Shown here: in pieces, positions 1 through 60,237 of the stretch | Position numbering within the stretch: position 1 is the first letter of the stretch | Layout of the letters: every line of letters begins with the position of its first letter | IMG/VR virus record: IMGVR_UViG_3300045303_000084 | Location: 1-60,237 of that record | Reading direction: 5' to 3' (one strand) | Length of the DNA: 60,237 nucleotides | DNA from: a virus | Lineage: Duplodnaviria; Caudoviricetes | Translations under genes and position numbers: made by a program | The notes under the pieces: generated by a model | Seen by the model: the letters and a program-made list of their open reading frames with translations, nothing else | Told to the model about the DNA's origin: nothing | The model's database searches: none

Positions 1-66
1 GCATCCCTCCGATAAGGAAAGCCCGCCCCCCTCATTGTAGTTGCCCGGAACGAAAGGTCAGGCGAG

Positions 67-675
67 ATGCCGGACAACGAAACACAGGTCGACGAGACGA
101 CGACCACCACCGAGAACGGCGCCACCACCGAGACGGGCAAGGATGGCAAGCCGTTTGATGCTGATCGCGCGCAACGGTTGATCGACCAGCAGCGCGAAGA
201 AATCAAAGCACTCAAGGCGACCTCGAAGGAATTGGCCGACGCCAGGGCGCGGCTCAAAGAGATCGAGGACAAGGACAAGAGCGAAACCGAGCGGGCTGCG
301 TCTCGCGCTCAGGAGGCCGAGGCCAAGCTTTCAGCAGCCGAGCAGCGCGCGGCAGACCTCGCGTTGCAGATGGCCGTTGAGCGGGCCGCGCGGAAGCTCA
401 ATTTCATCGATGAGGACGACGCTTTTAGGCTCCTTGACCGCAAGGCGGTCGAGATGGACGCCGATGGCGAGCCGGCCAACGTCGAAAAGCTGCTCACGAC
501 GCTTGCCAAGGCCAAACCGCACCTCGTCAAGGACGAGGACGCAGGCACGGCGAACGGCACCGGCGCACGCACCCAGGCGGTGCCGGGGACGCCGAGGCCG
601 AACAGCGGCAGGCCCACGGACAGAACCCAGGCAGACATTGAAGGCTTGCGGGCAACGGGCCGCTATTCGGTCTGA
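67..675 (+). CDS. Capsid scaffolding protein
   Basis: Acidic, helical/coiled-coil 202 aa ORF (KDKSETER...AKAKPHLVK) directly upstream of the decoration and major capsid genes; typical scaffold pattern. Confidence 0.8.
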   Translation: MPDNETQVDETTTTTENGATTETGKDGKPFDADRAQRLIDQQREEIKALKATSKELADARARLKEIEDKDKSETERAASRAQEAEAKLSAAEQRAADLALQMAVERAARKLNFIDEDDAFRLLDRKAVEMDADGEPANVEKLLTTLAKAKPHLVKDEDAGTANGTGARTQAVPGTPRPNSGRPTDRTQADIEGLRATGRYSV

Positions 676-703
676 TCGACTGATCGCCCGCTAGGAGAAC
701 ACG

Positions 704-1099
704 ATGGCACAGGTTACCAAGGTAGGAACGCCGTCACTCTCGACGGTCACACCCTGCCCAGCGCACCACATCTCCGGCCTCGTGGCCGGCGAAGCTATCG
801 CAGCGGGCGATCTGGTCTACATCAAGTCGGATGGCAAAGTCTGGCTTTCTGACGGCGGCGCTGCCGATGCCGAGGCGAAGGTCGCCGGCATGGTGCTCCA
901 GGCCGCTGCCGTTGGCGAGGCCGTTTCGATCTATATGGACGTGAACGTCCGGTACGGCTCCGGCTTGACGCCCGGTGCGCCGCTGTTTCTGTCGGCAACG
1001 GACGGCACCATCGCGGACGCGGCGACGACCGGCGGTACGGCCCCGATCGGCTATGTGATCGACGCGACCCGTATCCGTATCTTCGGTTCGCGGTACTAA
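704..1099 (+). CDS. Capsid decoration/cement protein
   Basis: 131 aa, AGEAIAAGDLVY...LTPGAPLFLS..G.I pattern of head decoration proteins; SD AGGAG; between scaffold and MCP. Confidence 0.7.
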   Translation: MAQVTKVGTPSLSTVTPCPAHHISGLVAGEAIAAGDLVYIKSDGKVWLSDGGAADAEAKVAGMVLQAAAVGEAVSIYMDVNVRYGSGLTPGAPLFLSATDGTIADAATTGGTAPIGYVIDATRIRIFGSRY

Positions 1100-1113
1100 G
1101 GGGGGCATGAGAG

Positions 1114-2172
1114 ATGGCCAACTACGGCACAAATGCCCTCAACGACCTGGATGCGTACGGCAACCTGGCAATCTCCGCGATTGGCGAGAACCGGGCGTAC
1201 GATCTCATCAAGGCCGCGCTCGACGCGCAGAACAAACTGCTCGAAGACTTCGTCCCGTTCGCGGAGACGACCACCGACTTCCGCCGGCGCTACGGTGCGT
1301 CCGACGACATGACGATGGACTTCGTTGACGAGTTCGGCCGCGCAGATGCCCAGAAGGTCATTGCCGCGTCGGACGTTGACATTCCGTTGCTGTTGGCGCA
1401 GCGGTCCCTTCAGTGGACCCGCGACGCCTTCCGGCGGATGTCAGGCGCGCAGATGGCCGCGCAGATGGACGCGCTGATGCAGGGTGATGTCCGGGCGGTG
1501 ATCCTGGGCTTCAAGCAGGCGCTATTCATCCCGACCAACCGGACGGTTATCGACCGCCACGCGACCGGCGTCTCGCTGGCCGTCAAGGCGCTCGTGAACG
1601 CCGACTCGGCGCCGATCCCGCTTGGCCCGAACGGCGAGTCGTTCAACGCGGCAACCCACACGCACTACCTGGGGACGGCCTCGTTCGTGGCAGCCGACCT
1701 GACCGCGTTGATTCTGACGGTCATCGAGCACTACGGCAACGTGCGCCCGATGGTCTACATCAACAGCGCGCAGGAAGCGGCAGTCCGTGGCTTCACCGGC
1801 TTTACCGCCTACGTGGACGCACGGATCGTGCAGCCGGGTGGCAGCACCACGGCTATTGGCAGCCGGCCGCTCGACATGCTCAACCCGAACAACCGCGCTA
1901 TTGGCCTATTTGGAGCCGCAGAGGTATGGGTCAAGCCGTGGATGCCAGCTAACTACGTCTTCTGCTGGGGCGACGGTGGTCCAAAGCCACTGCTCCGGCG
2001 CGTGGATGCAGTCACCGGCGGCAACCTGGAGTTGGTCGCGGAGAACGAGATGTTCCCGCTTCGTGCGACCACCTTTGAGCGGCGTTTTGGATTCGGTGCT
2101 TGGAATAGGACCAACGGCGCAATTTTGCTTACCAACAACGCTACATATTCTGCACCCACATTGGCTGCCTGA
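1114..2172 (+). CDS. Major capsid protein
   Basis: 352 aa, position after scaffold and decoration genes, ends RRFGFGAWNRTNG...YSAP as in HK97-fold MCPs. Confidence 0.8.
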   Translation: MANYGTNALNDLDAYGNLAISAIGENRAYDLIKAALDAQNKLLEDFVPFAETTTDFRRRYGASDDMTMDFVDEFGRADAQKVIAASDVDIPLLLAQRSLQWTRDAFRRMSGAQMAAQMDALMQGDVRAVILGFKQALFIPTNRTVIDRHATGVSLAVKALVNADSAPIPLGPNGESFNAATHTHYLGTASFVAADLTALILTVIEHYGNVRPMVYINSAQEAAVRGFTGFTAYVDARIVQPGGSTTAIGSRPLDMLNPNNRAIGLFGAAEVWVKPWMPANYVFCWGDGGPKPLLRRVDAVTGGNLELVAENEMFPLRATTFERRFGFGAWNRTNGAILLTNNATYSAPTLAA

Positions 2173-2251
2173 TGATGGGGGCGGCGTAGTGCTGACTGCC
2201 CCGAGTGGACGCCTACCCCGTCCACTCGGGGCTCCTGAAAGGTGATGGACG

Positions 2252-2470
2252 ATGGCTGAAAATCGCGATCCGCGCCCCGCTCCGGTGGGCGAGTCTGAGG
2301 CGGCACGTACCTCACGCGGACTCGCTGAGGCAGCGCAGGAAGCCGAAGAGAAGCAGCTCGATGAAACCGTTGAGGGTGGCAAGTACCTCGTTGGTGCCGA
2401 TGCTGAAGGCAAGGGCGGGACGATGGTTGACGCCAACGGGAAGCCGCTCAACGAGAAGAAGGACGAGTAG
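2252..2470 (+). CDS. Small acidic hypothetical protein
   Basis: 72 aa ORF with GC-biased codons right after MCP. Confidence 0.6.
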   Translation: MAENRDPRPAPVGESEAARTSRGLAEAAQEAEEKQLDETVEGGKYLVGADAEGKGGTMVDANGKPLNEKKDE

Positions 2471-2473
2471 TCC

Positions 2474-2932
2474 GTGGCCTTGCCAGCGAGCTGGACCGAG
2501 TCTTCACTGATCGCGGCGCTTGAGGCTGAGCTGGAACCCGTGATGACGGATCTTGGCCTCGATGCGCTGGACGTGCTCACCACGGCGGCCGGTACGGATG
2601 TGCCGGCCGTCCTCGGCGTCTCGTCAGTAGCCAGTGTCAGTTACGGCTCAGTGGCCGATGTCGTCAAGGTTTTGGTGATCGGACGTTGGGCGGCGTGGCA
2701 AAAAGCGGTTGACGTGGCGTCGGTCCGCTTCGACCTGAAGGCCGGTTCTGCCGACCTGAAGCAGTCGCAGCAGTGGACACAACTCACGGCGCGTCTGGAA
2801 TCGGCCAGGGCAGCAGCACTGCGCTACTCCGAAGTGCAGGACGCGCTCGGTGGCGGCAACACGGCGTACGTCAGCAGTGTCGGCGTGGCTGGCTCACCGT
2901 ATTCGTGGCCGTACGGGACTGAATGGGGATGA
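2474..2932 (+). CDS. Putative head-tail adaptor
   Basis: 152 aa, position after MCP, helical, FDLKAGSADLKQSQ motif like connector proteins. Confidence 0.55.
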   Translation: MALPASWTESSLIAALEAELEPVMTDLGLDALDVLTTAAGTDVPAVLGVSSVASVSYGSVADVVKVLVIGRWAAWQKAVDVASVRFDLKAGSADLKQSQQWTQLTARLESARAAALRYSEVQDALGGGNTAYVSSVGVAGSPYSWPYGTEWG

Positions 2933-3309
2933 GCCAGGACGCGGCGCAGACCATCACCGAGCAGCACCACGTGATCGCCGGGGTGATCTGGCTGCACCAT
3001 GCACCGGTCCGGACCGTCGAGCACGTTCGCTGCGCTGCTGATCCGGAGGCTGTCTGGATCACGCTGCGCCCTGGCCGAGACTACCAGATCATCGACGCTG
3101 AGAGCGGGCAACTCTACGTCTCGGCTCTGGTCGGGACACTCGTGGAGGTTACGTACACGATCGAACAGGGGCCGGGCACTGCCCGGCCCCGAGGACACCA
3201 AACCACGGTAGGCGTTGCGAGCGCCTACCGTGGAGAGCACCGACACCCGCTTGTGACGGGAGGCGGCAATGACAACGTACCGGACGCTGCGTCCAGGCGG
3301 CGCCCGTGA
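2929..3309 (+). CDS. Hypothetical protein
   Basis: ATGA-coupled to the previous gene. Confidence 0.45.
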   Translation: MSQDAAQTITEQHHVIAGVIWLHHAPVRTVEHVRCAADPEAVWITLRPGRDYQIIDAESGQLYVSALVGTLVEVTYTIEQGPGTARPRGHQTTVGVASAYRGEHRHPLVTGGGNDNVPDAASRRRP

Positions 3310-3360
3310 GTGGCGTAATGGTAGGGATTCGTTACCCCGTCCTGAGCCCCGACATCAACG

Positions 3361-3639
3361 ATGTCGGACGTAACGCTGAGTCCATCAACAATCGTGCTGG
3401 TCGGTACGCTGGTTTCTGGCCTGGTGACCGCGATCGTGGCTCTTTACCGTCAAGCGCTCAAGGATCGAGACAAGTTGCTCGACGAGGCGTATCGGGAGCG
3501 GGACGAGTCCAAGATCCGGGTTATTGCGCTAGAGGGGCTGGTTCAGCAGCAGCAATCGTTGAGCAACGATGCGGTAGCGGTGGCTCGTCTCGCAGCCGAG
3601 CGGTGGTTAGCCGAGGAGGGGCGGACGAGGATGTCCTGA
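3361..3639 (+). CDS. Membrane protein (1 TM + coiled coil), holin-like
   Basis: Hydrophobic N-terminal helix IVLVGTLVSGLVTAIVALY followed by a charged coiled coil. Confidence 0.55.
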   Translation: MSDVTLSPSTIVLVGTLVSGLVTAIVALYRQALKDRDKLLDEAYRERDESKIRVIALEGLVQQQQSLSNDAVAVARLAAERWLAEEGRTRMS

Positions 3640-3908
3640 TGTGTCAGCTCACCAATGCCGCTCGGTGGGTTTTAGGCATCCGTCCGTACATGCCGAAGAC
3701 CCATTACCTGATCCGCTATGGCGCAACACCGACCGGGGCGCGGGGTGTCGAACGCAACGGGACGGCAAGTGGCCAGGGAGTCTACGGGACAATCTACGGT
3801 CTGACCCCAGAGGAGCGCCGGAGTCTGGAGGAGTTGGCCCAGCAGCATCGGCTCATTCGGCAGATCATGGCCGACGCTGAGCGTCGCCGTGCACGAGGGC
3901 AGGGGTGA
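3639..3908 (+). CDS. Hypothetical protein
   Basis: TGATG-coupled start MCQLTNAARW within ORF 3306..3908. Confidence 0.45.
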   Translation: MCQLTNAARWVLGIRPYMPKTHYLIRYGATPTGARGVERNGTASGQGVYGTIYGLTPEERRSLEELAQQHRLIRQIMADAERRRARGQG

Positions 3909-4172
3909 TTGGAATTAGTCGACTTTGCTCTCAACGTGCTGGCGAAGGCTGGACCGGCCGGGCTGATGATCCTGTTCGCCTGGCTCTGGATGGATGGGCG
4001 CATTATCAGCCGTGGCGAGCTGAAGCGGATAGAGGAAGCGCACCTGCGGGAGTTGAAGCGCGCAGAGGACGAGCGCGACCACGCCCGCAAAGAGGGAACC
4101 GAGTGGAAGTTCATGGCCGTACGTGGAACCGAACTCGCCAAGTTTCTCGGGGAGAAAGCGACGGCATCGTGA
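3909..4172 (+). CDS. Membrane protein (1 TM + coiled coil), holin-like
   Basis: AGPAGLMILFAWLWM TM segment then coiled coil; same architecture as 3361..3639. Confidence 0.55.
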   Translation: MELVDFALNVLAKAGPAGLMILFAWLWMDGRIISRGELKRIEEAHLRELKRAEDERDHARKEGTEWKFMAVRGTELAKFLGEKATAS

Positions 4173-4381
4173 ATTGGCTCAGTGCGATGTGGCATCGGTG
4201 GCTGCATCAAGAAACTGATACTCCCCGCTCTCCGCAGGCCGTGCGTCTCGAACGTGATCCGGACCTTGATGCGATGCACCACGAGCAGCACGACCTCATG
4301 AACCAGAGTGGCTATACAGCCCAGAAGATCAGAGATTCTTGGAATGAGCACGTACGCCGATCATGGGGACAGAATGCCTGA
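4169..4381 (+). CDS. Hypothetical protein
   Basis: GTGA-coupled start (MNWLSAMWHRW). Confidence 0.45.
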   Translation: MNWLSAMWHRWLHQETDTPRSPQAVRLERDPDLDAMHHEQHDLMNQSGYTAQKIRDSWNEHVRRSWGQNA

Positions 4382-4727
4382 GCGGGTGTTGGCATCGATT
4401 GTCGTGGCGTTTGCCATCGCGTCGTTGGCCGCACTGAGCGTTGCTATTCCCCAGTCCGTGCTCTTGATACGCCTTATTCGTGCCCGAAACGGGATCGTTC
4501 CTTATACGCTCCAGACCGTGGCATGGACGAGCACTATCGGCGTAGCGTTCGCGTGGCGGTGCATCGTCTTCATCGACTTCACGTATTTTGACCAGTATTA
4601 CCTTGGCACCATCGAGGATCGTTGGCCGATTGAATCCGTGATGGCGTTTCTGCTCGCTGCCGCAGTGATCTATGGCGCTGCGCTGTATCACCGGACGGCG
4701 ACGTTTCCACCACGGAGCCACGCATGA
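4374..4727 (+). CDS. Membrane protein (3 TM)
   Basis: Three hydrophobic stretches; overlaps the previous stop. Confidence 0.6.
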   Translation: MPERVLASIVVAFAIASLAALSVAIPQSVLLIRLIRARNGIVPYTLQTVAWTSTIGVAFAWRCIVFIDFTYFDQYYLGTIEDRWPIESVMAFLLAAAVIYGAALYHRTATFPPRSHA

Positions 4728-4800
4728 GCCGCGCTGAACGCCTCTTCCTCGCCGCCATGATCTGCGGCGTCCTCATCGCATTGTGGTGGAAGTTCGGACC

Positions 4801-5022
4801 GTGAATCTGCGCGTCTGGGTCAATGATCCTGAGCACCGCATCGCGCTGCACACCTACGCGGCGTGGCTCTGGCTGGTGCTCGCGATTCTGACAACAGCGT
4901 GGGCACTCTATGATCCGGAGAATCGGTATCTTTTGGCATGGGTGATCTTCATGTCGGCGTATGCGAATACAGCGAGTCATTGGTCGGCGCGCGAAGGCGC
5001 GGCGCCATCAGCACAAGGGTAG
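4801..5022 (+). CDS. Small membrane protein (2 TM)
   Basis: Hydrophobic WLWLVLAILTTAWAL / LLAWVIFMSAY. Confidence 0.55.
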   Translation: MNLRVWVNDPEHRIALHTYAAWLWLVLAILTTAWALYDPENRYLLAWVIFMSAYANTASHWSAREGAAPSAQG

Positions 5023-5032
5023 GAGAGTTAGC

Positions 5033-5056
5033 ATGGATATCCCGACTCATGAGCGG
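5033..5056 (+). pseudogene. Remnant N-terminus (MDIPTHER) of the gene now starting at 5682
   Basis: SD AGGAGA + ATG; resembles MADLVSHQE at 5682; interrupted by the antisense HNH cassette. Confidence 0.5.
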
Positions 5057-5587
5057 TTACGGCAATGGGCGATTAGCACTACGTTGCCGCATGTAGGCGC
5101 GCATGTAGCAGCGACGGCAGAAACCACGTCCCCAATGCGGCAGATCAGTTGTCTCGCATTCGATGCAGCGGTCATGCGAAACCGACCACGCTCCGGTTCT
5201 TCGAGCGACACTTGGCGCTCGCAGCGTCTTCGGATCGGCCTTGTCCCACACGATGTGGCAGTGTCCACACAGCCAGCGTACTTCTAGGGGCTTGGAATAA
5301 TCATGATGCGCAGCGGTGATCCGGCGATTCTCACAACCGCACTCTTCGCACGCCGATGCGCGCGTCAGAATGCCACGGGAGATCGCTTGAGCAACGGCAT
5401 TCGCGGCGCGCTGGATCATCCTGTGGCGCTCGATATTGGCCGCCTGCCAACGAAGGGTCTGCTCGCGTTTCCATTCCGGATGAGTTTCTGCGTAGCGCTT
5501 GACGGCTTCGCGGCTCTTTGCGGGGTTCTCAGATCGCCACTTACGCATGTCAGCGGCATGCTTTGCTCGGGTAGACTCATCACGCAT
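5057..5587 (-). CDS. HNH-type (Zn-finger) homing endonuclease
   Basis: CEECG...AAHHDYSKPLEVRWLCGHCH motif plus C-terminal CIEC...CRRC; SD GGAG. Confidence 0.8.
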   Translation of the reverse strand: MRDESTRAKHAADMRKWRSENPAKSREAVKRYAETHPEWKREQTLRWQAANIERHRMIQRAANAVAQAISRGILTRASACEECGCENRRITAAHHDYSKPLEVRWLCGHCHIVWDKADPKTLRAPSVARRTGAWSVSHDRCIECETTDLPHWGRGFCRRCYMRAYMRQRSANRPLP

Positions 5588-5666
5588 CGGGTGCTCCAAT
5601 CACTCGGTGTGCTCTGGCCCGACATTGCTCTAACAATGTCGGGCCTTTGTGCGTCAATTATACCAT
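5588..5666 (-). promoter_or_regulatory. Endonuclease-cassette leader (extended -10 + hairpin + SD)
   Basis: Minus strand TGGTATAAT-tgacGCACAAA-GGCCCGACATTG-ttagag-CAATGTCGGGCC-agagCACACC...GGAG-ATG. Confidence 0.75.
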
Positions 5667-5681
5667 CTGGTAGGAGTTGAT

Positions 5682-6050
5682 ATGGCTGACCTTGTTTCGC
5701 ATCAGGAGATAGAAGAAGCTTACAAGCAGGCAAAAGACGTGACGGCGAAACTGCCAGAAAGCACCGAGAGCCGGCGTGCGCAGGAACATCTCGGCCTGGC
5801 AGAGAAGTACGTGCATGAGGCACGGGACCGCGCGAAGGTTGATCGCGTGACAGAGCCTGAGCTTGACGCCTCCGTCGAGATGAAGATCCGCTACGACGCG
5901 GTTGTCTCTGCGCTCATCAAGCCGGAGTATCTGTCTGCCGCATGCCCGACGCACGGCAGTTCGTGCAGGGCGAACAACGCTCAGGTGTCCGGCTGGCCGT
6001 CCGCGTCGCCGGCGGCGCGGTGGACGTGGAACGACGGATCTGCACCGTGA
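5682..6050 (+). CDS. Hypothetical protein
   Basis: SD AGGAG, MADLVSHQEIEE start. Confidence 0.6.
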   Translation: MADLVSHQEIEEAYKQAKDVTAKLPESTESRRAQEHLGLAEKYVHEARDRAKVDRVTEPELDASVEMKIRYDAVVSALIKPEYLSAACPTHGSSCRANNAQVSGWPSASPAARWTWNDGSAP

Positions 6051-6061
6051 GGGGGGAAACG

Positions 6062-6442
6062 ATGATGCGCTGGTTTCGTATCGCTATGGTCGCGTTGGCG
6101 ATCAGCGCGCCGGGCTTCGGATTCGTGTCCACGGTGTCGGCGCAGAGCCTTATCGGCTCAAGCAAGGAATGCGGGACGTACGAGTTCGACGGCGACCTGG
6201 TGAAGGGCCGGACGGACGGCATGGTCGTTCGTGTCGATCACACCGAAGGCTGCTACCGCTACAAGTTCATGACCATCGTCGGCACCGGATTGACCGAGGG
6301 CTACGGCTACCCGGGCCAGCAGGCGATGTGCGAGAAGGCCGGTCGTGAGGCGGCAGTCGGCCACTTCCGCTACTACCGGGGTATGGAGATCGATCCGAGT
6401 TCGGTCAAGGTTTCCTGTACCAACTATGCGGGGCCTGACTGA
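6062..6442 (+). CDS. Secreted protein with signal peptide
   Basis: MMRWFRIAMVALAISAPGFGFVSTVSA-Q signal-like N-terminus; 4 Cys. Confidence 0.6.
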   Translation: MMRWFRIAMVALAISAPGFGFVSTVSAQSLIGSSKECGTYEFDGDLVKGRTDGMVVRVDHTEGCYRYKFMTIVGTGLTEGYGYPGQQAMCEKAGREAAVGHFRYYRGMEIDPSSVKVSCTNYAGPD

Positions 6443-6822
6443 TGGACCCGCTTGTCAAGAACATCCTCCTGTATACGCTCTCGATCCTGGCCGGCGCGCT
6501 GGCTGCCGGCCTCGGCGTGCTCGCGACGCAGCTCGCGGGTGCCGATCCAATCAACTGGCGCCCCGTGATCGCCGCTGCTATCGGCCCGATCGTGGCGGGT
6601 CTGGCGGCGTCCAGGTTGCCACGGCCAGAGGGCGCAGCGCTCGCGGCCCAGATTGACACGCTCAAGGATCAGGGCATCGCTCGGCGTGACATGGTCGTGG
6701 TGACGCAGGAGGAAGCCGTCAAAGGGATGCAGAACGCGCCGCCCCCGGATGGGGACAGGATGCCGCAGGATGCACCGCCATCCCGTCCGCGACCGCGACC
6801 ACGGCTGGAGGATGCGTCCTAA
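6442..6822 (+). CDS. Holin-like membrane protein (2 TM)
   Basis: Two hydrophobic helices separated by DPINWR; charged, Pro-rich tail. Confidence 0.55.
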   Translation: MDPLVKNILLYTLSILAGALAAGLGVLATQLAGADPINWRPVIAAAIGPIVAGLAASRLPRPEGAALAAQIDTLKDQGIARRDMVVVTQEEAVKGMQNAPPPDGDRMPQDAPPSRPRPRPRLEDAS

Positions 6823-7196
6823 TGCCATCCGCTGCACCACTGAACGCCGCCATCGTCCGCTCGGTGCTCACCATGCGCTGTACGGTGTGGGCGCGCACGG
6901 CCAATACCGGGCCATACAACAGCGCCGTGAAGACGGGGCTCGCCTGCCGGCTCGACACCGTCAACGTGCAGCCGGCCCGGACGGGTACGGAGCGCGCCGA
7001 CCTGGCGGCGCTGCGGGTGTTCATGTGGGACACCACGTATGCGATGCCAGCGTCGGGCGTACAGATCGAAGTCACGTCGCCTGCGCACTATGCCGGCCAG
7101 CGCTGGAACATTCAGGCGGGCACGCAGAAGCCGGCGATTCCGCCGGGTTTTGATGGGCCGATCGCCATAGAGGCCGACGTGCGGAGGGCGAGCTGA
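6822..7196 (+). CDS. Head closure/stopper protein
   Basis: 124 aa beta-rich ORF in the neck position, coupled to both neighbours. Confidence 0.55.
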   Translation: MPSAAPLNAAIVRSVLTMRCTVWARTANTGPYNSAVKTGLACRLDTVNVQPARTGTERADLAALRVFMWDTTYAMPASGVQIEVTSPAHYAGQRWNIQAGTQKPAIPPGFDGPIAIEADVRRAS

Positions 7197-7585
7197 TGGT
7201 CGCCGTCTCGATCAAAATGACCGGCTATGTTCAGGTGCTCGACAAAGTCAAGTTGTTGGGCGCTGGCGCCGAGGCTGTGAACGGTCCGATTGCCTCGTTT
7301 GGCTCGCGTCTAAGTTACGCTCGGTTCATCGAGACGGGGCGTTCCAGCCGACCGCAAGTTCGCCGCGCCGGTCCCGCGCGGATGTTCGAGTTGGGCGTAG
7401 CCGAGGCGGCGAAGCAAGCGCCTGCCCTCCTGGCACCGGCTATCCCGCGAGGTCCCGCCGCTGTGGGAGCCGCAAAAAGGCGCATTCGAGACATTGGGCT
7501 AGAAAGGATTCGGGCACTTACTCCCGTACGTAGCGGGAAGCTTAGGGCAAGTGTCAGCGAGTTGAATCGGCCGGGAATTGGGTGA
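7196..7585 (+). CDS. Tail completion/neck protein (HK97 gp10-like)
   Basis: YARFIETG and TPVRSGKLRAS motifs typical of gp10-like proteins. Confidence 0.6.
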   Translation: MVAVSIKMTGYVQVLDKVKLLGAGAEAVNGPIASFGSRLSYARFIETGRSSRPQVRRAGPARMFELGVAEAAKQAPALLAPAIPRGPAAVGAAKRRIRDIGLERIRALTPVRSGKLRASVSELNRPGIG

Positions 7586-7590
7586 TGGCG

Positions 7591-8265
7591 TCACGTCCAT
7601 CCCTTGCCGGTCACGATCAGGGAGATCGTCGCTTGCGACACGTTGAACTGTGCAGCAAGAGCCTTCTGGGAGACGGTGCCGTTCGCGTACAGCGTACGGA
7701 TCAGGATGGCTTGATCGCGATTCAGTCGGGCGTGGGGCCGGCGGGTTCGTACATCTGGATCGGCAGTGTACCCACCGCCTCTACCGATCAGGCCACGCAT
7801 CTTGGCTGCCATGTCGGCCTGATTGGCAGCGATCGCTCCGAGCCAGAGATGACCGTGCCGTTCGTACTCGATGCCATTGACAACATAGACGCCGGTGTCG
7901 TCGTGACGGACGCATCGTCGCACATCGCAAGTATGGCCGACGATCAGCCCAAGTGGTGGCGTCAATCCAGTTGCACGATACCATGCGATGTGATGGGCGA
8001 GAACATCGCCGGCCCGATAGTCTGCGGGATTGGGCAAGACACCGTAACCCTTCGCTTGCGTCCTACCCGGCCAGAGACGGCATTCTCCGTCAACGATCAG
8101 ACTCTCCCAGACTGTTGGACCGCTCCATCGACCACGCCCGCGAGAGTCGAGATAGCAGGCGCGGTTGTGAAATCGACCACGGCCAATGCTGATCGCATAA
8201 GCGCTGGCGAGGAATCCATTCCCGCACCATTCGCAGACGCGGGGGATGGTACCCTTGTTGGGCAT
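7591..8265 (-). CDS. HNH homing endonuclease (Zn-ribbon + HNH_3-type + C-terminal HTH)
   Basis: CEWCG N-terminus, CRLWPG..GYG..AHHIAW..VGHTCDVRRCV..HLWLG..NQADM, C-terminal SQKALAAQFNVSQATIS. Confidence 0.85.
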   Translation of the reverse strand: MPNKGTIPRVCEWCGNGFLASAYAISIGRGRFHNRACYLDSRGRGRWSGPTVWESLIVDGECRLWPGRTQAKGYGVLPNPADYRAGDVLAHHIAWYRATGLTPPLGLIVGHTCDVRRCVRHDDTGVYVVNGIEYERHGHLWLGAIAANQADMAAKMRGLIGRGGGYTADPDVRTRRPHARLNRDQAILIRTLYANGTVSQKALAAQFNVSQATISLIVTGKGWT

Positions 8266-8344
8266 CAGGCTCACCCCCTGGTGTCAGGCCCCGGGTGTTG
8301 CAAGCACGCCGGGGTCACTTCGTGTCTAGATTTTACCATGCCTG
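8234..8344. repeat. 111-bp exact direct repeat, copy 1 (cassette leader + first codons)
   Basis: Identical to 11652..11762 on base-by-base comparison. Confidence 0.95.
8266..8340 (-). promoter_or_regulatory. Endonuclease-cassette leader
   Basis: TGGTAAAAT-ctagACACGAAGTG-aCCCCGGCGTG-cttgcaa-CACCCGGGG-ccTGACACC-AGGGGG..ATG. Confidence 0.8.
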
Positions 8345-8365
8345 CGCATCTGGTCGGGGGCTCTG

Positions 8366-8827
8366 ATGTCTGGCTTTGACGTGGAAGCCGCACTCAATGG
8401 TCTGAAAGACCTTGTCAGCACGATTCCATCAATCGAGTCGTGTCAGATCGGCGCGCCCGAATCACTGTCGAACCGAATCAGCGCGTGGGTCGTCGTCGGC
8501 GATCCGGGGGAAATCGGATCGCGCGTTCAGGGGGTCTACGAGTTAGACCTGTCGCTGATCGTGTTTTTTGCATATGTCGTGGAAGGCCAGGAATCCGCCA
8601 GCGAAGCACAGTTGGGGGATTACATCACCGAACTCGTCCGACGATTGATCAAAAACCGAGCCGGCGCCGTCGACGGAGTCAGCAGAAACCTCAACGGTTC
8701 GGTAGACATTCTCGGCCTGCCTCAAGCAGCAGCAGGACCGGCGGATTACGCGGTCTATGCCGGCGCCGAGGGGAGGACATATCCTGTCGGCGTCAGAGTC
8801 GTGCAGCGCGAAAACCTTGGAGTCTAG
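8366..8827 (+). CDS. Tail terminator protein
   Basis: 153 aa, position between gp10-like gene and tail tube. Confidence 0.6.
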   Translation: MSGFDVEAALNGLKDLVSTIPSIESCQIGAPESLSNRISAWVVVGDPGEIGSRVQGVYELDLSLIVFFAYVVEGQESASEAQLGDYITELVRRLIKNRAGAVDGVSRNLNGSVDILGLPQAAAGPADYAVYAGAEGRTYPVGVRVVQRENLGV

Positions 8828-8836
8828 GAGGACATC

Positions 8837-9145
8837 ATGCCCCGCGAGAAGTTGATGGCGAACTACCTTGGCGAGATGGGCGAGCATTACATGGGCATCC
8901 CCGCCTGTGACCTGTACGAAACGCAGTGGAACGCGCTCTCCGACGAGCAGAAGGCGCTCGTTGGCGAGTCGGCGTTCTACCGCGTCCGTCCGGCCGCTGA
9001 GGAGGACGTAGAGGCCGCTGCCAAGCACGTCGAGAAGGCTGAGCCGGTCAACCCGATGGCTGAGCAGGCCAAGGCTGAGATGCCGGCGCCGCCTGCGCCG
9101 AAGGACGAGCCGAAGCCGGCGCCGAAGGCCGAGGCGAAGAAGTAA
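8837..9145 (+). CDS. Hypothetical protein
   Basis: SD GGAGG; GIPACDL...W motif; Pro/Ala/Lys tail. Confidence 0.6.
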   Translation: MPREKLMANYLGEMGEHYMGIPACDLYETQWNALSDEQKALVGESAFYRVRPAAEEDVEAAAKHVEKAEPVNPMAEQAKAEMPAPPAPKDEPKPAPKAEAKK

Positions 9146-9378
9146 TGCAGACGATCAACCCCGATCTGTGTACGACGTGCGCTCAATGTGGGCTCGCGCT
9201 TCCTGACGGGTGGCGCGGCCTTGTCGTGTCGCTCGCAGGCGCCCCCGAAGCCCCGTTGTGCTCTGATGACTGCGCCGAACAGATGCTCCGAGGGCATGGC
9301 GCCGCTACGTGGTGGCCTGACGGTCGGATATTCATGTTTTCGCCGTCCAAAGGCATCCGCGAGGAAGTCTTCGCCTGA
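9145..9378 (+). CDS. Small Cys-rich (Zn-binding) protein
   Basis: CAQCG...CSDDC; TAATG coupling. Confidence 0.5.
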   Translation: MQTINPDLCTTCAQCGLALPDGWRGLVVSLAGAPEAPLCSDDCAEQMLRGHGAATWWPDGRIFMFSPSKGIREEVFA

Positions 9379-9554
9379 TGCCAGTGCAGGAGCACCGCCG
9401 CGTCATCAACCAGCAGGGTATACTTGTCCCTGAGCACGACCGCGTGTTCGCTGAGATGTTGCGGCGACTCCTGCTTAAAGCGGTGGCAATGGTCGAAGAT
9501 CGGTACGGGCTCGAACGGGTCAACCTCACCCGTACCTCGAAGACGCTTCGATAA
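9378..9554 (+). CDS. Small hypothetical protein (58 aa; below ORF-track cutoff)
   Basis: TGATG-coupled; MPVQEHRRVINQQGILVPEHDRVFAEMLRRLLLKAVAMVEDRYGLERVNLTRTSKTLR. Confidence 0.5.
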   Translation: MPVQEHRRVINQQGILVPEHDRVFAEMLRRLLLKAVAMVEDRYGLERVNLTRTSKTLR

Positions 9555-9649
9555 CTGCATAGGCCACTACTCCCGATCACCGGGGGTACCGCCCGAACCC
9601 GTGAGTCACGCGCCCAACAGCGCCCGCTCGCTAACAAGCGAGCGTCGCT

Positions 9650-10981
9650 ATGGCCGCGAACGATCAAGGGCAGCTCTGGTCGGGCACACTTCAGATCGGC
9701 AAAGAGACGGTGGCCGGAACCGCCGTCGCCGCAACGCGGAAGCTCTACACCCGTGAGCCCGCGCTGACGGTTGAGCGCGATCCGCGCGTACACCGCTTCG
9801 CCACCACAACCCGCGACAACGTCCGCGCCTACACCAATGGCCCGGTCATGGCCGGCGGTTCGCTCTCGATGCCGATGAGCGCGGACGAAATCATCGAGAT
9901 GCTGCTGATTGGCGTTCAGGGGTCGGTCACGCCGACCACGCCAGCGGGTGACACGCTGGGACGGCTGTGGACGTTCAAGCCGGCCGGCGCCCTCGACTCG
10001 GCCACGCTCGAATGGGCAGATGGCGCGCGAACGTGGGTCGGTCCCGGTTTCAAGGGTAACTCGCTCACGATCACGGGTGCTGCCAACGAGGCGAATGACC
10101 TGTCCATTGATCTGTTCGGCAACGATGTCGTAGCAGGCTCACTGACGGGCGCGCTCTCCGAACGGGTGCCGACGTTCTTTGAGGGCTGGCAGACGCGGAT
10201 GTACATCGATCCGTTCACGGGCACGCCGGGGACGACCCCGATTCCGGGCGTTCTGCGCAACTGGACCGTCACGATCAACAACAACCTGGCGCGCGTCTAC
10301 ACCGCCGACCTCACGCTGGCGGCGAACCGCATCACGTCTGGCGAGTTGGACATGACGGCGCAGTTGACCTTTGACGCCTACCAGTCGCGCTCGTTGACCG
10401 AGTTCAACAACTGGGCGGCTGGCACACAGCGGATGGTCCGTCTTGAATTCATGGGGCCGGCTGACGAGATCGAGGCCGGTGCCAACGAGGTGCAGACCCT
10501 CACCGCGACTGGCACCCCGACCGGCGGATCGGCCACCGTCAACATTCTCGGCCAGGATGCCGTGATCGTGTTCAACAGCACGAATGCCCAGGCCCAGACA
10601 TCGATCAATGCGGCGCTTGCCGTGCTCGGGACCGGGCATACCGTCACCGTGACGGGTGGCCCCTGGCCGGGTACTGCGCTGACGGTCACGTTCACCGGCA
10701 GTCAGGTCAGCGGACGTGACATCGCGCAGGCGACGCTGACCACCAACGCCTTTACTGGCGGCACCACACCGGGCGTCACGTTCGGCACGACCACGCCAGG
10801 GCGCAACGGTCGCAAGTACGTGGCGATCGACTTGCCCGGCGCGTGGACTGCCGTGAACCTCGGCGGCTCGGCGGATGGTGTGCGGACGTACGAATTTTCC
10901 CTGCAACCAATTTATCAGACCACGCTGGCGTCAATGGGGCAGATCCTCTGCCACAACGCGCGGACGACGGCGTACGCCTAA
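9650..10981 (+). CDS. Major tail tube protein with inserted Ig-like domain
   Basis: Thr/Gly-rich 443 aa, LQIGKETVAGTAVAAT tube N-terminus, internal NEVQTLTATGTPTGG module. Confidence 0.75.
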   Translation: MAANDQGQLWSGTLQIGKETVAGTAVAATRKLYTREPALTVERDPRVHRFATTTRDNVRAYTNGPVMAGGSLSMPMSADEIIEMLLIGVQGSVTPTTPAGDTLGRLWTFKPAGALDSATLEWADGARTWVGPGFKGNSLTITGAANEANDLSIDLFGNDVVAGSLTGALSERVPTFFEGWQTRMYIDPFTGTPGTTPIPGVLRNWTVTINNNLARVYTADLTLAANRITSGELDMTAQLTFDAYQSRSLTEFNNWAAGTQRMVRLEFMGPADEIEAGANEVQTLTATGTPTGGSATVNILGQDAVIVFNSTNAQAQTSINAALAVLGTGHTVTVTGGPWPGTALTVTFTGSQVSGRDIAQATLTTNAFTGGTTPGVTFGTTTPGRNGRKYVAIDLPGAWTAVNLGGSADGVRTYEFSLQPIYQTTLASMGQILCHNARTTAYA

Positions 10982-10987
10982 GCATTC

Positions 10988-11017
10988 GGCCCGGGGTCAC
11001 TGACCCCGGGCCTTTCT
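10988..11017 (+). terminator. Intrinsic terminator after tail tube
   Basis: GGCCCGGGGTCA-c-TGACCCCGGGCC followed by TTTCT. Confidence 0.7.
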
Positions 11018-11035
11018 CGGAGGCTCAGCGTGACA

Positions 11036-11683
11036 TCAATCGACAGCAAAGGGCAGCAGTCGTTCCCGCGCGGCGCGGGCGACTTCGGCGGCCTCATGCT
11101 CCGATGCGAACACGCCGAGGTAGTGATTGACTCCCGCACTCTTGACGTACGCCATCCATTTCTGAGTCTTCTTGTGCCACGACACGCCACGGTGCGCAGA
11201 CGACGTGGCGTGGTAACTAGGTTTGTTCTGCGCGTTAGCACCTGTCGCCTTCCTATGAACACGCAGATTCGTTCGGCGGCAGTTCAGACGGTTCCGATCG
11301 ATATGGTCGACCTCCATCCCGTCGCCTTCGGTCAGTCCACAGAGATACCGATGCAGACGGATGCGGTGGTCGCGCCCGTCAATGCGTTTTGTCATGACCG
11401 CGTATCCCTTGCTCAGATGCCAGCGGTACTGACCAACGTCCTCGACGTCGTCGGCATCCACGATAGCGTTCGCGCGGACCATCCCGTGGCGATCGAAAAG
11501 CGGTACGTAGGCCGTGGTGCCATCGGCACTCAGGAGGGCACCGGACGGTGGACGACGATGAGCAAGGCTACGGCAAACGTTGGAGCAGTACAGCGCGCGT
11601 CCAACGTTGACTTGCCCGACCAGTGCCAAGAAATCGGCACCGCATTGCTGACAGACGCGGGGGATGGTACCCTTGTTGGGCAT
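11036..11683 (-). CDS. HNH-AP2 homing endonuclease with N-terminal Zn ribbon
   Basis: RLHRYL..EVDHIDRNRLNCRRTNLR HNH; SSAHRGVSWHKKTQKWMAY..YLGVF.SEHEAA AP2 domain. Confidence 0.9.
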   Translation of the reverse strand: MPNKGTIPRVCQQCGADFLALVGQVNVGRALYCSNVCRSLAHRRPPSGALLSADGTTAYVPLFDRHGMVRANAIVDADDVEDVGQYRWHLSKGYAVMTKRIDGRDHRIRLHRYLCGLTEGDGMEVDHIDRNRLNCRRTNLRVHRKATGANAQNKPSYHATSSAHRGVSWHKKTQKWMAYVKSAGVNHYLGVFASEHEAAEVARAARERLLPFAVD

Positions 11684-11762
11684 CAGGCTCACCCCCTGGT
11701 GTCAGGCCCCGGGTGTTGCAAGCACGCCGGGGTCACTTCGTGTCTAGATTTTACCATGCCTG
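11652..11762. repeat. 111-bp exact direct repeat, copy 2 (contains cassette leader 11684..11758)
   Basis: Identical to 8234..8344. Confidence 0.95.
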
Positions 11763-11782
11763 ACCAGATCAGAGAGGACGCC

Positions 11783-12226
11783 ATGAGCATAGATATTGGC
11801 CCCCCGGGGTATCAGCGAGCGAATGGAACTGCGGTGCCATCAGACGTGTCCGACCCACGCGGAAAACGCATAGCTAATAGGTGCCCCTGGCTCGATCTGC
11901 CGGAGCCGTTCGACAACCTGCGCGTCCGTTGTTGGCTTGACTATCCGCAGGACATCGCGGAGATGCTGACGGCCGAACCGGACGAGACGCCGGAGCAGGC
12001 GTCTGCACGGGTGATGGAGTTCCTGAAGGGGGTCATCCTGCAGCACGACGGCTGGGAGGCTGACGACAACGAGGGGCCGCTCCAGCAGCCCGATACTGAT
12101 GACTTTTGGCGACGCATCCCGACGCCGCTCGGCCGTGCGATCTCGGAGCGGTTCTTCGAGGAGTTGCAGGGAAACGCATCCCGCGCCTCACGCCGCAGGA
12201 AGTTCAAGACCTCTCGACGGCGCTGA
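11783..12226 (+). CDS. Tail assembly chaperone (gpG-like)
   Basis: SD GAGGA, between tube and tape measure, slippery site near its 3' end. Confidence 0.75.
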   Translation: MSIDIGPPGYQRANGTAVPSDVSDPRGKRIANRCPWLDLPEPFDNLRVRCWLDYPQDIAEMLTAEPDETPEQASARVMEFLKGVILQHDGWEADDNEGPLQQPDTDDFWRRIPTPLGRAISERFFEELQGNASRASRRRKFKTSRRR

Positions 12227-12408
12227 AGGCGCGGGATAGCAGGAGTTTCAAACCACCGTGGCCTTGGATCAAGCGGCAGATCGCGCAGCGCTGGAACTGT
12301 CCGCCGATGGCGGTCGATGCCGCGCCGTGGTTCGAAGTCGCCAACGAGTTGGACTTCATGAATCTGGAGGCCGAGGTGGCGCGGTGGAAGCAGGACAACG
12401 GGCGCTAA
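12169..12408 (+). CDS. -1 frameshift extension of tail chaperone (gpGT-like); slippery heptamer G GGA AAC at 12169..12175
   Basis: X XXY YYZ heptamer in the chaperone frame; -1 frame is open to 12408 (IAQRWNCPPMAVD..W). Confidence 0.8.
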   Translation, partial: GKRIPRLTPQEVQDLSTALKARDSRSFKPPWPWIKRQIAQRWNCPPMAVDAAPWFEVANELDFMNLEAEVARWKQDNGR

Positions 12409-12815
12409 ACCCGCTTGAGACGGTAGAAGCCGACGAACTGGCCGTATGGGTCGACGGTGATGACCTGCACGAAACCCGGCTCTGCTGGTTTGATGCCGAG
12501 GGTGTAGGCGTTGTCCAGGTAGCCGACAGCCGCATCAGGTTTGGACCCACTGGCGATGACGCCGCCGCCCGGCAGTCGATCAGCGACCGTGTACAGCGCC
12601 AGGTGCCGGCCGTAGGCGTTGTCCCACAGCAGCGTGGTGCCACCACACGGGTAGACCTGCACGCGCATCGGGCCGTCCGTGCCGATGTAGATCCCAGCCA
12701 TGTCCTCGGTGTTGAGCAGTCCGGGCGCACACGGGGCGGGTTGAGCGTGGGCGGCTCCCGGAGTCAGTGTCAGCAGAACGGCCACCACAAGCGCACCAGC
12801 GGCGATTTTCAGCAT
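12405..12815 (-). CDS. Secreted protein, moron-like antisense insert
   Basis: MLKIAAGALVVAVLLTLTPGAAHA-Q signal peptide; strong SD GGAGGAGG; TGTAGAAT -10-like box upstream. Confidence 0.65.
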   Translation of the reverse strand: MLKIAAGALVVAVLLTLTPGAAHAQPAPCAPGLLNTEDMAGIYIGTDGPMRVQVYPCGGTTLLWDNAYGRHLALYTVADRLPGGGVIASGSKPDAAVGYLDNAYTLGIKPAEPGFVQVITVDPYGQFVGFYRLKRV

Positions 12816-12870
12816 GTCTCTCTCCTCCTCCCAGGAATGACGCTCCATTCTACAGAAATGGTTCCGTCCT

Positions 12871-15800
12871 GTGGCTGACGTTGCCGCGCTGACCGTCTCC
12901 ATTCTCGGGACGCAGACCGTTACGCCGGCCGCGAATGCCGCCGTCAGCGCGCTCGGGAGCGTGGAATCGGCTGCCAGCCGTGTTGGCGCCAGCATGGTCA
13001 ACGTAGCCGCGAATATCGCGAAAGTGACAGCGGCGACAGTGGCGCTCGGCGCCGGCGCGGCGGCGGCCGGGCTTGGCAATGCGGTCAAGGTGGCTGCTGA
13101 CTTCGAGTCTCAGCTCTCAGCTATTGCCGCCGTCTCCAGTAAGGCCGAGGTCGCGGCGGTCGGCGGCATGAAGGCGATGTCCGATGTCGCGCTGCAACTC
13201 GGCAAGGATACGGCCTTCAGTGCGACACAAGCGGCGGCCGGCATGGAAGAGATGGTCAAGGCCGGCGTGTCGTTGACCGATGTCATGGGCGGTGGCGCCA
13301 AGGCGGCGCTCGACCTGGCGGCGGCCGGCGCGCTCGAAGTGTCGGAGGCTGCGACGATCGCCTCCAACGCCATGAACGCCTTTGCGCTGTCCGGTAAGGA
13401 TCTGCCGGCCATCGCGGACACCCTCGCCAACGCTGCCAACGCCAGCGCGACCGATGTCCATCAGCTTGGACTCGGCCTCGCCTCGGTCGGCGCCGTTGCG
13501 CACACGGTCGGCCTCTCCTTCGAGGACACGACGACGGCCATTGCCGAGTTCGCGCAGATGGGCCTCAAGGGCAGCGACGCGGGTACGTCATTCAAAACGA
13601 TGCTGCTGAAACTATCCGGCGACGGCAAGCCGGCGATCTCGATGATGAAAGAGCTGGGCATCATTACGGCGGATGGCGCTAACCAGTTTTTCGATGCAGA
13701 GGGCAAGGTCAAGAGCTTCGCGGAGATATCCGGCGTTCTTCAGACCGCGATGAAGGGGCTGACCAAAGAGCAGCAGATCAACGCGCTTCAGACGATGTTC
13801 GGCACCGATGCGATCCGCGCCGCCGCCATCGCGGCTGAGAAGGGTGCCGAGGGCGCCAACGCGCTGACGCAAGCGCAGAAGGAAGTCGGTGGTGCGGCAG
13901 CGGTCGCCAAGGAGCGGCTGAACAACCTCAAGGGCGCAATGGAAGCCCTCGGCGGCTCCTGGGAAGTCATCCGGATCAAGATCGGCACACCGTTCCTCCC
14001 GATCTTGACGAAAGGCGTGCAGGCACTCACGAAAGCGCTGAACGACGCCGAGCCGACCATCAGCGCTTTTGCCGAGAAGATGGCGGCCGGCCTGGATGCG
14101 CTGATCGCACGGGCAACAACGGCCGCGCCGCGATTGATGGCCTTCGGCGCCGGCCTCGTGACGTTCGGCCGTAACGTCGTGACACTGGCTCAGGCACAAC
14201 TCCCGCGCCTGCTCGATGCTTTCGAGAAACTACGCGGGTTCGTGATGGATGGTGGCCTCGCGTCAGGCGCCGGCGGACTTGTCGGAGGATTGGTCGGCGC
14301 GTTCAAGGATATCGAGCCCGTCGTGATGTCGGTCGGCAAACAGATCGTCACGAACATCACCGAAACCTTCAACTTCCTGACGACGCGCGTTATCCCGCCG
14401 CTCGTTAGCATCATCCAGCAAGTCGGGACCGTACTGGAGCGGACGCTCCTGCCGGCTGCCGCTGCGACTGGCGCTACGATGCGCGGCATCTTCGGAGACA
14501 CGCTCGACTGGCTCGCCAAGACCGTGATGCCGCCGTTTCTCAGCATCGTGGAGCAGACGGCGAACTTCTGGACCCAGGTCATGTTGCCGACGATACCGTC
14601 CGTGGCGCAGGCGCTCCGGACGACGTTGGGCGAAACGGTGCAATGGTTGGCGACGGATGTCTGGCCGAAGCTCCGTGTGGCAGCCGAAGCGGCATGGACG
14701 TTCATCAGCGGGACCATCGTGCCGGCCATCCCTGGACTTGTGCGGCAGCTCCGCGACCTTCTCGGTGGCGCGCTCACGTGGCTTGCGGAAACAGGCTGGC
14801 CGGCGCTCGTGAAGGGCGCCACGGCCGCGTGGACGTTCCTCCAGGATAACGTGATCCCCGTTGTCCGCGACACCTATGACTGGCTGAAGGTCAAGCTGCC
14901 AGAAGCCATCAACACGGTGGTATCGACCTTCGAGACGATCAAGGGCAAGGTCGGCCCGATCGTTGAGGCAGCACTGAATGGCGACATCGCGGGCGCGATC
15001 AAGAATCTCGGTACGGCGTTCGCGGAGTTTGCGACGCTGGCGATGGGTTGGCTGGGCGAGCAGGTTTCACAGATCAAGTGGGATCAGGTCTGGGCGCAGG
15101 CCGTCGATGTGGCAACTGCGCTCGGCACCTACCTACTCGGTCTAGCCGTTGACTTCGCAACGTGGCTCGGGGAGCAGGTTAGCAAGATTCCGTGGGCGTC
15201 TGTCTGGCAGCGTGTGGTAGACGCGGCGGCGGCGCTCGCGCGGTATCTCTCCCTGCAAGCCGTGGACTTCGCGACATGGCTGGGCGCGGAGGTTGCGAAG
15301 ATCCCGTGGCCGACCGTCTGGGCGAACGTCAAGCTAACCGCGCAGCAGGTTGTGGATGCGGTAGCGGCTGCCGCATCGGGCCTCGACGCGGCATTGACAA
15401 CCTGGCTTCAGAAGCAGATTGAAACGATCAACTGGAAGGGGCTTGGTGATTCTACCGGGCAATTCCTGGGCGCTATGTTCGTCGGCGCGGTTACGGGTGG
15501 CGACGGCGGGGGACTGAAGCCGGAGACGGTCCGCAAGGCGCTCTATGACTTCTTCGTCGGGGTGTTCGCAGGGTTGTGGGAATCGCTGAAGGCGCCGATC
15601 CAAAAGGGATTCATGGATCTGCTCAATAGCCTGACGCCGACCCGTCCGTCATGGTGGCCGACTGCCGTACCGTGGCCGTTCGGTCCACAGGCGGGCAGTG
15701 GGCAGCAGTTCCCGGTTGGCGCGGGGGCGGCTTCACCCGGAGGACAGCCGGGTGCCCCTGGGCGGTCGACGGCATCACCGTTGTCGATGCAGACCGGCGC

Positions 15801-17973
15801 ATTTGCCAATAACGAGGAGCGGATTGCGTACGTCCGGGCCGCGTACGCGGCTCAGGGTCATGACCCCGACACTGCCGAGACGGTTGCTCGCCGTGAGGGG
15901 GCTGGCCCGGCTGGCCCGATTGGTGACAACGGGACGAGTTTTGGTGCCATGCAACTTCACGTTGGCGGCGGCCTCGGTGACACATTCCAGCAGGAGACGG
16001 GATTAGACCCGCGAGACCCCAACAACGAGCGGGCGACGATTGACTGGGCCGCCCGTCATCTCGCTCAGACCGGTTGGTCACCGTACAAGGGCGCTGCTGC
16101 CGCTGGCGTTGGCAACCGGCAAGGCATCAACACGCAGACACCCGTGCCAATGCCGCAGGGTGGTCCATCGGGCGGCGGCGGCGAAGGCATGGTCACCTAC
16201 CGAGACGAATGGGGTAACGAGTACACGGTCACGGAGTCGCAGTTCCAGCAGCGCCAGCAAGTCGCGAACGGCACCAACCCCGTGTCGATTGTGGGGCGCA
16301 CGGCCGCGCAGGTTGGGGAGGCGACGAAACCGCAGACCGTCAATATGGGCAACTTCGGTCAGACTGCTGCTATCGGGAATCAGTGGGAGATCCCGGGCCT
16401 GTCTCCGCAAGCTGCGGCAGCAGCGTGCGGACCAGCAGCGGCGATGCTGTTCCTTCAGGCAACGGGACGGACGCCGAATAGCCAGGAGGCAATGGAGATC
16501 GCATCGAAGAACGGTTGGACACCCGGCCAGGGGATGACGCGCGGACCGGCAGGATTCAAGGGGATGCTCTCTGATATGGGCATCGACTACGCCACGCTGC
16601 CGAACACTGGTGCAGCAGCGGCGCAGTCGGTCCAATCGGGACATCTCACGGCGATCTCAACGGGCGGCGGCAATGTGCCACTCGATGCCGGCCACTACTT
16701 CGTGGCACAGGGCTTCAACCCTGAGACCGGCGAGTTCGACCTGGGTGAGACAGGTGGGGGAGCGGGTAACGCCCTCAAGGGTGGCTCGCGCTACATGACG
16801 GCTGAGCAGATCACCGCGCTTGCCGGACCGATCAATGGTGTCATTCAATTGCTCGGCCAGGTTCCGCCGGCAGCCGACGCAGCAGCCGCGAGTATGACGC
16901 CGATGGCCGACGCTACCACGGCGGTAGGCGACGCCAGCACAGCATCGACACCACCCATTACCGATCTTGCTGCCGCGACGACCACACTGCCGCCCGCGAT
17001 GGAGGCCGCCGCCGAAGGCACGACGGCGGCCGGTCAGGTGATGGCGGATGGTACGGCGGTCATGGGCGAACAGGTGCAGGCGAACTTCGATTTGATGCGC
17101 GAAGGCACCATCACCGCCGTGACGGATATGGGCGGTCAGATCCTCACCAGCGTCACAGATACAGCGGGCACGACCGTTCAGACGTGGACGGACCTTGCCG
17201 GCAACGTCACAAGCCAGACGGCCACTCTCGCCTCCGGCGTTACGCTCAGCATGGCAGATATGGGCGTTCAGACGACGGCTAGCGTCAACGAGATGGCCGG
17301 CACGATCACCACCACGATGACCGACACCGCCGGCAACGCCGTGACGACGGTGTCGGACATGAGCGGTCAGGTGATCGGGCAGTACGCCACGATGCAGACG
17401 ACGGCCGGCAGCGCCGTAACACAACTCGCCGCAACCGCTAATCAGCAGTTCGGAGACATGGCAAAGAGCGCCGAGCAGGTTCCGCCGTCAGTCAATCAGG
17501 TCAACGAATCCTTTAGCAGTGTGGAGGCGCCTGACGCCGGTCCGGTGGTCGATGCCTTCGGAGAGATGGCCGACGCTGCCGATGATGCTGCTAAGGCGGC
17601 GAAGAAGGCAGCCGAAGCGATCAAGGACATCACGCAGGCCGAGAAGGGCGGGAGCAAGGGCAACAGCAAGGAGTTCGCCAAGAAGGCATCCGGCGGCTGG
17701 ACGCAGGGATTGACGCTGGTTGGTGAAGAGGGGCCGGAGTTCATTTCGCCACAGCGGCCGATGTACGTTACTGATGCGCCTACCACACGGCAGATGCAGG
17801 GCGGCGGAACGGATAACACGGCGCTCGTTGCCGCGCTCAATCGCCTGACCGCGAGCCTGTCGCGTCCTACGCTCAACGTGTACGGCGCCGGTACCGAGGA
17901 TGTGGTCAGACAGGTTGTCCCGATCCTCAAGCAGATGGAGCGTGATGACATGAACCTGGAGGGGTTGCGCTAA
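12871..17973 (+). CDS. Tape measure protein with C-terminal lysozyme-like and C39-like peptidase domains
   Basis: 1700 aa, TP901-family core (AADFESQLS..LGKDTAFSATQAA..GLKGSDAGTS..FGTDA), Trp-periodic repeats, GEEGPE tail motif. Confidence 0.9.
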   Translation: MADVAALTVSILGTQTVTPAANAAVSALGSVESAASRVGASMVNVAANIAKVTAATVALGAGAAAAGLGNAVKVAADFESQLSAIAAVSSKAEVAAVGGMKAMSDVALQLGKDTAFSATQAAAGMEEMVKAGVSLTDVMGGGAKAALDLAAAGALEVSEAATIASNAMNAFALSGKDLPAIADTLANAANASATDVHQLGLGLASVGAVAHTVGLSFEDTTTAIAEFAQMGLKGSDAGTSFKTMLLKLSGDGKPAISMMKELGIITADGANQFFDAEGKVKSFAEISGVLQTAMKGLTKEQQINALQTMFGTDAIRAAAIAAEKGAEGANALTQAQKEVGGAAAVAKERLNNLKGAMEALGGSWEVIRIKIGTPFLPILTKGVQALTKALNDAEPTISAFAEKMAAGLDALIARATTAAPRLMAFGAGLVTFGRNVVTLAQAQLPRLLDAFEKLRGFVMDGGLASGAGGLVGGLVGAFKDIEPVVMSVGKQIVTNITETFNFLTTRVIPPLVSIIQQVGTVLERTLLPAAAATGATMRGIFGDTLDWLAKTVMPPFLSIVEQTANFWTQVMLPTIPSVAQALRTTLGETVQWLATDVWPKLRVAAEAAWTFISGTIVPAIPGLVRQLRDLLGGALTWLAETGWPALVKGATAAWTFLQDNVIPVVRDTYDWLKVKLPEAINTVVSTFETIKGKVGPIVEAALNGDIAGAIKNLGTAFAEFATLAMGWLGEQVSQIKWDQVWAQAVDVATALGTYLLGLAVDFATWLGEQVSKIPWASVWQRVVDAAAALARYLSLQAVDFATWLGAEVAKIPWPTVWANVKLTAQQVVDAVAAAASGLDAALTTWLQKQIETINWKGLGDSTGQFLGAMFVGAVTGGDGGGLKPETVRKALYDFFVGVFAGLWESLKAPIQKGFMDLLNSLTPTRPSWWPTAVPWPFGPQAGSGQQFPVGAGAASPGGQPGAPGRSTASPLSMQTGAFANNEERIAYVRAAYAAQGHDPDTAETVARREGAGPAGPIGDNGTSFGAMQLHVGGGLGDTFQQETGLDPRDPNNERATIDWAARHLAQTGWSPYKGAAAAGVGNRQGINTQTPVPMPQGGPSGGGGEGMVTYRDEWGNEYTVTESQFQQRQQVANGTNPVSIVGRTAAQVGEATKPQTVNMGNFGQTAAIGNQWEIPGLSPQAAAAACGPAAAMLFLQATGRTPNSQEAMEIASKNGWTPGQGMTRGPAGFKGMLSDMGIDYATLPNTGAAAAQSVQSGHLTAISTGGGNVPLDAGHYFVAQGFNPETGEFDLGETGGGAGNALKGGSRYMTAEQITALAGPINGVIQLLGQVPPAADAAAASMTPMADATTAVGDASTASTPPITDLAAATTTLPPAMEAAAEGTTAAGQVMADGTAVMGEQVQANFDLMREGTITAVTDMGGQILTSVTDTAGTTVQTWTDLAGNVTSQTATLASGVTLSMADMGVQTTASVNEMAGTITTTMTDTAGNAVTTVSDMSGQVIGQYATMQTTAGSAVTQLAATANQQFGDMAKSAEQVPPSVNQVNESFSSVEAPDAGPVVDAFGEMADAADDAAKAAKKAAEAIKDITQAEKGGSKGNSKEFAKKASGGWTQGLTLVGEEGPEFISPQRPMYVTDAPTTRQMQGGGTDNTALVAALNRLTASLSRPTLNVYGAGTEDVVRQVVPILKQMERDDMNLEGLR

Positions 17974-19724
17974 TGGCCGCCCGACTCGGATACCGCGATG
18001 TCGCTATCGCGAAGCGGAACACCGATCAGGCACTCGTCGCCGTCGCCAACCCCGTTGTAACGCTGTATGAGCCCGGTACGACAACACCACTTGCAGCAAC
18101 GGTCTACGCTGCAAGGACCGGCGGCACGACGCTGCCGAACCCGTTCACGGGCGCACCGGACGGCAGCTTCGAGTTCTGGATAGAGACTGCTCAGCCGGTC
18201 AAAGCTATCATCAACGGCGCATCCGCTGGCGCCGGTACCATCACGCGGGATTACACATCGCCAACCTATGAGGCCGGCTTCGTCACGCTAGACGGCAGCG
18301 GTGCGAAGTTGGCGATTGTCCACACGCCATCGGTCGGAACGGCCATACAGTCCGTGTTGACGGGCGGAGGCGGGAGCGTCCTGGCGCTGCAATCGACGCC
18401 CGGTAGCACCGTCAATATTATCCAGCCGGGGTATACGCAGGCACAGGTATTCGGGCTTGCCGTCATCAAGTCATTTCACGGCACCACTACGCATAACGGG
18501 AGCGCAACCGCCACCTTCAACCAGGTCCAGTACGACGCCACGTCGGTAGGGTCTGATGCCACAACGGCGAAGATGATTCACCACTGGACCGGGACGAATA
18601 CCACGGCCAACGCCACGGCGCGAACGCTAGAGATTGAGGCGATCCGCTATCACGCCTCGGCTGGAACCGGCGCCGCTACGTTGATTGGGGCAACCACGGC
18701 TGCTTCGATGAAATACGGATCGACACGCGGTATAGATATCGGGCTCGGCCACGACCCGGCTATCACCGATGCGCCGGTGTACATCACGGGGCTGGTCGGA
18801 CTGAACATCTTCAACGTTGGCGCGGCCGGACCGGATAGCAAGACGTGGGACGGCACGACGGCCGGTCAGCGCGGGAACAAGGCGACGACCGGGGTCGTGG
18901 TCTGGGGCGGCACCTCCAACGCCGGTGGCTTCAACTACGGGTACGTCTACAACGGCCCCGGTATGGCAGATCAGAACCTTCACACGACGACGGGGCGTAT
19001 CTGGCACGTCCGCGAGGCCGGCGGTGTCGATCAGATGCTTCTCTGGTCGGCCCACACGACGGGAACGGGTATCCAGCTCTCCAACACGAGCGGCACGTCG
19101 TTCCAGCGCTCCCTGAACGTCGAGGGCACGGGCGGATCGCATCCCGGCGCGCTGGGTATCTGGAACGCCAACGACAACCGCTACATGGCCGCGTTCTGGA
19201 AGTCCACGACGACATCCACGATTGACCAGTTCCTCGTCGGGGACGGTTCGGCAGCCGTACCCACAGTCGGATTTCTGTCCGACGTTGACAATGGCCTGTT
19301 TAGGATCGGCGCGAATAACTGGGGACTATCGGCCGGCGGCTCGACCGTTATCAACCTCACGGCGACGCAAATTGGCGTGACCGGGGGGAGCGACGCCTCG
19401 CCGGGAGTGGCCGGTTTCGCGGATCTGAATACGGGTTTTGTCTGGGACACCGGCGACGTGATGGGAATCTCAATCGGGGGTACCCGTAAAGTGACGTTGA
19501 GCGCGACAGGATTTGGGATTGGTATCACGCCAGCCAACCCGTTGCACGTCTCCGGGGCCAACGCCATCCGGATTGAGACATCCTCGAACTGGGTAGCCGC
19601 TTCCGGTGGCACGACCGCAACCAACCCCGGTATCACCGGCGGTCCCACTTCGGCAGTAGCCTCCGGGTGGCTCAAAGCGATCAATCTGGGTGGTACAACA
19701 ATCTACATCCCGTACTGGATCTAA
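17973..19724 (+). CDS. Tail fibre / minor tail protein
   Basis: 583 aa Gly/Thr-rich; LYEPGTTTPLA..LPNPFT..DG N-terminal anchor; GSAAVPTVGFLSDVDNGLF fibre repeats. Confidence 0.7.
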   Translation: MAARLGYRDVAIAKRNTDQALVAVANPVVTLYEPGTTTPLAATVYAARTGGTTLPNPFTGAPDGSFEFWIETAQPVKAIINGASAGAGTITRDYTSPTYEAGFVTLDGSGAKLAIVHTPSVGTAIQSVLTGGGGSVLALQSTPGSTVNIIQPGYTQAQVFGLAVIKSFHGTTTHNGSATATFNQVQYDATSVGSDATTAKMIHHWTGTNTTANATARTLEIEAIRYHASAGTGAATLIGATTAASMKYGSTRGIDIGLGHDPAITDAPVYITGLVGLNIFNVGAAGPDSKTWDGTTAGQRGNKATTGVVVWGGTSNAGGFNYGYVYNGPGMADQNLHTTTGRIWHVREAGGVDQMLLWSAHTTGTGIQLSNTSGTSFQRSLNVEGTGGSHPGALGIWNANDNRYMAAFWKSTTTSTIDQFLVGDGSAAVPTVGFLSDVDNGLFRIGANNWGLSAGGSTVINLTATQIGVTGGSDASPGVAGFADLNTGFVWDTGDVMGISIGGTRKVTLSATGFGIGITPANPLHVSGANAIRIETSSNWVAASGGTTATNPGITGGPTSAVASGWLKAINLGGTTIYIPYWI

Positions 19725-19739
19725 ATAGGAGACGCATTC

Positions 19740-19934
19740 ATGGAGAGCGGACATATTGGCGACATCTACACTCGACTCACGCGCGCGGAGGACCGGCTAG
19801 AGGTCCACGTCGCGGAGTTATCCCGTCGCATCGAGCAGTTAGAACAGGCCGAGCAACAGCGGGCATCGGACCGCCAACAGTCCGAGCGTGCGGAGATAGC
19901 GGAACTTCGTAAGAAGGTTGCTGAGGCCGAGTAG
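19740..19934 (+). CDS. Small coiled-coil protein
   Basis: SD AGGAG; heptad pattern. Confidence 0.55.
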   Translation: MESGHIGDIYTRLTRAEDRLEVHVAELSRRIEQLEQAEQQRASDRQQSERAEIAELRKKVAEAE

Positions 19935-19942
19935 AGATTGCC

Positions 19943-20176
19943 GTGACTCAGCATCAGGAAGCCATCGAGCAGACGAAAACGGTGTTGGCCGTGTATCGAA
20001 CCTGCGATCAGTGCGGTATCCGGGATCGGACACCGGCCGTGCCCGATATCCTCTTACCGCCTGATGGCTGGATCAGTGGCACGTGGTACACCCCGGATCA
20101 TGGACAGATCGCCGTGGACTTTTGCTCACCCGTCTGCGTGCGAGACTATGCGGGCGCAGTCGTGGAGTCTGCCTAA
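19943..20176 (+). CDS. Small Zn-binding protein
   Basis: CDQCG...DFCSPVC. Confidence 0.5.
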   Translation: MTQHQEAIEQTKTVLAVYRTCDQCGIRDRTPAVPDILLPPDGWISGTWYTPDHGQIAVDFCSPVCVRDYAGAVVESA

Positions 20177-21063
20177 TGGTCGTCATGTTGCCTAGCGTTG
20201 TCTCCAGCGGCACCATTGAATATCGATGGGTCGACCCGGCCGGTGTCACGAGAGAGCTGCTTCCGAGCAGCGCCGTGAGCGTGCTGGTTGGCGAACGAGG
20301 ATTAGGTATTCCCGGCTTCGACCTGATGGAAGATAAACTTCCGAGCAACCCAGGCACCGTCCTTCGGCACGCCGCAACATCTTCTCGGGTCATTCAATTG
20401 CCGATCATCTGCGAGGCCGGCAGTCCGTCCACTTTGGAGGCACTGATGGACAGTGTCTATACGTGGTTCGCGACAGCCGACGAACGCGCTCGTACGCCGG
20501 GTTATCTCCATGTCACCCGTGCTGATGGCACGACGCGGCGCATTCGCTGTTACTATCGCGGCGGACTGGAAGGCGATCTGTCGTCGTCCGTGAGCGGAAC
20601 GAACTGGCGCCATGCCACGGTCACCCTGGTGGCACCGGGCGCGTACGCCGAGGATGCCGACCCCGAGGTGCATACCTACACACAGCCGGATTTTGGTGTT
20701 TCCCTTTCGATCATCAACACCGGCCAGTTGCCGGCCGCGCCAATCTGGACGCTCACTGGCCCGATGAACATGCTTTCAATCTACAACAACACGACCGGCG
20801 AGGCCATTGCGCTGACCTCAGACGGTGGCATCAACATCACAGCCGGAGATACGGTTGTTATCGATACGAGGCCGGCTGACGAGCGCGTGGGGTATCAGGT
20901 CCAGGACAGTGGAGGTAATAGTCTCTTCGCCAAGCTGACCGATGTCTCGACACTCTGGCACTTCCAGCCGGGGCTGAACCAGTTCGCATTCGGTCTTGCC
21001 GGGACGACCGTCCAGACGGAAATTGAGCTAACCTATTACGCGCCCTATCGGGGGATACGGTAA
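20176..21063 (+). CDS. Distal tail protein (Dit)
   Basis: INTGQLPAAPIWTLTGP...LWHFQPGLN motifs typical of Dit. Confidence 0.75.
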   Translation: MVVMLPSVVSSGTIEYRWVDPAGVTRELLPSSAVSVLVGERGLGIPGFDLMEDKLPSNPGTVLRHAATSSRVIQLPIICEAGSPSTLEALMDSVYTWFATADERARTPGYLHVTRADGTTRRIRCYYRGGLEGDLSSSVSGTNWRHATVTLVAPGAYAEDADPEVHTYTQPDFGVSLSIINTGQLPAAPIWTLTGPMNMLSIYNNTTGEAIALTSDGGINITAGDTVVIDTRPADERVGYQVQDSGGNSLFAKLTDVSTLWHFQPGLNQFAFGLAGTTVQTEIELTYYAPYRGIR

Positions 21064-22643
21064 TGCCGGCGATTATGCCCAACTACCGCGTCTATGTTCG
21101 CGGCAGCGATTATCGCCGGCATGCGGAACTCTTTGACTGGGAACACCTTCAACTCAAGATCCGTTTCAACGAGGTTGGTACGTGGGCGCTGCGCATGAAT
21201 CGGAGCAGCCCTGAAGCAGCACTGATGGTGCGTCAGGCCGGCATCATCGTTACCCGCGATGACGAGACGATCTTCTCCGGTCAAGCATCAACCGAGTGGA
21301 CCCGCACCGGCACCACGCTGAGTGTCGCGGGCGTGGACGATATGGCGATCCTGGAGACACCGGCGCGCCCGGTGCCGGCCCAGGCGACGGGACCGTATGC
21401 GACACAGTTTGATACGCGGACGGGTGTCGCCAGTACCATCATGACCGCGTTTGTGTCCGATCAGGTTGGCACGACCGCGCCGTTTGGCTGGCGTATCGGC
21501 GCTATGAACATGACGGCTGATCCAGCCCTCGGATCGTCCGGGACATTCCAGGCCGAATGGGGTAAGCCGCTGATCGAGGTGCTTGGGCCATTCGCGGCCT
21601 CACCCGTGGCCGGTGGGCTCCGATTCGTCGTCCTCCAGAATGACCTAATTCCGAACACCATCACGTTCAAAGTTATGGACGTTGCCGACCTAACGCACGT
21701 TGCGAAGTTCTCGATTGCACTTGACACGGTGAAGGATTTTGAGGATACCTGGAAGTTTCCGGGCGCAAACTATGTGATGGTGGCCGGTGGCGACGCGCTT
21801 GGTGTCGATCGTACGGTAGTCGAGGGATCGAATAGCACCAGCGTTGCCGAAGTAGGGCGACGTATCGTCCAGTGGATCGATGCACGACACCTGACCACGG
21901 TCGCGCAGTTGAACCAACGGCGTGACGAGGCACTAGCAACGCTGGTGACATCTCGTCAGGTCAAGGTGACGCCGTTCAACAACCAATCGCTCGTGTTTGG
22001 CGTCCACTATGACATTGGTGACCTTGTGACGTTCGTTCTTGATGATGAGGTCTTCAACGACGTGATCCGCGAGGTAACACTCACCCTTGACCCAGAGGGA
22101 GGGGCAACGGCCGTGCCGATGCTCGGCAACACCGGCACGTCATCGGATGATCGTCTCGTCCAGCACATGAAGACGGTCGCCGCCCGTGTCAATCGTCTGG
22201 AGCGGTACTACGCGATGCCGGATGGCGCGATCCTGGCGCCGATGCTCGGGACGGGTGCGGTGGGCTCGACTGCGCTGGCGTCCGGCGCTGCTGCTGCTAA
22301 TCTTGGCTCCGGCAGCGTCAGCTCCTCGATGCTGGCTGCCGGCGCTGCCGTGTCGAATATCGGGTACACACCGGCCCGGGTATCTGCGAGTAGCTACACC
22401 GGGGACAACGCTGCGACGCGCACAATCAGCGTGGGATTCACGCCGATCTGGGTCCAGGTCACCTCGCCCGGCAACAGCGCAACGCTCTATCTGGGCGACG
22501 GGACGCGGCTGGTTCTGGAGGCCAGCGGCGATGTGATTGCCGGGCAGAGCGGCGGATTCGTCGCTGGTGGCTTCACCGCCCGTCATGACGGCAACAGCAA
22601 CAACGCGAGCGGCGTCACGTACTACTACACCGCGATTGGATGA
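21063..22643 (+). CDS. Baseplate hub / minor tail protein (ReqiPepy6 gp37-like)
   Basis: RFNEVGTWAL, NYVMVAGG, FGVHYDIGDLVT motifs; follows Dit. Confidence 0.75.
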   Translation: MPAIMPNYRVYVRGSDYRRHAELFDWEHLQLKIRFNEVGTWALRMNRSSPEAALMVRQAGIIVTRDDETIFSGQASTEWTRTGTTLSVAGVDDMAILETPARPVPAQATGPYATQFDTRTGVASTIMTAFVSDQVGTTAPFGWRIGAMNMTADPALGSSGTFQAEWGKPLIEVLGPFAASPVAGGLRFVVLQNDLIPNTITFKVMDVADLTHVAKFSIALDTVKDFEDTWKFPGANYVMVAGGDALGVDRTVVEGSNSTSVAEVGRRIVQWIDARHLTTVAQLNQRRDEALATLVTSRQVKVTPFNNQSLVFGVHYDIGDLVTFVLDDEVFNDVIREVTLTLDPEGGATAVPMLGNTGTSSDDRLVQHMKTVAARVNRLERYYAMPDGAILAPMLGTGAVGSTALASGAAAANLGSGSVSSSMLAAGAAVSNIGYTPARVSASSYTGDNAATRTISVGFTPIWVQVTSPGNSATLYLGDGTRLVLEASGDVIAGQSGGFVAGGFTARHDGNSNNASGVTYYYTAIG

Positions 22644-22726
22644 CCATAGTGGACTACCGCCATGCTGGTATGGGATGGAGTAACGGCCCGATCGAGGGCG
22701 GAAACAGCCGCATCCTCTCGCTGCCG
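22640..22726 (+). pseudogene. Remnant N-terminus of endolysin (MTIVDYRHAGMGW...ILSLP)
   Basis: ATGA-coupled; resembles MKHAGIHF...ILGMP at 23328; frame stays open to 23317. Confidence 0.55.
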
Positions 22727-23257
22727 TCACGAGTTGTGCCCCCACCATTTGCCTCGGCCCTTTGCTCTCATATCGGCTTGATTGGCTGCTGGTGTTCCAA
22801 GCCAGAGATGCCCGCGCCGTTCATAGGCCACGCCTTCAACGACATAGGTGCCGGCGGTGTCGTTACGGACACAGGCCGGATTATCTCCACCGGGGCAGTC
22901 GTGACAGACATACTCCCAGCGCGTTGGCCAGTGGCCCGTCGCAAGAAACCACGCTGCTTTAGACATCGTGGTCGACGTTTTTACTCCGTCCGGACGGACC
23001 GCGATGATGACGCCATAACCGAATGCGTGATGGCCGCCCGTTGCCACCCAGCAAGAGTGTGTCTTCTTGACACGTGGCCAGAATCGGTCCGGAAGTGGCG
23101 ACAATACGTGATCTCGCGACCGCTGCTCTGCCGAGCACGCAAACGAGCAGAATTTGACATTGCGATCGCTTCTCAGGCGAGTGGGGCCGCCGCAGACGAG
23201 GCACGTTCCCGTACCAATGTAGTTGCAGTACCGGCGCGTGGTACGATCGGGATGCAT
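22727..23257 (-). CDS. HNH homing endonuclease (Zn-ribbon + HNH_3-type)
   Basis: CLVCG..FCSFAC; RFWPRV..CWV.TG..GYG..VCHDCPGGDNPACV..HLWLGT..NQADM. Confidence 0.85.
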   Translation of the reverse strand: MHPDRTTRRYCNYIGTGTCLVCGGPTRLRSDRNVKFCSFACSAEQRSRDHVLSPLPDRFWPRVKKTHSCWVATGGHHAFGYGVIIAVRPDGVKTSTTMSKAAWFLATGHWPTRWEYVCHDCPGGDNPACVRNDTAGTYVVEGVAYERRGHLWLGTPAANQADMRAKGRGKWWGHNS

Positions 23258-23330
23258 CTGGTCACTCCAGGTGTCAGCCCCCGGCGGTGGCGACCGTGCG
23301 GGGGCACTTCGTGTTGAGAATTATACCATG
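23258..23330 (-). promoter_or_regulatory. Endonuclease-cassette leader
   Basis: TGGTATAAT-tctcaACACGAAGTG-CCCCCG...CGGGGG-cTGACACC-tGGAG..ATG. Confidence 0.8.
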
Positions 23331-25439
23331 AAACACGCAGGGATTCACTTTCCGGAGAACGCCGGCGGCGAGCATCCAAACATTGAAACTATCCTGGGGA
23401 TGCCCGGCATCAGCCACGGCTGTACGCTCATCTGCGCCCCATCAGCTCGGTACTGGTATAGACAGGCTCGCGGTGCATCACCTCTCGTCGTCTGGCGAGC
23501 GATCCCACGCCAGGGGGCGCTACCGGCGCAACTCAACTGGATCGGGAAGCGAGTTGCAGACGAATGTCTCAACCTTTGGGACGAACAACCGCATGGTGGC
23601 ATTGAGCACTTTACGCCGCTGAACGAACTGCAATTCGTCAAAGAGGCCGGCGAGGTTTTTCGCTCGTATGCTGAAACAGCCTCGAAGCTATCGAACGTGC
23701 GCATTGCCCTGCGCCAACGCTTCGACGCGCTCGGTCAGACGGTCCGGCTGATGTTCCCGGCCTGGGTGCCTCAGGATGACATGGACCGAATCCTCGAATG
23801 GGAAGACGAGGCGCGGCAGTGGGACACCATCGGCCTGCACTGCTACGGCAGCGCGGAGACGATGCGGACGCGGTACGACAGTTACCGAGCCGCGTTCCCA
23901 GACCATCCGATCTTCGTCGGTGAGTGGAACGCCAACCACGAGGGGCACGACGAGCACGCCGCGCTCCAGATGTGGGCCGAGGTTTCCAATACCGATCCCG
24001 GATTCACGGGGGCGACCTACTACATCTGGGAGACTCGGAATCAGGGTGAGGCCGACCTGTCCATCTGGGGCAACCCCGCCCGCCTCGTCCTCTTCCAGAA
24101 TCCGCCGACCGTTGCCGAACCAGAGGATCCGGTAGAACCGGAGGATCCTGAGATGCCGACGCTTGATCCGTGGCAGTATTGGACTCCCGACGCCTTGGCA
24201 ACGCTCATCCAGTGTCCGCGTGACGCGGTGGCGACGAATTGGCCCAAACTCTGCGAACAACTCGGCCACGTCGCGCGGCAAACGGGGCAAGACATCTTCC
24301 TGACGAAAGACACGCTCGTCGCGCTGGCTTCCACGGTGGCGATTGAGACGGCGCACCGCTTCCAACCAATCCACGAGTACAGGATGGCTGACGGCTCGAT
24401 CCCGGCCTACTGGTACACCTACGACGGCGGGCCGGAGTACCACGGTCGCGGCTTCATCCAGAACACGCACAAGTACAACTACGCCGACCTTGGTCCGAAG
24501 ATCGCGGCACTGTGGGGTGCCGGTCCGAATGACTTTGACTTCGTCGCCCGTCCCGATGATTTGCTCGATCCCGATCTTTCGGCAGCAGCATCAGCCATCT
24601 ACTTTCGCGACCATGCCCGCGAAGACGGTGATGGCATCCCAGAGGCAGCGTCTCGGGGTGATTGGCGCGCGGTTCGTCAGCTCGTTCAGGGTGCTGATGC
24701 TGGGCTTACTGAGCTGATATCCTACGCAACGGCACTCGGGGGAACCGTCGTCCCGCCAGTGGACGATACGACGTCCTACAGCGTCAATGTACCTGACGAC
24801 GTCGTCCTTCAGCAGAACAATTGGTCGTGCGCTGTGCGATCGACGTACGCAGCGCTCTGGGCAATGGCACAGGTTGCGCAGGGCGAGCCGGTCACGTACG
24901 GCGACGAGGGGCTACGCGACGTATATGAGTGGATGGTGCCGGCTTTGGCCGATGCCTCAGTCGGGCTCCATGATGGTAGTGGCGCGCAGCTCGCAGCCAT
25001 GCTCCGTGACAAGGGGTACGATGCCGAGAGCGTCTATCCATGCTCCATCGAGCAGGTACGCGAGCGAGCCGGTACAGAGCCGGTCCTGATCGGCGGCGCG
25101 GCCTGGAATCACTGGAGCTACGTGCGCGGGAAGCACGCCGATGGGGGGTTGATCCTGGAGAACCCGTCCCCCGGCCACGATGGTATCACCGACTACATCA
25201 GAGATAGTTGGGGGCGTCTCGGACCGTTCTCGGCAGTGTTCATCCGCCAATCTGTACCCGTTGAGCCGGAGCATACACTGCCGACGTATGAAGACCTGGC
25301 AAACCTGGAGGGCGTCGCCTATCACGATAACGGCGTCGTGATCCCAGCGCTGGAGGGGGCGAAGGCGGTCGGTGACTGGTCACAGGTTGACGCCGTCGTC
25401 AAGTTTCTCCGTGATAACGATCCTCACAAGGCCGCCTGA
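23328..25439 (+). CDS. Multi-domain endolysin (GH-A-like TIM barrel + GH19 + C39-like peptidase)
   Basis: TPLNEL...GLHCY...IFVGEWN; IETAHRF..IHE...YHGRGFIQNTHKYNY (GH19); QQNNWSCAVRS...WNHWSYV...LENP. Confidence 0.75.
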   Translation: MKHAGIHFPENAGGEHPNIETILGMPGISHGCTLICAPSARYWYRQARGASPLVVWRAIPRQGALPAQLNWIGKRVADECLNLWDEQPHGGIEHFTPLNELQFVKEAGEVFRSYAETASKLSNVRIALRQRFDALGQTVRLMFPAWVPQDDMDRILEWEDEARQWDTIGLHCYGSAETMRTRYDSYRAAFPDHPIFVGEWNANHEGHDEHAALQMWAEVSNTDPGFTGATYYIWETRNQGEADLSIWGNPARLVLFQNPPTVAEPEDPVEPEDPEMPTLDPWQYWTPDALATLIQCPRDAVATNWPKLCEQLGHVARQTGQDIFLTKDTLVALASTVAIETAHRFQPIHEYRMADGSIPAYWYTYDGGPEYHGRGFIQNTHKYNYADLGPKIAALWGAGPNDFDFVARPDDLLDPDLSAAASAIYFRDHAREDGDGIPEAASRGDWRAVRQLVQGADAGLTELISYATALGGTVVPPVDDTTSYSVNVPDDVVLQQNNWSCAVRSTYAALWAMAQVAQGEPVTYGDEGLRDVYEWMVPALADASVGLHDGSGAQLAAMLRDKGYDAESVYPCSIEQVRERAGTEPVLIGGAAWNHWSYVRGKHADGGLILENPSPGHDGITDYIRDSWGRLGPFSAVFIRQSVPVEPEHTLPTYEDLANLEGVAYHDNGVVIPALEGAKAVGDWSQVDAVVKFLRDNDPHKAA

Positions 25440-25440
25440 C

Positions 25441-25605
25441 ATGCCGCGTCAACGCGCCGCCAATGAAGTTGCCCAGGCTGCGGCGCGGGCGTTTGCCCTG
25501 TTCTGGGCAGCAGAATGCCGCAAGATCGAGGAGCACATCCCCGACCCTGCGGCGCGGTGGGCCATCATGGTTGAGGCGTTGGCGAAGATCGCGCGGCAGG
25601 ACTAG
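25441..25605 (+). CDS. Small hypothetical protein
   Basis: ATG immediately after the endolysin stop. Confidence 0.4.
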   Translation: MPRQRAANEVAQAAARAFALFWAAECRKIEEHIPDPAARWAIMVEALAKIARQD

Positions 25606-25772
25606 CCCCGCGCCCATCGGCCGAGGCGGGGTCAGTGATCGGCGGTAGTGACTCATCGCAGATCCAGCATCGAGTACCGGGCCAAGGCTCGCGCGGTCGC
25701 CCACGATCCTCATCATCGCTGCATGAGAGGCACACGAGTCCGCCACCACGCATGTACGCAACTGGCTTGTCG

Positions 25773-26129
25773 TCATCCATCGCCCGCTGCCTCCGTCGCT
25801 GGCTGGGCGGCGAGGGTACGCTTGTACCGTTCAATCGCTCGCAGGCATTCACCGTAAAACGGATCGTTTAACCCCTGATCGCCGGACGGTCTAGAATACA
25901 TCGGGCGAACAATACGCACCAGGATGTCGGCGCAGTCAGTCGCCGCCTTCAGCAATCCGCTCTCCCGAGCCTCCCGCCCCTGCGCGTCGAGGACGGCCTG
26001 GGCCACGGTGACGATGTCGTGCTCGAAGCTCAGGAGCGATTCGACATCGTCTGACTCGCCATCGCGGAACGTAGCCTCGTTCAGCAGCCTCTCGGCCGCT
26101 GCTCTCATGTCGTTGTCCATCCTTGTCAT
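25773..26129 (-). CDS. Hypothetical protein
   Basis: SD GGGAG; shares AAAERL...D..TVAQ with 26192..26371. Confidence 0.5.
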   Translation of the reverse strand: MTRMDNDMRAAAERLLNEATFRDGESDDVESLLSFEHDIVTVAQAVLDAQGREARESGLLKAATDCADILVRIVRPMYSRPSGDQGLNDPFYGECLRAIERYKRTLAAQPATEAAGDG

Positions 26130-26191
26130 CTCCCTGCCTCCTGGCGCCGGCGCCTCGATTGGGACGCCGGCAGTAATGCTGCATAGGTCGG

Positions 26192-26371
26192 TCACTCATC
26201 CTGCTGTCTCAGCGCCGCGATGGTCGCCAGTGCGAACTGGGCAACCGTGAACATGTCCGTCTCGATGTTCGGTGCGACCTGTGGGTTACCGTACTCGGCA
26301 ACGTGAAGTTCAACCTCACGAACCAGTCGCTCGGCGGCTGCCTTGACCGCTTCGATCGACGTAACCATCAT
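26192..26371 (-). CDS. Small hypothetical protein (59 aa)
   Basis: SD AGGAGA; MMVTSIEAVKAAAERLVREV...ETDMFTVAQFAL. Confidence 0.5.
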   Translation of the reverse strand: MMVTSIEAVKAAAERLVREVELHVAEYGNPQVAPNIETDMFTVAQFALATIAALRQQDE

Positions 26372-26444
26372 CTCTCCTGAGTGCCCGTCATAAGGCTGAC
26401 TATCGGCATCACTGGCCCGCCGCTCGACGGGCCACGGGGCGGCG

Positions 26445-26738
26445 TCAGCGGTTCTCTCTCAGGATCGCGGTCATCGCGCAGTTCGGGCAGCCGTCTCCAT
26501 CGCACGAGGCGCACGGGAGCGCGACCGGCGGATCTTCCTCCTCTTTTAGGTGCGCGATAGCGTGTTCAATCTCTCTCATCAGTGCTTGGAATTGTGCCCA
26601 CAGTTCTACGCTGCCCTGCGGGGTGTACGGGCAGTGAAGCCACGGGTAGGCGCGATCCAGGAGGCGCTCCAGCGTCTTGATACGATCCGCGCCAACCTGG
26701 GCGCGCTGCTTCCAAAGGTACGCTTCATCTTGGTCCAT
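26445..26738 (-). CDS. Hypothetical protein with C-terminal Zn motif
   Basis: SD GGAGGAG; CASCDGDGCPNC. Confidence 0.55.
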   Translation of the reverse strand: MDQDEAYLWKQRAQVGADRIKTLERLLDRAYPWLHCPYTPQGSVELWAQFQALMREIEHAIAHLKEEEDPPVALPCASCDGDGCPNCAMTAILRENR

Positions 26739-26799
26739 CGTCTCTCCTCCTCCTCGCGGGGGTCGTGGGCCGGGCGACGGTGCGCCCGGCCGCTACTTG

Positions 26800-27252
26800 C
26801 TACAGATACCGTGCCTCGATCCGCTGGCGCTGCACCGTCCTGCGTTCCTCCCATTCACGATCGCTGGCGCAGCGGTTGCAGCGTCCGTCAAGTCCGTCGA
26901 CCAATTCGCCGCACCCCTCACGGCAGGCGGGAAACAACTCATCGTAAGACGCCCTCGGCTTGCTCTGCGGCCCGAGCGCCACGTCAACCTGCGCCTGCCA
27001 CAGCTCCGACTCCAGCGCGCTCAGTTCGACCGCAAGCATATGACTGCACTGCGTCCGCGTGCGGGTCCACCAGATGCAGTGGTCGGCGCACGCGCTGGCG
27101 TCGGCGCGGACCTGATACACGCGCCCGCTCGTGCCGCTGGTGACGACGGCGTAGCGGATGCCGTTGGTGCGGACGTACGTGATGGGCTGCTCCAGGTGAG
27201 TCGATGCGCTGGCGTACTGGCTGGCGGTTGGGGTGCTAAACTGCGTTGCCAT
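26800..27252 (-). CDS. SWIM-like Zn-finger protein
   Basis: VTSGTSGRVYQV...CADHC.......CSHMLAV resembles a SWIM motif; SD GGAGG. Confidence 0.55.
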   Translation of the reverse strand: MATQFSTPTASQYASASTHLEQPITYVRTNGIRYAVVTSGTSGRVYQVRADASACADHCIWWTRTRTQCSHMLAVELSALESELWQAQVDVALGPQSKPRASYDELFPACREGCGELVDGLDGRCNRCASDREWEERRTVQRQRIEARYL

Positions 27253-27317
27253 CTGAGGGTGCCTCCTCGGTGGTGCTGCCCCGCTCCCGGTTGCATCGGG
27301 AGCGGGGCGCTTTGGTG

Positions 27318-27584
27318 TTAGCGCTTGTTCCGCTGGTCGGTCGGGGTTGCCCACCCCATCTTGCGGCGGCAGTTCTTGCAGTCGGTGGCGCGCTCACCTT
27401 GCTCTAGACGCCGTTCGGGTGATGCAGCAAAACCGCTGTAGACTCGCATGCGGAACGTTCGCCGTGGCAGTCCGCATGCAACCGTGTACCCCGTCTCAGG
27501 GTTATGTGCCGTTGCAAAGTGCATGATGTCGCGCTTCTGGGTCATCCCGTCGCCGCGCCACTCTCCAAAAACCATCGTCGCCAT
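27318..27584 (-). CDS. Hypothetical Zn-binding protein
   Basis: H....ACG...TDCKNC; SD GAGGA. Confidence 0.5.
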   Translation of the reverse strand: MATMVFGEWRGDGMTQKRDIMHFATAHNPETGYTVACGLPRRTFRMRVYSGFAASPERRLEQGERATDCKNCRRKMGWATPTDQRNKR

Positions 27585-27662
27585 CGTCCTGTCCTCTCCT
27601 CTGTGCGTCGGGCCGTGTGGGCCTGACGGTGGGTGGGGGAGGTTGCCCTCCCCCGGTGGCGG

Positions 27663-27860
27663 TTAGGCGAGTGCCATAACCGTGTCGAACTCATCCACGC
27701 TCATCTGCGTCGTGATTGCGATGTACTCAGCTAGTGTGGCGCCGTTCGCGGAGTAAGTCGTGTCGTCCCACTCATAGCTCATCTTCTCTAGGATCGCGTC
27801 GCTGAGCACCGGATTGTTGCCGTAGAACGCTTCACGTGCTGCCTGCTCTCGCTTGGTCAT
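27663..27860 (-). CDS. Hypothetical protein
   Basis: SD AGGAGA, first gene after the leftward promoter. Confidence 0.55.
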   Translation of the reverse strand: MTKREQAAREAFYGNNPVLSDAILEKMSYEWDDTTYSANGATLAEYIAITTQMSVDEFDTVMALA

Positions 27861-27908
27861 GTCCGTCTCTCCTGGCGCCCCTGCGCTCTGTGTTCCAGGT
27901 GTGACTTC

Positions 27909-27937
27909 ACTATATACCATCGGTATGAGTCTGTCAA
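27909..27937 (-). promoter_or_regulatory. Sigma70-type promoter, leftward, with operator ATACC-N3-GGTAT
   Basis: TTGACA-17-TATAGT on the minus strand. Confidence 0.8.
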
Positions 27938-27982
27938 TAGGGTTTGGGGGCAATATTGGACGAATTTTCAGACTCGTGGGTG

Positions 27983-28011
27983 TTGACAACTACATACCTA
28001 TGGTATATACT
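27983..28011 (+). promoter_or_regulatory. Sigma70-type promoter, rightward, with the same operator
   Basis: TTGACA-actacatacctatggta(17)-TATACT. Confidence 0.8.
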
Positions 28012-28038
28012 GAGGGTACAGCAGCAGGGGAGACAGAC

Positions 28039-28347
28039 ATGACGACTCACACCGCGATCACCCTCAGCAAGTGCCAGTGTGGCGAGATCACCCGAACCGA
28101 GTGGATCGCGCGATGGTTCGGCGGCTGGGAGGAGTTCCAGGTTAGTCGGTTCGGATGGGAACTCCCCCGAACGGCGATGAAGTCAGTGACCTGCCGCGCT
28201 TGCGGCGAGAAGATCGTGAAGGGCACGAAGCGGGTTGTTGGCAAGCTCGGCAAGCAGGAGTGCAACGACAAGTGCATGAGCAGCACGAGCGGCGCGTGCG
28301 AGTGCCGGTGCGAGGGTCAGAATCATGGCGGCGGCTACGCCGCCTAG
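28039..28347 (+). CDS. Cys-rich hypothetical protein
   Basis: CNDKCM....CECRCEGQNHG; SD GGGGAG. Confidence 0.6.
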   Translation: MTTHTAITLSKCQCGEITRTEWIARWFGGWEEFQVSRFGWELPRTAMKSVTCRACGEKIVKGTKRVVGKLGKQECNDKCMSSTSGACECRCEGQNHGGGYAA

Positions 28348-28355
28348 GAGGCGAG

Positions 28356-28592
28356 ATGGACACCTACTACACGAAACTCCCGCTCCGGAAGGTGGTTGAG
28401 ATCCGCTATGAGGGCGGGCGCCCGGTTGAGGTCTACGAATGCGGCCATGCGTTCTTCGCCCCAATGAACCCGTACTCGGGCGTCAAGAAGGCGAAGCGGC
28501 GGCGGTGCGCGTGGTGCGATCCGACCGGCCCCTTCGCCGGAGCGGATAGGCAACGGCAGAATGACATCAGGGACGGGCGCCTCTATGACTGA
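28356..28592 (+). CDS. Small Zn-binding protein
   Basis: YECGH...RRCAWC; SD GGAGG. Confidence 0.55.
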   Translation: MDTYYTKLPLRKVVEIRYEGGRPVEVYECGHAFFAPMNPYSGVKKAKRRRCAWCDPTGPFAGADRQRQNDIRDGRLYD

Positions 28593-28833
28593 TACGATGG
28601 TCCCCGAGAGGGACATGACGCCAGCAGAATTCAGGGGATGGGTCACGCGGCTCGGGCTCTCCGAAAAGGAACTGGCCCGGCGCCTGGACACCACCCAGCC
28701 AACGATCAACCGATGGACGACAGGGCAGCGGACGCCGCCGCCGTATCTGTGGCGCGCCCTCACGCACCTGGAGGCCGAGTTGCAGGAGGAGCGCCGCCGC
28801 CCGCCCACGCCGCAGGAGAGTCGTCATGAGTGA
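28585..28833 (+). CDS. HTH (XRE-like) transcriptional regulator
   Basis: MTPAEFR...LGLSEKELARRLDTTQPTINRW..G.R. Confidence 0.8.
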   Translation: MTDTMVPERDMTPAEFRGWVTRLGLSEKELARRLDTTQPTINRWTTGQRTPPPYLWRALTHLEAELQEERRRPPTPQESRHE

Positions 28834-28996
28834 GCACGTGGTCGGAACCTCGAACATCTTCGACTTCTGGCGGTCGTGGTGCTCCTGCGGCTGGTATCGT
28901 GAGCGCAAGACGCTCCGGACTGCGATCAAGGATGCTAATCGCCACCTGGATCAGGCCACAGCTCCCGCCGAGTCGCAGGGAGAACCAGGGGCATGA
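28826..28996 (+). CDS. Small hypothetical protein (C.CGW motif)
   Basis: SD AGGAG; MSEHVVG...WCSCGW...ANRH. Confidence 0.45.
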   Translation: MSEHVVGTSNIFDFWRSWCSCGWYRERKTLRTAIKDANRHLDQATAPAESQGEPGA

Positions 28997-29277
28997 GCGA
29001 AGCACGGGAGGTCGACTACATGAGTCTGATCGACGCTGAGCGGTCACGTCTGAAGGGCGAGATCCGCGTCCTAACACGGGAGCGGGACGACGCCAGGCGA
29101 CAGGCACTCCTATTCGTTGCCGACGACTTGCGACGAGCCGCTGAGGCGCATCTCAAGAGCGCTGCCATTGAGGGGCGGCGTCTCTATCGCAAGCATCTGG
29201 CTGATACCGCACATGTCCTGATCGAGCGCGCTACGTTCTATGAGCAGCAGTCGCAGGATGACACCCAGGAGCCCTGA
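28993..29277 (+). CDS. Hypothetical coiled-coil protein
   Basis: ATGA-coupled. Confidence 0.5.
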   Translation: MSEAREVDYMSLIDAERSRLKGEIRVLTRERDDARRQALLFVADDLRRAAEAHLKSAAIEGRRLYRKHLADTAHVLIERATFYEQQSQDDTQEP

Positions 29278-29279
29278 CC

Positions 29280-29522
29280 GTGCGCCTCGTCGTCCCCACC
29301 GTCGTTCAGCTCGACCACTGGTTCTCGCCTGCGTTTGGAGACAGGTGGACGCTGACGCATGAGGACCGCGCGCTCATCACGAGGGCGACGGCATTTGAGG
29401 CGCGCCAGGTGGCTAAGGAGATGGGGTGGCAGGTTGAGGGTGTCTCTTCCGAAGATGTCAATGCGTCCCCCGGTGCCCCTCCTGCGCCTCCTGTCCAGGA
29501 GGGCGACCAGAGTACCAGATAG
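29280..29522 (+). CDS. Hypothetical protein
   Basis: SD AGGAG, GTG start. Confidence 0.45.
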   Translation: MRLVVPTVVQLDHWFSPAFGDRWTLTHEDRALITRATAFEARQVAKEMGWQVEGVSSEDVNASPGAPPAPPVQEGDQSTR

Positions 29523-29580
29523 GGCGGCAGAGATGAAGAAGGTCTAGGCTGCCCTATCTGGTCAGGCGGTCAAAAGACAT

Positions 29581-29781
29581 CTAGCCTGACATCTTCGGAT
29601 CGGTTTCGTTCCGTTTTCGGAGCCGAAAGAGCTGCTGTCGGCACCGATTCGAGCAGGTGTGCGCCATGCCTCGTGGCTTGCCTGATCGGGCTACGTATTC
29701 TTTGCCACACATGGCGCACGTGTAGGTAGCGCGGGGCCGGAGCGCGGCGAGCGCCCGGCCCAGGTCGGAAGCGTCGGTCAT
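29581..29781 (-). CDS. Stand-alone Zn-ribbon protein
   Basis: CAMCGKEY...TCSNRCRQ..FR. Confidence 0.55.
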   Translation of the reverse strand: MTDASDLGRALAALRPRATYTCAMCGKEYVARSGKPRGMAHTCSNRCRQQLFRLRKRNETDPKMSG

Positions 29782-30140
29782 GAGGCGCGCTCCTCTCGTG
29801 GCTTCAGTCGTCGTCCGTGCTGCGCCAGCGCTCGCCCAAACTGGTAGCCGCAACGGGTCCGGCAGAACAGTCCGTCGCCGTCCTCTCCGTACGTGCCGGT
29901 CGGCGCCGTGACGGCTCGCTGCTTCGTGTAGGGAGCCGAATCACTGCCGCACTGCTCGCACTTGTAGCGACCACTGGCGGGGTCAAGGTAGATAGCCACG
30001 TAGCAGCAGCGGGATGTCGATCTCCGGATGCTCTCCGTCTGAAACTGGCCGGTCCACGTTGTGATCTGTCGGAGCTGAGCCCCGCACCATAGACAGGTGC
30101 GGGGCTCGTTCGTCGCGCCGTAGTCCTTGTCGCGTGCCAT
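29778..30140 (-). CDS. Cys-rich hypothetical protein
   Basis: CLWCG, CEQCG, FCRTRCG; SD GGAGG. Confidence 0.55.
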   Translation of the reverse strand: MARDKDYGATNEPRTCLWCGAQLRQITTWTGQFQTESIRRSTSRCCYVAIYLDPASGRYKCEQCGSDSAPYTKQRAVTAPTGTYGEDGDGLFCRTRCGYQFGRALAQHGRRLKPREERAS

Positions 30141-30141
30141 C

Positions 30142-30468
30142 TCAGACCTCCCGGCCGGCGGCGCAGTCGCCGCGCTCAACGTGCTTGTAACGCATGTGCT
30201 GCTCACAATCCAGGCAGACGGGGCGCGGATCGTACGCGCCTTCGATGACTTCGATGGTGCCCTTCGGCCACGGTGCCCAGAGGTTGACTTGACGAATCTC
30301 GGTCAGGTTCAGCGTCCCGTGGTCGGTGCGGTCATCGTTGCTGAAAATCTGGTAGAGATTCGGGCGGAACTTCTCTTGCTGAGCGGTGTACCCGAGGACG
30401 GCCGGCGGGTTGCCAGGGTAGCTGTAGCGGCAGTTGAAGCAGTCGCAGCCGGTGACGATGGTTGCCAT
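30142..30468 (-). CDS. Hypothetical protein
   Basis: SD AAGGAG; downstream of a TTGCGT-17-TATGAT promoter (about 30496..30524). Confidence 0.55.
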   Translation of the reverse strand: MATIVTGCDCFNCRYSYPGNPPAVLGYTAQQEKFRPNLYQIFSNDDRTDHGTLNLTEIRQVNLWAPWPKGTIEVIEGAYDPRPVCLDCEQHMRYKHVERGDCAAGREV

Positions 30469-30605
30469 GTGAGGACTCCTTGCCTGTCTGAAGACATCAT
30501 ACCACTAGCGCTAGCGTTACGCAAGGGGTCTAGAGCACCAATCTGACGAATCCGAAAAACTCGTTCAGCGCGACTCGTGCCGCTCGCCGTCCGTACAATG
30601 TCTAC

Positions 30606-30693
30606 GGAGCGTGAGTCATGCGGCAAAGACACCGCCCTGCTAAGGCGGCAAGGGGTCACACCTGGCCGGGTTCGATTCCCGGGCGCTCCGCCA
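30606..30693 (+). tRNA. tRNA-Ser (GCT)
   Basis: Acceptor GGAGCGT/GCGCTCC-GCCA, anticodon arm CCGCC-CTGCTAA-GGCGG, long variable arm, T arm CCGGG-TTCGATT-CCCGG; TACAAT -10 at 30594. Confidence 0.85.
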
Positions 30694-31888
30694 TCTCCTC
30701 GTCCCGCCGGAACGCCTGATCGAGTTCCGCCGCGAGTTCGTCCACCCGGGCCTGCGTCACGCGGAGGGCCCGCTGGTAGAACTTCGCGGTCGTCGCAACG
30801 TTCGAGTGGCCGAGCAGAAACGCAACCCGGGGCAGGGCCATCCCCCGGTCCAACAGTAGGGTGGCAGCCGTCGCCCGCATATCTTTCGGCGTGATCCTGG
30901 GCAGCCCGGCCGCCGCGATCAACTGGTCAATCGTGACCGAGAACTGGCGCAGCGACAATGGCTTGTCCGTCGTCCGGCCCGGCACCAACCAGACGGATAG
31001 CCGATAGTCTCGGACGTGCCTCCGCGCCGCTTCCTCCAGCTCACCGAGTGGGATATCCCTGATCTGCCGCCCCTTCGTGTCGTCCGTCTCGCCGGCCCGA
31101 TCGCCGGCCGTCGAGCTAATCGTCACGATCCGCCGCCGCCAGTCGATGTCGGCTCGCCTGATCGCCAGCACCTCACCGCGCCGAAGCGCTCGACGGAGCA
31201 GCAGCCGGCACGGGAACGACAGATCGGGACGGAGCCGGTCAACCGTCTGGAGGAACCTGTCGGCCTGATTGGCGTCCCAGACCCGCTGTGGCTGCTCCTG
31301 CGTGCGCCCGAGTTTGATTCGCCGCACGGGATTGGCCGGCAGGATCGCCGGCACCAGATGGTCAAGCGCCTGGTGGAGCGTAGCGCGCGCTGCACGGATC
31401 GTAGAGGGGGCGTACGGGTGTCCTGGGCCATAGGGCACCATGCCTGCCGCCGAGCGCTTACGGCGCCGCCAGGTGGCCGTCTGGAGCCCACTGATAGCCG
31501 ACATCACGACCTCGTGGGTCAAGTCACCGAGGCGCACGTCTCCGATGGACACGAACAGCAGCACGCGCCGCCGGTAGGCCCGCGCTGTGCGCTGGGGCCA
31601 CCCCGGCGCGTAGAGACGCCACCAGCGCTCTAGATAGGCACCCAGCGGCTCGCTGAGCGTGGCAGCTCGCGGTGTCGGATTCCGGAGCCGTCGTGCCTCG
31701 GCGTCGAGCCATGCCGTCGCCTGCTCGACGGATGTCCACGGGATGCGGCGGCCGGGTGAATAGATGGGCCGGCGGTGGGGGTCGAGGTCCGGAGGAAGGA
31801 CAACCGCGATACGGCCATCCTTGCGGACGATTACGCTGCCGGTGTTCGGGGCACGGCGTTTCGGCTTCGATGGTGGCTGGCGGGGCAT
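30656..31888 (-). CDS. int: Tyrosine integrase
   Basis: GSVIVRKDGR arm-binding N-terminus; LRRGE, KDMRATAAT, LLGHS, TTAKFY catalytic motifs. Confidence 0.9.
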   Translation of the reverse strand: MPRQPPSKPKRRAPNTGSVIVRKDGRIAVVLPPDLDPHRRPIYSPGRRIPWTSVEQATAWLDAEARRLRNPTPRAATLSEPLGAYLERWWRLYAPGWPQRTARAYRRRVLLFVSIGDVRLGDLTHEVVMSAISGLQTATWRRRKRSAAGMVPYGPGHPYAPSTIRAARATLHQALDHLVPAILPANPVRRIKLGRTQEQPQRVWDANQADRFLQTVDRLRPDLSFPCRLLLRRALRRGEVLAIRRADIDWRRRIVTISSTAGDRAGETDDTKGRQIRDIPLGELEEAARRHVRDYRLSVWLVPGRTTDKPLSLRQFSVTIDQLIAAAGLPRITPKDMRATAATLLLDRGMALPRVAFLLGHSNVATTAKFYQRALRVTQARVDELAAELDQAFRRDEEMAERPGIEPGQV

Positions 31889-31893
31889 CAGGG

Positions 31894-32313
31894 CTAGGGC
31901 GATTGACGGCCGGGGATTTGCCGCACGCGCCGCTCGGAGATGCTTTCGAGCACAACCACGGCGGCGCTGATGTCGCGCTGCTCTAACGCGGCCAGTGCCA
32001 TGTCGAGCCGCGCAACGGCTGTTCCGAGTTCTGGCCCCAGTCGACGCTTCAGCAAATCCGGTAAGTCGACATCCATGCTCCCCGTAGGGTGGCCGTAGAT
32101 GAGCTGATCCAACGACAGGCGTAAAGCGTCGGCAACGGACGCAAGATCGGCCACTTTCGGGTTGCTCACCACGCCGTTTTCGAGTCGGCTGATGTAGGCG
32201 CGGGACATCCCTGAAACAGTCCCTACCTGCATCTGGTCAAGGCCCAGTTCTTCGCGACGGTCCGATGCCCGCTGGCCGATGGCGCCGATGTCCAGTTTCA
32301 CTCGTGGCGGCAT
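31894..32313 (-). CDS. Immunity repressor (XRE HTH), probably leaderless
   Basis: RREELGLDQMQV...MSRAYISRLENG..NP; divergent from the Cro-like gene. Confidence 0.8.
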   Translation of the reverse strand: MPPRVKLDIGAIGQRASDRREELGLDQMQVGTVSGMSRAYISRLENGVVSNPKVADLASVADALRLSLDQLIYGHPTGSMDVDLPDLLKRRLGPELGTAVARLDMALAALEQRDISAAVVVLESISERRVRQIPGRQSP

Positions 32314-32388
32314 GTAACAAAGAGTACCAGTCACGTCAGTCACTCCTATCCAGTCAGTATGAGATTCTAGCGCGACTGGTGTAACTAC

Positions 32389-32417
32389 TTGACACTTTTG
32401 GCGCTGTCTGGTATCGT
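32389..32417 (+). promoter_or_regulatory. Rightward lytic promoter with repeated (A)CCAGT operator half-sites
   Basis: TTGACA-17-TATCGT with TG extension; CCAGT/ACTGG motifs recur across 32325..32432. Confidence 0.7.
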
Positions 32418-32457
32418 GGACGTAACCAGTTGACAAATAGTTCCACCGAGGCGGATA

Positions 32458-32712
32458 ATGGACGGCATGTACCAGCTCACCAAGCGCGTGTCCGAGGAAC
32501 TGGCAGCGAAATTGTCCGAGCTACAGGGTGACCGCACTGACGCGGAAATGGGCGCGCTCCTGGGAGTGACGCGCGTCCACTACGCGCACATCAAGGCGGG
32601 TCGCCGCCAGATGTCCTACGCCACGGTCAAGCGCGCCGCGCTGCACTTTCCCGAGCTGTACCCAATCGTCGTGCGTGATCTCACGTCAGCGCCCTGTGAG
32701 GCGGCGTCATGA
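32458..32712 (+). CDS. Cro-like HTH protein
   Basis: TDAEMGALLGVTRVHYAHIKAGRR; divergent from the repressor. Confidence 0.7.
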   Translation: MDGMYQLTKRVSEELAAKLSELQGDRTDAEMGALLGVTRVHYAHIKAGRRQMSYATVKRAALHFPELYPIVVRDLTSAPCEAAS

Positions 32713-32869
32713 AGACCGAGAAGCCCGCCCACAACGCCTACGCCGCGCACGTCCTCGTCTGCCGCGCCGCCGAGCACGGCCGATGGTGTCAGGTCTGTCT
32801 GGACCTAGATAAGCAGGCCAGCGCGGAGATGTTCAGGCGGACGGCTGACCGCGCAACGGCGGGAGTGCG

Positions 32870-33409
32870 GTGATGCACGCCGTGGCCGTGTCGACGTTTG
32901 CTGACCTCTTTGACGGGCACTGGTTCGCGGTCAAGGACACTGACCCTCGGCTCTACGCGCTCTATCGGCGGCACTACTCAACACAACACCTTGCCGATGC
33001 GCCGAGCCGGCGAGCATTCCGAGCCGGCGGGGCCGTCCCTTCGATTGCTCCCTTTGGCGACTACGTCGCCTTCCTAACGGCAGACGCACAGGCCGCGTGG
33101 TTGTGGGTGCGCGCTCCTGGGGGTATCTGGCAAAGCGGAACGCACGGCGTTTCCTGCGCCTTCTTCCGCAATGAAGGCCCGATCCGTTCATCTGATCTGA
33201 TTCGCGAAGCCTGTGACCTCGCGTGGCAGCGATGGCCCGGCGAACGTCTGTTTACCTATGTCTGGGACGACAAGGTTGCCACGTCGGAGCAGCACGGCCG
33301 AGCAAAAGCCGGCTGGTGCTACCGGGAGGCGGGCTGGAAAGTCGCCGGTCGGAATAAAGACGGCCGCTTGACGATCCTTGAAATCTACCCATCGACGGCC
33401 AAGGTCTAA
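32870..33409 (+). CDS. Mom-like / GNAT-fold DNA modification protein (putative)
   Basis: LYRRHYS...CAFFRNEG...SSDLIREA...LFTYV...GWCYREAGW resembles Mom-related phage proteins. Confidence 0.5.
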   Translation: MMHAVAVSTFADLFDGHWFAVKDTDPRLYALYRRHYSTQHLADAPSRRAFRAGGAVPSIAPFGDYVAFLTADAQAAWLWVRAPGGIWQSGTHGVSCAFFRNEGPIRSSDLIREACDLAWQRWPGERLFTYVWDDKVATSEQHGRAKAGWCYREAGWKVAGRNKDGRLTILEIYPSTAKV

Positions 33410-33411
33410 CG

Positions 33412-33702
33412 ATGGACGCACTGTACATCCAGCCTGCCGCCGCGTCTGCGCGATTCGGCGTCTCCAGGCGAACGCTCGATAGGTGGGCTCGTTTCGGCTG
33501 GATCAGCACCAGTCGGGTCGGCCGCGTCCGGCTTTATCGGCTGGTCGACATCCAGCGGGTGATCGACGCGGGCACAACCGCGCCCACCGAAACGCCGATC
33601 ACGACGCTGGCTCCTGAGCCCACGCTGCCTGAGCAGTGGTGGGTCACCGATTTCTGGGCCGACGCCGACCTGACGGCGGCGGGAAGGGGGCGGCGACGAT
33701 GA
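33412..33702 (+). CDS. Excisionase-like HTH protein
   Basis: AASARFGVSRRTLDRWARFGWI..RVGRVRLYR. Confidence 0.7.
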   Translation: MDALYIQPAAASARFGVSRRTLDRWARFGWISTSRVGRVRLYRLVDIQRVIDAGTTAPTETPITTLAPEPTLPEQWWVTDFWADADLTAAGRGRRR

Positions 33703-34496
33703 GCGTCACATCTTGCCAGCAGTGCAGCGGCGAGATTGTGCGCCGGGGGTCAAAGGCCGGCCGGTTTTGCTCGCTTGATTGCAAGGGCTCCTGGCAGCGG
33801 ACTCGGAAACCCGTTGACCGTGAATGGCTGTATCAGCGGTACGTCGTGGACGGATGGAGTACCTATCGGATTGGGCGCGATGTCGGGCGCGATCCGAAGC
33901 GAGTGTATGAGTGGCTGACTGATTTCGGGATTCCTACGCGGAAACGCGGTTGGCGAACAGACGCGGATTCTAGCGCGCTGAGTGATCCTGAATGGCTTCA
34001 GCGTGAGTATGTCGAGAAGCAACGCTCAACAGGCGAGATCGGCCGCGAACTCGGGATGACTGATGCGAACGTCATCCATTTCTTGCGCAAGCACGGCATA
34101 CGACGGCGAACGACCAGTGAGGCTCGCGCCGTCAAGCATTGGGGATCATCTGGCGACAAGAACCCGATGTACGGCAAGCGTGGCGCGGCGGTTCCGAGTT
34201 GGAAGGGCGGCGTTACCCCACTCCGTCAAGCCTTCTATAGCTCGCCGGAGTGGAAGGTAGCCGCGCAATCCGTCTGGCAACGGGACCAAGGTATTTGTCG
34301 TCGCTGTGAAGCTAAGGCTAAAGAGCGAGGCACCTTCCATATCCACCACATCGTTTCGTTCGCGATACGGGCGCTGCGGACCGAGCTGTCGAACCTTGCT
34401 TTGTTGTGCAACACCTGTCACCGATGGGTGCATAGCAAGAAGAACGTTGATCGTCTCTTCCTTGGGGAGTGGCGTGAGGAAGGGGGTGAAGGATGA
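33699..34496 (+). CDS. HNH endonuclease (Zn-ribbon + tandem HTH + HNH)
   Basis: CQQC..FCSLDC; two WL...YV...ST..I...G repeats; RD..CRRC...HIHHI...NLALLCNTCH; no cassette leader. Confidence 0.85.
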   Translation: MSVTSCQQCSGEIVRRGSKAGRFCSLDCKGSWQRTRKPVDREWLYQRYVVDGWSTYRIGRDVGRDPKRVYEWLTDFGIPTRKRGWRTDADSSALSDPEWLQREYVEKQRSTGEIGRELGMTDANVIHFLRKHGIRRRTTSEARAVKHWGSSGDKNPMYGKRGAAVPSWKGGVTPLRQAFYSSPEWKVAAQSVWQRDQGICRRCEAKAKERGTFHIHHIVSFAIRALRTELSNLALLCNTCHRWVHSKKNVDRLFLGEWREEGGEG

Positions 34497-35920
34497 CAGT
34501 GAAAATCCTATGCGGCGATGCGATGACGGTATTGAAGACTCTCCCGTCTGAGAGTGTTCAACTCGTTGTCACGTCGCCGCCTTGACTTTATTTCGGACTT
34601 AGGTCGTATTCGACCGATCCCCAGGTCTGGGGCGGCGATCCGGAGCATGGACATGCGTTCGGCGCCGCCCTGCCGGCTCATAAGCCGACACAGGTACCGC
34701 AGACGAAGTGGGCGAACGTGACTGCTGTGGCAGACGGTCAGCGAGCAGAACGCGGCGCCTTCTGCCCCTGCGGCGCGTGGCGCGGCGAACTCGGCAGCGA
34801 GCCGACGCCGGCCCTGTTCATCGAGCACCTCGTCTCGATCTTCGATGAGGTGTGGAGAGTTATGCGCAAGGACGCGACTCTCTGGGTAAATCTCGGGGAC
34901 TCGTACTCGGGGAGCGGGAAGGGGCCGACCGGGCACAACGGGATTGGGGATCAGGGCGAGCGTCAGGGGTTCACGGGAGGGCGCGGCAAGACGAGCATGA
35001 AGGTGACTTGTGGCGGTCCGTCTGCCGTGGCGAACGCTCAACAGCGTTCGCTACGGGTTCAGGGCATCCCCGCCAAGAACCTGCTCCTGATCCCCCAACG
35101 CTTCGCCATCGCGATGCAGGACAAGGGCTGGATCGTCCGCTCGGAGATCGTCTGGGCCAAGACGAGTGCCATGCCGGAGTCCGTCCGGGATCGGCCCACG
35201 TCAGCGTGGGAGCCGATCTGGATGTTTAGCAAGCAGGCCCGGTATTTCTACGACGGGGAGGCGGTCAGGCAGCCGAGAATGGAACCGGGCCGTCCGACTG
35301 ATGGGTTTCGTACGGGGGGTGCTTACGTTGAGCAGCGAGGATCACAGGATAACGGCGTCCGAAACGTCGCATACGCCAGCAATGGTGATACCCCGACATC
35401 GGCAAATCTGAGGAACGTCTGGACGCTCGGCCCGGCCCCATTCGCCGACGCGCACTTCGCCACCTTCCCACCGGAGATTCCCCGCCGCTGCATCCTGGCC
35501 GGCACCAGCGAGAAGGGCGCGTGCCCGGCGTGCGGGGCGCCGTGGGTGCGGGTGGTGGAGCGGGAAGCAAACCCGGCCGGCATCCTGGGTGTCGGGAATG
35601 GGCGGCACGTCCACGACTTTAACCCGTCTGCCAAAGGCGCACACGTCGATGCAGTGGCCCGGTCTATCGGCTGGCAACCGTCCTGCTCCTGCCCGCCAGC
35701 CGACCCGGTGCCCTGCGTCGTCTTAGATCCTTTTCTCGGAAGTGGCACCACAGCCCTAGTGGCCGACCGTCTGGGCCGCGACGCCATCGGCATCGAGTTG
35801 AACGAGACGTATGCCCGCATGGCAGAGAAACGGATTTCCGAGGACGCCGGCCCGATGCTCGCGGACGTGGCCGTCGAAATGCCACACCAGGCGTCGCTGT
35901 TCGGGGAGGTCGCAGGATGA
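34493..35920 (+). CDS. N4-C/N6-A DNA methyltransferase (beta class), interrupted by in-frame TGA at 34583..34585
   Basis: ILCGDA..LKTLPSESVQLVVTSPP*LYFGLR, LWVNLGDSY, HFATFP, VLDPFLGSGTT, GIELN; one frame throughout. Confidence 0.8.
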
Positions 35921-36444
35921 CGCCGTTACTTCGTCGTCTCCGATGCCGCCTGTTCGGCCACCCAGACACCGAGATTCACTGGGGCGGTTGGCGGTCTGAT
36001 CCCGAATGTGGCCGCTATCGCGTGGTCAAAGAAGTGTGCGTGCGATGCAGTGCCGTGCTTTCACACCGGCTGCTGATGGAGTCGGATCTGATCCATCGCA
36101 CGAGCGACGCCTGAATAGCAAGACGCCTCCTGGGAGAAACAGGAGGCGCCGAAGGAGAGGAACCGTGGACCCTGCCGACTGCCGACTGAATGATAGCGCA
36201 TCCGAGCGCCAGGAACGCCTCAACGACTGGGCACGCGAAGCCGCTCTGTGCCTGATCGAAGGCCACCCCAGACTCGCGCTGGTCTGCTGGGACATGATCG
36301 CCCGCATCCGCCGCGAGACGGAGATCACGCGGAGCGACGCATCGTGACCAGAATCGCCTGGCACATCGCCCTGATCGGAATGCTGCTGGTGGCGCTATGT
36401 GTGGACGGCTGGATGGGTGCTGAGATCGGATTGGGGACGGTGCG

Positions 36445-36693
36445 ATGATGCGCGTCGTCACTGTCCATGAACCGCCAACGACACGCCGAGAGACGGCCGG
36501 CGACCGCATCGAACGACAACGCCTCGGTTTGGGATGGACACAGGCTGACCTGGCCGAGCGCGCTTCAATCAGCCAGATGACCATCTATCGCGCCGAGACG
36601 GGCCACGCAGTGTACGCCTGGGTGCTGGCGGCTATTGCCGAAGCGCTCAACGTCAGCATGGACTGGTTGTGGCGCGGGGAGGAAGCGCTGTGA
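36445..36693 (+). CDS. XRE HTH protein
   Basis: LGWTQADLAERASISQMTIYRAETG...LNVSMDWL. Confidence 0.8.
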   Translation: MMRVVTVHEPPTTRRETAGDRIERQRLGLGWTQADLAERASISQMTIYRAETGHAVYAWVLAAIAEALNVSMDWLWRGEEAL

Positions 36694-37340
36694 ACCGACT
36701 TGACCGCGACACCTTCTGGTTCGGCCTCGCTGCGCAGTACGCGACGCGGGCCACGTGCCCGCGCGCGGCGATCGGTGCGATTTTGGTCAAGTTCGACCGC
36801 CTCTGTGGAGCCGGCTTTAACGGCGCTCGCCCAGGTCAGCCGCATTGCCTGGAGCGCAACCAGACGCTTGAGCAGCACTTGGCGCTCGATCACTGCGGGT
36901 GGGCCGTTCACGCCGAGCGCAACGCGCTCTATAACGCGCTGATCCCGGCTGACGGCGCCACGCTCTACGTGGTCGGCCCACGCCCGATCTGTCCTGACTG
37001 TCGCGACTACTTGCGCAGTCGGGGCGTTGACGACATCCGCTATTCGTACGGCGTTCCATCGCTCGACACCCTCGCTCGCGACATCCGCGCATGGCAGGCC
37101 CAAACGTTTCCGCTGGCTACCCCGTCGTCTATCGCAGAGCACCTACGCCGCGAGGCTCAGGAGTTGGCAGAGGCGCCCCTGAGCCCCGAGGAGATCGCAG
37201 ACATTTTTCATCTTGTCATTGCGGCGGCCGAAACCAACGGATACGACCTCGCAGATATCGTTGGACGCAAGTTCACAGAGAACGTCGCCCGACGATGGCA
37301 GTCACCAGATGAAGCCGGCGTCGTGGAGCACGTCCGATGA
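36690..37340 (+). CDS. dCMP-deaminase-like / dNTP pyrophosphohydrolase (MazG-fold, DUF550-like) fusion
   Basis: RATCPR..IGAILV, HAERNAL, PICPDC; then WQAQTF...EHLRREAQEL...EEIADI...KF.EN..R.W...G.VEHVR. Confidence 0.75.
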   Translation: MNRLDRDTFWFGLAAQYATRATCPRAAIGAILVKFDRLCGAGFNGARPGQPHCLERNQTLEQHLALDHCGWAVHAERNALYNALIPADGATLYVVGPRPICPDCRDYLRSRGVDDIRYSYGVPSLDTLARDIRAWQAQTFPLATPSSIAEHLRREAQELAEAPLSPEEIADIFHLVIAAAETNGYDLADIVGRKFTENVARRWQSPDEAGVVEHVR

Positions 37341-37699
37341 CTGACCGACCACCTCTCTACCGAACGGTCACGCGCCACGACATCTCCTGCCTTCACTGCG
37401 ATCGTGCTGCCGGCTATCTCCAAGAGGGAGTCGCCTACGACGTGGCCCGCGAGCATGCGGCGTGCGTCCGTCGTGGACGCTGCCCCTGGTGCAGCGGGCG
37501 GCTCCTTCTTGCGAATGAGCGTCCCCACACGTTCTACCGACCGCTGACGGCAGAGGAGATGCGGCCGAACGGCCGGGGGCGTCGTCCAGACCGGACGGAG
37601 CCGCCGTGCGCACCAGCGTTGTGCCTGCGTCCTGGTCCCGGCGGCGGGCCGTGCTCGATGTGCCGAGCCCGGCGAGCCAGGGGGGCGGTGGCATCGTGA
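37337..37699 (+). CDS. Cys-rich hypothetical protein
   Basis: CLHC, CPWCSG; ATGA-coupled. Confidence 0.5.
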   Translation: MTDRPPLYRTVTRHDISCLHCDRAAGYLQEGVAYDVAREHAACVRRGRCPWCSGRLLLANERPHTFYRPLTAEEMRPNGRGRRPDRTEPPCAPALCLRPGPGGGPCSMCRARRARGAVAS

Positions 37700-38274
37700 A
37701 CGCAACAGAGATCAAGGCGCGCCGGCTGGCGTACCCGCTCACCCCCACCGACCTGGCAAAGCGGCTCGGCGTTAGTGCGAACGCGGTCCGTGCATGGGAG
37801 CGCGGTGACCGTGTGCCGGTAGGACCGAGTAAGGCCGCGCTGGAGCGCCTCTTCGCGAAACGCGACGGGTGTTTCTGTGTGTGCCACGGTGGCGCCCCCA
37901 ATTCTCGGCAGGGCGTTCGGGCATGGAGTGACGCCGAGATTGCCGATCTCAAGCAGCTCGTACAGGAAGGAAAAAGCCCCGACGAGATCGTAGAGATTCT
38001 GGCGGCAACGCACGGTTTTCGGCGTTCGCGTGTAGCGATCACGGATCGGGCAAGCCGCCTTGGACTGTCGCTGTATGTACATCAGTTCAGCGCAACCGAG
38101 GCGGCCAGGGAACTCGGTGTGAGTCGCCGCCGCATTGACCAATTGATCGGGCGGGGGGAACTCCGCGCCCGGCGTCATATCGGGCTCTATCGAGGGCGTG
38201 TGAGCCACTGGTGGCGCATCGAGGCTGCTGATCTTGAGGCGTTCGCCGCCGCGAATCGGGGGCAGGCCGTATGA
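37696..38274 (+). CDS. Multi-HTH DNA-binding protein
   Basis: LTPTDLAKRLGVSANAVRAWERG; WSDAEIADL; SATEAARELGVSRRRI. Confidence 0.7.
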   Translation: MNATEIKARRLAYPLTPTDLAKRLGVSANAVRAWERGDRVPVGPSKAALERLFAKRDGCFCVCHGGAPNSRQGVRAWSDAEIADLKQLVQEGKSPDEIVEILAATHGFRRSRVAITDRASRLGLSLYVHQFSATEAARELGVSRRRIDQLIGRGELRARRHIGLYRGRVSHWWRIEAADLEAFAAANRGQAV

Positions 38275-38448
38275 CCGCCCGCATCGATCGCATCGTGCCA
38301 CGGACCGTCGTCGAATGGGTTGACCCAGCGCTCGTGTTCGCCTTCGACGTAACTGACCACTGGTCCGAGCCGCCTGACGTGGACACGCTCGCAGCACTGA
38401 TCGCCGTGGCTCGGGTCTGCGAGCAGTTCCAGCGTGAGCGGGAGGCCA

Positions 38449-38739
38449 ATGATGCCTGACCAACCTCTACCTGTCGCCGGCGGTGTCAGCGTCACGCCGG
38501 TTGCGCGCGCCGAGTTCCTGCGGATGCTCCTGGAGCGCGAGGTGAAGGGTGTGGCGACGTACGGCATGTCACTCACCACGAACAACGGCCGCGACGTGTT
38601 CCGCGATCTCCTTGAGGAGTTGATCGACGCCTGGCAGTACGCGATTCAGGCGCTCCTGGAGACTGAAGAGTTGGCAGCCGAGAACGCCGCCCTGAAAGCC
38701 GAGTTGATCCGATGCCGGGGGGAGAGACATGACGCCTGA
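38449..38739 (+). CDS. Hypothetical protein (possible NTP pyrophosphohydrolase-like)
   Basis: REVKGVATYG..L...NGRD...DLLEELIDA..Y. Confidence 0.5.
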   Translation: MMPDQPLPVAGGVSVTPVARAEFLRMLLEREVKGVATYGMSLTTNNGRDVFRDLLEELIDAWQYAIQALLETEELAAENAALKAELIRCRGERHDA

Positions 38740-39295
38740 CCGCTCAACGCTGGACGAACGCTCGCATAACGTCTCGCAGATTGCGGTGCAATTGGAACTG
38801 CCCGACTCGGGATGGGGCGCCGAGGGATCGCGGGCAAGTGTTGAGCGGGTGCGGGCTGCCCGGCGGATTGCGTTTGTCCGCTGGTGCGCCGAGGTGGGGG
38901 AGATTAGTGATGGCGGTTGACATCGACTACTGCGACGCTGAGGCCCAGGCCGATCCGCGCTATCAGTACGCCGAGGCGACGTTCAACCCGGCTCCCGGCA
39001 CATGGGCACCCGACTGCGGCCACCCAGCCTGTGTCGCGGATGACGATGTCTGCGTCACGTATGGCCCAGGTGCCGGACACGAGTGGGATTGCCCGGTGGC
39101 GACGTGCCGGCTGGACACGGCAAGTGCGGCGTGCGGCTTTGCGCCCGGCCACGATGGTGATCACTCCTGGGCGCTACCGCCGACACCAGAGGCCCGCCTC
39201 GTTCCGTACGAAGCGCCGAGGATTGAAGCCATCCTGATCCAGGTCGTGCCAGAGGACGACGACACCCCGCGCGTCGGGCAGCCGGCGGAGGCACC

Positions 39296-39532
39296 GTGAG
39301 CATACACATCTCGATTGGTCTGACCGCCCTACCGCCGTACTGCATCGTCGGGCGGAATGACCTGAGTCAGGAGCCGCTGTGGTTCCTGGAGGTGTGGCCG
39401 ATGAAGAACGGTAACGAAGAGGCGGTGACGTTCCTGACCGATTCGCTTGACGACCTGGATACGCTCTGGCAGGCGATCCGCAGCGCCGTTGATCGTCGGC
39501 GGCAGGTTGAGCAACCAGTGAGGGCATCGTGA
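39296..39532 (+). CDS. Hypothetical protein
   Basis: SD GGAGG, GTGA-coupled. Confidence 0.45.
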   Translation: MSIHISIGLTALPPYCIVGRNDLSQEPLWFLEVWPMKNGNEEAVTFLTDSLDDLDTLWQAIRSAVDRRRQVEQPVRAS

Positions 39533-39904
39533 TCGCCTGGGAAACCATCTGCCGCCAGTGCTGGCACTGGTTCGACCGTCCTGGCCGCCGTGGCCCGATC
39601 CCCCGCTGGTGCAGCTTTGCCTGCCGTCAAGCCGCGTACAGGCGCAGGAAGCGCGAGGCGGCCTCGTGATCTCGAACCCCGACTCCATCGCCGCCGCGCT
39701 CCACCCGTGGATTGCCCTGGTGGGGCTTACGTGCAGCGTGCTGAGTTTGACGCTCGCCGTCCTCTCGCTCACTGTCTCCTGGTGTCTACGCCGCCCACCA
39801 CGCACCACGGTGCTGATGGCGCTGCTCATGGCCTCCATCAGCACCCCGATCAATGCGTACTTCGCCTGGATGTCCTGGTCGTGAGCGGGAGATGGGGAGG
39901 GGCG

Positions 39905-40120
39905 TCAGGCGGGTGGGGATTTGCGCGATCCCCGGGGGCGGCCAACCTTCGGGTGGTGCGTCTCCCGGAACCGATCGAGGACGGACTCTTTGACCAGGTA
40001 CGTCTTGCCATACAGGTCAGCCGTCAGTACCCCGCGAGCCGCGAGTTGCCGCAGCCGGCGCTGCGTGTAGCCGGTGATCTCGGACGCCTCGGCCAGCGTA
40101 AACAACCGCTCCTCCCCCAT
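39905..40120 (-). CDS. HTH DNA-binding protein
   Basis: LFTLAEASEITGYTQRRLRQLAARGVL.A..GKTYLV...GRPRG. Confidence 0.65.
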   Translation of the reverse strand: MGEERLFTLAEASEITGYTQRRLRQLAARGVLTADLYGKTYLVKESVLDRFRETHHPKVGRPRGSRKSPPA

Positions 40121-40284
40121 GCCGGGCGATTGTATGCGCCCGCGTTTGGATTCTACCAGAGGGTTGTACCCATATAGGAAGAATTCGTATACTTCCCGTG
40201 TAGGAAAAACAGGGAGGAAGTGACTCTTACCCGCTTCGTAACGCAGACCTGGGCGGCAGCCCATTCGAGCAGGATTGACGACAC

Positions 40285-40944
40285 ATGGTGACGTTTGGCG
40301 CAGTGAAGGAACGCGAGTTTTCGCTCATCGAGGCTGGAGAGTATTGCTTGACCCTCAACGAGCTGGAGGAGTCGAGCGGCCAGTTCGGGGATCGCATGAT
40401 CTGGAAGTTCCTCGTAGCCCCGGTCAGCGATCCGACGAACTACATCAACAAGCGGAAGGACGGCACGGGCGACGAGAAGGACGTGTGGGTCTTCACCGAT
40501 CCGGACATCATCCTCGGCTCGATTCAGCACGAGTTCGTGGAGAAGCTCACCGAGCGACCTTTTGCAAAAGGCTCCGAACCGCCCGACGAAGACGATCTGA
40601 TCGGGCACCGCATCATCGGCTACATCACGCACTACGTCCCGAAGAAGGGCAAGAACGCGGGCACGAAACAGGAGCAGGTTGTGGCCGGTTCGATCAAGCC
40701 GTTCAAGGGGCCGTCCAAGACCGTAGCCCGTGCGGTTGAGCCTGACCCCAACGCCGCCTCGTCGCAGAACGGTGACGTGGAGCGCGCCGAGCTGGTCGAG
40801 GAAACCAGGAAGCAAATCCGCAAGGCGACCATCCTCGATCTCGAACACGCCGAGGCGTGGGCCGCGATCGATCTGGAGGGACTGACCCACCAGGAACTCC
40901 GCGACGGCCTCCAGACGATCAAGGAAGCCATCGCGGCGGCGTAG
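40285..40944 (+). CDS. Putative ssDNA-binding / replication accessory protein
   Basis: LIEAGEY..L...GQFGD...WKF, DEDDLIG; upstream of the primase. Confidence 0.5.
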   Translation: MVTFGAVKEREFSLIEAGEYCLTLNELEESSGQFGDRMIWKFLVAPVSDPTNYINKRKDGTGDEKDVWVFTDPDIILGSIQHEFVEKLTERPFAKGSEPPDEDDLIGHRIIGYITHYVPKKGKNAGTKQEQVVAGSIKPFKGPSKTVARAVEPDPNAASSQNGDVERAELVEETRKQIRKATILDLEHAEAWAAIDLEGLTHQELRDGLQTIKEAIAAA

Positions 40945-41025
40945 GTTCGTTGCCCCACTCTCGTACAGCGAGCGCGGTTGTCGTGGACCGGGTGGGGCTC
41001 CAGAAAGAAACCAGGAGAAGCAGCG

Positions 41026-41298
41026 ATGCCAGCGTGTAGGGGTTGCGGAGCGGCGGTGACCTTCGTCCTGACGAAGAACGGCAAGCACATGCCGACCGAT
41101 CCGGACGGGAAAAGCCACTTCGCCTCGTGCCCGCAGGTCAAGACGTCCAGGCGCCCGGCGCTGCCGAAGGACACGTGCCACACCTGCGGGTCACGGAACG
41201 TGTTGCAGGCGCCTGGTATGGGTCCGCATGCGGCTGGTTTGCGTTGCCTCGACTGTCGTGTGTTTCGCTGGCTCCGCGCGAGTGATGTGACGGGATGA
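41026..41298 (+). CDS. Zn-binding hypothetical protein
   Basis: CRGCGA.V.F..T.NGK.MP.D...SHFASCP. Confidence 0.6.
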   Translation: MPACRGCGAAVTFVLTKNGKHMPTDPDGKSHFASCPQVKTSRRPALPKDTCHTCGSRNVLQAPGMGPHAAGLRCLDCRVFRWLRASDVTG

Positions 41299-43625
41299 TG
41301 CCTGCGCCTCGCGCCTCGTCAATCCCCCGCGCCATGCGCGAGACGGACCAGTGGGTCGTCTGGAAGCTGGAGCCGTCACCGAAAGACCCGTCGAAACTGA
41401 CAAAAGTTCCCTACAGCGCACACGACGGGTCGAACGCCTCCAGCACCGATCCGAAGACCTGGGCGACGTTCAAACAGGCGCTCCTCTTCCACCTCGACAA
41501 CGAGTGGACGGACGGCGTCGGCATGGTGGTCTGCGACGCGGACGACTTCGTTGGCATTGACCTCGACCACTGCCGCGATCCGGACACGGGCGCGATCGAG
41601 CCGTGGGCGCAGCATGTTGTCGAGACCGTCAATAGCTACACCGAAGTCACGCCGTCGAATGCGGGGCTTCGGATCTTTGCGCGTGGGACGTTGCCGCCGT
41701 CCGGCCGCAAGCGCGGCGACTTCGAGATTTACGAGAACGGGCGCTACCTGACCGTCACGGGACAGCATCTCGAAGGAACGCCGCTCACCGTTGAGACGCG
41801 CGAGCTGGAGATCCGCCGCGTGCATCGCGAGGTCTGGCCCGACGCAGGCAAGCCGAAACCGGCCGATCGGCCGTCGCCGCAGCCGACCAACCTGGCCGAC
41901 TCGGAGCTGTTAGAGAAAGCCAACGACGCCGTCAACGGTGCGAAGTTCGCGGCACTCTGGAGCGGCAGCACGGCCGGGTATCCGTCGCAGAGCGAGGCCG
42001 ACATGGCGCTCTGCAACCTGCTGGCGTTCTGGACGGGCGGCGACGCGGGGCGCATGGATCGCCTGTTCCGTGCCTCCGGACTGATCCGTCCGAAGTGGGA
42101 CGAGCGTCACTACGGCGGCGGGCAGACATACGGCGACCACACGATTGAATCGGCCATCGACAACGCGACGGAGTTCTACAAACCGCCGCTGATCGGACAG
42201 AGCCTCGGTCGTATCGGCATGAACGGAGCGACGACGACCAATCCTCCGATTGATGCCAGCAGCGGCGCCGAGGAAGCGCTGGAGGTCCGTGCGTTCACTG
42301 ATACCGGGAACGCCGAGCGACTGGTCGACCAGTACGGCAAGGACATCCGCTTCTGTCACCCGTGGGGCGTCTGGCTGCATTGGGACGGGCAACGCTGGAA
42401 ACGCGACCAGACGGGCACCGTGCGCCGCTGGGCAAAGATCGTGGTCCGATCGATCTACGGCGAGATCGCGGTCGCGGCCACAAAAGAGCAGCGGACGCTG
42501 ATCTGGAAGCACGCCAACAAGAGCGAATCGGCGGCAGCTCGTGCGTCGATGCTGAAACTCGCGGAAGCTGAGAACGGCATCCATATCGAGCCCGAAGAGA
42601 TGGACCGCGACCCATTCCTCCTCAACGTCCTGAACGGAACGCTTGACCTTCGGACGGGACATCTCCGACCGCATAACCAGGCCGACAACATCACAAAGCT
42701 CGCGCCTGTGATGTACGATCCGGATGCCGAGTGTCCGACGTTCCTGGCGTTCCTCGACCGCGTACTTCCCGATCTGGAAGTCCGTCGATTCCTGCGGCGA
42801 ATGACCGGCTACGGGATGACCGGGATTACCTCAGAGCAATGCCTGGCGTTCTTCTACGGCGGCGGCGCCAACGGCAAGTCAACGTACCTCGACGTGATCC
42901 ACGACATGCTCGGAGACTACGCCCAGACGGCGGCGCCTGACCTCCTGACATCGCGCGGCGGTGACCGTCATCCGACTGAACTGGCCGACCTCTTCGGCGC
43001 GCGGTGGGTGTCGTCTATTGAAGTCGATGAGGGAAAACGCCTGGCCGAAACTCTGGTCAAACAAATGACGGGCGGCGACAAGATGAAAGCCCGTTTCATG
43101 CGGACCGATTTCTTCCAATGGACTCCGACGCATAAGCTGCTACTGGCGGCAAACCATAAACCGGAGATTCGTGGGACCGATTACGCCATCTGGCGCCGTA
43201 TCCGACTCGTTCCGTTCACGGTGACGATTCCAGAAGGTGAGCGCGATGGGAACCTTGGCGAGAAACTGCGCGCGGAGTTGCCGGGCATCCTGAACTGGGC
43301 CATCGCGGGGTGCCTGGAATGGCAACGGTCCGGGTTAGGCATTCCGCAGACGATCCGTGATGCGACCGAGGAGTACCGCCAGGAGCAGGACATTCTGGCC
43401 CGATTCGTTGAGGAGAAATGTGTAACCGATCCGCAAGCGTGGGTTGCATCTGGAGTAATCTACGCGGTCTATGTCGCGTGGTGTAAGGGGGGTGGAGAGG
43501 AGCCAATTAGCAACACGGCGTTTGGAAAACGCTTGACGGAGCGCGGATGCTCTGCGGGTCAGCGGCCGAGCGGAGAGCGAATCAGGACGGGAATCCGCCT
43601 CTTGGGGCCGGACGAACAGCCATGA
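41295..43625 (+). CDS. Primase-polymerase / SF3 helicase (NrS-1-like primpol + D5/P4-family helicase)
   Basis: QWVVW..KVPY..STDPKTW..GIDLDHC..YTEVTPS; SQSEADMALC; TDTGNAER; GGGANGKST Walker A; KQMTGGD..ARF. Confidence 0.9.
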   Translation: MMPAPRASSIPRAMRETDQWVVWKLEPSPKDPSKLTKVPYSAHDGSNASSTDPKTWATFKQALLFHLDNEWTDGVGMVVCDADDFVGIDLDHCRDPDTGAIEPWAQHVVETVNSYTEVTPSNAGLRIFARGTLPPSGRKRGDFEIYENGRYLTVTGQHLEGTPLTVETRELEIRRVHREVWPDAGKPKPADRPSPQPTNLADSELLEKANDAVNGAKFAALWSGSTAGYPSQSEADMALCNLLAFWTGGDAGRMDRLFRASGLIRPKWDERHYGGGQTYGDHTIESAIDNATEFYKPPLIGQSLGRIGMNGATTTNPPIDASSGAEEALEVRAFTDTGNAERLVDQYGKDIRFCHPWGVWLHWDGQRWKRDQTGTVRRWAKIVVRSIYGEIAVAATKEQRTLIWKHANKSESAAARASMLKLAEAENGIHIEPEEMDRDPFLLNVLNGTLDLRTGHLRPHNQADNITKLAPVMYDPDAECPTFLAFLDRVLPDLEVRRFLRRMTGYGMTGITSEQCLAFFYGGGANGKSTYLDVIHDMLGDYAQTAAPDLLTSRGGDRHPTELADLFGARWVSSIEVDEGKRLAETLVKQMTGGDKMKARFMRTDFFQWTPTHKLLLAANHKPEIRGTDYAIWRRIRLVPFTVTIPEGERDGNLGEKLRAELPGILNWAIAGCLEWQRSGLGIPQTIRDATEEYRQEQDILARFVEEKCVTDPQAWVASGVIYAVYVAWCKGGGEEPISNTAFGKRLTERGCSAGQRPSGERIRTGIRLLGPDEQP

Positions 43626-43762
43626 TCTGCGGGTTTTCTGCGGGTTGGTCTATCTGGTGACTGCGGGTTCTGCGTCAATTTCCGCATAAACGGCTTTCTA
43701 TATCTTACGTAAGACCGTTTATATGGAAAAACGCGCAGAACCAGCAGACCCGCAGAAAAGAC
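43626..43762. other. Putative replication origin
   Basis: Repeated CTGCGGGTT (43627, 43638, 43661), inverted copies (CCGCAG) on the far side, AT-rich core with ATAAACGG...CCGTTTAT inverted repeat, immediately after the helicase. Confidence 0.6.
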
Positions 43763-43774
43763 AAAAACAGCGAC

Positions 43775-44218
43775 ATGGAGAGTTGTGAATCAATGGCGGG
43801 GCTGTTTCGCGGAAAAGTCAAAGAAGGCCGGGCACGAAAAACGTCTAGGCGCCGTCGTCACAGTGCGCTCTACACGTCGTACATGCAGTCCGAAGCGTGG
43901 AAGGCGCTACGGCAAACCATGATCGACATCACGGGGTGCTGCGAGCGTTGTGAACTTACGGACGAAGTCACCATGTTAGAGGTTCACCATCTGACGTATG
44001 AGCGTCTCGGGCACGAGGATCTCGATGACCTTCAGGTGCTCTGTCCGCCGTGTCACGTCATTGCCGATGCCGAGCGCGCGCAGGAAACACAGAACGACTT
44101 GGAGTTCCGGCGGCTTGATGGGTGGGCGACGAAGGTATACGGCCCGGACTGGGAAAACGATCCGGGATACGCGGACGCCGAGGAAGCCTTCGAAGAATGG
44201 CTGGAGAGCCGTTCATGA
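43775..44218 (+). CDS. HNH endonuclease
   Basis: YMQSEAW..LR...CERC...LEVHHLTYERLGHE...DLQVLCPPCH. Confidence 0.8.
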   Translation: MESCESMAGLFRGKVKEGRARKTSRRRRHSALYTSYMQSEAWKALRQTMIDITGCCERCELTDEVTMLEVHHLTYERLGHEDLDDLQVLCPPCHVIADAERAQETQNDLEFRRLDGWATKVYGPDWENDPGYADAEEAFEEWLESRS

Positions 44219-44892
44219 CATACCGTGGCTACACCATCGATGGCGAGCGCCTACCGTCCGTCACGACGGTCATCAGCCAGACGTTGCCTAACCCCGGCAT
44301 CGCAGCCTGGAAGGCCCGCGTAGGGGACGCCGAGGCTGCCCGAGTCAGCAAAGAGGCGACCGATTGGGGAACGGGGATTCACGCGCTCGTGGAAGCCGTG
44401 AATCGTGGCAACCGACAAAGCCTGACGGGTGATGAGCTGTTACTCGTGTACCCGTACTCGACCTGGCTGGACGCTAACGTTGAGTTGGTCATCGGCACCG
44501 AGAAGCTCCTCGTCTCACGGCAGTACGGATACGCCGGAACGACGGACGCTATCGCGGTCATGGCGGGTGATCGGTACCCGGCCATCCTGGACTTCAAAAC
44601 GTCGAAGACCGCGCTCGGCGCCGAGGAGTGGCGGCTTCAGACGGCGGCCTACTGCATCGCGGCCGAGGAGCATCTAGGGCTCGTGTGCCGGCGCCGAATT
44701 ATTGTCAGGTTGTCACGCATGGAACCTGACACGCTTCACGTCCACGAATTGCCCGAGGATGAGTTGGAAACAGATAAGACGTGTTTCCTAGCGTTGCTTC
44801 GGGTCTGGAAGTGGAAGCAGTCGACGGGTGAGATTCACGTGCCGAAGTCGAATTCGATTGGAAGAATCAAATTCAACGGGAGGCGAGCATGA
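44215..44892 (+). CDS. PD-(D/E)XK exonuclease (Cas4/RecB-like)
   Basis: LPSVTTVI, GTGIHALVE, GYAGTTD, ILDFKTS, LQTAAY. Confidence 0.8.
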   Translation: MTYRGYTIDGERLPSVTTVISQTLPNPGIAAWKARVGDAEAARVSKEATDWGTGIHALVEAVNRGNRQSLTGDELLLVYPYSTWLDANVELVIGTEKLLVSRQYGYAGTTDAIAVMAGDRYPAILDFKTSKTALGAEEWRLQTAAYCIAAEEHLGLVCRRRIIVRLSRMEPDTLHVHELPEDELETDKTCFLALLRVWKWKQSTGEIHVPKSNSIGRIKFNGRRA

Positions 44893-45572
44893 CCACCCAC
44901 CACGTCACGATCACCGAACGCGAAACCCTCGCCACCGACGACGGCCGATTCGCCTACCGCGCCGCCTGTACGTGCCGATGGCACGGCTGGGCCGTGTTTG
45001 CCCAAGAGCAAGCGAAGATTCAGCGGGACCGCCACCTCGAACAGGCCGAGATTGACGCGCGGACGCTGGATGAGGCGAGGAAGGGGGAGGGGGAGGACAG
45101 TCCGATGAGGGCGCTGTCACTCTGGCAGCCGTGGGCGAGTCTTGTCGCCTGGGGCGCCAAGACGATCGAGACTAGGAGTTTCAGCACGTCTTACCGAGGC
45201 TGGCTGGCGATCCACGCCACCAGGGCGTTCCCCGAGGACGCGCAAGTGATGTGCCACGAGGAGCCGTTCAAGACGGTCCTGAAGGCGCACGGCATCAGGC
45301 TGCCGGCTGACCTGCCGCGCGGCGCCATCATCGCGGTTGCCCGTCTGGTGGACTGCCGCAAGACCAGTGACGGCAAGCTCGCGTCGTGGCTGGCCGACTT
45401 GACCGCGCAGGAGCGGGCGTTCGGCAACTACGCGCCCGGCCGCTTCGGTTGGTTGCTGACGAACGTGCAGACCCTACCCGAGCCGATCCCAACTCGCGGC
45501 TATCAGATGCTCTGGGATGTCCCTGCCGATGTGCTGGCGCAGATCAACGCGCAGTTGGCGTTGCCGGCCTGA
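44889..45572 (+). CDS. ASCH-domain protein (possible internal start at 45105)
   Basis: MRALSLWQPWASLVAWGAKTIETR...LAIHA...PRGAII...GYQMLW. Confidence 0.8.
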   Translation: MTTHHVTITERETLATDDGRFAYRAACTCRWHGWAVFAQEQAKIQRDRHLEQAEIDARTLDEARKGEGEDSPMRALSLWQPWASLVAWGAKTIETRSFSTSYRGWLAIHATRAFPEDAQVMCHEEPFKTVLKAHGIRLPADLPRGAIIAVARLVDCRKTSDGKLASWLADLTAQERAFGNYAPGRFGWLLTNVQTLPEPIPTRGYQMLWDVPADVLAQINAQLALPA

Positions 45573-45573
45573 C

Positions 45574-46017
45574 ATGCCTACCAACCGCGTACGATCCACA
45601 GAAGCCTCAAAATCGCCGCTCACGCCCTCTACGCGGTCAAAAGTCCAGGGGGTGCTATCTCCAGACCTGAAAACGGTTTTGAAGCCCCAGAAGCCCAGAA
45701 AATACCGAAACGAGCCCGTCGAGTTCAACGGTCTTAGATTCGACAGCAAGGCCGAGCGGGATCGGTACTGCGTGCTGGTGTACGAGGAGAAGAACCGACG
45801 GATTCGCGATGTGGAAGTCCACCCGCGATTTCCGCTGGTGATCCACGAGCAGAACTGCGGCGTGTACGAGGCCGACTTCGCCTACATCGACGCAGCGACG
45901 GGTGAGCGGGTCGTTGAGGATGTGAAGTCGCCGGCGACGCGGAAACTCGCTACGTACAGGCTCAAAGTGCGGATGGTATGGGCGCTCTACGGGATCAGGA
46001 TTCGGGAGGTCGTATGA
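45574..46017 (+). CDS. DUF1064-like endonuclease
   Basis: KYRN...GLRFDSKAE...YEADFAY...VVEDVKS...YRLK. Confidence 0.75.
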   Translation: MPTNRVRSTEASKSPLTPSTRSKVQGVLSPDLKTVLKPQKPRKYRNEPVEFNGLRFDSKAERDRYCVLVYEEKNRRIRDVEVHPRFPLVIHEQNCGVYEADFAYIDAATGERVVEDVKSPATRKLATYRLKVRMVWALYGIRIREVV

Positions 46018-46063
46018 CCGCACGCCCGTGGCTGGCGACTGAGGAGGGGTAGGGGAGCGAGGG

Positions 46064-46324
46064 ATGAGAGACGAGTCTGAGACGGGACGGATGTTCGCGG
46101 TCGACCCGCACAAGGTCGCTGATGTTGCGATCAAGGTTCAGCAGGAGTACATCGCAAAACTGGAGGCTGAAAACGCGGGACTCAGGCAGGCCGGCAGCGA
46201 GTTGGCAACGTGGCTCCAGATGTGGGTTGACAACCACCCGGAGACAGCGCCGTGCTACAGCATCGCAGCCCTGGAGCGGTGGCGCGCGCTCGTGGACGTG
46301 CTGGCCGGCCAGGGGCCGACGTAG
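46064..46324 (+). CDS. Hypothetical protein
   Basis: Purine-rich SD; coiled coil. Confidence 0.45.
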   Translation: MRDESETGRMFAVDPHKVADVAIKVQQEYIAKLEAENAGLRQAGSELATWLQMWVDNHPETAPCYSIAALERWRALVDVLAGQGPT

Positions 46325-46578
46325 GTGAGCGGGCAACCGTTGCTCCCGCGCTGCACCGTCTGCCGCCAGCGTTTGCTGTGCGTCGACGGGCCGGAGGTTG
46401 TGCCGATCGGAGCAAGCCGAATCGTCCGCGTTGATCGTGAGACGGGCACCGTAACGATTCAGTGCGTGTGCGGCGCGGTGAGGGATTGGGAAGTACCGAG
46501 GATCAGGACGTACGGACGGTGATCTGATACACTGATTCTCGACTACGGGTGGTGAATTCCGCCCGGACATAGCGCACG

Positions 46579-46634
46579 AGGCATCTCGTCATCGGCTCAC
46601 ATGAGCCGGCGGTGGGGTGCCTTTTCTTCGTTTT
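46579..46634 (+). terminator. Long hairpin + U-tract upstream of the packaging operon
   Basis: GGCATCTCGTCATCGGCTCA-ca-TGAGCCGGCGGTGGGGTGCC-TTTTCTT. Confidence 0.6.
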
Positions 46635-46655
46635 AGGGGCAGGAAGGCAGCGCGA

Positions 46656-46838
46656 ATGATCGAGGCTCTCATCATTGCCGTGGTCGTGATCGCGGTCATC
46701 TTCGCCATTGCCCATATTCTCGTGCGGTACACGCCGATCCCGGGCGAGATCGTCTGGCTGGTGTACCTGATCGCCGCACTGATCGCGATCCTGATTCTCT
46801 GGAGAGTCATTAGCTCGGTTGTTGGGCCGCTGCCGTGA
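46656..46838 (+). CDS. Small membrane protein (2 TM)
   Basis: MIEALIIAVVVIAVIF...WLVYLIAALIAILILW. Confidence 0.6.
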   Translation: MIEALIIAVVVIAVIFAIAHILVRYTPIPGEIVWLVYLIAALIAILILWRVISSVVGPLP

Positions 46839-46938
46839 CCCGCCGATACAAGGCGCTCCGCGTGATGACCCGTGGCGGCGGCCGGGCGAAGTGGCGGCGC
46901 CTGGTGCGGCACCGGAAGGCGCGGTAGACGTAGGTGTT

Positions 46939-47514
46939 GTGACAGCAAATGACAGCGCTTTCAACTGGTCCCGGCGGACTGAGCGAGCAGCCCTCCTGGT
47001 TGCTCAGGATGAGCAGACGGACACGGCCATTGCCGCATCAGTTGGCGTCAGCCAGGTCACCATTGAGCGATGGAAGCGGCACCCCGAGTTTGCAGGCCGT
47101 GTCCAAGAGCATCGCGACCTCTGGCGAGAGCAGATCGAGGCCAAAGGTATCGCGGATCGCCAGAACCGTGTCGACGCGCTCAATGACCGCTGGCATCGGA
47201 TGCAGCAGGTGATTGAGGAGCGGGCGTCTGACCAAACGACAGCGCATGTCGCTGGCGGGTCGACTGGCTTGATCGTCCGTGATGTCAAGGGCGTTGGTAA
47301 GGGTGACGACTTTCAGCTCATTGACATCTACAGCGTCGATACAGGGTTACTGAGGGAACTGCGCGAGCACGAGAAGCAGGCCGCGCAAGAGCTGGGGGAA
47401 TGGTCCGAGAAGCGGGAGATCAGCGGCCCCGGCGGCGATCCGATCGAAGTCCGCGCTCGTGACTACCGAGAAGGGCTCGCGCCGTTCTTGCCGCCGGCGG
47501 ACGACGATGCCTAG
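46939..47514 (+). CDS. terS: Terminase small subunit
   Basis: IAASVGVSQVTIERWKRHPEF HTH; DTGLLRELREHEKQAAQELGEW..K.EISGPGG.PI; precedes TerL. Confidence 0.8.
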   Translation: MTANDSAFNWSRRTERAALLVAQDEQTDTAIAASVGVSQVTIERWKRHPEFAGRVQEHRDLWREQIEAKGIADRQNRVDALNDRWHRMQQVIEERASDQTTAHVAGGSTGLIVRDVKGVGKGDDFQLIDIYSVDTGLLRELREHEKQAAQELGEWSEKREISGPGGDPIEVRARDYREGLAPFLPPADDDA

Positions 47515-48781
47515 CATCGTGCTCGATCGGGTGCCGATGCTCCGTCCCGATCAGGCCATCATTGCCCGTCATCCGGCCAAGCGCAAGGCTGTTTGCATGG
47601 GGCGCCGATGGGGCAAGACTGTCCTCGGTCTCGTGTTGGTGCTCTCAGCGTTGCTGCAAGGGCTCAGGGTAGCCTGGTTGGTCCCCACCTATCGCAACTC
47701 TAATCCGCTCTGGCGAGCCGTTGAGTCGGCGTTGGCGCCGCTCCGGAAAGCTGGGCGGGCGAAGCTCAATCGCTCGGAGCGGTACGTCGAGTTGTGGAAT
47801 GGCGGATTCCTGGGTGTCTACACCGCCGATAACCCTGATGCCATGCGCGGCGAATGGTTTGACCTCGTCGTGACGGACGAAGCCTCGCGGGTGCCCGAAG
47901 CCGTGATTGAGGAAGTGGTTGAGCCCACGTTAGCCGATGCCGATGGCGATCACGTCGCGATCAGTACGCCGTTCGGCAAGAACTGGTTTTATCGGCTCTG
48001 GCAGCGCGGCCGAGAGGACGGCGAGTACACCGCCGCGTTCCGGGCGCCATCGTCGGCCAACCCAATGCCGACGATCCGTAAGGCGTACGACCGGGCGCGG
48101 ATGATCTTTGGTGAGGACTCGAACACCTTCCGTCAGGAGTGGGATGCGGAGTTCGTGGACAGCGGCGCCGTCGTCTGGCTTCGGGAGTGGGTCACGCGCT
48201 ACAGCCTGGATGACGACGACATGGACCGTCGCGTTATCGCTCGCATGCTGTCGTATGACACGGCGAACAAGGATAAGAACACCAACGCTTACAGCGCGTG
48301 CGCTGTGATTGAACTGCTCTCGGACTACCGCGCTCGCTTGCGTCACGTTTGGCGCGAACGGCTCTTGATGCCAAAACTGGTGGCCCGAGTCCAGGGTGAT
48401 GAGACAACGACCGGCGATATCGTCCGCTGGAATCACGATGGCAAACTCCAGGCCGTCGTGATCGAGGATCACGCCTCCGGCACTGGGCTCTATCAGACCA
48501 TGATGGATGCTGGCTCGCCGGCGCTTCAGAACATGCTTGTTGCGTTCCGTCCGACCGGCAGCAAGGATGAGCGCTTTGGACAGGCCGGCGTCTGGGTCAA
48601 GAACGGCGCATTCCTGGTGCCGAGTCCGTCCGATCAGACGCGCTGGCTCCATACCTGGGAGTCGGAAATCTTCGAGGAAGATGAGTTCAAGGATCAGCGA
48701 GACGCCACGGCACAGGGCATCCTGTACTGGGAACACTTGCTGGCCGAGGGCCACCGCGCCAGAATGGGCCACGCCGCATGA
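47507..48781 (+). CDS. terL: Terminase large subunit
   Basis: GRRWGKT Walker A, VVTDEA Walker B, ISTPFG, FRQEWDAEF, YDTA nuclease, IEDHASG, DQRDA. Confidence 0.9.
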   Translation: MPSIVLDRVPMLRPDQAIIARHPAKRKAVCMGRRWGKTVLGLVLVLSALLQGLRVAWLVPTYRNSNPLWRAVESALAPLRKAGRAKLNRSERYVELWNGGFLGVYTADNPDAMRGEWFDLVVTDEASRVPEAVIEEVVEPTLADADGDHVAISTPFGKNWFYRLWQRGREDGEYTAAFRAPSSANPMPTIRKAYDRARMIFGEDSNTFRQEWDAEFVDSGAVVWLREWVTRYSLDDDDMDRRVIARMLSYDTANKDKNTNAYSACAVIELLSDYRARLRHVWRERLLMPKLVARVQGDETTTGDIVRWNHDGKLQAVVIEDHASGTGLYQTMMDAGSPALQNMLVAFRPTGSKDERFGQAGVWVKNGAFLVPSPSDQTRWLHTWESEIFEEDEFKDQRDATAQGILYWEHLLAEGHRARMGHAA

Positions 48782-49002
48782 GGCTTTACAGCATGACCAG
48801 AGACGGCGCCTGGCGCGGCTATACACGCGAGGCGTTCCGAGAGTTGCGGCATGGCCGAGACGTGCGCTGGGCGCTTCGGACACTCTGGAAGATGCTTGGT
48901 CCGGGTCTTCATATCGGCATGATGTCGTATGAGGCCCGGTTTGGCCCGTTCATCCTTGCGCATTGGCGTGGCGGTGAGCAGCGTTGGAAGATTGGCGCAT
49001 GA
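48778..49002 (+). CDS. Hypothetical protein
   Basis: ATGA-coupled at both ends. Confidence 0.45.
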   Translation: MRLYSMTRDGAWRGYTREAFRELRHGRDVRWALRTLWKMLGPGLHIGMMSYEARFGPFILAHWRGGEQRWKIGA

Positions 49003-49036
49003 GCCTACAAGCGGTCCTGTCGCGCTACCCAGAATA

Positions 49037-49115
49037 TGGTAAAATTGTCGCAGTAATGCCGGGCGCTGTTGTAGCAGCCCCGGCCCGAACTAGCCTGTTG
49101 TGGAGGCCAGTTGCG
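49037..49115 (+). promoter_or_regulatory. Endonuclease-cassette leader (sense orientation, more diverged)
   Basis: TGGTAAAAT...GCCGGGCGCTG-ttgtag-CAGCCCCGGC...GGAGG..GTG. Confidence 0.65.
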
Positions 49116-49763
49116 GTGAGTGTACCACCGACTGGGCGAGCGTGCGTTGCTTGCGGTGAATGGAAGTCAGCCGAGCACTTCTACGGACATAAGCGGGGTA
49201 TCAACGGACTCACAGGTCGTTGTAAGTCCTGCTACCGAGTATACCAGCAGGCTTGGCGTGAAAATAACGCCGCGCTGATGCGAGAGCGCACAAGAGCATA
49301 CAACCGGCGACATCGAGCCAAAAATCCTCGTTTGGCTGTTCAGCGGGCTCAGGCATACCGAGCCGCGAACTACGTTACGGTGATGGCTCGCGAAGCTCGT
49401 TTCCGAGAAGAGAATCGGGAGCGTTTGTTAGCTCGCCGCCGCGAGTTGAGGCAGCAGGCGCGGGAACGCTACACCGCGTATCACTACGCCTGGATCGCTC
49501 GCCGGAAGGCGAATGGCGGATCGTTTACGTCGGAAGAATGGGCGAGGCTTTGCAGCTTCTACGGCGGAAGGTGTCTCGCCTGTGGCCGTGTCGCGAAACT
49601 GACGGTTGACCATGTTGTGCCGGTATCGCGTGGCGGCTCGGACGACATCAGCAATCTTCAACCGCTCTGTGGCCCGTGCAATTCCCGAAAGGGGAACCGG
49701 CGGATTATCGACTACCGTCCGTTCTCGTCACTGCTCGACGGGAGTTGTATGTGTCTGTCCTGA
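49116..49763 (+). CDS. HNH homing endonuclease
   Basis: CVACGEWK...F...CKSC; CLACG..LTVDHVVPVSRGGSDDISNLQPLCGPCNSRKG. Confidence 0.85.
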   Translation: MSVPPTGRACVACGEWKSAEHFYGHKRGINGLTGRCKSCYRVYQQAWRENNAALMRERTRAYNRRHRAKNPRLAVQRAQAYRAANYVTVMAREARFREENRERLLARRRELRQQARERYTAYHYAWIARRKANGGSFTSEEWARLCSFYGGRCLACGRVAKLTVDHVVPVSRGGSDDISNLQPLCGPCNSRKGNRRIIDYRPFSSLLDGSCMCLS

Positions 49764-51382
49764 CGAGTCTGCAAGGGTTCTTTGGAGGGGCATCAACGAG
49801 CCTCAATGGTTCGGCCTATCCGTATCGTGCGCACGTTGCATCACGAGTTACGGCGCAGGATCTCCCGCCCAGGGCGTTGTATGACTTCTTGAAGACGATG
49901 TATCTTTCGGTGGGCGCTTACGATGACATGCGTTTGGGGTGGGCTGCGACCGGCTACAGCTCGCCGTCACTCAAGGCGATCAGAAACCCCGTTACCGCCG
50001 TTGTGGACGTTCTGGGCTCCAAGTTGTATCCCGAGCCGCTGACGGTTACCACGCCGCGTACGCAGGGTTTGACGAGTCAGCAAGAGCGGCAACAGGCCGA
50101 GCAGGACGACCCGATCAAGGCGGCCATCGATCAGGTACAGCTCTGGTCAAACTGGGGACGCGCCAAGCGCAAGCACGCCAGATGGGTCAGTCTGTACGGT
50201 GAGGCGTTCATCAAGGTCGTGGCCGATCCGATCGCTGGCCGCGTCTACTACGAACTGATCGAGCCGCAGTACGTGACGGATTACAGCATCGACGTGCGCG
50301 ACTTCATCACCAGTATCCGCCTCGACATCCCGCAGTGTGACGTGGACCGAAACGGCAGGCGACATTGGGTCCATACCGAGGCGTGGGACAAGGATCTCCA
50401 GAGCGTCCGCATTTGGCGTACGGACGGCATGCTCGATAGCGTGACGAATCGTTCACTGGACGACCTCGGTACACCCGTCATCGAGATGTCTCTCTCAGCC
50501 TTTGGCATCGACTTCGTGCCGATCTGCCGTGCGCCGTTCCGTGAGATTGATGACGGTCGTGCGCTCGGCGCCGTACAGCCGGCGTTAGAAGCCATCATCG
50601 AGGGCGACCTGTCAGCCACCAATCTGCATAGCCTGGTGTTCTCGGACCTGGCCGGCGCGAAGGTGCTCAAGAGCATCGGCAATGACGCGACCGGGCGTCC
50701 GTTCGCGCCGCCCCAGGTTGCTGCCGCCAACGCAGACGGGCAGAACGGCCGACAGACGGACAACACCGTCCTTGTCGGCAAGCGTGAGTTCTGGCGCCTG
50801 CCCGGCAACCAGGAATTGCAGGATGTGATTCCGAACATCAATTACGCCGCCGCGCTCGCTATCCTTCAGGATCATGACCAGCACCTAGAGCGATTGCTCC
50901 CAGCATTGGGCTATATCCGTATCAGCGAAATGTCTGGTGGCGACCTGTCCGGCAAGGCGATCACGTACAAGATGCGCGCCTTTGTGGATCAGGTCGAGGA
51001 AGGACGGAGCAACGTCCTGGCCTGCCTGAAGCAAGCCGACATGATGGCGTTGACGATGGGGCAGGCGGCCGGCATCTTCTCGGATCTCGGATCGTTCGAG
51101 GCTGGCGACTTCGAGCATTCCTACCAGGACGAGCCGATCCTTCACATTTCGACGCTGGACGAGGCCGAGGAAGAACGTACCAGGGCACAGGCTGCGCAGG
51201 CGTACGCGGCGGCTGGCATCCCGATGTCGGTCATTCTCACCGGACCGCTGGAGATGACCGAGGATGAGGCCGCTGAGGTCGTGGACGAAGCGACGGCAGA
51301 GGCAGAGCAAGCCTTCCAGCAGCAGCAAGAGCTGGCAGCCGCACAACCGGCACCGGGAGATGGCAATGGCCCGCCTCAGTGA
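49751..51382 (+). CDS. Portal protein
   Basis: ~540 aa after TerL; IRNPV..VVD, YGEAFIKV, FGIDFVPI, LSGKAI; SD GGGAG + GTG. Confidence 0.8.
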   Translation: MSVLTSLQGFFGGASTSLNGSAYPYRAHVASRVTAQDLPPRALYDFLKTMYLSVGAYDDMRLGWAATGYSSPSLKAIRNPVTAVVDVLGSKLYPEPLTVTTPRTQGLTSQQERQQAEQDDPIKAAIDQVQLWSNWGRAKRKHARWVSLYGEAFIKVVADPIAGRVYYELIEPQYVTDYSIDVRDFITSIRLDIPQCDVDRNGRRHWVHTEAWDKDLQSVRIWRTDGMLDSVTNRSLDDLGTPVIEMSLSAFGIDFVPICRAPFREIDDGRALGAVQPALEAIIEGDLSATNLHSLVFSDLAGAKVLKSIGNDATGRPFAPPQVAAANADGQNGRQTDNTVLVGKREFWRLPGNQELQDVIPNINYAAALAILQDHDQHLERLLPALGYIRISEMSGGDLSGKAITYKMRAFVDQVEEGRSNVLACLKQADMMALTMGQAAGIFSDLGSFEAGDFEHSYQDEPILHISTLDEAEEERTRAQAAQAYAAAGIPMSVILTGPLEMTEDEAAEVVDEATAEAEQAFQQQQELAAAQPAPGDGNGPPQ

Positions 51383-51569
51383 CGCACAGAAGCGTCTGAC
51401 CGCTGCGCAGGCCCGTAAGCGCCGTGCTGCGCTTGGCCCGCCCCTGCGTCTCGATGATGCTGCGATTGCCACAGCTTCCGTGGTCGGGCCTGCCGATATG
51501 CCAGAGGTTGAGGCGTTTACTCGCGCCACGGCTGGCGAGCGCGGCGCGGCGCTGCTGGAGGCACGGTGA
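51360..51569 (+). CDS. Hypothetical protein
   Basis: LGPPLRLDDAAI...LLEA; overlaps the portal end. Confidence 0.5.
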   Translation: MAMARLSDAQKRLTAAQARKRRAALGPPLRLDDAAIATASVVGPADMPEVEAFTRATAGERGAALLEAR

Positions 51570-51772
51570 CTCGCTACGTGATGGCAAAGAAGCGCGATAC
51601 CACCAGTGGTATCGCCTACGATGACGATTTCTGGGTCGATGCCGGTCAGCTCGGCTCGGTCCATGACCTTTGTGGCGAGGGTGACGATGACGAGCCGGCC
51701 ATCCTCGTACCCGATGGCAATGGCGACTATCGCGAGCATCGGCCGGAGACGCGACGGAGGCTCGGTTTTTAG
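51566..51772 (+). CDS. Hypothetical protein
   Basis: GTGA-coupled. Confidence 0.45.
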   Translation: MTRYVMAKKRDTTSGIAYDDDFWVDAGQLGSVHDLCGEGDDDEPAILVPDGNGDYREHRPETRRRLGF

Positions 51773-52396
51773 ATGGCGCTTTCGTTCGACACGGCGACGG
51801 GACGCTACCGCGATGCCGCTACGGGGCGTTATGTGTCCGACGCCTCGGTCAGGTCCGTCGTGGACAGCATCGCGGACGGTGCCTCCGCGCGGATGGCAGC
51901 GGCGTCGGAGCGGATGTTGGCCGGCGACATGCTCCTGGCGGAATTCCAGTCCACGATGATGCGCGAGGTCAAGCTGTCACAGCTCGCAGCCAGCACGATC
52001 GCGCACGGCGGGCAAGCTCAGATGGGCTTCAGCCAGTACGGCGCGGCCGGCAACGCCATCAGGGTGCAGTACGACTACATCCGTCAGTTTGCAGCGCAGG
52101 TTGCCGATGGCACGCAACCGCTCAACGGCTCGCTGATCGCCAGGGCGAAGCAATACGGACAGGCATCGCGCGTGACGTATTCCAAGGAGTACGGCCGCGA
52201 TCAGATGCAGCGCGGTTACGCCTTCGAGCGGAACATCCTCGGGGCCGCTGAGCATTGCTCGCTCTGTCCGGATCTGACGACGCGCGGGTGGGTGCCGATT
52301 GGCTCGCTGCCGTCAGTCGGCAGCCGTCCGTGCAGATCAAACGATCGTTGCCACATCGTCTACCGCAAGGAGCAGCCCGCCTCTGTGGCGGCGTAG
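51773..52396 (+). CDS. Minor head protein (MuF/gp7-like)
   Basis: GRYRDA.TGRYVS; C-terminal EHC..C....GW.PIG.LP..G...C..NDRC. Confidence 0.65.
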   Translation: MALSFDTATGRYRDAATGRYVSDASVRSVVDSIADGASARMAAASERMLAGDMLLAEFQSTMMREVKLSQLAASTIAHGGQAQMGFSQYGAAGNAIRVQYDYIRQFAAQVADGTQPLNGSLIARAKQYGQASRVTYSKEYGRDQMQRGYAFERNILGAAEHCSLCPDLTTRGWVPIGSLPSVGSRPCRSNDRCHIVYRKEQPASVAA

Positions 52397-52405
52397 GGAG
52401 GAATC

Positions 52406-52609
52406 ATGGACGTACGGACGCGCCATACTGCGAAGGACTACGGGCGGCTCATGGCCGGTATCGGCCTGTTGCTGCTCGGAATCTTCTTCGCGGTGCTGGT
52501 CTGCTGGATGGTGCTCTCAAAGCAGGACAGCAAGCTCTATGAAGCCGATAACGTGGTCTGCGTCTCGCAGCCATTCAGCGTGCAGTGCTTCGAGCGGAAG
52601 CCACGATAA
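52406..52609 (+). CDS. Small membrane protein
   Basis: SD GGAGG; one TM helix. Confidence 0.55.
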   Translation: MDVRTRHTAKDYGRLMAGIGLLLLGIFFAVLVCWMVLSKQDSKLYEADNVVCVSQPFSVQCFERKPR

Positions 52610-52632
52610 CGCAGTAAGGGAGGTGATCCGAC

Positions 52633-53364
52633 GTGGCTGACTTCACGACGATGCGTTTTGAACTGAATACTAACTCCAACGCTTCGCCAACATGGACGAC
52701 AGTGCCGGCGTCTGGCTCGGGTACTGGTCAGGAGTTGCGGTTCTCTGATGTCAGCACGGCGGGCTCTACCGCTTCTGCGTCGTGGCCATTTGTAACGCGC
52801 CCGACTTCGGGCACCGCCGGCGTTGACTACCTCTACGTCTTCACGGCTGACACGACCTCGCTGGGGTCTATTGGTGGCGGCACATCAACGCCGGCCGCGT
52901 TCTCGAACGCAAACTATCTGGAGTTCCGGCTCTGGTGGGACAACGTCGGGACGTTCGCCAGCGCGCCGATCTACACGGCGTACCCGACGACTGCCCACGG
53001 CTCGGTGACGCGCGGCGACGGCTCGCTACTCGGCGGCCATGCCACGGATACCGGTGGTACGGCGCGCTCCTACCTCAAGGGCGCAATGTTCGGCCGGGTG
53101 GTATCGGCTGGCGCACCGGCCGCCGCTGTCGGCTCAGCCCCGACCGTGACCGATGGGACGACTGGAGCGGTTAGCCCGACCGCCGGCGCGAACTGGAGCA
53201 CGTACCAGGGGCTTCAAGGCGATAACGATTACCTTCAATTCCCATCGACCCCGGCAGCGACCACGCAGGATCAGCTAAATCTGATGATCCGTCTTTTCAC
53301 TGGTGCGAATATGAGTCCAGGCACTCACACGCCAGTGGTGAGCGTGAAGTACACCTGGACGTAG
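52633..53364 (+). CDS. Putative virion structural protein (Thr/Gly/Ser-rich, beta)
   Basis: SD GGAGGT; ends VKYTWT, similar to the end of 56898..57347 (VTFTWTE). Confidence 0.55.
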   Translation: MADFTTMRFELNTNSNASPTWTTVPASGSGTGQELRFSDVSTAGSTASASWPFVTRPTSGTAGVDYLYVFTADTTSLGSIGGGTSTPAAFSNANYLEFRLWWDNVGTFASAPIYTAYPTTAHGSVTRGDGSLLGGHATDTGGTARSYLKGAMFGRVVSAGAPAAAVGSAPTVTDGTTGAVSPTAGANWSTYQGLQGDNDYLQFPSTPAATTQDQLNLMIRLFTGANMSPGTHTPVVSVKYTWT

Positions 53365-53374
53365 TTTGCAAAGA

Positions 53375-54121
53375 TTACACAGATGGCTTTTGAGGCAGTC
53401 CGCGATGATTGAGCGCGCGAATCTCAGCGATAAGCGGTACGCGAGCGGCGAGGGTTTCGTCGCTGACCCATCGTGGGGCTTTGCCTCCGCGCGTGTATCC
53501 GAGGTCGCTGAGAGCCAGCACGATCTCTGCTTGCCGATGCTTGATCTTCAAGTACGGCAGGAGTCTTCGGCAGAGACGGACTGCTTCGGTGCCACCCGCA
53601 TACCAGTTCTGCACTGGCTTGTGGATACCCGGGCGAACGGCTCTCGGAGCGGTCAGGTATCCGCCGAACGTCTTTGCTACCCACTGCATAACGGGCTCGT
53701 AGGTATTCGCCATCATCAGTCGGCAGTGCATGCTCTCGTTCCCGGTGCTCGGGCTCGTCGTCATGCGGACAGTAATGGTGCCCTCGCCATCGATCAGGCC
53801 GGCGAAGTAGATGAGATCGCGCTCGTCGTCTGGAATGATGACCGGGACGTTTTCTGCGGCGCTCTTGCACTCGAAGCTACAGAACCGTTGCGGCTTGGCC
53901 GCGTTCGGTGCGTGCGGCCGGAACTCGGCGCCGCATTGCTCGCAGGGCATGACGACGGTGTGTCCTGTCCCCTTGAGCGGCGACGGACGGCCCTTGCTGC
54001 CGACACCACGGCATGTCGCGGAGCAGTAGCGGACGGCTCGTTGCTTGACGCGGAACGGCTCAACGAGGAACTCGGAGCCGCAGACCTCGCATGTGCGGGG
54101 CATGGTACGCTTTTGGGGCAT
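53375..54121 (-). CDS. LAGLIDADG homing endonuclease with two N-terminal Zn ribbons
   Basis: YFAGLIDGEGTI motif; LLPYLKIKHRQA...IRALN; CEVCG..YCS.TC and CEQCG..FCSFEC. Confidence 0.9.
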   Translation of the reverse strand: MPQKRTMPRTCEVCGSEFLVEPFRVKQRAVRYCSATCRGVGSKGRPSPLKGTGHTVVMPCEQCGAEFRPHAPNAAKPQRFCSFECKSAAENVPVIIPDDERDLIYFAGLIDGEGTITVRMTTSPSTGNESMHCRLMMANTYEPVMQWVAKTFGGYLTAPRAVRPGIHKPVQNWYAGGTEAVRLCRRLLPYLKIKHRQAEIVLALSDLGYTRGGKAPRWVSDETLAARVPLIAEIRALNHRGLPQKPSV

Positions 54122-54200
54122 CAGATCCTCCAACGGTCTGGTGTCACGCCCCGGGCTGTTTCTACCAGCGCCGGGGCTTCATCGTGCCTGAAGTATACCG
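54122..54200 (-). promoter_or_regulatory. Endonuclease-cassette leader
   Basis: CGGTATACT-tcagGCACGAtgaa-GCCCCGGCGCTG-gtagaaa-CAGCCCGGGGC-gTGACACC...GGAGG..ATG. Confidence 0.8.
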
Positions 54201-54220
54201 TCTACCAGGAGGGATGACCG

Positions 54221-54475
54221 ATGCCAAAGAAAGACGATGCGCCCGAGCTGACCGTCTGCGACGGCTGCGGGATGGAGCGCGACGACGTGAACGGCGACGG
54301 CTACTGCCCGGCCTGTGCTGAGCGCCGCGCCGATGATCCACAGGTCACGGTGCAGGGTCGCGCGCTGACCGTCTCCGAACTGGAGATGCAGGCCGAGGAC
54401 GACGAGCACCTGGCAGCAGCGCTCAAAGGCGATAGCGTGCAGGATCAGATCAAGGTGGCAAAGGCGGATCGGTGA
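54221..54475 (+). CDS. Small Zn-binding protein
   Basis: SD AGGAGG; CDGCG...YCPAC. Confidence 0.55.
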   Translation: MPKKDDAPELTVCDGCGMERDDVNGDGYCPACAERRADDPQVTVQGRALTVSELEMQAEDDEHLAAALKGDSVQDQIKVAKADR

Positions 54476-54690
54476 ACGAGATGGGTCAGTGTCGGGATTG
54501 CCGCTGGTGGGAAGTTTCCGCGCAGGAGCAGGATAGCGGTAAGCGATTCTGTGGCCTGGCTACCAGTGACGATGGCGTGGCGCTCCATACGGAAACACCG
54601 TTTTGGGCAGTAGCAACAGATGGCGGCGAGGCGGTCGTCTTTACGAGTCCAGACTTCGGCTGCGTCCAGTTCGAGAGGAAAGAATCGTGA
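54472..54690 (+). CDS. Small Cys-rich protein
   Basis: CRDCRWW...C...TSPDFGCVQF. Confidence 0.55.
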   Translation: MNEMGQCRDCRWWEVSAQEQDSGKRFCGLATSDDGVALHTETPFWAVATDGGEAVVFTSPDFGCVQFERKES

Positions 54691-54770
54691 GCGCCGTTGC
54701 CGATGTCCTCAAGACGATGGACCCGGCCGCCCTGCGCGCCCGTGTGACAGGTCGGCCGTGGTGGCGGGTG
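54687..54770 (+). pseudogene. Remnant N-terminus of the gene now starting at 55379
   Basis: MSAVADVLKTMDPAALRARVTGRPWWRV aligns with MNVARMLIPLEMHARLKGRSYWRM. Confidence 0.65.
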
Positions 54771-55301
54771 TCAGTCATCATCGCCAACGACATCGACGTA
54801 GCGATGCTCGAATTTGGGTCCATAGCGCCAAGTTTGCCGGTGTCGCTCCGGGTCTGTCCGGGCGAAGTGTCGATCTCCCGTAGGCAAGCGTCCTCGCTCA
54901 GAAGCGTCAGCCATGTTGTCAGCCTGGGTGCCGAGCGAGAGATGCCGAATGTTGCAACACGGGGGATTGTCGCACGCATGCCGGACCTTCAATCCGGGAG
55001 GAATCGGACCGTACGACAACTCCCAAGCCACTCGGTGAGCCTTAGCAGGCCGGCTATTGACGCTGACCTGTCCGTAGCCTCGCCCATCGGTCGCCCCGAT
55101 CCATACGTGGCACTCATTGGGCGTTCCGAGTCGCACCTTGTCCCAGAACCGATCTGCAATAGGGACTCGGCGGCTCGAATGGAGACTGTCGCGGCAGCCC
55201 AGACTGCAAACCTTGCCTCGATTTCCACGAATTCTCGACGGTGTCGTGGTGAAGGTAGATCCGCAGTATGCGCAGTCTCGCGTGATAGGATTTGGACGCA
55301 T
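54771..55301 (-). CDS. HNH homing endonuclease (Zn-ribbon + HNH_3-type)
   Basis: CAYCG..VCSLGC; RFWDKV..CHVWIG..GYG..KAHRVAW..VRHACDNPPCCNIRHLSLGTQADNMAD. Confidence 0.9.
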   Translation of the reverse strand: MRPNPITRDCAYCGSTFTTTPSRIRGNRGKVCSLGCRDSLHSSRRVPIADRFWDKVRLGTPNECHVWIGATDGRGYGQVSVNSRPAKAHRVAWELSYGPIPPGLKVRHACDNPPCCNIRHLSLGTQADNMADASERGRLPTGDRHFARTDPERHRQTWRYGPKFEHRYVDVVGDDD

Positions 55302-55381
55302 CGGAAGTACATCCCTTCTGGTGCCACGTCCCCGGCAGTTCGCGCTGCGCGGGGGCTCTCTTGTGCCGGAATTATACCATG
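55302..55381 (-). promoter_or_regulatory. Endonuclease-cassette leader
   Basis: TGGTATAAT-tccgGCACAAgagag-CCCCCGCGCAG-cgcgaa-CTGCCGGGG-acgTGGCACC-agaAGGGA..ATG. Confidence 0.8.
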
Positions 55382-55804
55382 AATGTCGCGCGTATGCTGA
55401 TTCCACTCGAAATGCACGCTCGTCTGAAGGGGCGTTCCTATTGGCGTATGCGCTTCATCGACGGTCGCACGATTGATGAGCGTGACGTGGACTGGAGTCT
55501 CGCGCCGCAACGAGGGAGGATGGCCCTGCAACTGGTCTGCCCGGATGGTCAAATTGCTCAGGTCGGGAATACACAAGACTCGACGGGAAGACTTTTCCAA
55601 CTGAAAGCCGGCGCACTGACCGGCTCGACGCGGAGCACTGACGCGCACCTGATCGGGATCGTGCATGGCACGGACGGGCAGGCGACGGTCGCTGCCTGGG
55701 AGTACGGCCCGAAGCGGCTCGTGACATTTGAGGACAACGTGTGGAATGTTCGATACCGGGGCATCGGGCGCCTGAATTTCGATGTTCTCGGGATCAGGGG
55801 GTAA
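55379..55804 (+). CDS. Hypothetical protein
   Basis: ATG embedded in the cassette's -10 extension. Confidence 0.6.
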   Translation: MNVARMLIPLEMHARLKGRSYWRMRFIDGRTIDERDVDWSLAPQRGRMALQLVCPDGQIAQVGNTQDSTGRLFQLKAGALTGSTRSTDAHLIGIVHGTDGQATVAAWEYGPKRLVTFEDNVWNVRYRGIGRLNFDVLGIRG

Positions 55805-55811
55805 TCAACAC

Positions 55812-56183
55812 ATGGTCGTCGTGGTCAACCAGGCCAATCGCGGCCCCGGACTCGTGGACAGCGGCACGCAAAACCTCGCTGCGGTGCTCGGTTCGGCTCC
55901 GGTGCCCGGCACGGTCTACATCGGCACGCTGATTCTCGACGCTGCTGACCGCGACGACCCGGCATTGGTCTTCGGACAGATGGCGCTCTCGATTGACGGA
56001 CAGGTGGTCTGGGGTCCGACCGACTGCCCATGCGGCGCAAAGGATCGTAACGGCAACCCGATCGTGCCGTCGCTCGCTTGGGGGAATTCCGGCTTCGGGG
56101 CGACGACCTGCCGGGTGACATTCAACGCCTCTCGGCGCGTCAGGGTGGGCCTGGACGTGTCGACGCAGCCGATGGTGCGGTGA
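55812..56183 (+). CDS. Hypothetical (beta-rich) protein
   Basis: In an operon with structural-like genes. Confidence 0.5.
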   Translation: MVVVVNQANRGPGLVDSGTQNLAAVLGSAPVPGTVYIGTLILDAADRDDPALVFGQMALSIDGQVVWGPTDCPCGAKDRNGNPIVPSLAWGNSGFGATTCRVTFNASRRVRVGLDVSTQPMVR

Positions 56184-56186
56184 GCC

Positions 56187-56888
56187 GTGGCTGTCGGTAT
56201 CGGGACGGTGACGACGGCGTCGAGCCCGCCCAGCAGCACATGGACCGTGTCATTCACAAGTACAAATCAGCCGCTCTATATGATCGTTGCGGTCTGGCGC
56301 GCTGCGCGGACGCTCAACACGGTCACCTATGGCGGCACGTCGATGACGCGCGTGGCGCAAGCATCGCCATCGAACGGCGATGACATCGTGGAAATCTGGC
56401 GGCTACTGGCGCCAACAGCCGGTACGGCCAACCTCGTCGCGACATGGAGCGCCTCGGGATATGGAGGTTCACTCGGAATCTTCAACACAACGGGGCAGGA
56501 CGTTGGCGGTACGCCGGAGGGCACCGCTGCATCGAACACCAGCACGGTCAATGGAACCGCCACCGGTTCGCTCGCTGTCTCTGGCATGGCATCCGGCGAC
56601 CTCGTGATCGTCGGAATTGCCAATGGCTCTGGCGCGGCGGTGACGCCGGGATCAACCGGAGGCGGGGCTTCGACCGAAATGTTTGACCTGACCAGCGCTG
56701 GCGAGCAGTCAGAGGCGTTCCGCGTCCCGGATGCCGTCACCGCCGTTTCGGGGTCGTGGACCGGGTCGACCGGCTGGGCCATCGCCGCCATTCCGCTCAA
56801 GGCGCCTGCCGCCGGTTTCGATCCGACGACCATGCCGTTGACGCAGAACGTGTTCATCCCGACCGGGCAGCAGCTCGGCCAGTATTGA
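56187..56888 (+). CDS. Putative virion structural/adhesion protein
   Basis: Thr/Gly/Ser-rich; VTYGGTSMT...EIWRLLAP.AGTANL beta-sandwich-like pattern. Confidence 0.55.
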   Translation: MAVGIGTVTTASSPPSSTWTVSFTSTNQPLYMIVAVWRAARTLNTVTYGGTSMTRVAQASPSNGDDIVEIWRLLAPTAGTANLVATWSASGYGGSLGIFNTTGQDVGGTPEGTAASNTSTVNGTATGSLAVSGMASGDLVIVGIANGSGAAVTPGSTGGGASTEMFDLTSAGEQSEAFRVPDAVTAVSGSWTGSTGWAIAAIPLKAPAAGFDPTTMPLTQNVFIPTGQQLGQY

Positions 56889-56897
56889 GGAGGTCCG

Positions 56898-57347
56898 ATG
56901 CCGGCCTACACCGCTACCGCCCGAGCCGCTGTTGCCAACCCGCGTACCATTGGCCGCATCGGCCACGACGCTACGGCTGTCCAGCGTGGCTGCCTCAACC
57001 GGATGACCATCAGCGTGTCAGGCACGCCGGCTGACAATGCGATCATCTGGACGCTCCAACGCTGCACTACGACGGGCACCATGACCGGCGTCACGCCGGC
57101 CACGCGCGATACGGCTGACGGTGCGGCTGACCTGATCGCGTCTGAGAACGCGACGGCCGAGCCAACCTACACGGCATCCACGGAGATGTTCGACAACGCG
57201 ATCAACCAGCGAGCCACCTTGATTGTGGTCTATGACGACCGCAACGAGATCATTATTCCTGCGACAGCCAACAACGGATTAGGCCTCAAGGCGACTCACG
57301 CCTCGTTCACCGGCAACTCCGAAGTGACGTTCACCTGGACCGAGTAA
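56898..57347 (+). CDS. Putative virion structural protein
   Basis: SD GGAGG; ATAEPTYT, INQRAT, EIIIPATANNGLGL. Confidence 0.55.
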   Translation: MPAYTATARAAVANPRTIGRIGHDATAVQRGCLNRMTISVSGTPADNAIIWTLQRCTTTGTMTGVTPATRDTADGAADLIASENATAEPTYTASTEMFDNAINQRATLIVVYDDRNEIIIPATANNGLGLKATHASFTGNSEVTFTWTE

Positions 57348-57351
57348 CGAC

Positions 57352-57615
57352 TTGACTTTGATTCGCACGGATGAATCAAATACAGTACGCCGCCCTCACG
57401 GCGTACTCTACGCTGTCCACTTCGATGGATCATTAGAGGAGCGCGACATCCTCGTGTGCCGACACTGCGCCTATACCTGGGCCGTCATCCCAGGGAGCGG
57501 CAAGCAGCGCGGCTGGTGTCGCCTCTGTAGCGGCCCGCTCTGCGGCAAGACGCCGTGCATGACCTCCTGTGTCCCGTATGAGCGGATGATCGAGCAGATC
57601 GAGGCTGGCGGATGA
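57352..57615 (+). CDS. Cys-rich protein
   Basis: CRHC...GSGKQRGWCRLC.GPLCG...C...CVPYE. Confidence 0.55.
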   Translation: MTLIRTDESNTVRRPHGVLYAVHFDGSLEERDILVCRHCAYTWAVIPGSGKQRGWCRLCSGPLCGKTPCMTSCVPYERMIEQIEAGG

Positions 57616-59174
57616 GCAACTGGCTGCTGATCCCGGTCAACGCGGCGATCGGTTGGATTCAGGCTGTCATCGGTGCTGCCACGACTGCGTACAACGACGC
57701 CGCGACGCGCCTGCGTCTTGCCGTTCCCGGCGTCAAGGACGCGACGTTCCGCGCCCGGCTCCAGGCGACCGGGTACAAGGATGCCGGCCTCCGAGCGCGC
57801 GTCAACGTTCGTGGCTTCAAGGACACCGGTGTCCGCTTCCTGCTTCGCGCGACGGCGTACAGAGACGCGACAGCCCGATTCCGCCTCTACGTTCTGAACT
57901 ACCGCGACGCCACCCTCCGGCTGGTACTGCGCGCGACGGGGTACCGTGATGCGGTTGCTAGATTCCGCCTCGCCGCGACCGCATACCGCGATGCGGTCGC
58001 CCGGCTCCGGCTGCGTACAACCGCCTACCGCGACGCAACGCTCCGATTCCGCCTCCTGACGACGGCCTATCGAGACGCCGTCGTTCGTGCTCGAATCGGG
58101 GTGCTCGGCTACAAGGACGCGGCAGCTCGTCTGCGCGTGCGGGCTACGGGCTACCGTGACGCAGCCTTCCGCTTTCGCCTGACCGGCCCGGCCTACCGTG
58201 ATGCTGTTGCTCGATTCGCGCTCCGGACTGGCGCCTATCGGGATGCCACGACTCGCCTCGTGCTCTATGTCCGCAATTATCGAGACGCCGTCCTGCGCCT
58301 GCGACTGGCCGGCACGGCCTACAGGGACGCTGTAACTCGTCTGCGGCTCATGGCGACGGCGTACCGAGATGCTACCCTGCGCTTACGCCTCCAGATCACG
58401 GGCTATCGTGATGCGACCGCCCGCGCTAGGATCAGGGCGACGGCCTACCGCGACGCTACTGTCAGGTTCGTGCTGGCAGCTCCGGGCCTCTCGTACCGTG
58501 ACGCGACGGTCCGTCTTCGCCTCCGGGCAACCGCGTATCTGGACGTGGCAACACGGATCAGGATCGCTGCTCGCGCATTCAAGGACGCGGTTGCCAGGCT
58601 CCGTCTCGCAGGTTCCGGCTTTCGCGACACTGTAATCCGCCTTCGACTCCGGGCGACGGCCTATCTTGACGCCGCGAGCCGCTTCCGGTTGGCCGTTGGC
58701 GCATTCAGAGACGCGACCTCCCGCACCCGAATCCGGGTGCCCGGCTGGCGCGATGCGGTTGCTCGCCTGCGCCTACGGACAACGGCCTACCTGGATGCCA
58801 CGCTCCGAGTGCGATTGGCGGTCCGCGCCTACCGCGACGCCACAGGCCGGCTGCGCCTGGTGGCACTGGCGTTCAGGGATGCTACGGGCCGGGTGCGGGT
58901 CCGTGCGCTCGGTTACCGGGACGCTACCGGGCGCCTCGTGCTGTACGTCGGTGGCTATCGGGATGCAGCGTTCAGGTTGCGGATGATCGCCCCGGGCTAT
59001 CGAGATGCCGGCCTGCGGTTTTCCGTCAGGATCGCCGCCGGCCCCGGCACGGTTACGGCCGGTACGCTTCCGGTTGGTGGTGTGCAATCTGGGGGTATCT
59101 CCATCGGTGGTATCTCCGGCGGTACGCTGGCGGTGGGCGGCGTAGGGTCGGGAACGGCGCCGGAAGACGGATAA
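57612..59174 (+). CDS. Arg-rich tandem-repeat protein (32 x 14 aa)
   Basis: Repeat consensus TAYRDA(T/V)xR(L/F)RLxA; Gly-rich C-terminal tail. Confidence 0.8.
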   Translation: MSNWLLIPVNAAIGWIQAVIGAATTAYNDAATRLRLAVPGVKDATFRARLQATGYKDAGLRARVNVRGFKDTGVRFLLRATAYRDATARFRLYVLNYRDATLRLVLRATGYRDAVARFRLAATAYRDAVARLRLRTTAYRDATLRFRLLTTAYRDAVVRARIGVLGYKDAAARLRVRATGYRDAAFRFRLTGPAYRDAVARFALRTGAYRDATTRLVLYVRNYRDAVLRLRLAGTAYRDAVTRLRLMATAYRDATLRLRLQITGYRDATARARIRATAYRDATVRFVLAAPGLSYRDATVRLRLRATAYLDVATRIRIAARAFKDAVARLRLAGSGFRDTVIRLRLRATAYLDAASRFRLAVGAFRDATSRTRIRVPGWRDAVARLRLRTTAYLDATLRVRLAVRAYRDATGRLRLVALAFRDATGRVRVRALGYRDATGRLVLYVGGYRDAAFRLRMIAPGYRDAGLRFSVRIAAGPGTVTAGTLPVGGVQSGGISIGGISGGTLAVGGVGSGTAPEDG

Positions 59175-59185
59175 GGAGGTGCGAC

Positions 59186-59527
59186 GTGCCCGATGTTGGG
59201 GATATGTACCGATTTGGTAATTACAGTACCGCCGTCAACCAGGACGGAACGACGGCTGCTGCGTTTACCGATCTCGCCGGAGTTGCGCAAGATCCGACGA
59301 CGGTTACGCTCATCATCCTGAAGCCGGATCGGACAACACGGCTGGTGTACGGCTGGCCGTCCGCTGGCGTGGACGGCACGCTCGTCAAGGAAGCGACCGG
59401 GCGATTCTACGCCGATGTCATTCTCGATCAGTCCGGCAAATGGCGTCAACGGCTCCAGAGTACGGGTATCCCCACAGCGGCATCCGAATCAATCCTCGTC
59501 GTTGAGAAGCAGCGGGTGACGCCGTGA
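59186..59527 (+). CDS. Ig-like/BppU-like structural protein
   Basis: DPTTVTL....PD...TG.FYADV.LDQSGKW; SD AAGGAGG. Confidence 0.55.
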   Translation: MPDVGDMYRFGNYSTAVNQDGTTAAAFTDLAGVAQDPTTVTLIILKPDRTTRLVYGWPSAGVDGTLVKEATGRFYADVILDQSGKWRQRLQSTGIPTAASESILVVEKQRVTP

Positions 59528-59690
59528 CCGACCGACAGATCGTCCGCGCTCGGATCACGTTCTGGCCCGGCGAGCGCTATGCCTGTGCGTGGCCGATGGA
59601 CCCCGACGAGGAGGAACGGTTCTGGCTGCTCGATCCGTATGGTCAGATCGTCGCGACGTTCTGGCGGTACAAGTTTGGGATGTTTCGCCG

Positions 59691-59942
59691 ATGACCGAGT
59701 TAGCGACGGTCTGGGTTCTCGTGAGTAATGACCTCTGTATGGGTGTCTTCCGAACTCGTGAGGCTGCCGAACGGCATGCTGAGGAGATCCTGGGTGGTCC
59801 GGAGCGTCGTCAGTATGAAGACTGGATCGGACCTTGGACATTGGAGGATGAAGACGAGGCGGATGCCATCAGAGTCCGATACGTCCGAGAAACGGACGAC
59901 GGGCCACGATTCGTCCTAGAACGAATCAAGGTTTCAGCATGA
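59691..59942 (+). CDS. Hypothetical protein
   Basis: VWVL...MGVFRTREAAE. Confidence 0.45.
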   Translation: MTELATVWVLVSNDLCMGVFRTREAAERHAEEILGGPERRQYEDWIGPWTLEDEDEADAIRVRYVRETDDGPRFVLERIKVSA

Positions 59943-60142
59943 CCCGCTCCGATCGTCTGAAAGCCGCGCTCGTGGCGCTCGTGGACGAACGACACGAGGA
60001 GATCGACGCGCTTCGGTCGGTACGTGTGATTGGCATCGTTCTCACGCTTGATGATGCGGGCTGCGTAGATCAGGAGCAGGTCCGTTACGAGTCGAAGCGG
60101 GAACGCCGGAGAAAGCCTACGGATCATAGTCGCGTGGCATAG
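59939..60142 (+). CDS. Hypothetical protein
   Basis: ATGA-coupled. Confidence 0.45.
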   Translation: MTRSDRLKAALVALVDERHEEIDALRSVRVIGIVLTLDDAGCVDQEQVRYESKRERRRKPTDHSRVA

Positions 60143-60237
60143 CGTGTGATACGATAGTCGCAACGAGCGCAGCGCGCTCACCATACGCTCATCCGGCCGA
60201 GAAGTAGAGGGGGCCGGGCTTTCCTAGGTTTAGGAAA

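Follow-up and report, generated by a model that had tools for sequence, protein, structure and literature searches.

A portable ~110-bp module in front of phage nuclease genes most likely makes a small antisense RNA over the ribosome-binding site

In the viral DNA analysed here (one stretch of 60,237 nucleotides, the window), seven nuclease genes are preceded by a common leader, which raises the question of what this leader does and on which strand it does it. A sequence-only reading had treated the seven as homing-endonuclease cassettes defined by a structured mRNA leader, acting as an autoregulatory operator, a translational switch or a small RNA. Close relatives of this soil phage and RNA runs containing the window were both looked for, and none was found.

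The coordinates and strands given for the seven genes proved correct, and all seven of their products are nucleases, with endonuclease families assigned to 7/7 genes (5057 and 22727 among them) by a PHROGs search. Gene 1 (5057..5587, minus strand, 176 aa) falls in the endonuclease family phrog_2340 (E 2e-19) and is without a match in a Pfam search; an HNH-like CxxC...HH motif was noticed in it by eye. Pfam and PHROGs together identify HNH_3 with a C-terminal HTH in gene 2 (7591..8265, minus), HNH_3 with AP2 in gene 3 (11036..11683, minus), HNH_3 in gene 6 (54771..55301, minus) and HNH (PF01844) in gene 7 (49116..49763, plus), which has a GTG start and is flanked by the large-terminase gene and the next head gene. 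Gene 4 (22727..23257, minus) is HNH_3-like and shares 40% identity with gene 2 over 136 aa. Gene 5 (53375..54121, minus) has two N-terminal Zn ribbons and a LAGLIDADG-like body, with a PHROGs match to phrog_5046 (E 2.6e-24) and a weak LAGLIDADG_1 match (E 0.008) below the Pfam cut-off. By Pfam alone, the assignments are HNH_3 at 7591, 11036 and 54771, HNH at 49116 and a weak LAGLIDADG_1 at 53375. An N-terminal Zn ribbon is common to 5/7 of the proteins, and 6/7 of the genes run against the direction of the structural operon. Of the HNH genes at 33699 and 43775, neither has the module, and the covariance model described below gives no match there.

All seven genes have upstream of them the parts described: an extended -10, a GC hairpin (P1), a (T)G(A/G)CACC box and an SD, ahead of the start codon. 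The -10 elements also agree with the earlier account: TGGTATAAT three times (5657-5665, 23320-23328 and 55371-55379, all minus), TGGTAAAAT three times (8330-8338 and 11748-11756, minus, and 49037-49045, plus) and CGGTATACT once (54192-54200, minus). The window holds nine GGTAWAMT sites against 1.32 +/- 1.20 expected (nine were reached in 0/100 shuffles), seven of which are nuclease-gene promoters, and across its 60 kb 3/3 TATAAT and 3/3 TAAAAT hexamers fall inside nuclease promoters. A sigma-70 scan that required a -35 flagged neither the mRNA-strand nor the opposite-strand promoter. Junction and box sequences recur across all copies, and there is a second helix, P2, absent from the earlier description, that takes in both SD and start codon.

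The strand on which these helices are read makes a large difference to their pairing. The search patterns that collected the copies predetermined some of P1 and of the box. An A-rich tail was required of the 99 copies kept, and an anchor motif present in 92/99 set the 5' end of the aligned RNA. In alignment A2 (92 non-redundant copies), folded with RNAalifold, 96.8% of cells in the two helices pair as antisense RNA versus 84.9% as mRNA, with 217 G.U wobbles on the antisense strand versus 12 on the mRNA strand. Read as mRNA, P2 shows 670 Watson-Crick pairs, 185 A.C, 2 G.U and 20 other combinations in these 92 copies, whose selection was independent of P2; its inner positions alone give 347, 48, 2 and 20. 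The covariation proposed as a check is significant, with 96.8% paired cells against 87.7 +/- 0.4 when shuffled (0/500 as high), 170 cells changed on both sides against 49.9 +/- 6.8, and a covariation score of 0.386 against 0.211 (0/500), in tests that overstate independence because the sequences are related. Slid controls are 41-56% paired. Stems that vary in sequence yet stay paired, as had been noted, are found in the inner stem and in all of P2.

The window modules behave alike: their antisense strand makes a clean two-hairpin fold and is the more stable in 7/7, by 2.7-12.6 kcal/mol, while the mRNA strand of two modules folds no better than shuffles (z -0.95, +0.05). A covariance model of the antisense RNA finds 6/7 cassettes, on the strand opposite the gene. 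Module 1 (5572..5665; 21.9 bits, E 0.011) has a predicted antisense sRNA at 5584-5653 (+) behind an opposite-strand -10, TAGACT, at 5572-5577 (+), and folds at -37.4 kcal/mol antisense versus -30.1 as mRNA. For module 2 (8234..8344; 47.1 bits) the predicted sRNA is 8262-8324 (+), the -10 TACCCT at 8250-8255 (+) and the energies -31.4 versus -22.0; module 3 (11652..11762) is an identical copy, with its predicted sRNA at 11680-11742 (+) and its opposite-strand -10 at 11668-11673 (+). Module 4 (23242..23328; 48.5 bits) combines a predicted sRNA at 23254-23314 (+) with TACGAT at 23242-23247 (+) and -35.0 versus -25.2 kcal/mol, module 5 (54106..54200; 61.6 bits) a predicted sRNA at 54118-54186 (+) with TACGCT at 54106-54111 (+) and -34.2 versus -31.2, and module 6 (55286..55379; 70.8 bits) a predicted sRNA at 55298-55365 (+) with TAGGAT at 55286-55291 (+) and -34.9 versus -22.3. 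Module 7 (49037..49124) is diverged: its predicted sRNA (~49047-49112, minus; -10 TACACT at 49119-49124, minus; -37.0 versus -34.3 kcal/mol) has a helix CUGGCCU/AGGCUAG and the GC hairpin, the GGUGYCA junction is missing, and the hairpin at 49059-49083 alone scores, at 10.3 bits. This plus-strand copy had been said to keep only the -10, hairpin and SD; those three are there, but so, in diverged form, are the second helix, the opposite-strand -10 and the better opposite-strand pairing.

On the opposite strand, TAnnnT stands 6-8 nt beyond the foot of P2' (the antisense form of P2) in 83/92 copies, any other offset occurring at most three times, and 57 of the 83 have G at -14. The earlier description gave neither this hexamer nor the better opposite-strand pairing. 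It is kept in 54/58 copies in which the hexamer lies in coding sequence and in 29/34 "long-form" copies in which it is non-coding. All seven window cassettes have it at the P2' foot, with exactly one TAnnnT at +10..+15 of the ORF in six of them and in a candidate eighth, and at +3 in the seventh. At the other end, an A-rich stretch 5' of the GC hairpin forms a U-rich tail on the antisense strand: in 106 copies chosen independently of the tail, and so without the A-rich filter, the 10 nt adjoining P1 contain a mean of 3.49 A (antisense U) versus 2.04 in 67 other hairpin-plus-box sites. This U-tail is weak, and a consensus terminator scan flagged none of the P1' hairpins on either strand. The wobble asymmetry, the lower antisense folding energy and the conserved opposite-strand -10 argue that the structured RNA is the opposite-strand one. 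The mRNA strand can also form P1 and a shorter P2, though more weakly, and the helices may play a dual role, working in the mRNA as well.

The module is not tied to one kind of gene. Segments 8234-8344 and 11652-11762 are 111 bp of 100% identity, spanning both -10s, before two different nuclease bodies, and their flanks are 28-43% identical. Beyond the window, the antisense-RNA model scores in 68/190 viral loci, and the module was found in 44/121 genomes of the order containing Conexibacter and in 22/151 from Actinomycetota; a control phylum gave 0/151 with the covariance model. Other genes that follow it, in bacterial genomes and on phage contigs, encode integrases, serine recombinases, XRE regulators and secreted proteins, and one copy (L125) stands in front of a Rep gene; database matches are not confined to homing endonucleases. 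The idea that the leader rather than the nuclease is the defining unit stands insofar as a ~75-110 nt module is the conserved unit (the 111 identical bp before two nuclease bodies), but a class of homing-endonuclease cassettes does not survive this range of partners. On the sequence evidence, the ~110-bp module is portable, recombining onto unrelated mobile-element genes in Actinomycetota. Comparison with Rfam 15, nuclease-linked motifs included, gave no match, and the Rfam ctRNA families gave none at E<=1, nor at E<=10 on a 1.3-kb piece. The candidate eighth module (27237..27317, plus; 11.1 bits, E 1.3, weak) contains a two-hairpin RNA at 27249-27317 (+), with an opposite-strand -10, TAAACT, at 27237-27242 and folding energies of -44.7 antisense versus -39.3 kcal/mol as mRNA; as the upstream gene ends at 27318, it lacks its own mRNA-strand -10. 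The gene downstream of it (26800-27252, minus; 150 aa, no family) is not a nuclease, so one non-nuclease gene of the window is probably also preceded by a module.

Antisense pairing, an opposite-strand -10 and a U-rich tail lead us to read the "leader" as a gene for a cis-antisense sRNA of ~65-70 nt that faces the mRNA promoter; each nuclease gene's ~110-base module most likely makes a small antisense RNA over the ribosome-binding site. Among the functions first guessed, the small RNA came nearest, and the structured mRNA leader is disfavoured by the 217 versus 12 wobbles, the folding of all seven modules and the opposite-strand -10. Each cassette would have two facing promoters ~85-90 bp apart. 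From the extended -10 would come the nuclease mRNA, its first base probably the A of GCAC(G/A)A. The second -10 (TAnnnT, mostly with G at -14), on the opposite strand within codons 4-6, would start the ~65-70 nt antisense RNA, whose first base would be the G facing the C directly after the start codon. This RNA would begin with hairpin P2', in which the loop is complementary to the SD, and the stem to both the box, (T)GRCACC, and the start codon, followed by a 2-3 nt junction, the bulged GC hairpin P1' and a moderately U-rich tail, the last two being its likely terminator; by this layout the predicted RNA is complementary to the whole 5' UTR and the start codon. Pairing with the mRNA could block ribosome binding, cause cleavage of the duplex, or both, convergent transcription could contribute interference, and a potentially toxic DNA-cutting or recombining gene would be kept at low, copy-number-dependent expression. 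The long-form RNA misses the downstream start codon, so simple RBS occlusion is not the whole function. The sequences themselves show conservation, covariation, the asymmetry between strands, where both -10 elements stand and how the module is distributed; from these we infer that both promoters fire, that transcription ends at P1' and that the RNA represses. Facing promoters, a cis-antisense sRNA and braking of the nuclease gene form, as an overall explanation, one that we hold to be probable while leaving real room for doubt.

Four other readings were weighed. The one closest to the original proposal, an mRNA 5'-UTR switch or operator in which P1 and an SD/AUG-sequestering helix control translation, possibly through autoregulatory binding of the nuclease Zn ribbon, can point to the fold of P1 and the shorter P2 in the mRNA, to the start codon in the 3' strand of P2, to the Zn ribbon of five proteins and to the RBS-sequestering hairpins of T-even phage endonuclease genes. 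We consider it unlikely, since conserved A.C mismatches in the mRNA are G.U pairs in the antisense RNA (185 versus 2; 217 versus 12), the mRNA strand is the less stable in every window module and in two no better than shuffles, and the conserved opposite-strand -10 is given no role. The module moreover serves proteins without a Zn ribbon (integrases, recombinases, secreted proteins), and the long form retains the helix with AUG replaced by GCG. A DNA operator, whose inverted repeat and GACAC/GGCAC boxes would bind a phage or host repressor and switch the module genes jointly, would suit the identical junction and box sequences and the XRE-type repressor (31894-32436) that adjoins the phage integrase; it is highly improbable, as an inner stem and a P2 that vary but pair are unexpected for a sequence-specific DNA site, and a G.U/A.C asymmetry is meaningless in double-stranded DNA.

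Alternatively, there may be no discrete sRNA, P1 being a two-way terminator or insulator against the late operon and P2 and the hexamer side effects of a conserved RBS and N-terminal peptide. Most of the genes (6/7) do oppose the structural operon, and P1, with its strong GC stem and A-rich side, is a hairpin that late transcripts would read, but the hexamer is as frequent in non-coding (29/34) as in coding (54/58) positions, P2 covaries with many compensatory changes, and the terminator scan left P1 unflagged on both strands. Orientation also follows the module's own gene, not its neighbours (module 7 points the same way as the genes beside it, and bacterial copies occur in many genomic contexts), and we regard this reading as quite improbable. 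A still different role for the antisense RNA, mainly in trans or otherwise (cross-immunity of co-resident elements, or attenuation at a downstream terminator) in place of cis occlusion of the RBS, would account for a P1' and junction common to modules whose P2' differ, and for the long form, in which ~100 nt separate the RNA from the ORF downstream. After the long-form RNA a second GGCACC...GGUGCC hairpin with a U-rich tail can be seen by eye. As the RNA spans the SD and start codon in every window copy and in 58/92 of those aligned, a principally non-cis role is very improbable.

The cis-antisense control proposed here has known counterparts. In IS10/Tn10, RNA-IN/RNA-OUT places the transposase under such control, and the module resembles it in its face-to-face promoters, in a short, stably folded antisense RNA with a promoter inside the first codons of a selfish-element gene, in complementarity to the 5' end, RBS and start codon, and in the copy-number-dependent repression to be expected; the module differs in lacking any sequence or Rfam relation to it, in an overlap that is the whole ~65-nt UTR, in its two hairpins, the second terminator-like, and in serving many unrelated genes of Actinomycetota phages and integrated elements rather than one transposase, with a function that is here a predicted one. 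Plasmid countertranscripts (CopA/CopT of R1; ctRNAs of the pGA1, pT181 and pIP501 type) are likewise small structured antisense RNAs against a replication-gene leader, with loop-initiated pairing, and the L125 copy does precede Rep, whereas the module is mostly on nucleases, integrases and regulators and has no Rfam ctRNA match. Free-standing homing endonuclease genes of T-even phages (seg/mob, I-TevI), with their own promoters and RBS-sequestering hairpins, similarly sit between essential genes with structured initiation regions limiting expression, but control there lies in an mRNA hairpin and promoter timing, whereas here opposite-strand pairing is favoured and a second promoter is conserved. 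HEARO/IscB omega-RNA is also a structured RNA adjoining an HNH-family gene; the module, by contrast, is ~70 nt, antisense to a 5' UTR and without an Rfam match, and its proteins are small homing-type nucleases, not IscB. In cyanophage S-PM2, according to passages of PMC12197685 citing Millard 2010, the antisense RNA CfrI neighbours F-CphI, a homing endonuclease gene, tying an antisense RNA to a phage homing-endonuclease locus; phage and host differ, as does the location, between psbA and the nuclease gene, and CfrI does not recur as a portable module. According to PMC3861185, ncRv12659 of prophage PhiRv2 is a mapped sRNA of ~100-170 nt (versus ~65-70 nt for the predicted module RNA) that crosses attR into host DNA, and its promoter, on a fragment including the first 13 integrase codons, was read by the authors as driving genes of the circular phage. 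In this actinobacterial prophage the sRNA starts 62 nt downstream from the integrase TSS, on the opposite strand, and the geometry is that of the module, whose two predicted starts are ~65-70 nt apart (PMC3861185).

Every leader feature that the sequence-only reading had listed is present: the GC hairpins, the box, the SD and the start codons occur as described in modules 1 to 7, the ~110-bp leaders of nuclease genes 5057, 7591, 11036, 22727, 53375, 54771 and 49116, respectively. The promoter is strongly enriched, with nine matches to GGTAWAMT in the window against 1.32 ± 1.20 expected (none of 100 shuffles reaches nine). Seven of the nine are the promoters of the nuclease genes, and the window's three TATAAT and three TAAAAT hexamers occur nowhere but in these promoters. 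Two further GGTATACT matches fall outside them, at 9417-9424 (plus strand) and 49238-49245 (minus strand); the latter, on the opposite strand about 120 nt into nuclease gene 49116-49763, may be a further antisense promoter. The seven cassette proteins are nucleases, as had been supposed: PHROGs gives endonuclease families for all seven, and Pfam recognizes HNH_3 in 7591, 11036 and 54771, HNH in 49116 and, below threshold, LAGLIDADG_1 in 53375, while the products of genes 22727 and 7591 share 40% identity over 136 aa. HNH genes 33699 and 43775 do lack the module. The observation is confirmed; the interpretation of the module as the structured mRNA leader of homing-endonuclease cassettes is partly supported, and both the strand of the structure and the restriction to nucleases have to be revised.

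In the mRNA reading, base pairing between the box and the sequence around the start codon ([G/A]CACC to GAUGC, with more pairs inward) gives a helix, P2, that encloses the SD; the GC hairpin is termed P1, and the antisense-RNA counterparts of the two are termed P1' and P2'. The element exists in a short form, to which all window copies belong and in which the start codon lies within the 3' strand of P2, and in a long form, in which GCG or GCA replaces AUG in P2 and the ORF begins some 100 nt downstream. From 173 non-redundant hairpin-plus-box sites, 99 with an A-rich tail were chosen blind to P2, and P2, defined by an anchor motif, was found in 92 of them. Read as mRNA, P2 in these 92 copies comprises 670 Watson-Crick pairs, 185 A.C, 2 G.U and 20 other combinations (347, 48, 2 and 20, respectively, at the inner positions only). 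As an A.C on one strand is a G.U on the other, P2 is unbroken solely in the antisense transcript.

The same asymmetry holds for the element as a whole. RNAalifold applied in the antisense orientation (alignment A2) predicts two hairpins with 19 pairs, on which 96.8% of cells are paired, compared with 87.7 ± 0.4% in shuffled alignments (0 of 500 reach 96.8%), 41-56% in slid controls and 84.9% when identical columns are read as mRNA; the shuffle tests overstate independence, since the aligned sequences are mutually related, and the retrieval patterns fixed parts of P1 and the box in the collected copies. Cells changed on both sides number 170, against 49.9 ± 6.8 in shuffles, and nine of the pairs show such changes, so that the covariation anticipated by the sequence-only reading, with compensatory changes, is found. 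It had placed the structured element in the mRNA leader, and here the pairing points the other way, with 217 G.U when the element is read as antisense RNA and 12 when it is read as mRNA. The antisense fold is also the more stable in seven of seven window modules (kcal/mol, antisense/mRNA: module 6, -34.9/-22.3; module 5, -34.2/-31.2; module 4, -35.0/-25.2; module 2, -31.4/-22.0; module 1, -37.4/-30.1; module 7, -37.0/-34.3; and a candidate eighth module at 27237-27317, -44.7/-39.3). The best-supported reading of these comparative data is that the conserved structure belongs to the strand opposite the nuclease gene.

A transcript from that strand would require a promoter, and a TAnnnT lies on the opposite strand 6-8 nt past the foot of P2' in 83 of the 92 copies, no other offset being occupied in more than three. 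Of the 58 short-form copies 54 have it, within codons 4-6, and of the 34 long-form copies 29 have it, in non-coding sequence; its retention there means that peptide conservation is not the explanation. Position -14 is G in 57 of the 83. All eight window modules (the seven and the candidate eighth) have the opposite-strand TAnnnT, and six cassettes have exactly one each, at +10 to +15. The elements are TAGACT at 5572-5577 (module 1), TACCCT at 8250-8255 (module 2), TACCCT at 11668-11673 (module 3), TACGAT at 23242-23247 (module 4), TACGCT at 54106-54111 (module 5), TAGGAT at 55286-55291 (module 6) and TACACT at 49119-49124 (module 7). The usual spacing from a -10 element to the transcription start is 6-7 nt, at which the antisense RNA would begin with the first paired G of P2'. 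TAnnnT is thus predicted to be a conserved promoter element for the antisense strand. At the other end, the A-rich sequence preceding P1 would form, in the antisense RNA, a U-rich tail behind a GC hairpin, although the tail is weak, with a mean of 3.49 U per 10 nt (106 copies, chosen blind to the tail) versus 2.04 at 67 other sites. Consensus promoter and terminator scans list no module element; the promoter scan requires a -35, which is absent here. An N-terminal peptide, M-P/R/H-x-K/D/N-G/R/P-T/I, looks conserved in genes 7591, 11036, 53375, 54771 and 22727 and at many other loci; the underlying RSSTAYC nucleotides are equally conserved in non-coding copies, and the peptide motif therefore appears to be an imprint of the opposite-strand promoter.

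Within the window the module appears to be a portable unit. Modules 2 and 3 (8234-8344 and 11652-11762) do not differ at any of 111 bp, of which 79 precede the ATG and 32 run from it, and which include both -10 elements, whereas their flanks are only 28-43% identical and the two proteins split after residue 11 into HNH_3+HTH and HNH_3+AP2 bodies. A covariance model of the predicted antisense RNA (R1, whose E-values are rough) matches the plus strand of six cassettes, whose genes lie on the minus strand, with 70.8 bits for module 6, 61.6 for module 5, 48.5 for module 4, 47.1 each for modules 2 and 3, and 21.9 for module 1; in module 7 it scores the hairpin only, and by eye the same parts are present without the conserved junction. 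The candidate eighth module gives a weak match at 27249-27317 on the plus strand (11.1 bits, E 1.3). Its parts are the tail, the hairpin, CACC, an SD, an ATG (27252) and, at the usual distance on the opposite strand, TAAACT; it precedes a 150-aa gene without known family (26800-27252, minus strand), and the candidate lacks an mRNA-strand -10. A further match at 998-1065 (minus strand; 21.6 bits, E 0.012), within ORF 704-1099 and just upstream of the major head gene, was set aside as chance, with several broken pairs and no start codon.

Copies of the same design were recovered in number by three pattern scans, two of IMG/VR and one of species-representative bacterial genomes. The promoter-plus-hairpin pattern gave 71 viral loci, a count roughly estimated to be at chance level for that pattern, about half of the loci being low-GC terminators or an unrelated repeat; the hairpin-plus-box pattern without promoter gave at least 119 viral stretches, and the bacterial scan at least 120. 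Among the matches listed, 80 bacterial rows carried titles: 59 were Solirubrobacterales, Conexibacter or other Thermoleophilia, eight Streptomyces, one Thermobifida, eight unclassified Actinomycetota and four other phyla (two of these four were searched with R1, and gave no match). Five genomes scanned whole held one to seven pattern matches each. Our distribution counts rest only on loci positive with R1 at E<=0.001. By this measure the module occurs at 68 of 190 viral loci among the matches listed (55 distinct RNA sequences), in 44 of 121 genomes of the order containing Conexibacter arvalis, with eight matches in genome G003, and in 22 of 151 genomes of the same phylum (the centre genome and the unpublished G270 included), and in none of 151 genomes from the high-GC control phylum, to which an Acetobacteraceae MAG belongs.

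The genes that follow these modules are more varied than the proposed link with nucleases implies. For the 55 distinct viral modules among the matches listed, 25 downstream ORFs have a Pfam nuclease domain (HNH, HNH_3/His-Me, GIY-YIG at L076 or endonuclease VII at L135), 14 are cut by a short flank, two modules lack a called ORF, and the other 14 ORFs are integrase-like (L097), Rep (L125), serine recombinase (L024), AP2, HTH or, in nine cases, family-less; a signal-peptide-like N-terminus is found in the family-less L130 and in the cut ORFs L166, L168 and L177. Bacterial modules precede tyrosine integrases (L211, L223, L241, L317), a serine recombinase (L265), XRE regulators (L196, L218, L249, L258) and many small unknown proteins, and no nuclease lies downstream of them among the matches listed. 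The link thus stands for phage contigs, where nucleases dominate, and fails as a definition, since integrases, recombinases, Rep and XRE regulators are preceded by the module as well; this distribution points to a general accessory of mobile-element genes.

Several bacterial arrangements deserve mention in their own right. At long-form Solirubrobacterales loci (L202, L215, L254, L273, L277 and others) the module is succeeded by a second hairpin, GGCACC(C)...GGGUGCC, with a U-rich tail, and this by a conserved GGAGCCUCC..AGGAGGAACCGAUG region and a gene beginning MST..IPD..VLAAIDRAERH, a layout that by eye resembles countertranscript-driven attenuation. In five Streptomyces loci (L207, L210, L217, L224, L263) the module precedes a conserved protein of ~220-330 aa with no Pfam family and the motif M-Q/R-I-H/Y-R-T..PTRAFS..N.LL.D..ISW, probably an integrative-element gene. 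A Solirubrobacterales-order genome (G014:C1:2357942-2420397, L343-L346) contains seven R1 matches over ~62-71 kb, six of them on the same strand; the majority lie ahead of small paralogous genes (MRRDRPT...MAITINREQRDA), and one ahead of a 422-aa integrase-like ORF. At E<=1e-5 no protein is common to this cluster and the window, and so the cluster does not identify the host.

The best-supported reading of the module, drawn from these sequence comparisons, is a cis-antisense sRNA gene that faces the mRNA promoter. In each of the seven window cassettes, and in 58 of the 92 aligned copies, the predicted RNA, ~65-70 nt long, extends across both RBS and start codon; the 34 exceptions are of long form. 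It would be complementary to the full 5' UTR and start codon, the loop of its 5' hairpin being complementary to the SD, and by analogy with IS10 RNA-OUT and plasmid countertranscripts it would repress translation, trigger duplex cleavage and add transcriptional interference. As A.C mismatches weaken the helices of the mRNA strand, the RBS would stay usable without the antisense RNA. The hairpin does not match an ordinary intrinsic terminator, which would be a GC stem-loop running straight into a T-run behind a gene: on the mRNA strand it sits downstream of a promoter, is followed by CGTGACACC, and is unlisted by the terminator scan on either strand. Nor does P1 look like a 5'-end stabilizer of the mRNA, as 8-12 unpaired nt precede it. 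A reading of the box as a sigma-54 -24 element (TGGCAC) was likewise rejected: TTGC is missing at the spacing required, TGACAC takes the place of TGGCAC in other copies, and the box base-pairs around the start codon. A type I toxin-antitoxin system, in which an antisense RNA controls a small and usually hydrophobic toxin, does not fit the targets here, which are of 150-420 aa and belong to many families.

The module most likely represents cis-antisense sRNA control, a type of regulator already known, in a new and widespread family that takes the shape of a portable two-promoter unit and is not confined to nucleases. We further hypothesize, tentatively and as something just short of probable, that it is a portable 'governor' of ~110 bp, consisting of facing -10-only promoters and a two-hairpin sRNA, that has spread by recombination among unrelated selfish genes. 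Its carriers would be Actinomycetota phages and integrated elements, and the governed genes would code for homing nucleases (with four or more folds), recombinases of the tyrosine and serine types, Rep, regulators and moron-like secreted proteins. With P2' variable and the putative terminator hairpin and junction shared, each gene would have a private, orthogonal post-transcriptional brake, and a single phage would run seven or eight such brakes in parallel. The late operon and six of the predicted sRNAs have the same direction, so that late read-through would also be antisense to the nuclease mRNAs, and nuclease silencing may in this way be tied to late transcription.

Comparison with Rfam 15, whose families include HEARO, ctRNAs, LAGLIDADG-linked motifs and leaders, gave no family for the module: the whole window at E<=1 and sixteen bacterial loci returned tRNA only, and the best hit of a 1.3-kb piece at E<=10 was ybhL, whose 21.4 bits fall well short of its gathering score (50). 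Searches of main article texts turned up no account of the module. The nearest documented case in the phylum, likened by its published description rather than by sequence, appears to be ncRv12659, an sRNA of prophage PhiRv2, which starts 62 nt downstream of, and opposite, the integrase start, its promoter fragment containing the first 13 integrase codons (PMC3861185). An antisense RNA beside a homing endonuclease gene is reported for cyanophage S-PM2, as cited in a review (PMC12197685).

If the module works as we infer, a recurrent regulatory RNA family is missing from Rfam, in a poorly studied soil clade (Thermoleophilia, with other Actinomycetota), and it would be a clear case of a regulatory cassette moving independently of the genes it governs. 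Conserved N-terminal M-P/Q/R-x-K-P/R/G-T peptides would be accounted for as traces left by an opposite-strand promoter, and the module would serve both as an annotation marker for mobile-element genes and as a compact, naturally orthogonal set of antisense regulators for high-GC Gram-positive hosts. To our knowledge, the control of free-standing homing endonucleases is largely unknown outside T-even phages, and antisense control of them barely documented.

The window is an entire IMG/VR record (60,237 bp, linear, GC content 59-66%, estimated completeness 72%), and its gene content as annotated with PHROGs indicates a temperate siphovirus: scaffold protein (67-675), major head protein (1114-2172), tape measure (12871-17973), tail proteins, tyrosine integrase (30656-31888, minus strand, adjoining tRNA-Ser) and after it an XRE-type repressor-like gene (31894-32436, minus strand), primase (41295-43625) and large terminase (47459-48781). 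No close relatives were found in the public phage collection (megablast with the tape-measure gene, tblastn with ORF 9650-10981, blastn with the leader), nor any related loci with the minor tail protein; the capsid protein retrieved ten loci at 37-44% identity, which are too distant for comparison of insertion sites and have no module anywhere in 142 kb. For 53300-55500 the listing of sequencing runs that contain it shows no RNA run and a single DNA run, which may be the source sample. The occurrence of similar modules, rather than any match to this phage, suggests a host within Thermoleophilia. A complete tRNA-Ser(GCT) gene at 30606-30693 (plus strand; ARAGORN), which Rfam scores as a weak tRNA-Sec (36.9 bits), overlaps the 3' end of the integrase gene, and this is probably the attP region. 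The gap from capsid to tape measure (1114-12871) is ~10.7 kb, versus ~2.9 kb in two distant relatives (L332, L334), the extra DNA including three nuclease cassettes and several family-less ORFs such as 9650-10981.

Follow-up and report, generated by a model that had tools for sequence, protein, structure and literature searches.

Among the closest described systems are the mORFs of fungal mitochondria, found in Glomus atp6, atp9, cox2 and nad3 and, as cited therein, in Allomyces atp6, in which an endonuclease ORF is inserted together with a foreign, diverged gene C-terminus while the native end is kept adjacent as a relic; in the parts of that account considered here, close relatives resemble the native copy and not the inserted one, and the ORF frequently keeps the phase of the host gene (PMC3630166). 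Free-standing homing endonucleases of the seg/mob kind in T4-like phages are known for intronless homing, co-conversion and one-sided illegitimate repair (PMC2988022). Further cases are the "hidden" HNH insertions of the ShiLan type, which lie out of frame in methylase genes of actinophages (PMC11855218), and ICP1 and other phages, whose nuclease genes are clustered next to essential genes at sites that mark boundaries of recombination (PMC10448857).

The stretch of DNA analysed here (the window; 60,237 nucleotides) is a 60-kb contig of a temperate siphophage of soil origin that carries nuclease cassettes exactly at the 5' ends of seven genes. We consider these to be probably free-standing homing-endonuclease cassettes of putative nuclease activity that travel with the 5' end of the adjoining gene. 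They mirror the mORFs in combining an endonuclease ORF, a foreign gene end and a native relic, but it is the N-terminus of phage genes that is concerned here and the C-terminus of organelle genes there, and six of the seven phage nucleases are antisense with their own promoter. Avoidance of host-strand stop codons, found in the antisense phage cassettes, is unmentioned for mORFs in the portion of PMC3630166 consulted.

As with seg/mob, the nuclease genes occupy positions between or next to other genes, the markers at their flanks are co-converted, and repair can be illegitimate if one flank lacks homology; in the relevant sections of PMC2988022, however, seg/mob genes lie between intact genes, and neither a replaced-start relic nor an antisense arrangement with an open host frame is described. 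The ShiLan type likewise places an HNH gene in a host gene without stops in the host frame, its hosts being actinophages, but in that case the nuclease gene shares the strand of the gene that contains it, uses a different frame, and has its insert carried in the host protein; a duplicated gene end is not described, and "antisense", "reverse" and "opposite" are absent from the text (PMC11855218). The location at boundaries of genetic exchange is shared with ICP1, whose fragmented genes are, in contrast, joined by splicing; in the part of that article used, "remnant" occurs 0 times and the two uses of "duplicat" concern other things (PMC10448857).

Nuclease cassettes at gene starts

Nuclease ORFs were assigned via Pfam and PHROGs profile matches. 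The predicted nucleases named in the earlier note proved real by these matches, and its placement of the cassettes at gene 5' ends was borne out, with c7 as an addition to its list. On the minus strand, c1 (5057..5587) is HNH-like (phrog_2340 endonuclease, 2e-19) with no Pfam match; c7 (7591..8262) has HNH_3 (1.1e-5) and HTH parts (phrog_826, 3e-10); c2 (11036..11680) has HNH_3 (6.5e-8; phrog_99, 3e-29) and an AP2-like part whose match of 28.8 bits lies under the Pfam cut-off; c3 (22727..23257) matches phrog_1872 (6.7e-9); and c6 (54771..55301) is a predicted HNH_3 nuclease (3.1e-15; phrog_1872, 1.3e-34). Minus-strand c5 (53375..54121) matches phrog_5046 (2.6e-24), an HNH endonuclease by its PHROGs label, and also shows a LAGLIDADG-like motif by eye, with LAGLIDADG_1 at 17.4 bits, under cut-off, so that its family is uncertain. 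The single sense cassette, c4 (48999..49763, plus strand), encodes a predicted HNH nuclease (3.1e-14; phrog_1035, 2.6e-30) that appears to be translated from the old portal start, and alignment with its phage homologues begins only at residues 37-47.

Sequence comparison revealed a 5' module shared by the antisense cassettes and composed of an extended -10 (TGGTATAAT), a GC hairpin, TGACACCAG and a ribosome-binding site. The c6 copy lies at 55302..55385 (minus strand), with further copies at 23258-23334, 11681-11762, 8263-8344, 54122-54206 and 5588-5672, and the module is also present in three other viral contigs (L012-L014). Cassettes c7 and c2 are 100% identical over 111 nt spanning the promoter, 5'UTR and first codons, and the C-terminal part of c3 is 74% identical to c7 at the DNA level over 114 nt.

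Stop-codon avoidance and bridging frames

The codons TTA, CTA and TCA, which read as stops on the opposite strand, are avoided by the antisense nucleases, an observation that is new here. Only one occurs among the 1217 codons of the six genes, in c1, compared with 11/666 in the three sense-strand nucleases of the phage (Fisher 8e-5) and 96/9254 in 20 control phage genes (Fisher 1.7e-4), the codon test being post hoc, run after the open frames had been noticed. A-ending codons overall are in fact commoner in the antisense nucleases (13.6% vs 8.6%), and the three codons make up 1/166 of them, compared with 10.8% (binomial 1.2e-7).

As a consequence of this near-absence, the host-strand frame is open all the way between the old and the new start codon, with the exception of c1, which has one in-frame stop within the bridging frame. 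The bridging ORFs, all on the plus strand, either stop within a span from 11 nt upstream to 13 nt downstream of the new start or continue in frame into the gene. That of c3 (22640..23317) stops 10 nt 5' of the endolysin ATG at 23328; that of c6 (54687..55382) ends in a TGA overlapping the next ATG (ATGA); that of c5 (53366..54217), with a TTG start and no clear ribosome-binding site, ends 3 nt before the ATG at 54221; that of c7 (7582..8379) extends 13 nt into the gene that follows (start 8366); and that of c2 (11030..12226) is in frame with the downstream gene, termed a chaperone in the earlier note (start 11783, alternative 11756).

It could be presumed that these frames are high-G+C "shadow ORFs", unselected products of base and amino-acid content, and that translation across the cassettes is irrelevant. 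We regard this as unlikely. An open in-phase antisense frame does occur in control windows of equal length, though in only 4-16% of them, a share low enough to count for avoidance as well, and the reservation that the codon test was post hoc speaks for this reading too; however, 11.2 such codons are expected from the Leu/Ser content and phage codon usage, the sense-strand nucleases that carry 11 of them are of similar composition, and two of the genes concerned, the endolysin and the gene at 55379, begin where the bridging ORF stops and have no ribosome-binding site there.

The signal is moreover replicated in L012-L014, in spite of a protein identity of only 41-58% among their nucleases: their antisense HNH genes contain the three codons at 0/826 compared with 10/1078 in host-strand ORFs (Fisher 0.0066), the nuclease stop is in phase with an ATG that forms part of an ATGA overlap, and the new start is where the bridging ORFs, of 340, 283 and 297 codons, terminate. 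With L025, they make up four further viral contigs showing parts of the architecture. A crude survey of distant HNH_3 homologues gives a trend only, with 9 such codons against 9.9 expected where the gene is antisense to both neighbours (6 loci) and 21 against 9.7 where it is sense (8 loci); 5/14 of the antisense-context loci are open throughout and 1/14 has a relic. The avoidance is established statistically, and its function is what we infer. The plus strand over the cassettes is not C-rich, so nothing points specifically to Rho.

Relic peptides and chimeric genes

Profile HMMs were built from the N-termini of metagenomic homologues, excluding the window's own protein, and run against the complete six-frame set of 2331 fragments from the window (116,702 residues). 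Once the gene itself is excluded, every relic (c6, c4, c3 and c1) ranks first or second among these fragments. The upstream peptides thereby appear to be true N-termini of the downstream gene families, the c3 and c1 cases being weaker and significant only in view of their position. Four of the five old-start/new-start pairs of the earlier note were supported in this way. Donor DNA came to light for none of the cassettes, nor did empty-site DNA for c1, c4 or c6; homologues are known as proteins only.

The c6 relic (54687..54770, plus strand), whose GTG overlaps the upstream stop (GTGA), has 28 codons, with SAVADVLKTMDPAALRARVTGRPWWRV after the start, and ranks second behind the gene itself (E 3.1e-8). 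It is identical at 14/24 positions to the N-terminus of P0059 and at 16/24 to P0069 and P0072, compared with 8/24 to the current N-terminus, which in turn is 18/24 identical to P0055. The target gene (55379..55804, plus strand; 141 aa, no assigned function, P0054) is chimeric: residues 1-75 are identical at 63/75 positions to P0055 and 39/75 to P0059, whereas residues 76-141 are identical at 38/66 and 48/66, respectively, with a breakpoint at residues 69/70 (max-chi2, permutation p=5e-5).

The portal gene (49751..51382, plus strand) repeats this pattern. The c4 relic, the first 10 portal codons MSLQAVLSRY (48999..49028, plus strand; rank 2, E 0.012), is fused in frame to the nuclease ORF and shares 9/10 residues with the portal N-termini of P0079 and P0090, compared with 3/10 with the current start. 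The relic proposed for this pair was thus genuine, but its register was wrong, the true start being the GTG at 49751 (MSVLTSLQGFFGG) and the protein beginning MSVLTSLQGF. Residues 61-543 are 86-92% identical to P0079 and residues 1-34 only 21-60%, with a breakpoint at residues 32-41 (same test, p=5e-5). It can be seen that both bodies resemble relatives whose N-termini match the relic, while the first ~35 portal codons and the first ~70 codons of gene 55379 match other alleles, which upholds the notions of a foreign 5' end and of a right-hand join within the gene.

Proteins of the HK97 gp74 type, which are HNH proteins adjoining terminase and portal genes, assist DNA packaging. The c4 gene similarly sits between the large terminase and portal genes, yet it resembles an insertion, because it starts with 10 portal N-terminus codons and overlaps the replaced portal start.

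For the endolysin (23328..25439, plus strand; 53 proteins at E<=0.001, the window's own included), the c3 relic (22640..22726, plus strand) comprises 29 codons of an N-terminus (MTIVDYRHAGMGW...ILSLP), its ATG overlapping the upstream stop (ATGA), and ranks third (E 0.12). Its departure from the family-invariant P9, G14 and P17 suggests that it has decayed. Family N-termini read M[KR]HAG, or M.DYRHAG in some, and the current one (MKHAGIHFPENAGGEHP) is family-typical; the gene lacks its own ribosome-binding site, its ATG lying inside the cassette promoter motif TATACCATG. Chimerism was looked for in the endolysin and not found, and its current N-terminus is of the type carried by its closest relatives, both of which count against the reading favoured here. 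Empty sites, which count for it, were found for the endolysin: in all eight metagenome loci the gene follows immediately on its upstream neighbour and begins M[KR]HAG.

The c1 relic (5033..5056, plus strand) retains a native ribosome-binding site (GGTAGGAG) and eight codons, MDIPTHER, six of which match by eye the closest homologue P0106 (MDLPTHEV). With rank 3 and E 1.3 it is not significant window-wide and becomes so only because it lies inside the ~30-codon gap where a relic is predicted. Its target gene (5682..6050, plus strand; 35 library proteins at E<=0.001, the window's own included) has a replaced N-terminus, MADLVSHQE, and a weak breakpoint at residues 9-14 (max-chi2 p=0.088). At c2, an orphaned start consists of a GGAGG ribosome-binding site with GTG ACA (11030..11035, plus strand), and at c7 of a GTG overlapping the upstream stop (GTGA) and two codons (7582..7590, plus strand), too short for similarity. 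The remaining pair, MTSID against MSIDIG at c2, was not supported: GTG ACA are the only codons before the nuclease stop, and the relic-site DNA matches the new start at 5/18 bases by eye. The "SID" of MTSID comes from reading the final codons of the nuclease on the opposite strand.

In all six antisense cassettes the relic lies directly against the nuclease stop codon with no 3' spacer, and it is in phase there wherever it is independently defined, by homology in c1, c3 and c6 and by the ribosome-binding site in c2; for c7, c2 and c5 the phase is partly circular, because with 2-3 "relic" codons it is taken from the open frame itself. The junctions fall at conserved motifs, immediately 3' of the invariant W22 in c6, between the invariant endolysin P26 and G27 in c3, and beside the nearly invariant portal R9 and F11 in c4.

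These junctions bear on the exact route envisaged in the earlier note, namely one-sided break repair, homologous inside the gene, with a fresh illegitimate left join at the cut site. Relics do exist, T4 introns show illegitimate repair at microhomologies according to the part of PMC2988022 that cites Parker et al. 1999, and the genes upstream of the endolysin vary among relatives, so that left-hand homology may often be missing. Nevertheless, independent illegitimate joins should scatter unless a strong selection filter acts, whereas the antisense relics abut in phase, L012-L014 repeat the same junction style, and the codon signature requires long residence in the antisense orientation. The illegitimate left join is accordingly doubtful; abutting, in-phase relics fit long-adapted elements at least as well, and the relic is possibly a left homology arm.

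Ordinary phage mosaicism, with illegitimate or short-homology recombination at gene boundaries and the nucleases as passengers instead of the cause, appears distinctly improbable. Phage genomes are mosaic and the N-termini of these families vary among relatives, but duplicated 5' segments flank the nuclease in four of the seven cassettes and in L025, the breakpoints lie 1-41 codons beyond the right edge of the relic, where conversion tracts running from a cut at that edge should end, and the junctions at conserved motifs likewise argue against it. In L025 an antisense HNH_3 gene separates a relic ORF of 67 aa from a complete SLT-domain gene, to residues 7-60 of which the relic aligns with a score of 114, reached by 0/2000 shuffles; as an exception, this relic ORF is outside the bridging frame.

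In-place duplication of a 25-90 bp target at insertion, followed by divergence in the lineage without any foreign allele, would account for homologous copies (56-58% DNA identity of relic and replacement in c3 and c6) but has almost nothing to recommend it, as both versions match alleles in other phages (gene 55379 to P0055, its relic to P0072, the portal relic to P0079) and the converted tract is longer than the duplicated part.

Proposed route of entry

Under the favoured reading of cassettes travelling with a gene 5' end, the unit would consist of the nuclease gene, the shared promoter/5'UTR module and, from a foreign allele of the gene alongside, the first ~10-70 codons. Its entry would replace the resident gene start, so that the relic stranded upstream comprises the resident start codon with its ribosome-binding site and the first 2-29 codons. 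The right-hand join, as the breakpoints show, is a homologous crossover inside the gene, with the gene-by-gene strength given above. The resident allele would presumably be cut near the relic/cassette junction, and the diverged replacement would escape the nuclease; the low identity of relic and replacement in c3 and c6 would also limit cassette loss by repeat recombination.

Ribosomes from the orphaned start could translate through the cassette, finishing on or beside the new start codon, because stop codons are avoided on the host strand and the relic start is in phase. Such bridging translation may keep translational coupling and prevent polarity in the late operon, and would be most important to the endolysin and gene 55379, as their new starts have no ribosome-binding site. 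In c4, the sense cassette, the bridging role would fall to the nuclease ORF with its fused portal relic. The arrangement suggests how selfish nuclease genes can enter important genes without breaking them. Among the homologues, relic-like alleles are seen in P0059, P0069, P0072, P0079, P0090 and P0106, and donor-like alleles in P0055, P0056, P0058 and the P0099-type portals.

Nuclease cassettes at gene starts and the relics stranded upstream

The 60,237-base sequence is one viral record in full (completeness of the virus estimated at 72%; G+C about 63%) in which a long plus-strand gene run encodes the large terminase, portal, scaffold, major head protein, tape measure, tail genes and endolysin, and the minus strand carries an integrase and an HTH repressor-like gene. 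Precisely where plus-strand genes begin, at their 5' ends, stand seven nuclease genes, six of them antisense. These are c1 (5057-5587, minus strand) before gene 5682; c7 (7591-8262, minus; cassette region 7582-8379) at the start of gene 8366-8827; c2 (11036-11680, minus); c3 (22727-23257, minus) before the endolysin; c5 (53375-54121, minus); and c6 (54771-55301, minus) before gene 55379; the sense-strand member is c4 (48999-49763, plus) before the portal. PHROG endonuclease families were matched by all seven (6.7e-9 to 1.3e-34), and Pfam HNH or HNH_3 was passed by c2, c4, c6 and c7 (4/7), the last as HNH_3 with an HTH domain; c5 has a LAGLIDADG-like motif by eye and a Pfam match below the cut-off. 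The earlier note lacked c7, and c5 stood outside its five remnant and start pairs. Two more sense-strand HNH genes of the early region (33699-34496 and 43775-44218, plus) were used as internal controls; the former is closely followed by a DNA methylase gene (34718-35920).

That old N-termini were left stranded upstream of the cassettes had been proposed from five such pairs, and N-terminal profile searches of the window bear this out for four of them. Homologues were gathered for the endolysin (53), gene 55379 (23), the portal (28) and gene 5682 (35), the window's own protein counted in each, and profiles made from the N-termini only, with the window's own protein left out, were run against the window in six-frame translation (2331 fragments). 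The relic of c6 is the next match after gene 55379 itself (E 3.1e-8) and that of c4 the next after the portal itself (E 0.012), and the relics of c3 and c1 each rank third with the endolysin and gene 5682 profiles (E 0.12 and E 1.3, respectively). The latter two are convincing solely through their position, within the few dozen codons where a relic was predicted. By eye, the c1 relic MDIPTHER agrees with its closest homologue, P0106, at 6 of 8 residues, and its ribosome-binding site GGTAGGAG is duplicated as well.

The c4 nuclease ORF starts with MSLQAVLSRY, the portal N-terminus of close relatives (9/10 in the homologous portals P0079 and P0090), and the portal itself starts at GTG 49751 with MSVLTSLQGF; the portal relic is hence real, and only the register in which MSLQ had been set against TSLQ was shifted. 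The fifth pair, MTSID with MSIDIG, found no support, as the c2 relic comprises GTG ACA only and 'SID' is the antisense of the nuclease's last codons. Just 2-3 relic codons are retained by c7 and c5. Directly after gene 9650-10981 comes a strong hairpin, GGCCCGGGGTCACTGACCCCGGGCC followed by TTTCT (10982-11029), which resembles a terminator placed immediately ahead of the orphaned c2 start. A 74-aa ORF of no known family (48778-49002, plus), with an ATGA overlap at each end, sits between the large terminase and the portal relic.

Ancestry of the replaced starts

The further proposal that a foreign 5' end had been joined inside each gene holds strongly for gene 55379 and the portal, weakly for gene 5682, and finds no counterpart in the endolysin. 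Residues 1-75 of gene 55379 are identical to the homologue P0055 at 63/75 positions and to P0059 at 39/75, and residues 76-141 reverse this relation (38/66 and 48/66), with a breakpoint at residues 69/70 (maximum chi-square, 20,000 permutations, p=5e-5). The c6 relic sides with the gene body, being identical at 14/24 positions to the N-terminus of P0059 and at 16/24 to those of P0069 and P0072, against 8/24 for the current N-terminus and 6/24 for P0055. Likewise, portal residues 61-543 share 86-92% identity with P0079, and residues 1-10, 11-20 and 21-34 share only 30%, 60% and 21%; residues 1-34 resemble those of portals that are elsewhere only 42-52% identical, and the breakpoint falls at residues 32-41 (p=5e-5). 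Gene 5682 gave the same chimeric pattern weakly (p=0.088). Therefore relic and gene body are of one ancestry, and it is the present start that is new.

The converted tract reaches 1-41 codons past the end of the duplicated part, as expected if resection and repair had started at a cut close to the junction. Like free-standing homing endonuclease genes, the seven cassettes encode nucleases of homing-endonuclease families, and the chimerism of the portal and gene 55379 amounts to co-conversion of flanking donor sequence.

In the endolysin, no chimerism was noticed among the N-termini compared by inspection, and the present N-terminus is of the type of its closest relatives. Because of this, and because the c3 relic differs at three positions that do not vary among 34 aligned sequences, that relic looks old and decayed. 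All eight metagenome endolysin loci begin with M[KR]HAG directly after the upstream gene, and by eye the cassette module is absent from the 150 nt upstream in 8/8; cassette presence was counted for this target alone, as relatives of the others are known as proteins only. In Mycobacterium phage Minerva an HNH gene lies directly upstream of lysin A, and no N-terminal likeness between HNH and lysin was seen.

A shared 5' module and a stop-free host-strand frame

The junctions all fall at motifs conserved in the respective gene families. In each of the six antisense cassettes the relic runs directly up to the nuclease stop codon, no spacer intervening, and the opposite end bears a common module, shared despite different nuclease domains, of an extended -10 TGGTATAAT, a G+C-rich hairpin with a variable loop, TGACACCAG and a ribosome-binding site (minus strand: 55302-55385, 23258-23334, 11681-11762, 8263-8344, 54122-54206 and 5588-5672). 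The window contains 8 copies of the motif TWTACCAT, where 0.67 would be expected. The genes downstream of c3 and c6 have their start codons inside the promoter motif and are without a ribosome-binding site of their own, and c2 and c7 are identical over 111 bases that take in the promoter, the 5'UTR and the first codons.

Several minor features accompany the module. The ribosome-binding site could be masked by a second predicted stem. Most antisense nucleases, and the sense HNH at 33699, have in common an N-terminal zinc-finger-like segment, CxxC...[FYV]CSxxC. Two more copies of TATACCAT face each other at 27913-27920 (plus) and 28000-28007 (minus) in a strand-switch region; they may be divergent promoters that belong to the phage itself and are of the cassette type.

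On the plus strand, the frame in phase with the nuclease codons is free of stops in five of the six antisense cassettes, c1 having one stop; control windows from 20 genes were open in 15.6%, 11.9%, 7.8% and 4.4% of cases for 177, 200, 227 and 252 codons. An open frame of this kind means that the nuclease avoids TTA, CTA and TCA. In a test that was post hoc, the open frames having been seen beforehand, these codons numbered 1 in the antisense nucleases against 11.2 expected from their Leu/Ser content and phage codon usage (Poisson 1.6e-4). The same count is 1/1217 against 11/666 in three sense-strand nucleases (Fisher 8e-5), with 96/9254 in control genes, even though A-ending codons are commoner in the antisense nucleases (13.6%) than in other genes (8.6%).

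The relic start codon is in phase with the open frame, the relic being set by homology (c1, c3 and c6) or by the ribosome-binding site (c2); for c7 and c5 the relic phase was read circularly. At its other end the frame meets the new start closely: it ends in an ATGA overlap with it in c6, 10 nt before it in c3, 3 nt in c5 and 1 nt in c1, ends 13 nt inside the next gene in c7, and runs in frame with the downstream gene in c2. In c4, where the nuclease ORF is fused to the relic, that ORF itself runs on to the portal start, which overlaps its end by 13 nt. The open frame can be read as the outcome of selection for ribosomes to cross the cassette, by which coupling would be kept and polarity avoided. 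For an involvement of Rho there was no specific sign: the plus strand over the cassettes is without an excess of C over G (skew -0.02 to +0.06 versus +0.03 in late genes).

Loci elsewhere, known systems and a possible mechanism

Relatives of the window were sought widely. None was found among 50,697 cultured-phage records by DNA megablast or by tblastn with four target proteins; viral contigs scanned with gene 55379, the endolysin and their alignments, and genome contigs scanned with the portal and gene 55379 alignments, gave no match. The stretch is present in one sequencing run only, the probable source, whose contigs keep the same arrangement and contain no cassette-free joint; two joints listed there have sides of just 21-25 letters and are not credible. 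Since distant homologues of the nucleases are found mostly in actinophages, an actinobacterial host is no more than a reasonable guess.

A search pattern written from the 5' module led to three other viral contigs (L012-L014), whose antisense HNH genes of 308, 252 and 266 codons hold zero TTA, CTA or TCA, compared with 10/1078 in host-strand ORFs (Fisher 0.0066). In all three, an ATG that forms part of an ATGA overlap shares its phase with the nuclease stop, and a bridging ORF (340, 283 and 297 codons) ends at the new start. As their nucleases are 41-58% identical to each other, the three represent one further element lineage. As to the zinc-finger-like segment, matches to zf-FCS fell below the cut-off in L012 and L014.

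A wider survey started from 80 viral loci that contain distant HNH_3 homologues and relied on crude, home-made gene calls; once loci below 58% G+C, identical nucleases and loci short of flanking codons had been removed (the ORF from L045 was empty), 44 loci remained, among them 6 with the nuclease antisense to both near neighbours and 8 with it in sense orientation. TTA, CTA and TCA numbered 9 against 9.9 expected in the antisense set (0.91; 6 loci) and 21 against 9.7 in the sense set (2.17; 8 loci), so that codon avoidance in the survey is only a trend. Overall, the codon signature is an added feature, partly replicated. Since just 5/14 antisense-context loci were open throughout, the open host frame is not general to antisense HNH genes; a relic was present in 1/14.

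The full relic architecture was recovered at one of the 80 loci, L025 (L026 being its duplicate from another sample), on an unrelated viral contig. There, at 2033-3210, an antisense HNH_3 and HTH nuclease is flanked by a 67-aa ORF on one side and, on the other, by a complete SLT-domain transglycosylase gene of 126 aa; the ORF aligns with residues 7-60 of the SLT gene (score 114, reached by 0/2000 shuffles) and stops a few residues short of the SLT-domain ES motif.

As far as the available text of PMC3630166 describes them, fungal mitochondrial mobile endonuclease ORFs (mORFs) bring a C-terminus of foreign origin, and the native C-terminus stays behind downstream. In both systems a duplicated gene terminus, one copy native-like and one foreign, flanks the endonuclease ORF; that terminus is the gene 3' end on the same strand in mitochondria, whereas here it is the N-terminus, in a phage, with 6/7 nucleases antisense. 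The window cassettes are a mirror image of the mORFs, their closest parallel, working alike rather than belonging to one family. For the stop-free host frame, the 'hidden' same-strand HNH of actinophage methylase genes is a partial precedent, going by the available part of PMC11855218. In those ShiLan-type genes, too, the host frame is stop-free across the insert, as it is in 5/6 antisense cassettes here and in c4, where it is the nuclease ORF; however, their nuclease uses an alternative frame of the same strand inside the host protein, and the window nucleases are antisense (in frame in c4) and upstream of a complete gene. Remnants are not mentioned in the available part of a paper on nuclease genes at exchange boundaries (PMC10448857), and neither N-terminal relics beside phage nuclease genes nor stop-free antisense nuclease genes were found described in the full texts searched, which came mostly from outside the subscription journals.

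The arrangement most likely works as follows: the nuclease would make its cut in the resident allele close to the junction and repair would copy the cassette with the adjacent donor 5' segment, the diverged replacement then being immune to the nuclease; translation across the cassette would also matter. Tentatively, and with somewhat less than even confidence, the cassettes may be distinct, long-adapted composite homing elements of high-G+C phages, consisting of a nuclease, the shared promoter/5'UTR module and a 'spare' 5' segment, which invade the starts of essential genes without intron or intein and have been purged of TTA, CTA and TCA so that ribosomes from the orphaned start cross the antisense nuclease to the replaced start. 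If true, a selfish element would have been shaped by the need to spare its host operon polarity.

Fresh illegitimate joining at the left side of each cassette, of the one-sided kind documented for T4 repair (in the available part of PMC2988022), seems less likely, as the uniform junctions and the codon signature count against it; these same features suggest elements long resident in this arrangement, for which the relic may serve in homing as the homology arm on the left. Neither a group I intron nor an intein fits: no Rfam family reached its gathering score in the window, and a complete N-terminus follows every cassette, so that splicing is not needed.

Homing of such composite elements would offer a concrete, sequence-level route by which intron-less nuclease genes enter the conserved starts of essential genes (portal, endolysin, tail) with the gene still working, and would account for N-termini of phage structural genes that differ in ancestry from the remainder of the gene. 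The codon signature may serve as a simple mark of selection on a selfish gene for its opposite-strand effects. There is also a bearing on annotation, as long host-strand ORFs over cassettes can be mistaken for genes and the portal start is miscalled in the public protein collection: the entry there (P0077) has 501 aa from an internal TTG, 42 residues short of the homologue-supported 543 aa (49751-51382), the overlapping c4 nuclease ORF having probably misled the gene caller.

Follow-up and report, generated by a model that had tools for sequence, protein, structure and literature searches.

Organization of the Endonuclease Cassettes

The window analyzed, a stretch of 60,237 nt, belongs to a soil phage record (IMGVR_UViG_3300045303_000084) with a GC content of 63%. 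According to Pfam and PHROGs, its plus-strand operons contain six homing endonuclease gene (HEG) cassettes on the minus strand, c1 to c6. Three HNH genes on the plus strand were used as internal controls.

5057..5587, minus strand: c1 HEG, HNH type, 176 codons (PHROGs phrog_2340 endonuclease, E 2e-19)
7591..8265, minus strand: c2 HEG, HNH_3 with C-terminal helix-turn-helix, 224 codons (Pfam PF13392, E 1.1e-5; PHROGs phrog_826)
11036..11683, minus strand: c3 HEG, HNH_3 with AP2 domain, 215 codons (Pfam PF13392, E 6.5e-8; PF00847, E 1.5e-6)
22727..23257, minus strand: c4 HEG, HNH type, 176 codons (PHROGs phrog_1872, E 6.6e-9)
53375..54121, minus strand: c5 HEG, LAGLIDADG type with N-terminal Cys-rich part, 248 codons (PHROGs phrog_5046, E 2.7e-24)
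54771..55301, minus strand: c6 HEG, HNH_3, 176 codons (Pfam PF13392, E 3.1e-15; PHROGs phrog_1872, E 1.3e-34)
33636..34496, plus strand: forward HNH gene (PHROGs phrog_8446, E 2.9e-31)
43775..44218, plus strand: forward HNH gene (PHROGs phrog_144, E 6.1e-12)
49035..49763, plus strand: forward HNH cassette, gene from GTG 49116

The c5 protein also gives a weak match to Pfam PF00961, a family present in its distant homologues. A common 5' module, recognized by alignment, box scan and single folds, precedes the HEG in all cassettes.

23255..23330, minus strand: 5' module of c4, with TGGTATAAT as extended -10-like box, 5' GC hairpin, TGACACC, Shine-Dalgarno and ATG
5585-5667, 8263-8340, 11681-11758, 54119-54202 and 55299-55381, minus strand: other copies of the module, located by alignment and box scan
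49035-49118, plus strand: forward copy, ahead of the HNH gene from GTG 49116, with box, hairpin and Shine-Dalgarno as in the reverse cassettes

The box scan found two minus-strand copies of CATGGTATAAT, at 23320-23330 and 55371-55381, and variants with one mismatch at 5657, 8330 and 11748. A more diverged copy at 54192 was located by alignment and string search. Judged from its sequence, this box may act as a promoter.

Open Frames Bridging the Cassettes

On the plus strand, each cassette is crossed by an open reading frame, here called the bridge.

5033..5680, plus strand: c1 bridge, stop at 5678-5680, 1 nt before ATG 5682
7582..8379, plus strand: c2 bridge, 265 codons, GTGA/TGATG overlap with the stop of 7196..7585
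10988..11017, plus strand: GC hairpin followed by TTTCT, directly 3' of the stop of the 443-codon gene 9650..10981
11030..12226, plus strand: c3 bridge, GTG 11030 after GGAGG at 11019-11023
22640..23317, plus strand: c4 bridge, 225 codons, start overlapping the stop of the minor tail gene 21063..22643 as ATGA
53366..54217, plus strand: c5 bridge, 283 codons, TTG start
54603..55382, plus strand: c6 bridge, opening at TTG 54603

All six had been proposed in the initial annotation and, apart from small corrections, they are present as described. In every case the frame is the codon register of the minus-strand gene, also as proposed. It is open over five cassettes and contains a single TAG in the sixth. 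This TAG, at 5285-5287 in c1, had been noted, as had the end of the c1 bridge 1 nt before the next ATG, and both were found again. The c1 bridge starts at ATG 5033, after GGAGAG and 10 nt past the upstream stop, and a restart is available beyond the TAG at ATG 5303. The gene at ATG 5682 has its own AGGAG.

The c2 bridge begins with a GTG overlapping the upstream TGA (7583-7585), with an in-frame ATG at 7585. Its coordinates hold, and it reaches 14 nt, not 13 nt as first given, into the gene starting at 8366, which has a G-run ahead of its start. At c3, the bridge starts 48 nt past the upstream stop, with its GGAGG. As no stop occurs in frame, it enters the downstream gene, and the reported fusion to what had been named a tail chaperone is thus correct. 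In-frame ATGs occur at 11756 (within the box) and 11783 (after GAGAGGA). The hairpin at 10988..11017, read from the sequence, precedes the start of the c3 bridge and resembles a partial terminator; it is absent from the list of the consensus terminator scan.

The c4 bridge has the ATGA-coupled start ascribed to it and stops 10 nt before ATG 23328 of the endolysin ORF. Likewise, the c5 bridge starts with TTG 1 nt past the stop of 52633..53364 and ends 3 nt before ATG 54221, whose gene has its own AGGAGGG. For c6, the start at 54687 had to be revised, being an internal in-frame GTG of an ORF that opens at TTG 54603. The overlaps reported for c6 stand: GTG 54687 shares a GTGA with the stop of 54472..54690, and the bridge stop (55380-55382) overlaps ATG 55379 as ATGA. 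The plus-strand ATGs 23328 and 55379 do lie inside the box, with no GGAGG-like sequence upstream.

The ends of the bridges were compared with those of 45 other non-gene plus-strand ORFs of at least 100 codons, scoring starts within -4 to +1 nt of a gene stop and stops within -14 to +10 nt of a gene start. Both ends abut neighboring genes in four of the six bridges and in one of the 45 controls (Fisher P 2.9e-4). The claimed coincidence of the ends therefore stands. A strict reading as translational coupling is weakened by the c1 stop, the 48-nt gap at c3 and the strong Shine-Dalgarno sequences, because of which the genes downstream of c1 and c5 need no coupling.

Depletion of Antisense Stop Codons

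On the operon strand, the codons TTA, CTA and TCA become TAA, TAG and TGA when read in the codon-aligned frame, and the initial annotation had proposed their depletion as a test. The result favours its reading. By codon count, the c1 HEG has a single CTA, read on the plus strand as the TAG at 5285-5287, and no such codon occurs in c2 (224 codons), c3 (215), c4 (176), c5 (248) or c6 (176). This single occurrence in 1215 codons compares with 21.1 expected from the position-specific composition of these genes themselves (Poisson P 1.6e-8), and with 11.1 (P 1.9e-4) if synonymous codons were used as in the 71 other genes, which hold 154 in 14530 codons. The three forward HEGs, of similar GC3, have 10 in 648 codons vs 11.9 expected (3 in 215 for the gene from GTG 49116, 3 in 286 for 33636..34496 and 4 in 147 for 43775..44218), and differ from the reverse HEGs with a Fisher P of 1.9e-4. 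The remaining two antisense frames of the reverse HEGs show no depletion, with 36.2 and 33.7 stops per 1000 codons. A-ending codons make up 13.7% of codons in the reverse HEGs vs 10.1% in the other genes. The bridge pattern exceeds chance.

Related Endonucleases in Other Phages

The HNH_3 relatives of c6 comprised 217 distinct genes from three collections. Their orientation was called with a simple longest-ORF rule, by which 135 of the 217 loci were classed as mixed. In the 35 loci antisense to both flanks, 56 antisense-stop codons were observed vs 163.1 expected (ratio 0.34; none in 17 of 35), compared with 190 vs 219.2 (ratio 0.87; none in 6 of 47) in the 47 co-oriented loci (Mann-Whitney P 6e-5). 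The ratios per collection were 0.27, 0.27 and 0.55 for antisense and 0.87, 0.93 and 0.82 for co-oriented genes, and the other antisense frames did not differ between the two classes. As a check on orientation, 32 flank ORFs from 13 HNH_3 loci were compared with PHROGs; 17 of them, spread over 11 loci, are known phage genes on the opposite strand. Where the bridge is fully open, the downstream start lies at most 4 nt from the bridge stop in 9 of 16 loci (0.15 under a shifted-position null). At least one stop is present in 18 of the 34 evaluated antisense loci, a few of them at the expected number.

The LAGLIDADG relatives of c5 come from low-GC phages (mean GC3 0.32) and are not intergenic but lodged within a split major-head gene. 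The 37 antisense loci have 72 antisense-stop codons vs 257.1 expected (0.28; none in 19), and the eight co-oriented loci have 53 vs 50.9 (1.04; P 6e-5 for the contrast). High GC is thus not the cause of the depletion. The contrast persists when the proteins are clustered at 70% or 50% identity; five loci have 9-13 such codons each. The bridges often stop 100-150 nt short of the next start, and three of the ten loci examined have a bridge fused to the C-terminal half of the major-head gene. At the codon level, TTA, CTA and TCA are all reduced among the relatives and TTG, CTT and TCT increased, with CCA, ACA and GCA unchanged. No depletion was seen in 11 annotated co-oriented HEGs of cultured phages (63 vs 56.6 expected). 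The depletion is specific to HEGs lying backwards in an operon, in this genome and in two HEG families elsewhere.

A Possible Role for the Bridges

Selection that keeps the operon-strand frame open is well supported, since the depletion is orientation-specific and the bridge ends coincide with neighboring genes. Its most likely cause would be a need to keep ribosomes moving over the insert, which would spare the genes downstream. The explanation given in the initial annotation, ribosome traffic that prevents polarity, is partly supported. Each cassette would be a free-standing HEG that inserted in reverse orientation into a plus-strand phage operon, importing its own promoter-like box, 5' hairpin leader and ribosome-binding site. 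Purifying selection would then purge TTA, CTA and TCA, with synonymous codons taking their place, so that the operon mRNA would carry a stop-free bridge of 225-400 codons across each insert, beginning at or just past the stop of the upstream gene and finishing at or near the start of the next one. Ribosomes arriving from the upstream gene, or loaded at an adjacent Shine-Dalgarno, would translate a functionless peptide over the insert. This may spare 0.6-0.85 kb of operon mRNA from untranslated exposure to Rho-dependent termination and decay, and may deliver ribosomes for re-initiation downstream, where the starts at 23328 and 55379 have no Shine-Dalgarno of their own.

We consider this joint reading, with backward HEGs purged of antisense stops, ribosomes carried over the bridge and downstream genes spared, to be probable; read-through transcription, bridge translation and the benefit are its presumed parts. 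If true, the opening of the frame may explain how backward inserts avoid silencing downstream genes. Against it, the c1 bridge is interrupted by its TAG, and translation of the c3 bridge would add an N-terminal extension to the product of the next gene. The purine content of the plus strand across the cassettes is only slightly below that of other genes and gives no clear sign of a strong Rho-loading site.

Alternatively, the ribosomes might act at the RNA level by blocking the pairing of operon mRNA with complementary endonuclease mRNA from the cassette promoter, which would avoid cleavage of double-strand RNA or set the level of endonuclease expression. The strong-looking extended -10 box faces into the operon and the stable 5' hairpin is typical of long-lived mRNAs; as each cassette has both, sense and antisense RNAs would coexist. 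This explanation predicts a stop-free frame equally well, but not a bridge stop placed on the start of the next gene, and appears unlikely.

It is quite unlikely that the bridges are true coding genes antisense to the endonuclease with a function of their own, for example in endonuclease control. Their start/stop overlaps and the Shine-Dalgarno sequences before the c1, c3 and c6 bridge starts are gene-like, and the frame is open under selection. However, the six bridge products have no Pfam family match, and the one bridge compared with PHROGs, c3 as the whole ORF 11030-12223, has no match there either. The nuclease types opposite the bridges (HNH_3, HNH and LAGLIDADG) are unrelated, so one fold cannot be common to all bridge products. 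Their sequence is dictated by the opposite strand, c1 is interrupted and c3 merely extends the next gene.

The open frame could also be a legacy of insertion within host genes, letting the interrupted protein form with an insertion or extension, much as the same-strand ShiLan insertion in phage methylases leaves the host frame open (PMC11855218). The c3 bridge, in frame with the next gene from a native-looking GGAGG-GTG start, and the bridges of the LAGLIDADG relatives fused within the major-head gene would fit. Yet in five of the six cassettes the bridge is out of frame with the gene ahead of it at its start, and its stop falls short of, or only just within, a gene with a start of its own. 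Where HNH_3 loci were checked, the neighbors on either side are distinct genes of full length; a tail protein among them, for example, aligns from its residue 1 with profile position 1. For the cassettes described here, this origin is rather improbable.

Chance shadow ORFs, with neighbor matches picked post hoc, are extremely improbable, being contradicted by the depletion counts here and in the HNH_3 and LAGLIDADG relatives. GC-rich codon-aligned antisense frames are often open: in ordinary genes of this genome, stops are scarcest in the aligned antisense frame (10.6 per 1000 codons vs 24.7 and 37.2), and a few of those with 170-222 codons have no antisense stop. The "coupled" end was defined in several different ways in the initial annotation, and long antiparallel prokaryotic ORFs have been argued to be generally non-coding in a preprint (10.1101/724807). 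Such shadow ORFs likewise lie in codon register opposite a real gene that dictates their sequence, but they follow composition. Here, antisense-stop codons are about 20-fold rarer than composition predicts, the depletion is orientation-specific, forward HEGs of the same GC3 are undepleted, the orientation contrast recurs at GC3 near 0.3, and the placement of both ends is rarely matched by control ORFs.

Comparison with Known Systems

No description of a stop-free frame bridging antisense HEGs was found in searches of the literature, where the closest case is the same-strand ShiLan domain, a hidden out-of-frame HNH endonuclease inserted in actinophage DNA methylase genes (PMC11855218). There too, in phages of actinobacteria, a mobile HNH gene occupies a stretch free of stops in the frame of its host gene, so that translation of the host gene can continue across the insert. 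The ShiLan endonuclease shares the strand of its host gene but uses another frame, and its insert sits within a single gene. The endonucleases described here are instead encoded in codon register on the other strand, with five of the six inserts between genes and the bridge as a separate ORF. The words "antisense", "reverse", "opposite" and "complement" are absent from the text of PMC11855218.

The free-standing seg and mob HEGs of T4-type phages are likewise selfish nuclease genes located between genes; they have promoters of their own and need to suit the host expression programme. All T4 HEGs are co-oriented except segD, which is antisense to genes 23 and 24; overlapping stop/start arrangements have been noted, and the passages on T4 HEGs do not describe a stop-free complementary frame (PMC2988022). 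Unlike the cassettes here, segD shows no depletion (9 antisense-stop codons vs 9.0 expected). By its sequence, a hairpin resembling a terminator lies on one side of segD and TATAAATA, resembling a late promoter, on the other; the depletion rule is thus not universal.

The ATGA, GTGA and TGATG overlaps at bridge ends, here and in the relatives, resemble those of termination-reinitiation coupling (PMC6728339). In that system, both ORFs encode needed proteins, whereas the middle ORF proposed here would only carry ribosomes.

In phage Aeh1, mobE is reportedly co-oriented and itself translated, with no bridge frame involved. This gene within nrdA is mentioned as an example of genes in pieces by endonuclease insertion (PMC2988022). 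As in the cassettes here, a HEG interrupts an operon or gene with host function retained, and the LAGLIDADG relatives similarly split the major-head gene.

Reverse-Oriented Homing-Endonuclease Genes in the Window

The window is a whole virus record of 60237 bases, classed as linear, with an estimated completeness of 72% and a GC content of 63%. Its left part carries the scaffold and major head genes of a tailed-phage gene set, which also includes a 1700-codon tape measure gene, minor tail genes and an endolysin gene; the remainder holds replication genes, a terminase gene and a portal-sized ORF. The integrase sits within a leftward block, outside which nearly all genes lie on the plus strand. 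Six homing-endonuclease genes (HEGs), named c1 to c6, run backwards within the plus-strand operons, in cassettes with their own 5' module. Each cassette is crossed by a plus-strand ORF, the bridge, which is codon-aligned with the antisense HEG, and the bridges stop at or near the next start.

Homing-endonuclease genes of the window
5057-5587, minus strand: c1, PHROGs endonuclease family
7591-8265, minus strand: c2, Pfam HNH_3 and PHROGs endonuclease family
11036-11683, minus strand: c3, Pfam HNH_3 and AP2 domain (the PHROGs scan at c3 covered its plus-strand bridge ORF)
22727-23257, minus strand: c4, PHROGs endonuclease family
53375-54121, minus strand: c5, PHROGs; homologues with LAGLIDADG_1
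54771-55301, minus strand: c6, Pfam HNH_3 and PHROGs
33636-34496, plus strand: forward HNH gene
43775-44218, plus strand: forward HNH gene
box at 49035, GTG at 49116, plus strand: seventh cassette, forward, with a 5' module as in c1 to c6

Judged by these matches, all six reverse genes have a recognised homing-nuclease domain. The window gene list situates the cassettes between called genes, free of intron or intein, the position of c3 being ambiguous in that its frame runs on past the cassette into the gene that follows. Rfam gave no family at gathering score anywhere in the window and an antisense gene cannot be an intein, which rules out an intron- or intein-borne endonuclease. No close relative of the phage that might show empty sites or cassette boundaries was found by megablast of 7000-12500 against phage records. 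The 443-aa ORF (gene 9650..10981) had no tblastn match in phage records, and the minor tail protein had no relative among viral contigs.

Placement of the Bridge Ends

When re-read on the window sequence, the coordinates that the initial annotation had assigned to the six bridges all hold, apart from small corrections, and the bridge frame is indeed in the codon register of the minus-strand gene in 6/6 cassettes. The overlap of the c2 bridge with the next gene, reported as 13 nt, is actually 14 nt (8366-8379). The GTG proposed as start of the c6 bridge (54687) was picked because it overlaps the upstream stop, as it does, but the ORF opens earlier, at TTG 54603, and 54687 is internal. The single break described in the c1 frame was found again, as a TAG at 5285-5287; this interrupted bridge goes against the rule.

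Bridge starts overlap or follow the upstream stop, in the form ATGA, GTGA, TGATG, or a Shine-Dalgarno sequence with a start. Their placement was compared with that of 45 other plus-strand non-gene ORFs of at least 100 codons, using a home-made gene list to which 7196..7585 was added by hand. A start was counted as placed within -4..+1 nt of a gene stop, and a stop within -14..+10 nt of a gene start. Both ends are placed in 4/6 cassettes (c2, c4, c5 and c6) versus 1/45 controls (Fisher P 2.9e-4); the controls had a placed start in 8/45 cases and a placed stop in 7/45. These four bridges abut or overlap both neighbours, as a translationally coupled operon ORF does. The downstream end alone is placed in c1, and c3, which has no stop, has neither end placed.

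Strong Shine-Dalgarno sequences of their own precede the downstream starts of c1 (AGGAG) and c5 (AGGAGGG), and that of c2 has a G-run. As the initial annotation had it, the ATGs at 23328 and 55379 each fall within a box of the 5' module and have no Shine-Dalgarno-like sequence upstream; lacking one, they would be the best candidates for true dependence on coupling.

At c3, a terminator-like hairpin (10988-11012) and TTTCT directly follow the 443-codon gene 9650..10981. Then come GGAGG and GTG 11030, only 6 nt before the HEG stop codon, and the frame enters the next gene. The hairpin with TTTCT (10988-11017) resembles a partial terminator of a highly expressed tail gene, and c3 seems to have been inserted immediately after a native start. 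Consensus scans of 4900-12400 gave no promoter, and three terminator-like sites versus 4.0 expected.

Avoidance of Three Codons in the Reverse Genes

The codons TTA, CTA and TCA of an HEG are the stops TAA, TAG and TGA of the aligned antisense frame, that of the bridge. The initial annotation had suggested a test for their depletion, and depletion was found both in the window and in two families of relatives.

TTA, CTA and TCA codons in the genes of the window
71 other called genes: 14530 codons, 154 observed (10.6 per 1000)
Six reverse HEGs: 1215 codons, 1 observed; 21.1 expected from own composition, 11.1 from background synonymous usage
Three forward HEGs (GC3 0.60-0.66): 648 codons, 10 observed; 11.9 expected from own composition

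The deficit in the reverse HEGs is significant against their own position-specific base composition (Poisson P 1.6e-8) as well as against an expectation built from their Leu/Ser content and the synonymous codon usage of the other genes (Poisson P 1.9e-4). The forward HEGs, which have the same low GC3 and one of which has the same promoter module, differ from them (Fisher P 1.9e-4). The other two antisense frames of the reverse HEGs contain 36.2 and 33.7 stops per 1000 codons, not below ordinary genes. The depletion is thus confined to a single frame and a single orientation, and a compositional shadow ORF is ruled out by the observed and expected counts of both orientations. A-ending codons make up 13.7% in the reverse HEGs and 10.1% in ordinary genes; strand composition or mutation bias is rejected, since neither the other two antisense frames nor other A-ending codons show a change. 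This genome, with its six reverse and three forward cassettes side by side, forms an unusually clean natural control. The plus-strand C/G ratio is 0.89-1.05 over the cassettes versus 0.91 in other genes, a difference too small for an argument from Rho-loading composition, which was dropped.

Relatives of the Cassettes in Other Phages

The c6 protein was searched in viral, metagenome and genome contigs, giving 217 relatives after removal of identical genes. Orientation was called blind to the HEG from the two nearest long ORFs per side, with a GC3 filter added where GC was at least 0.55. Single-protein scans found no relatives of c5, which were reached only via an alignment of c5 with its homologues (80 viral loci, 76 distinct, mostly from low-GC phages), nor of c1 and c2, c1 having too few homologues. 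Seven loci of c3 relatives were fetched and six matched; all six have 6-12 antisense-stop codons, and most of the neighbouring ORFs appear to be co-oriented.

TTA, CTA and TCA codons in relatives of c6 (HNH_3) and c5 (LAGLIDADG)
HNH_3, antisense to both flanks: 35 loci, 56 observed, 163.1 expected, ratio 0.34, 17 loci with none
HNH_3, co-oriented: 47 loci, 190 observed, 219.2 expected, ratio 0.87, 6 loci with none
HNH_3, mixed or unclear: 135 loci, 431 observed, 593.1 expected, ratio 0.73, 23 loci with none
LAGLIDADG, antisense: 37 loci (mean GC3 0.32), 72 observed, 257.1 expected, ratio 0.28, 19 loci with none
LAGLIDADG, co-oriented: 8 loci, 53 observed, 50.9 expected, no stop-free locus

Antisense and co-oriented HNH_3 genes differ in their codon counts (Mann-Whitney P 6e-5) and in the number of stop-free genes (Fisher P 5e-4). 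The three collections gave ratios of 0.27, 0.27 and 0.55 for the antisense class and 0.87, 0.93 and 0.82 for the co-oriented one, and stop density in the remaining two antisense frames is about 30 per 1000 codons for either class. A PHROGs check of 13 antisense loci matched 17/32 flanking ORFs (11 loci) to known phage genes on the opposite strand; the flanking genes include those for major head, terminase, tail, endolysin and neck proteins. The bridge is fully open in 16/34 evaluable antisense loci. A downstream start lies at most 4 nt from the bridge stop in 9/16 of the open loci, versus 0.15 at shifted positions, and in 3/18 of the interrupted ones. In one locus (L041), the ATG of a downstream tail protein overlaps the bridge stop as ATGA, and the first residue of this protein aligns to position 1 of its PHROGs profile.

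The LAGLIDADG relatives show the same contrast (Mann-Whitney P 6e-5), with a bimodal antisense distribution in which 5 loci keep 9-13 such codons, as composition predicts. In both families, it survives single-linkage clustering at 70% or 50% protein identity (P 6e-5 to 5e-4); shared ancestry as its cause is rejected, since it persists at cluster level. TTA, CTA and TCA are all down in the antisense class, TTG, CTT and TCT are up, and CCA, ACA and GCA are unchanged, which is the pattern expected from synonymous replacement. The caveat of the initial annotation, that open frames opposite a gene are common at high GC, is removed as a cause because these low-GC relatives show the depletion too.

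A single major-head gene (phrog_1357), cut in two near profile position 131-137, accounts for the ORFs on either side of the endonuclease gene in 9/10 LAGLIDADG loci checked (15/22 ORFs matched), so that this lineage lies inside a gene and not between genes. Rfam detected no intron at gathering score (12 LAGLIDADG loci) or with the threshold relaxed to E 0.5 (10 of the 12). Three bridges are fused to the C-terminal half, and for most others a gap of 100-150 nt separates the bridge end from the next start; this set argues for an open frame under selection, not for tight coupling at the downstream end. The loci with the endonuclease gene antisense inside the major head gene are L263, L294, L302, L289, L311, L290, L307, L321 and L260. 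Annotated DNA methylase genes of Mycobacterium phage DotProduct and Gordonia phage Whitney also contain, on their coding strand, matches to the LAGLIDADG part of c5, a finding that recalls the hidden-endonuclease insertions described for methylases.

Exceptions and Annotated Controls

The only antisense HEG of phage T4 is segD (PMC2988022). This gene (L254, 106561-107232, between genes 23 and 24) has 9 antisense-stop codons versus 9.0 expected. Its neighbours seem to be separate units, because a terminator-like hairpin with a T-run is read just after gene 23 and a late-promoter-like TATAAATA before gene 24. It fits the model, yet shows that the rule is not universal. In 14 annotated named-phage regions from the protein searches, no cultured phage with an antisense-embedded relative was present; all matches run in the direction of their neighbours or stand at a unit boundary. 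Eleven co-oriented HEGs with clean annotation in these regions contain 63 of the three codons versus 56.6 expected.

Possible Role of the Bridges

A stop-free, codon-aligned frame on the operon strand is maintained by avoidance of three codons, across nuclease families and host GC contents, and almost certainly it is selection that keeps this frame open. The initial annotation had proposed that the cassettes preserve ribosome traffic and coupling, making insertion non-polar on the late operon. This interpretation is partly supported: the case for selection is strong, and ribosome traffic is its putative purpose. The operon transcript would read through the cassette and ribosomes would translate the bridge, which would protect the transcript from premature termination and decay and hand ribosomes to the next start. 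We consider such carriage of ribosomes over backwards HEG inserts the probable explanation as a whole. That the stop-free mirror frame is a general adaptation of backwards HEGs in phage operons or genes, sparing the operon from polarity through ribosome carriage on a junk ORF, is a reading toward which we lean only slightly.

A need to keep the operon mRNA from pairing with the endonuclease mRNA would equally predict an open frame, but not the placed bridge ends, and is an unlikely reason for it. A legacy of insertion into coding sequence agrees with c3 and with the capsid-gene LAGLIDADG lineage; the other five cassettes do not fit, making it a rather doubtful explanation. Neither is a functional bridge protein probable, as the nuclease folds mirrored by the bridges are unrelated to one another and none of the bridges has a Pfam match, nor does the one scanned with PHROGs (c3) have a match there. 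Chance shadow ORFs are excluded in practice.

A full-text literature search found no description of a stop-free frame opposite an antisense HEG. The nearest known case is the ShiLan insertion, in which a methylase gene with an open frame conceals an HNH gene read in another frame of the same strand (PMC11855218); that paper makes no mention of antisense arrangements. The likeness is limited to the open host-strand frame, and an insertion of this type does not apply to the window, whose endonucleases are encoded antisense to the operon in codon register, 5/6 of them between genes. A T4 review points out that antisense transcripts could arise from a backwards HEG, which also has to suit the host programme; the review's excerpts describe no stop-free complementary frame (PMC2988022). 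A 2026 paper on purine bias and premature termination offers a general argument that leaving a less purine-rich stretch untranslated could carry a risk (PMC13323073); the purine drop over the present cassettes is small.

The layout in the window would be a host-sparing arrangement of homing endonuclease genes. If the proposed role is true, it would be a third way, besides introns and inteins, for selfish HEGs to stay harmless, acting at translation, and would explain the persistence of backwards nuclease genes inside essential late operons. Selection would then act for translation as such, not for a protein, with three forbidden codons on one strand as its signature. A change silent for the endonuclease can put a stop in the bridge, making polarity, Rho action and termination-reinitiation testable in phage operons. 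In annotation, a gene caller may list the bridge while overlooking the endonuclease, or vice versa.

The 5' Module and Possible Exchange between Cassettes

All six cassettes have one 5' module in common on the minus strand. Its box, (C/G)ATGGTA(T/A)AAT, reads as an extended -10 element and by its consensus would have promoter activity; the c5 copy, GACGGTATACT, is more diverged. CAC(G/A)A follows about 6 nt beyond the box, then a GC hairpin of 9-13 pairs whose stem sequence varies between cassettes, and the module ends with TGACACC (diverged in c1 and c6), a Shine-Dalgarno sequence and ATG.

Leader hairpins predicted by single folds
5585-5667, minus strand
8263-8340, minus strand
23255-23330, minus strand
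54119-54202, minus strand
55299-55381, minus strand
49035-49118, plus strand: forward cassette

In each leader the hairpin occupies the same position, a few bases from the predicted 5' end. Owing to the differing stem sequences, no more than 5 pairs were recovered in a consensus fold of the six leaders, and the hairpin matched no Rfam family; it may stabilise the endonuclease mRNA. Its complement, on the operon strand, sits just 5' of the next gene's start.

A 111-nt stretch spanning box, leader and first codons is 100% identical between c2 and c3 (8234-8344 / 11652-11762), whose nuclease parts differ. A second stretch, of 123 nt near the 3' end, is common to c2 and c4 at 72% identity (7792-7914 / 22751-22873), and an N-terminal motif, MPxKxTxPRxCxxCG, precedes different nuclease domains in c2, c3 and c5. 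These shared parts suggest module shuffling or gene conversion between cassettes. Elsewhere in the window, at 57819-58897, a 65-nt unit recurs in twelve diverged copies, with a spacing of 90 nt or of multiples of 42 nt (42, 84, 126). They lie within a 520-codon ORF (57612..59174), which has no PHROGs match, and they suggest a protein built of 14-residue repeats.
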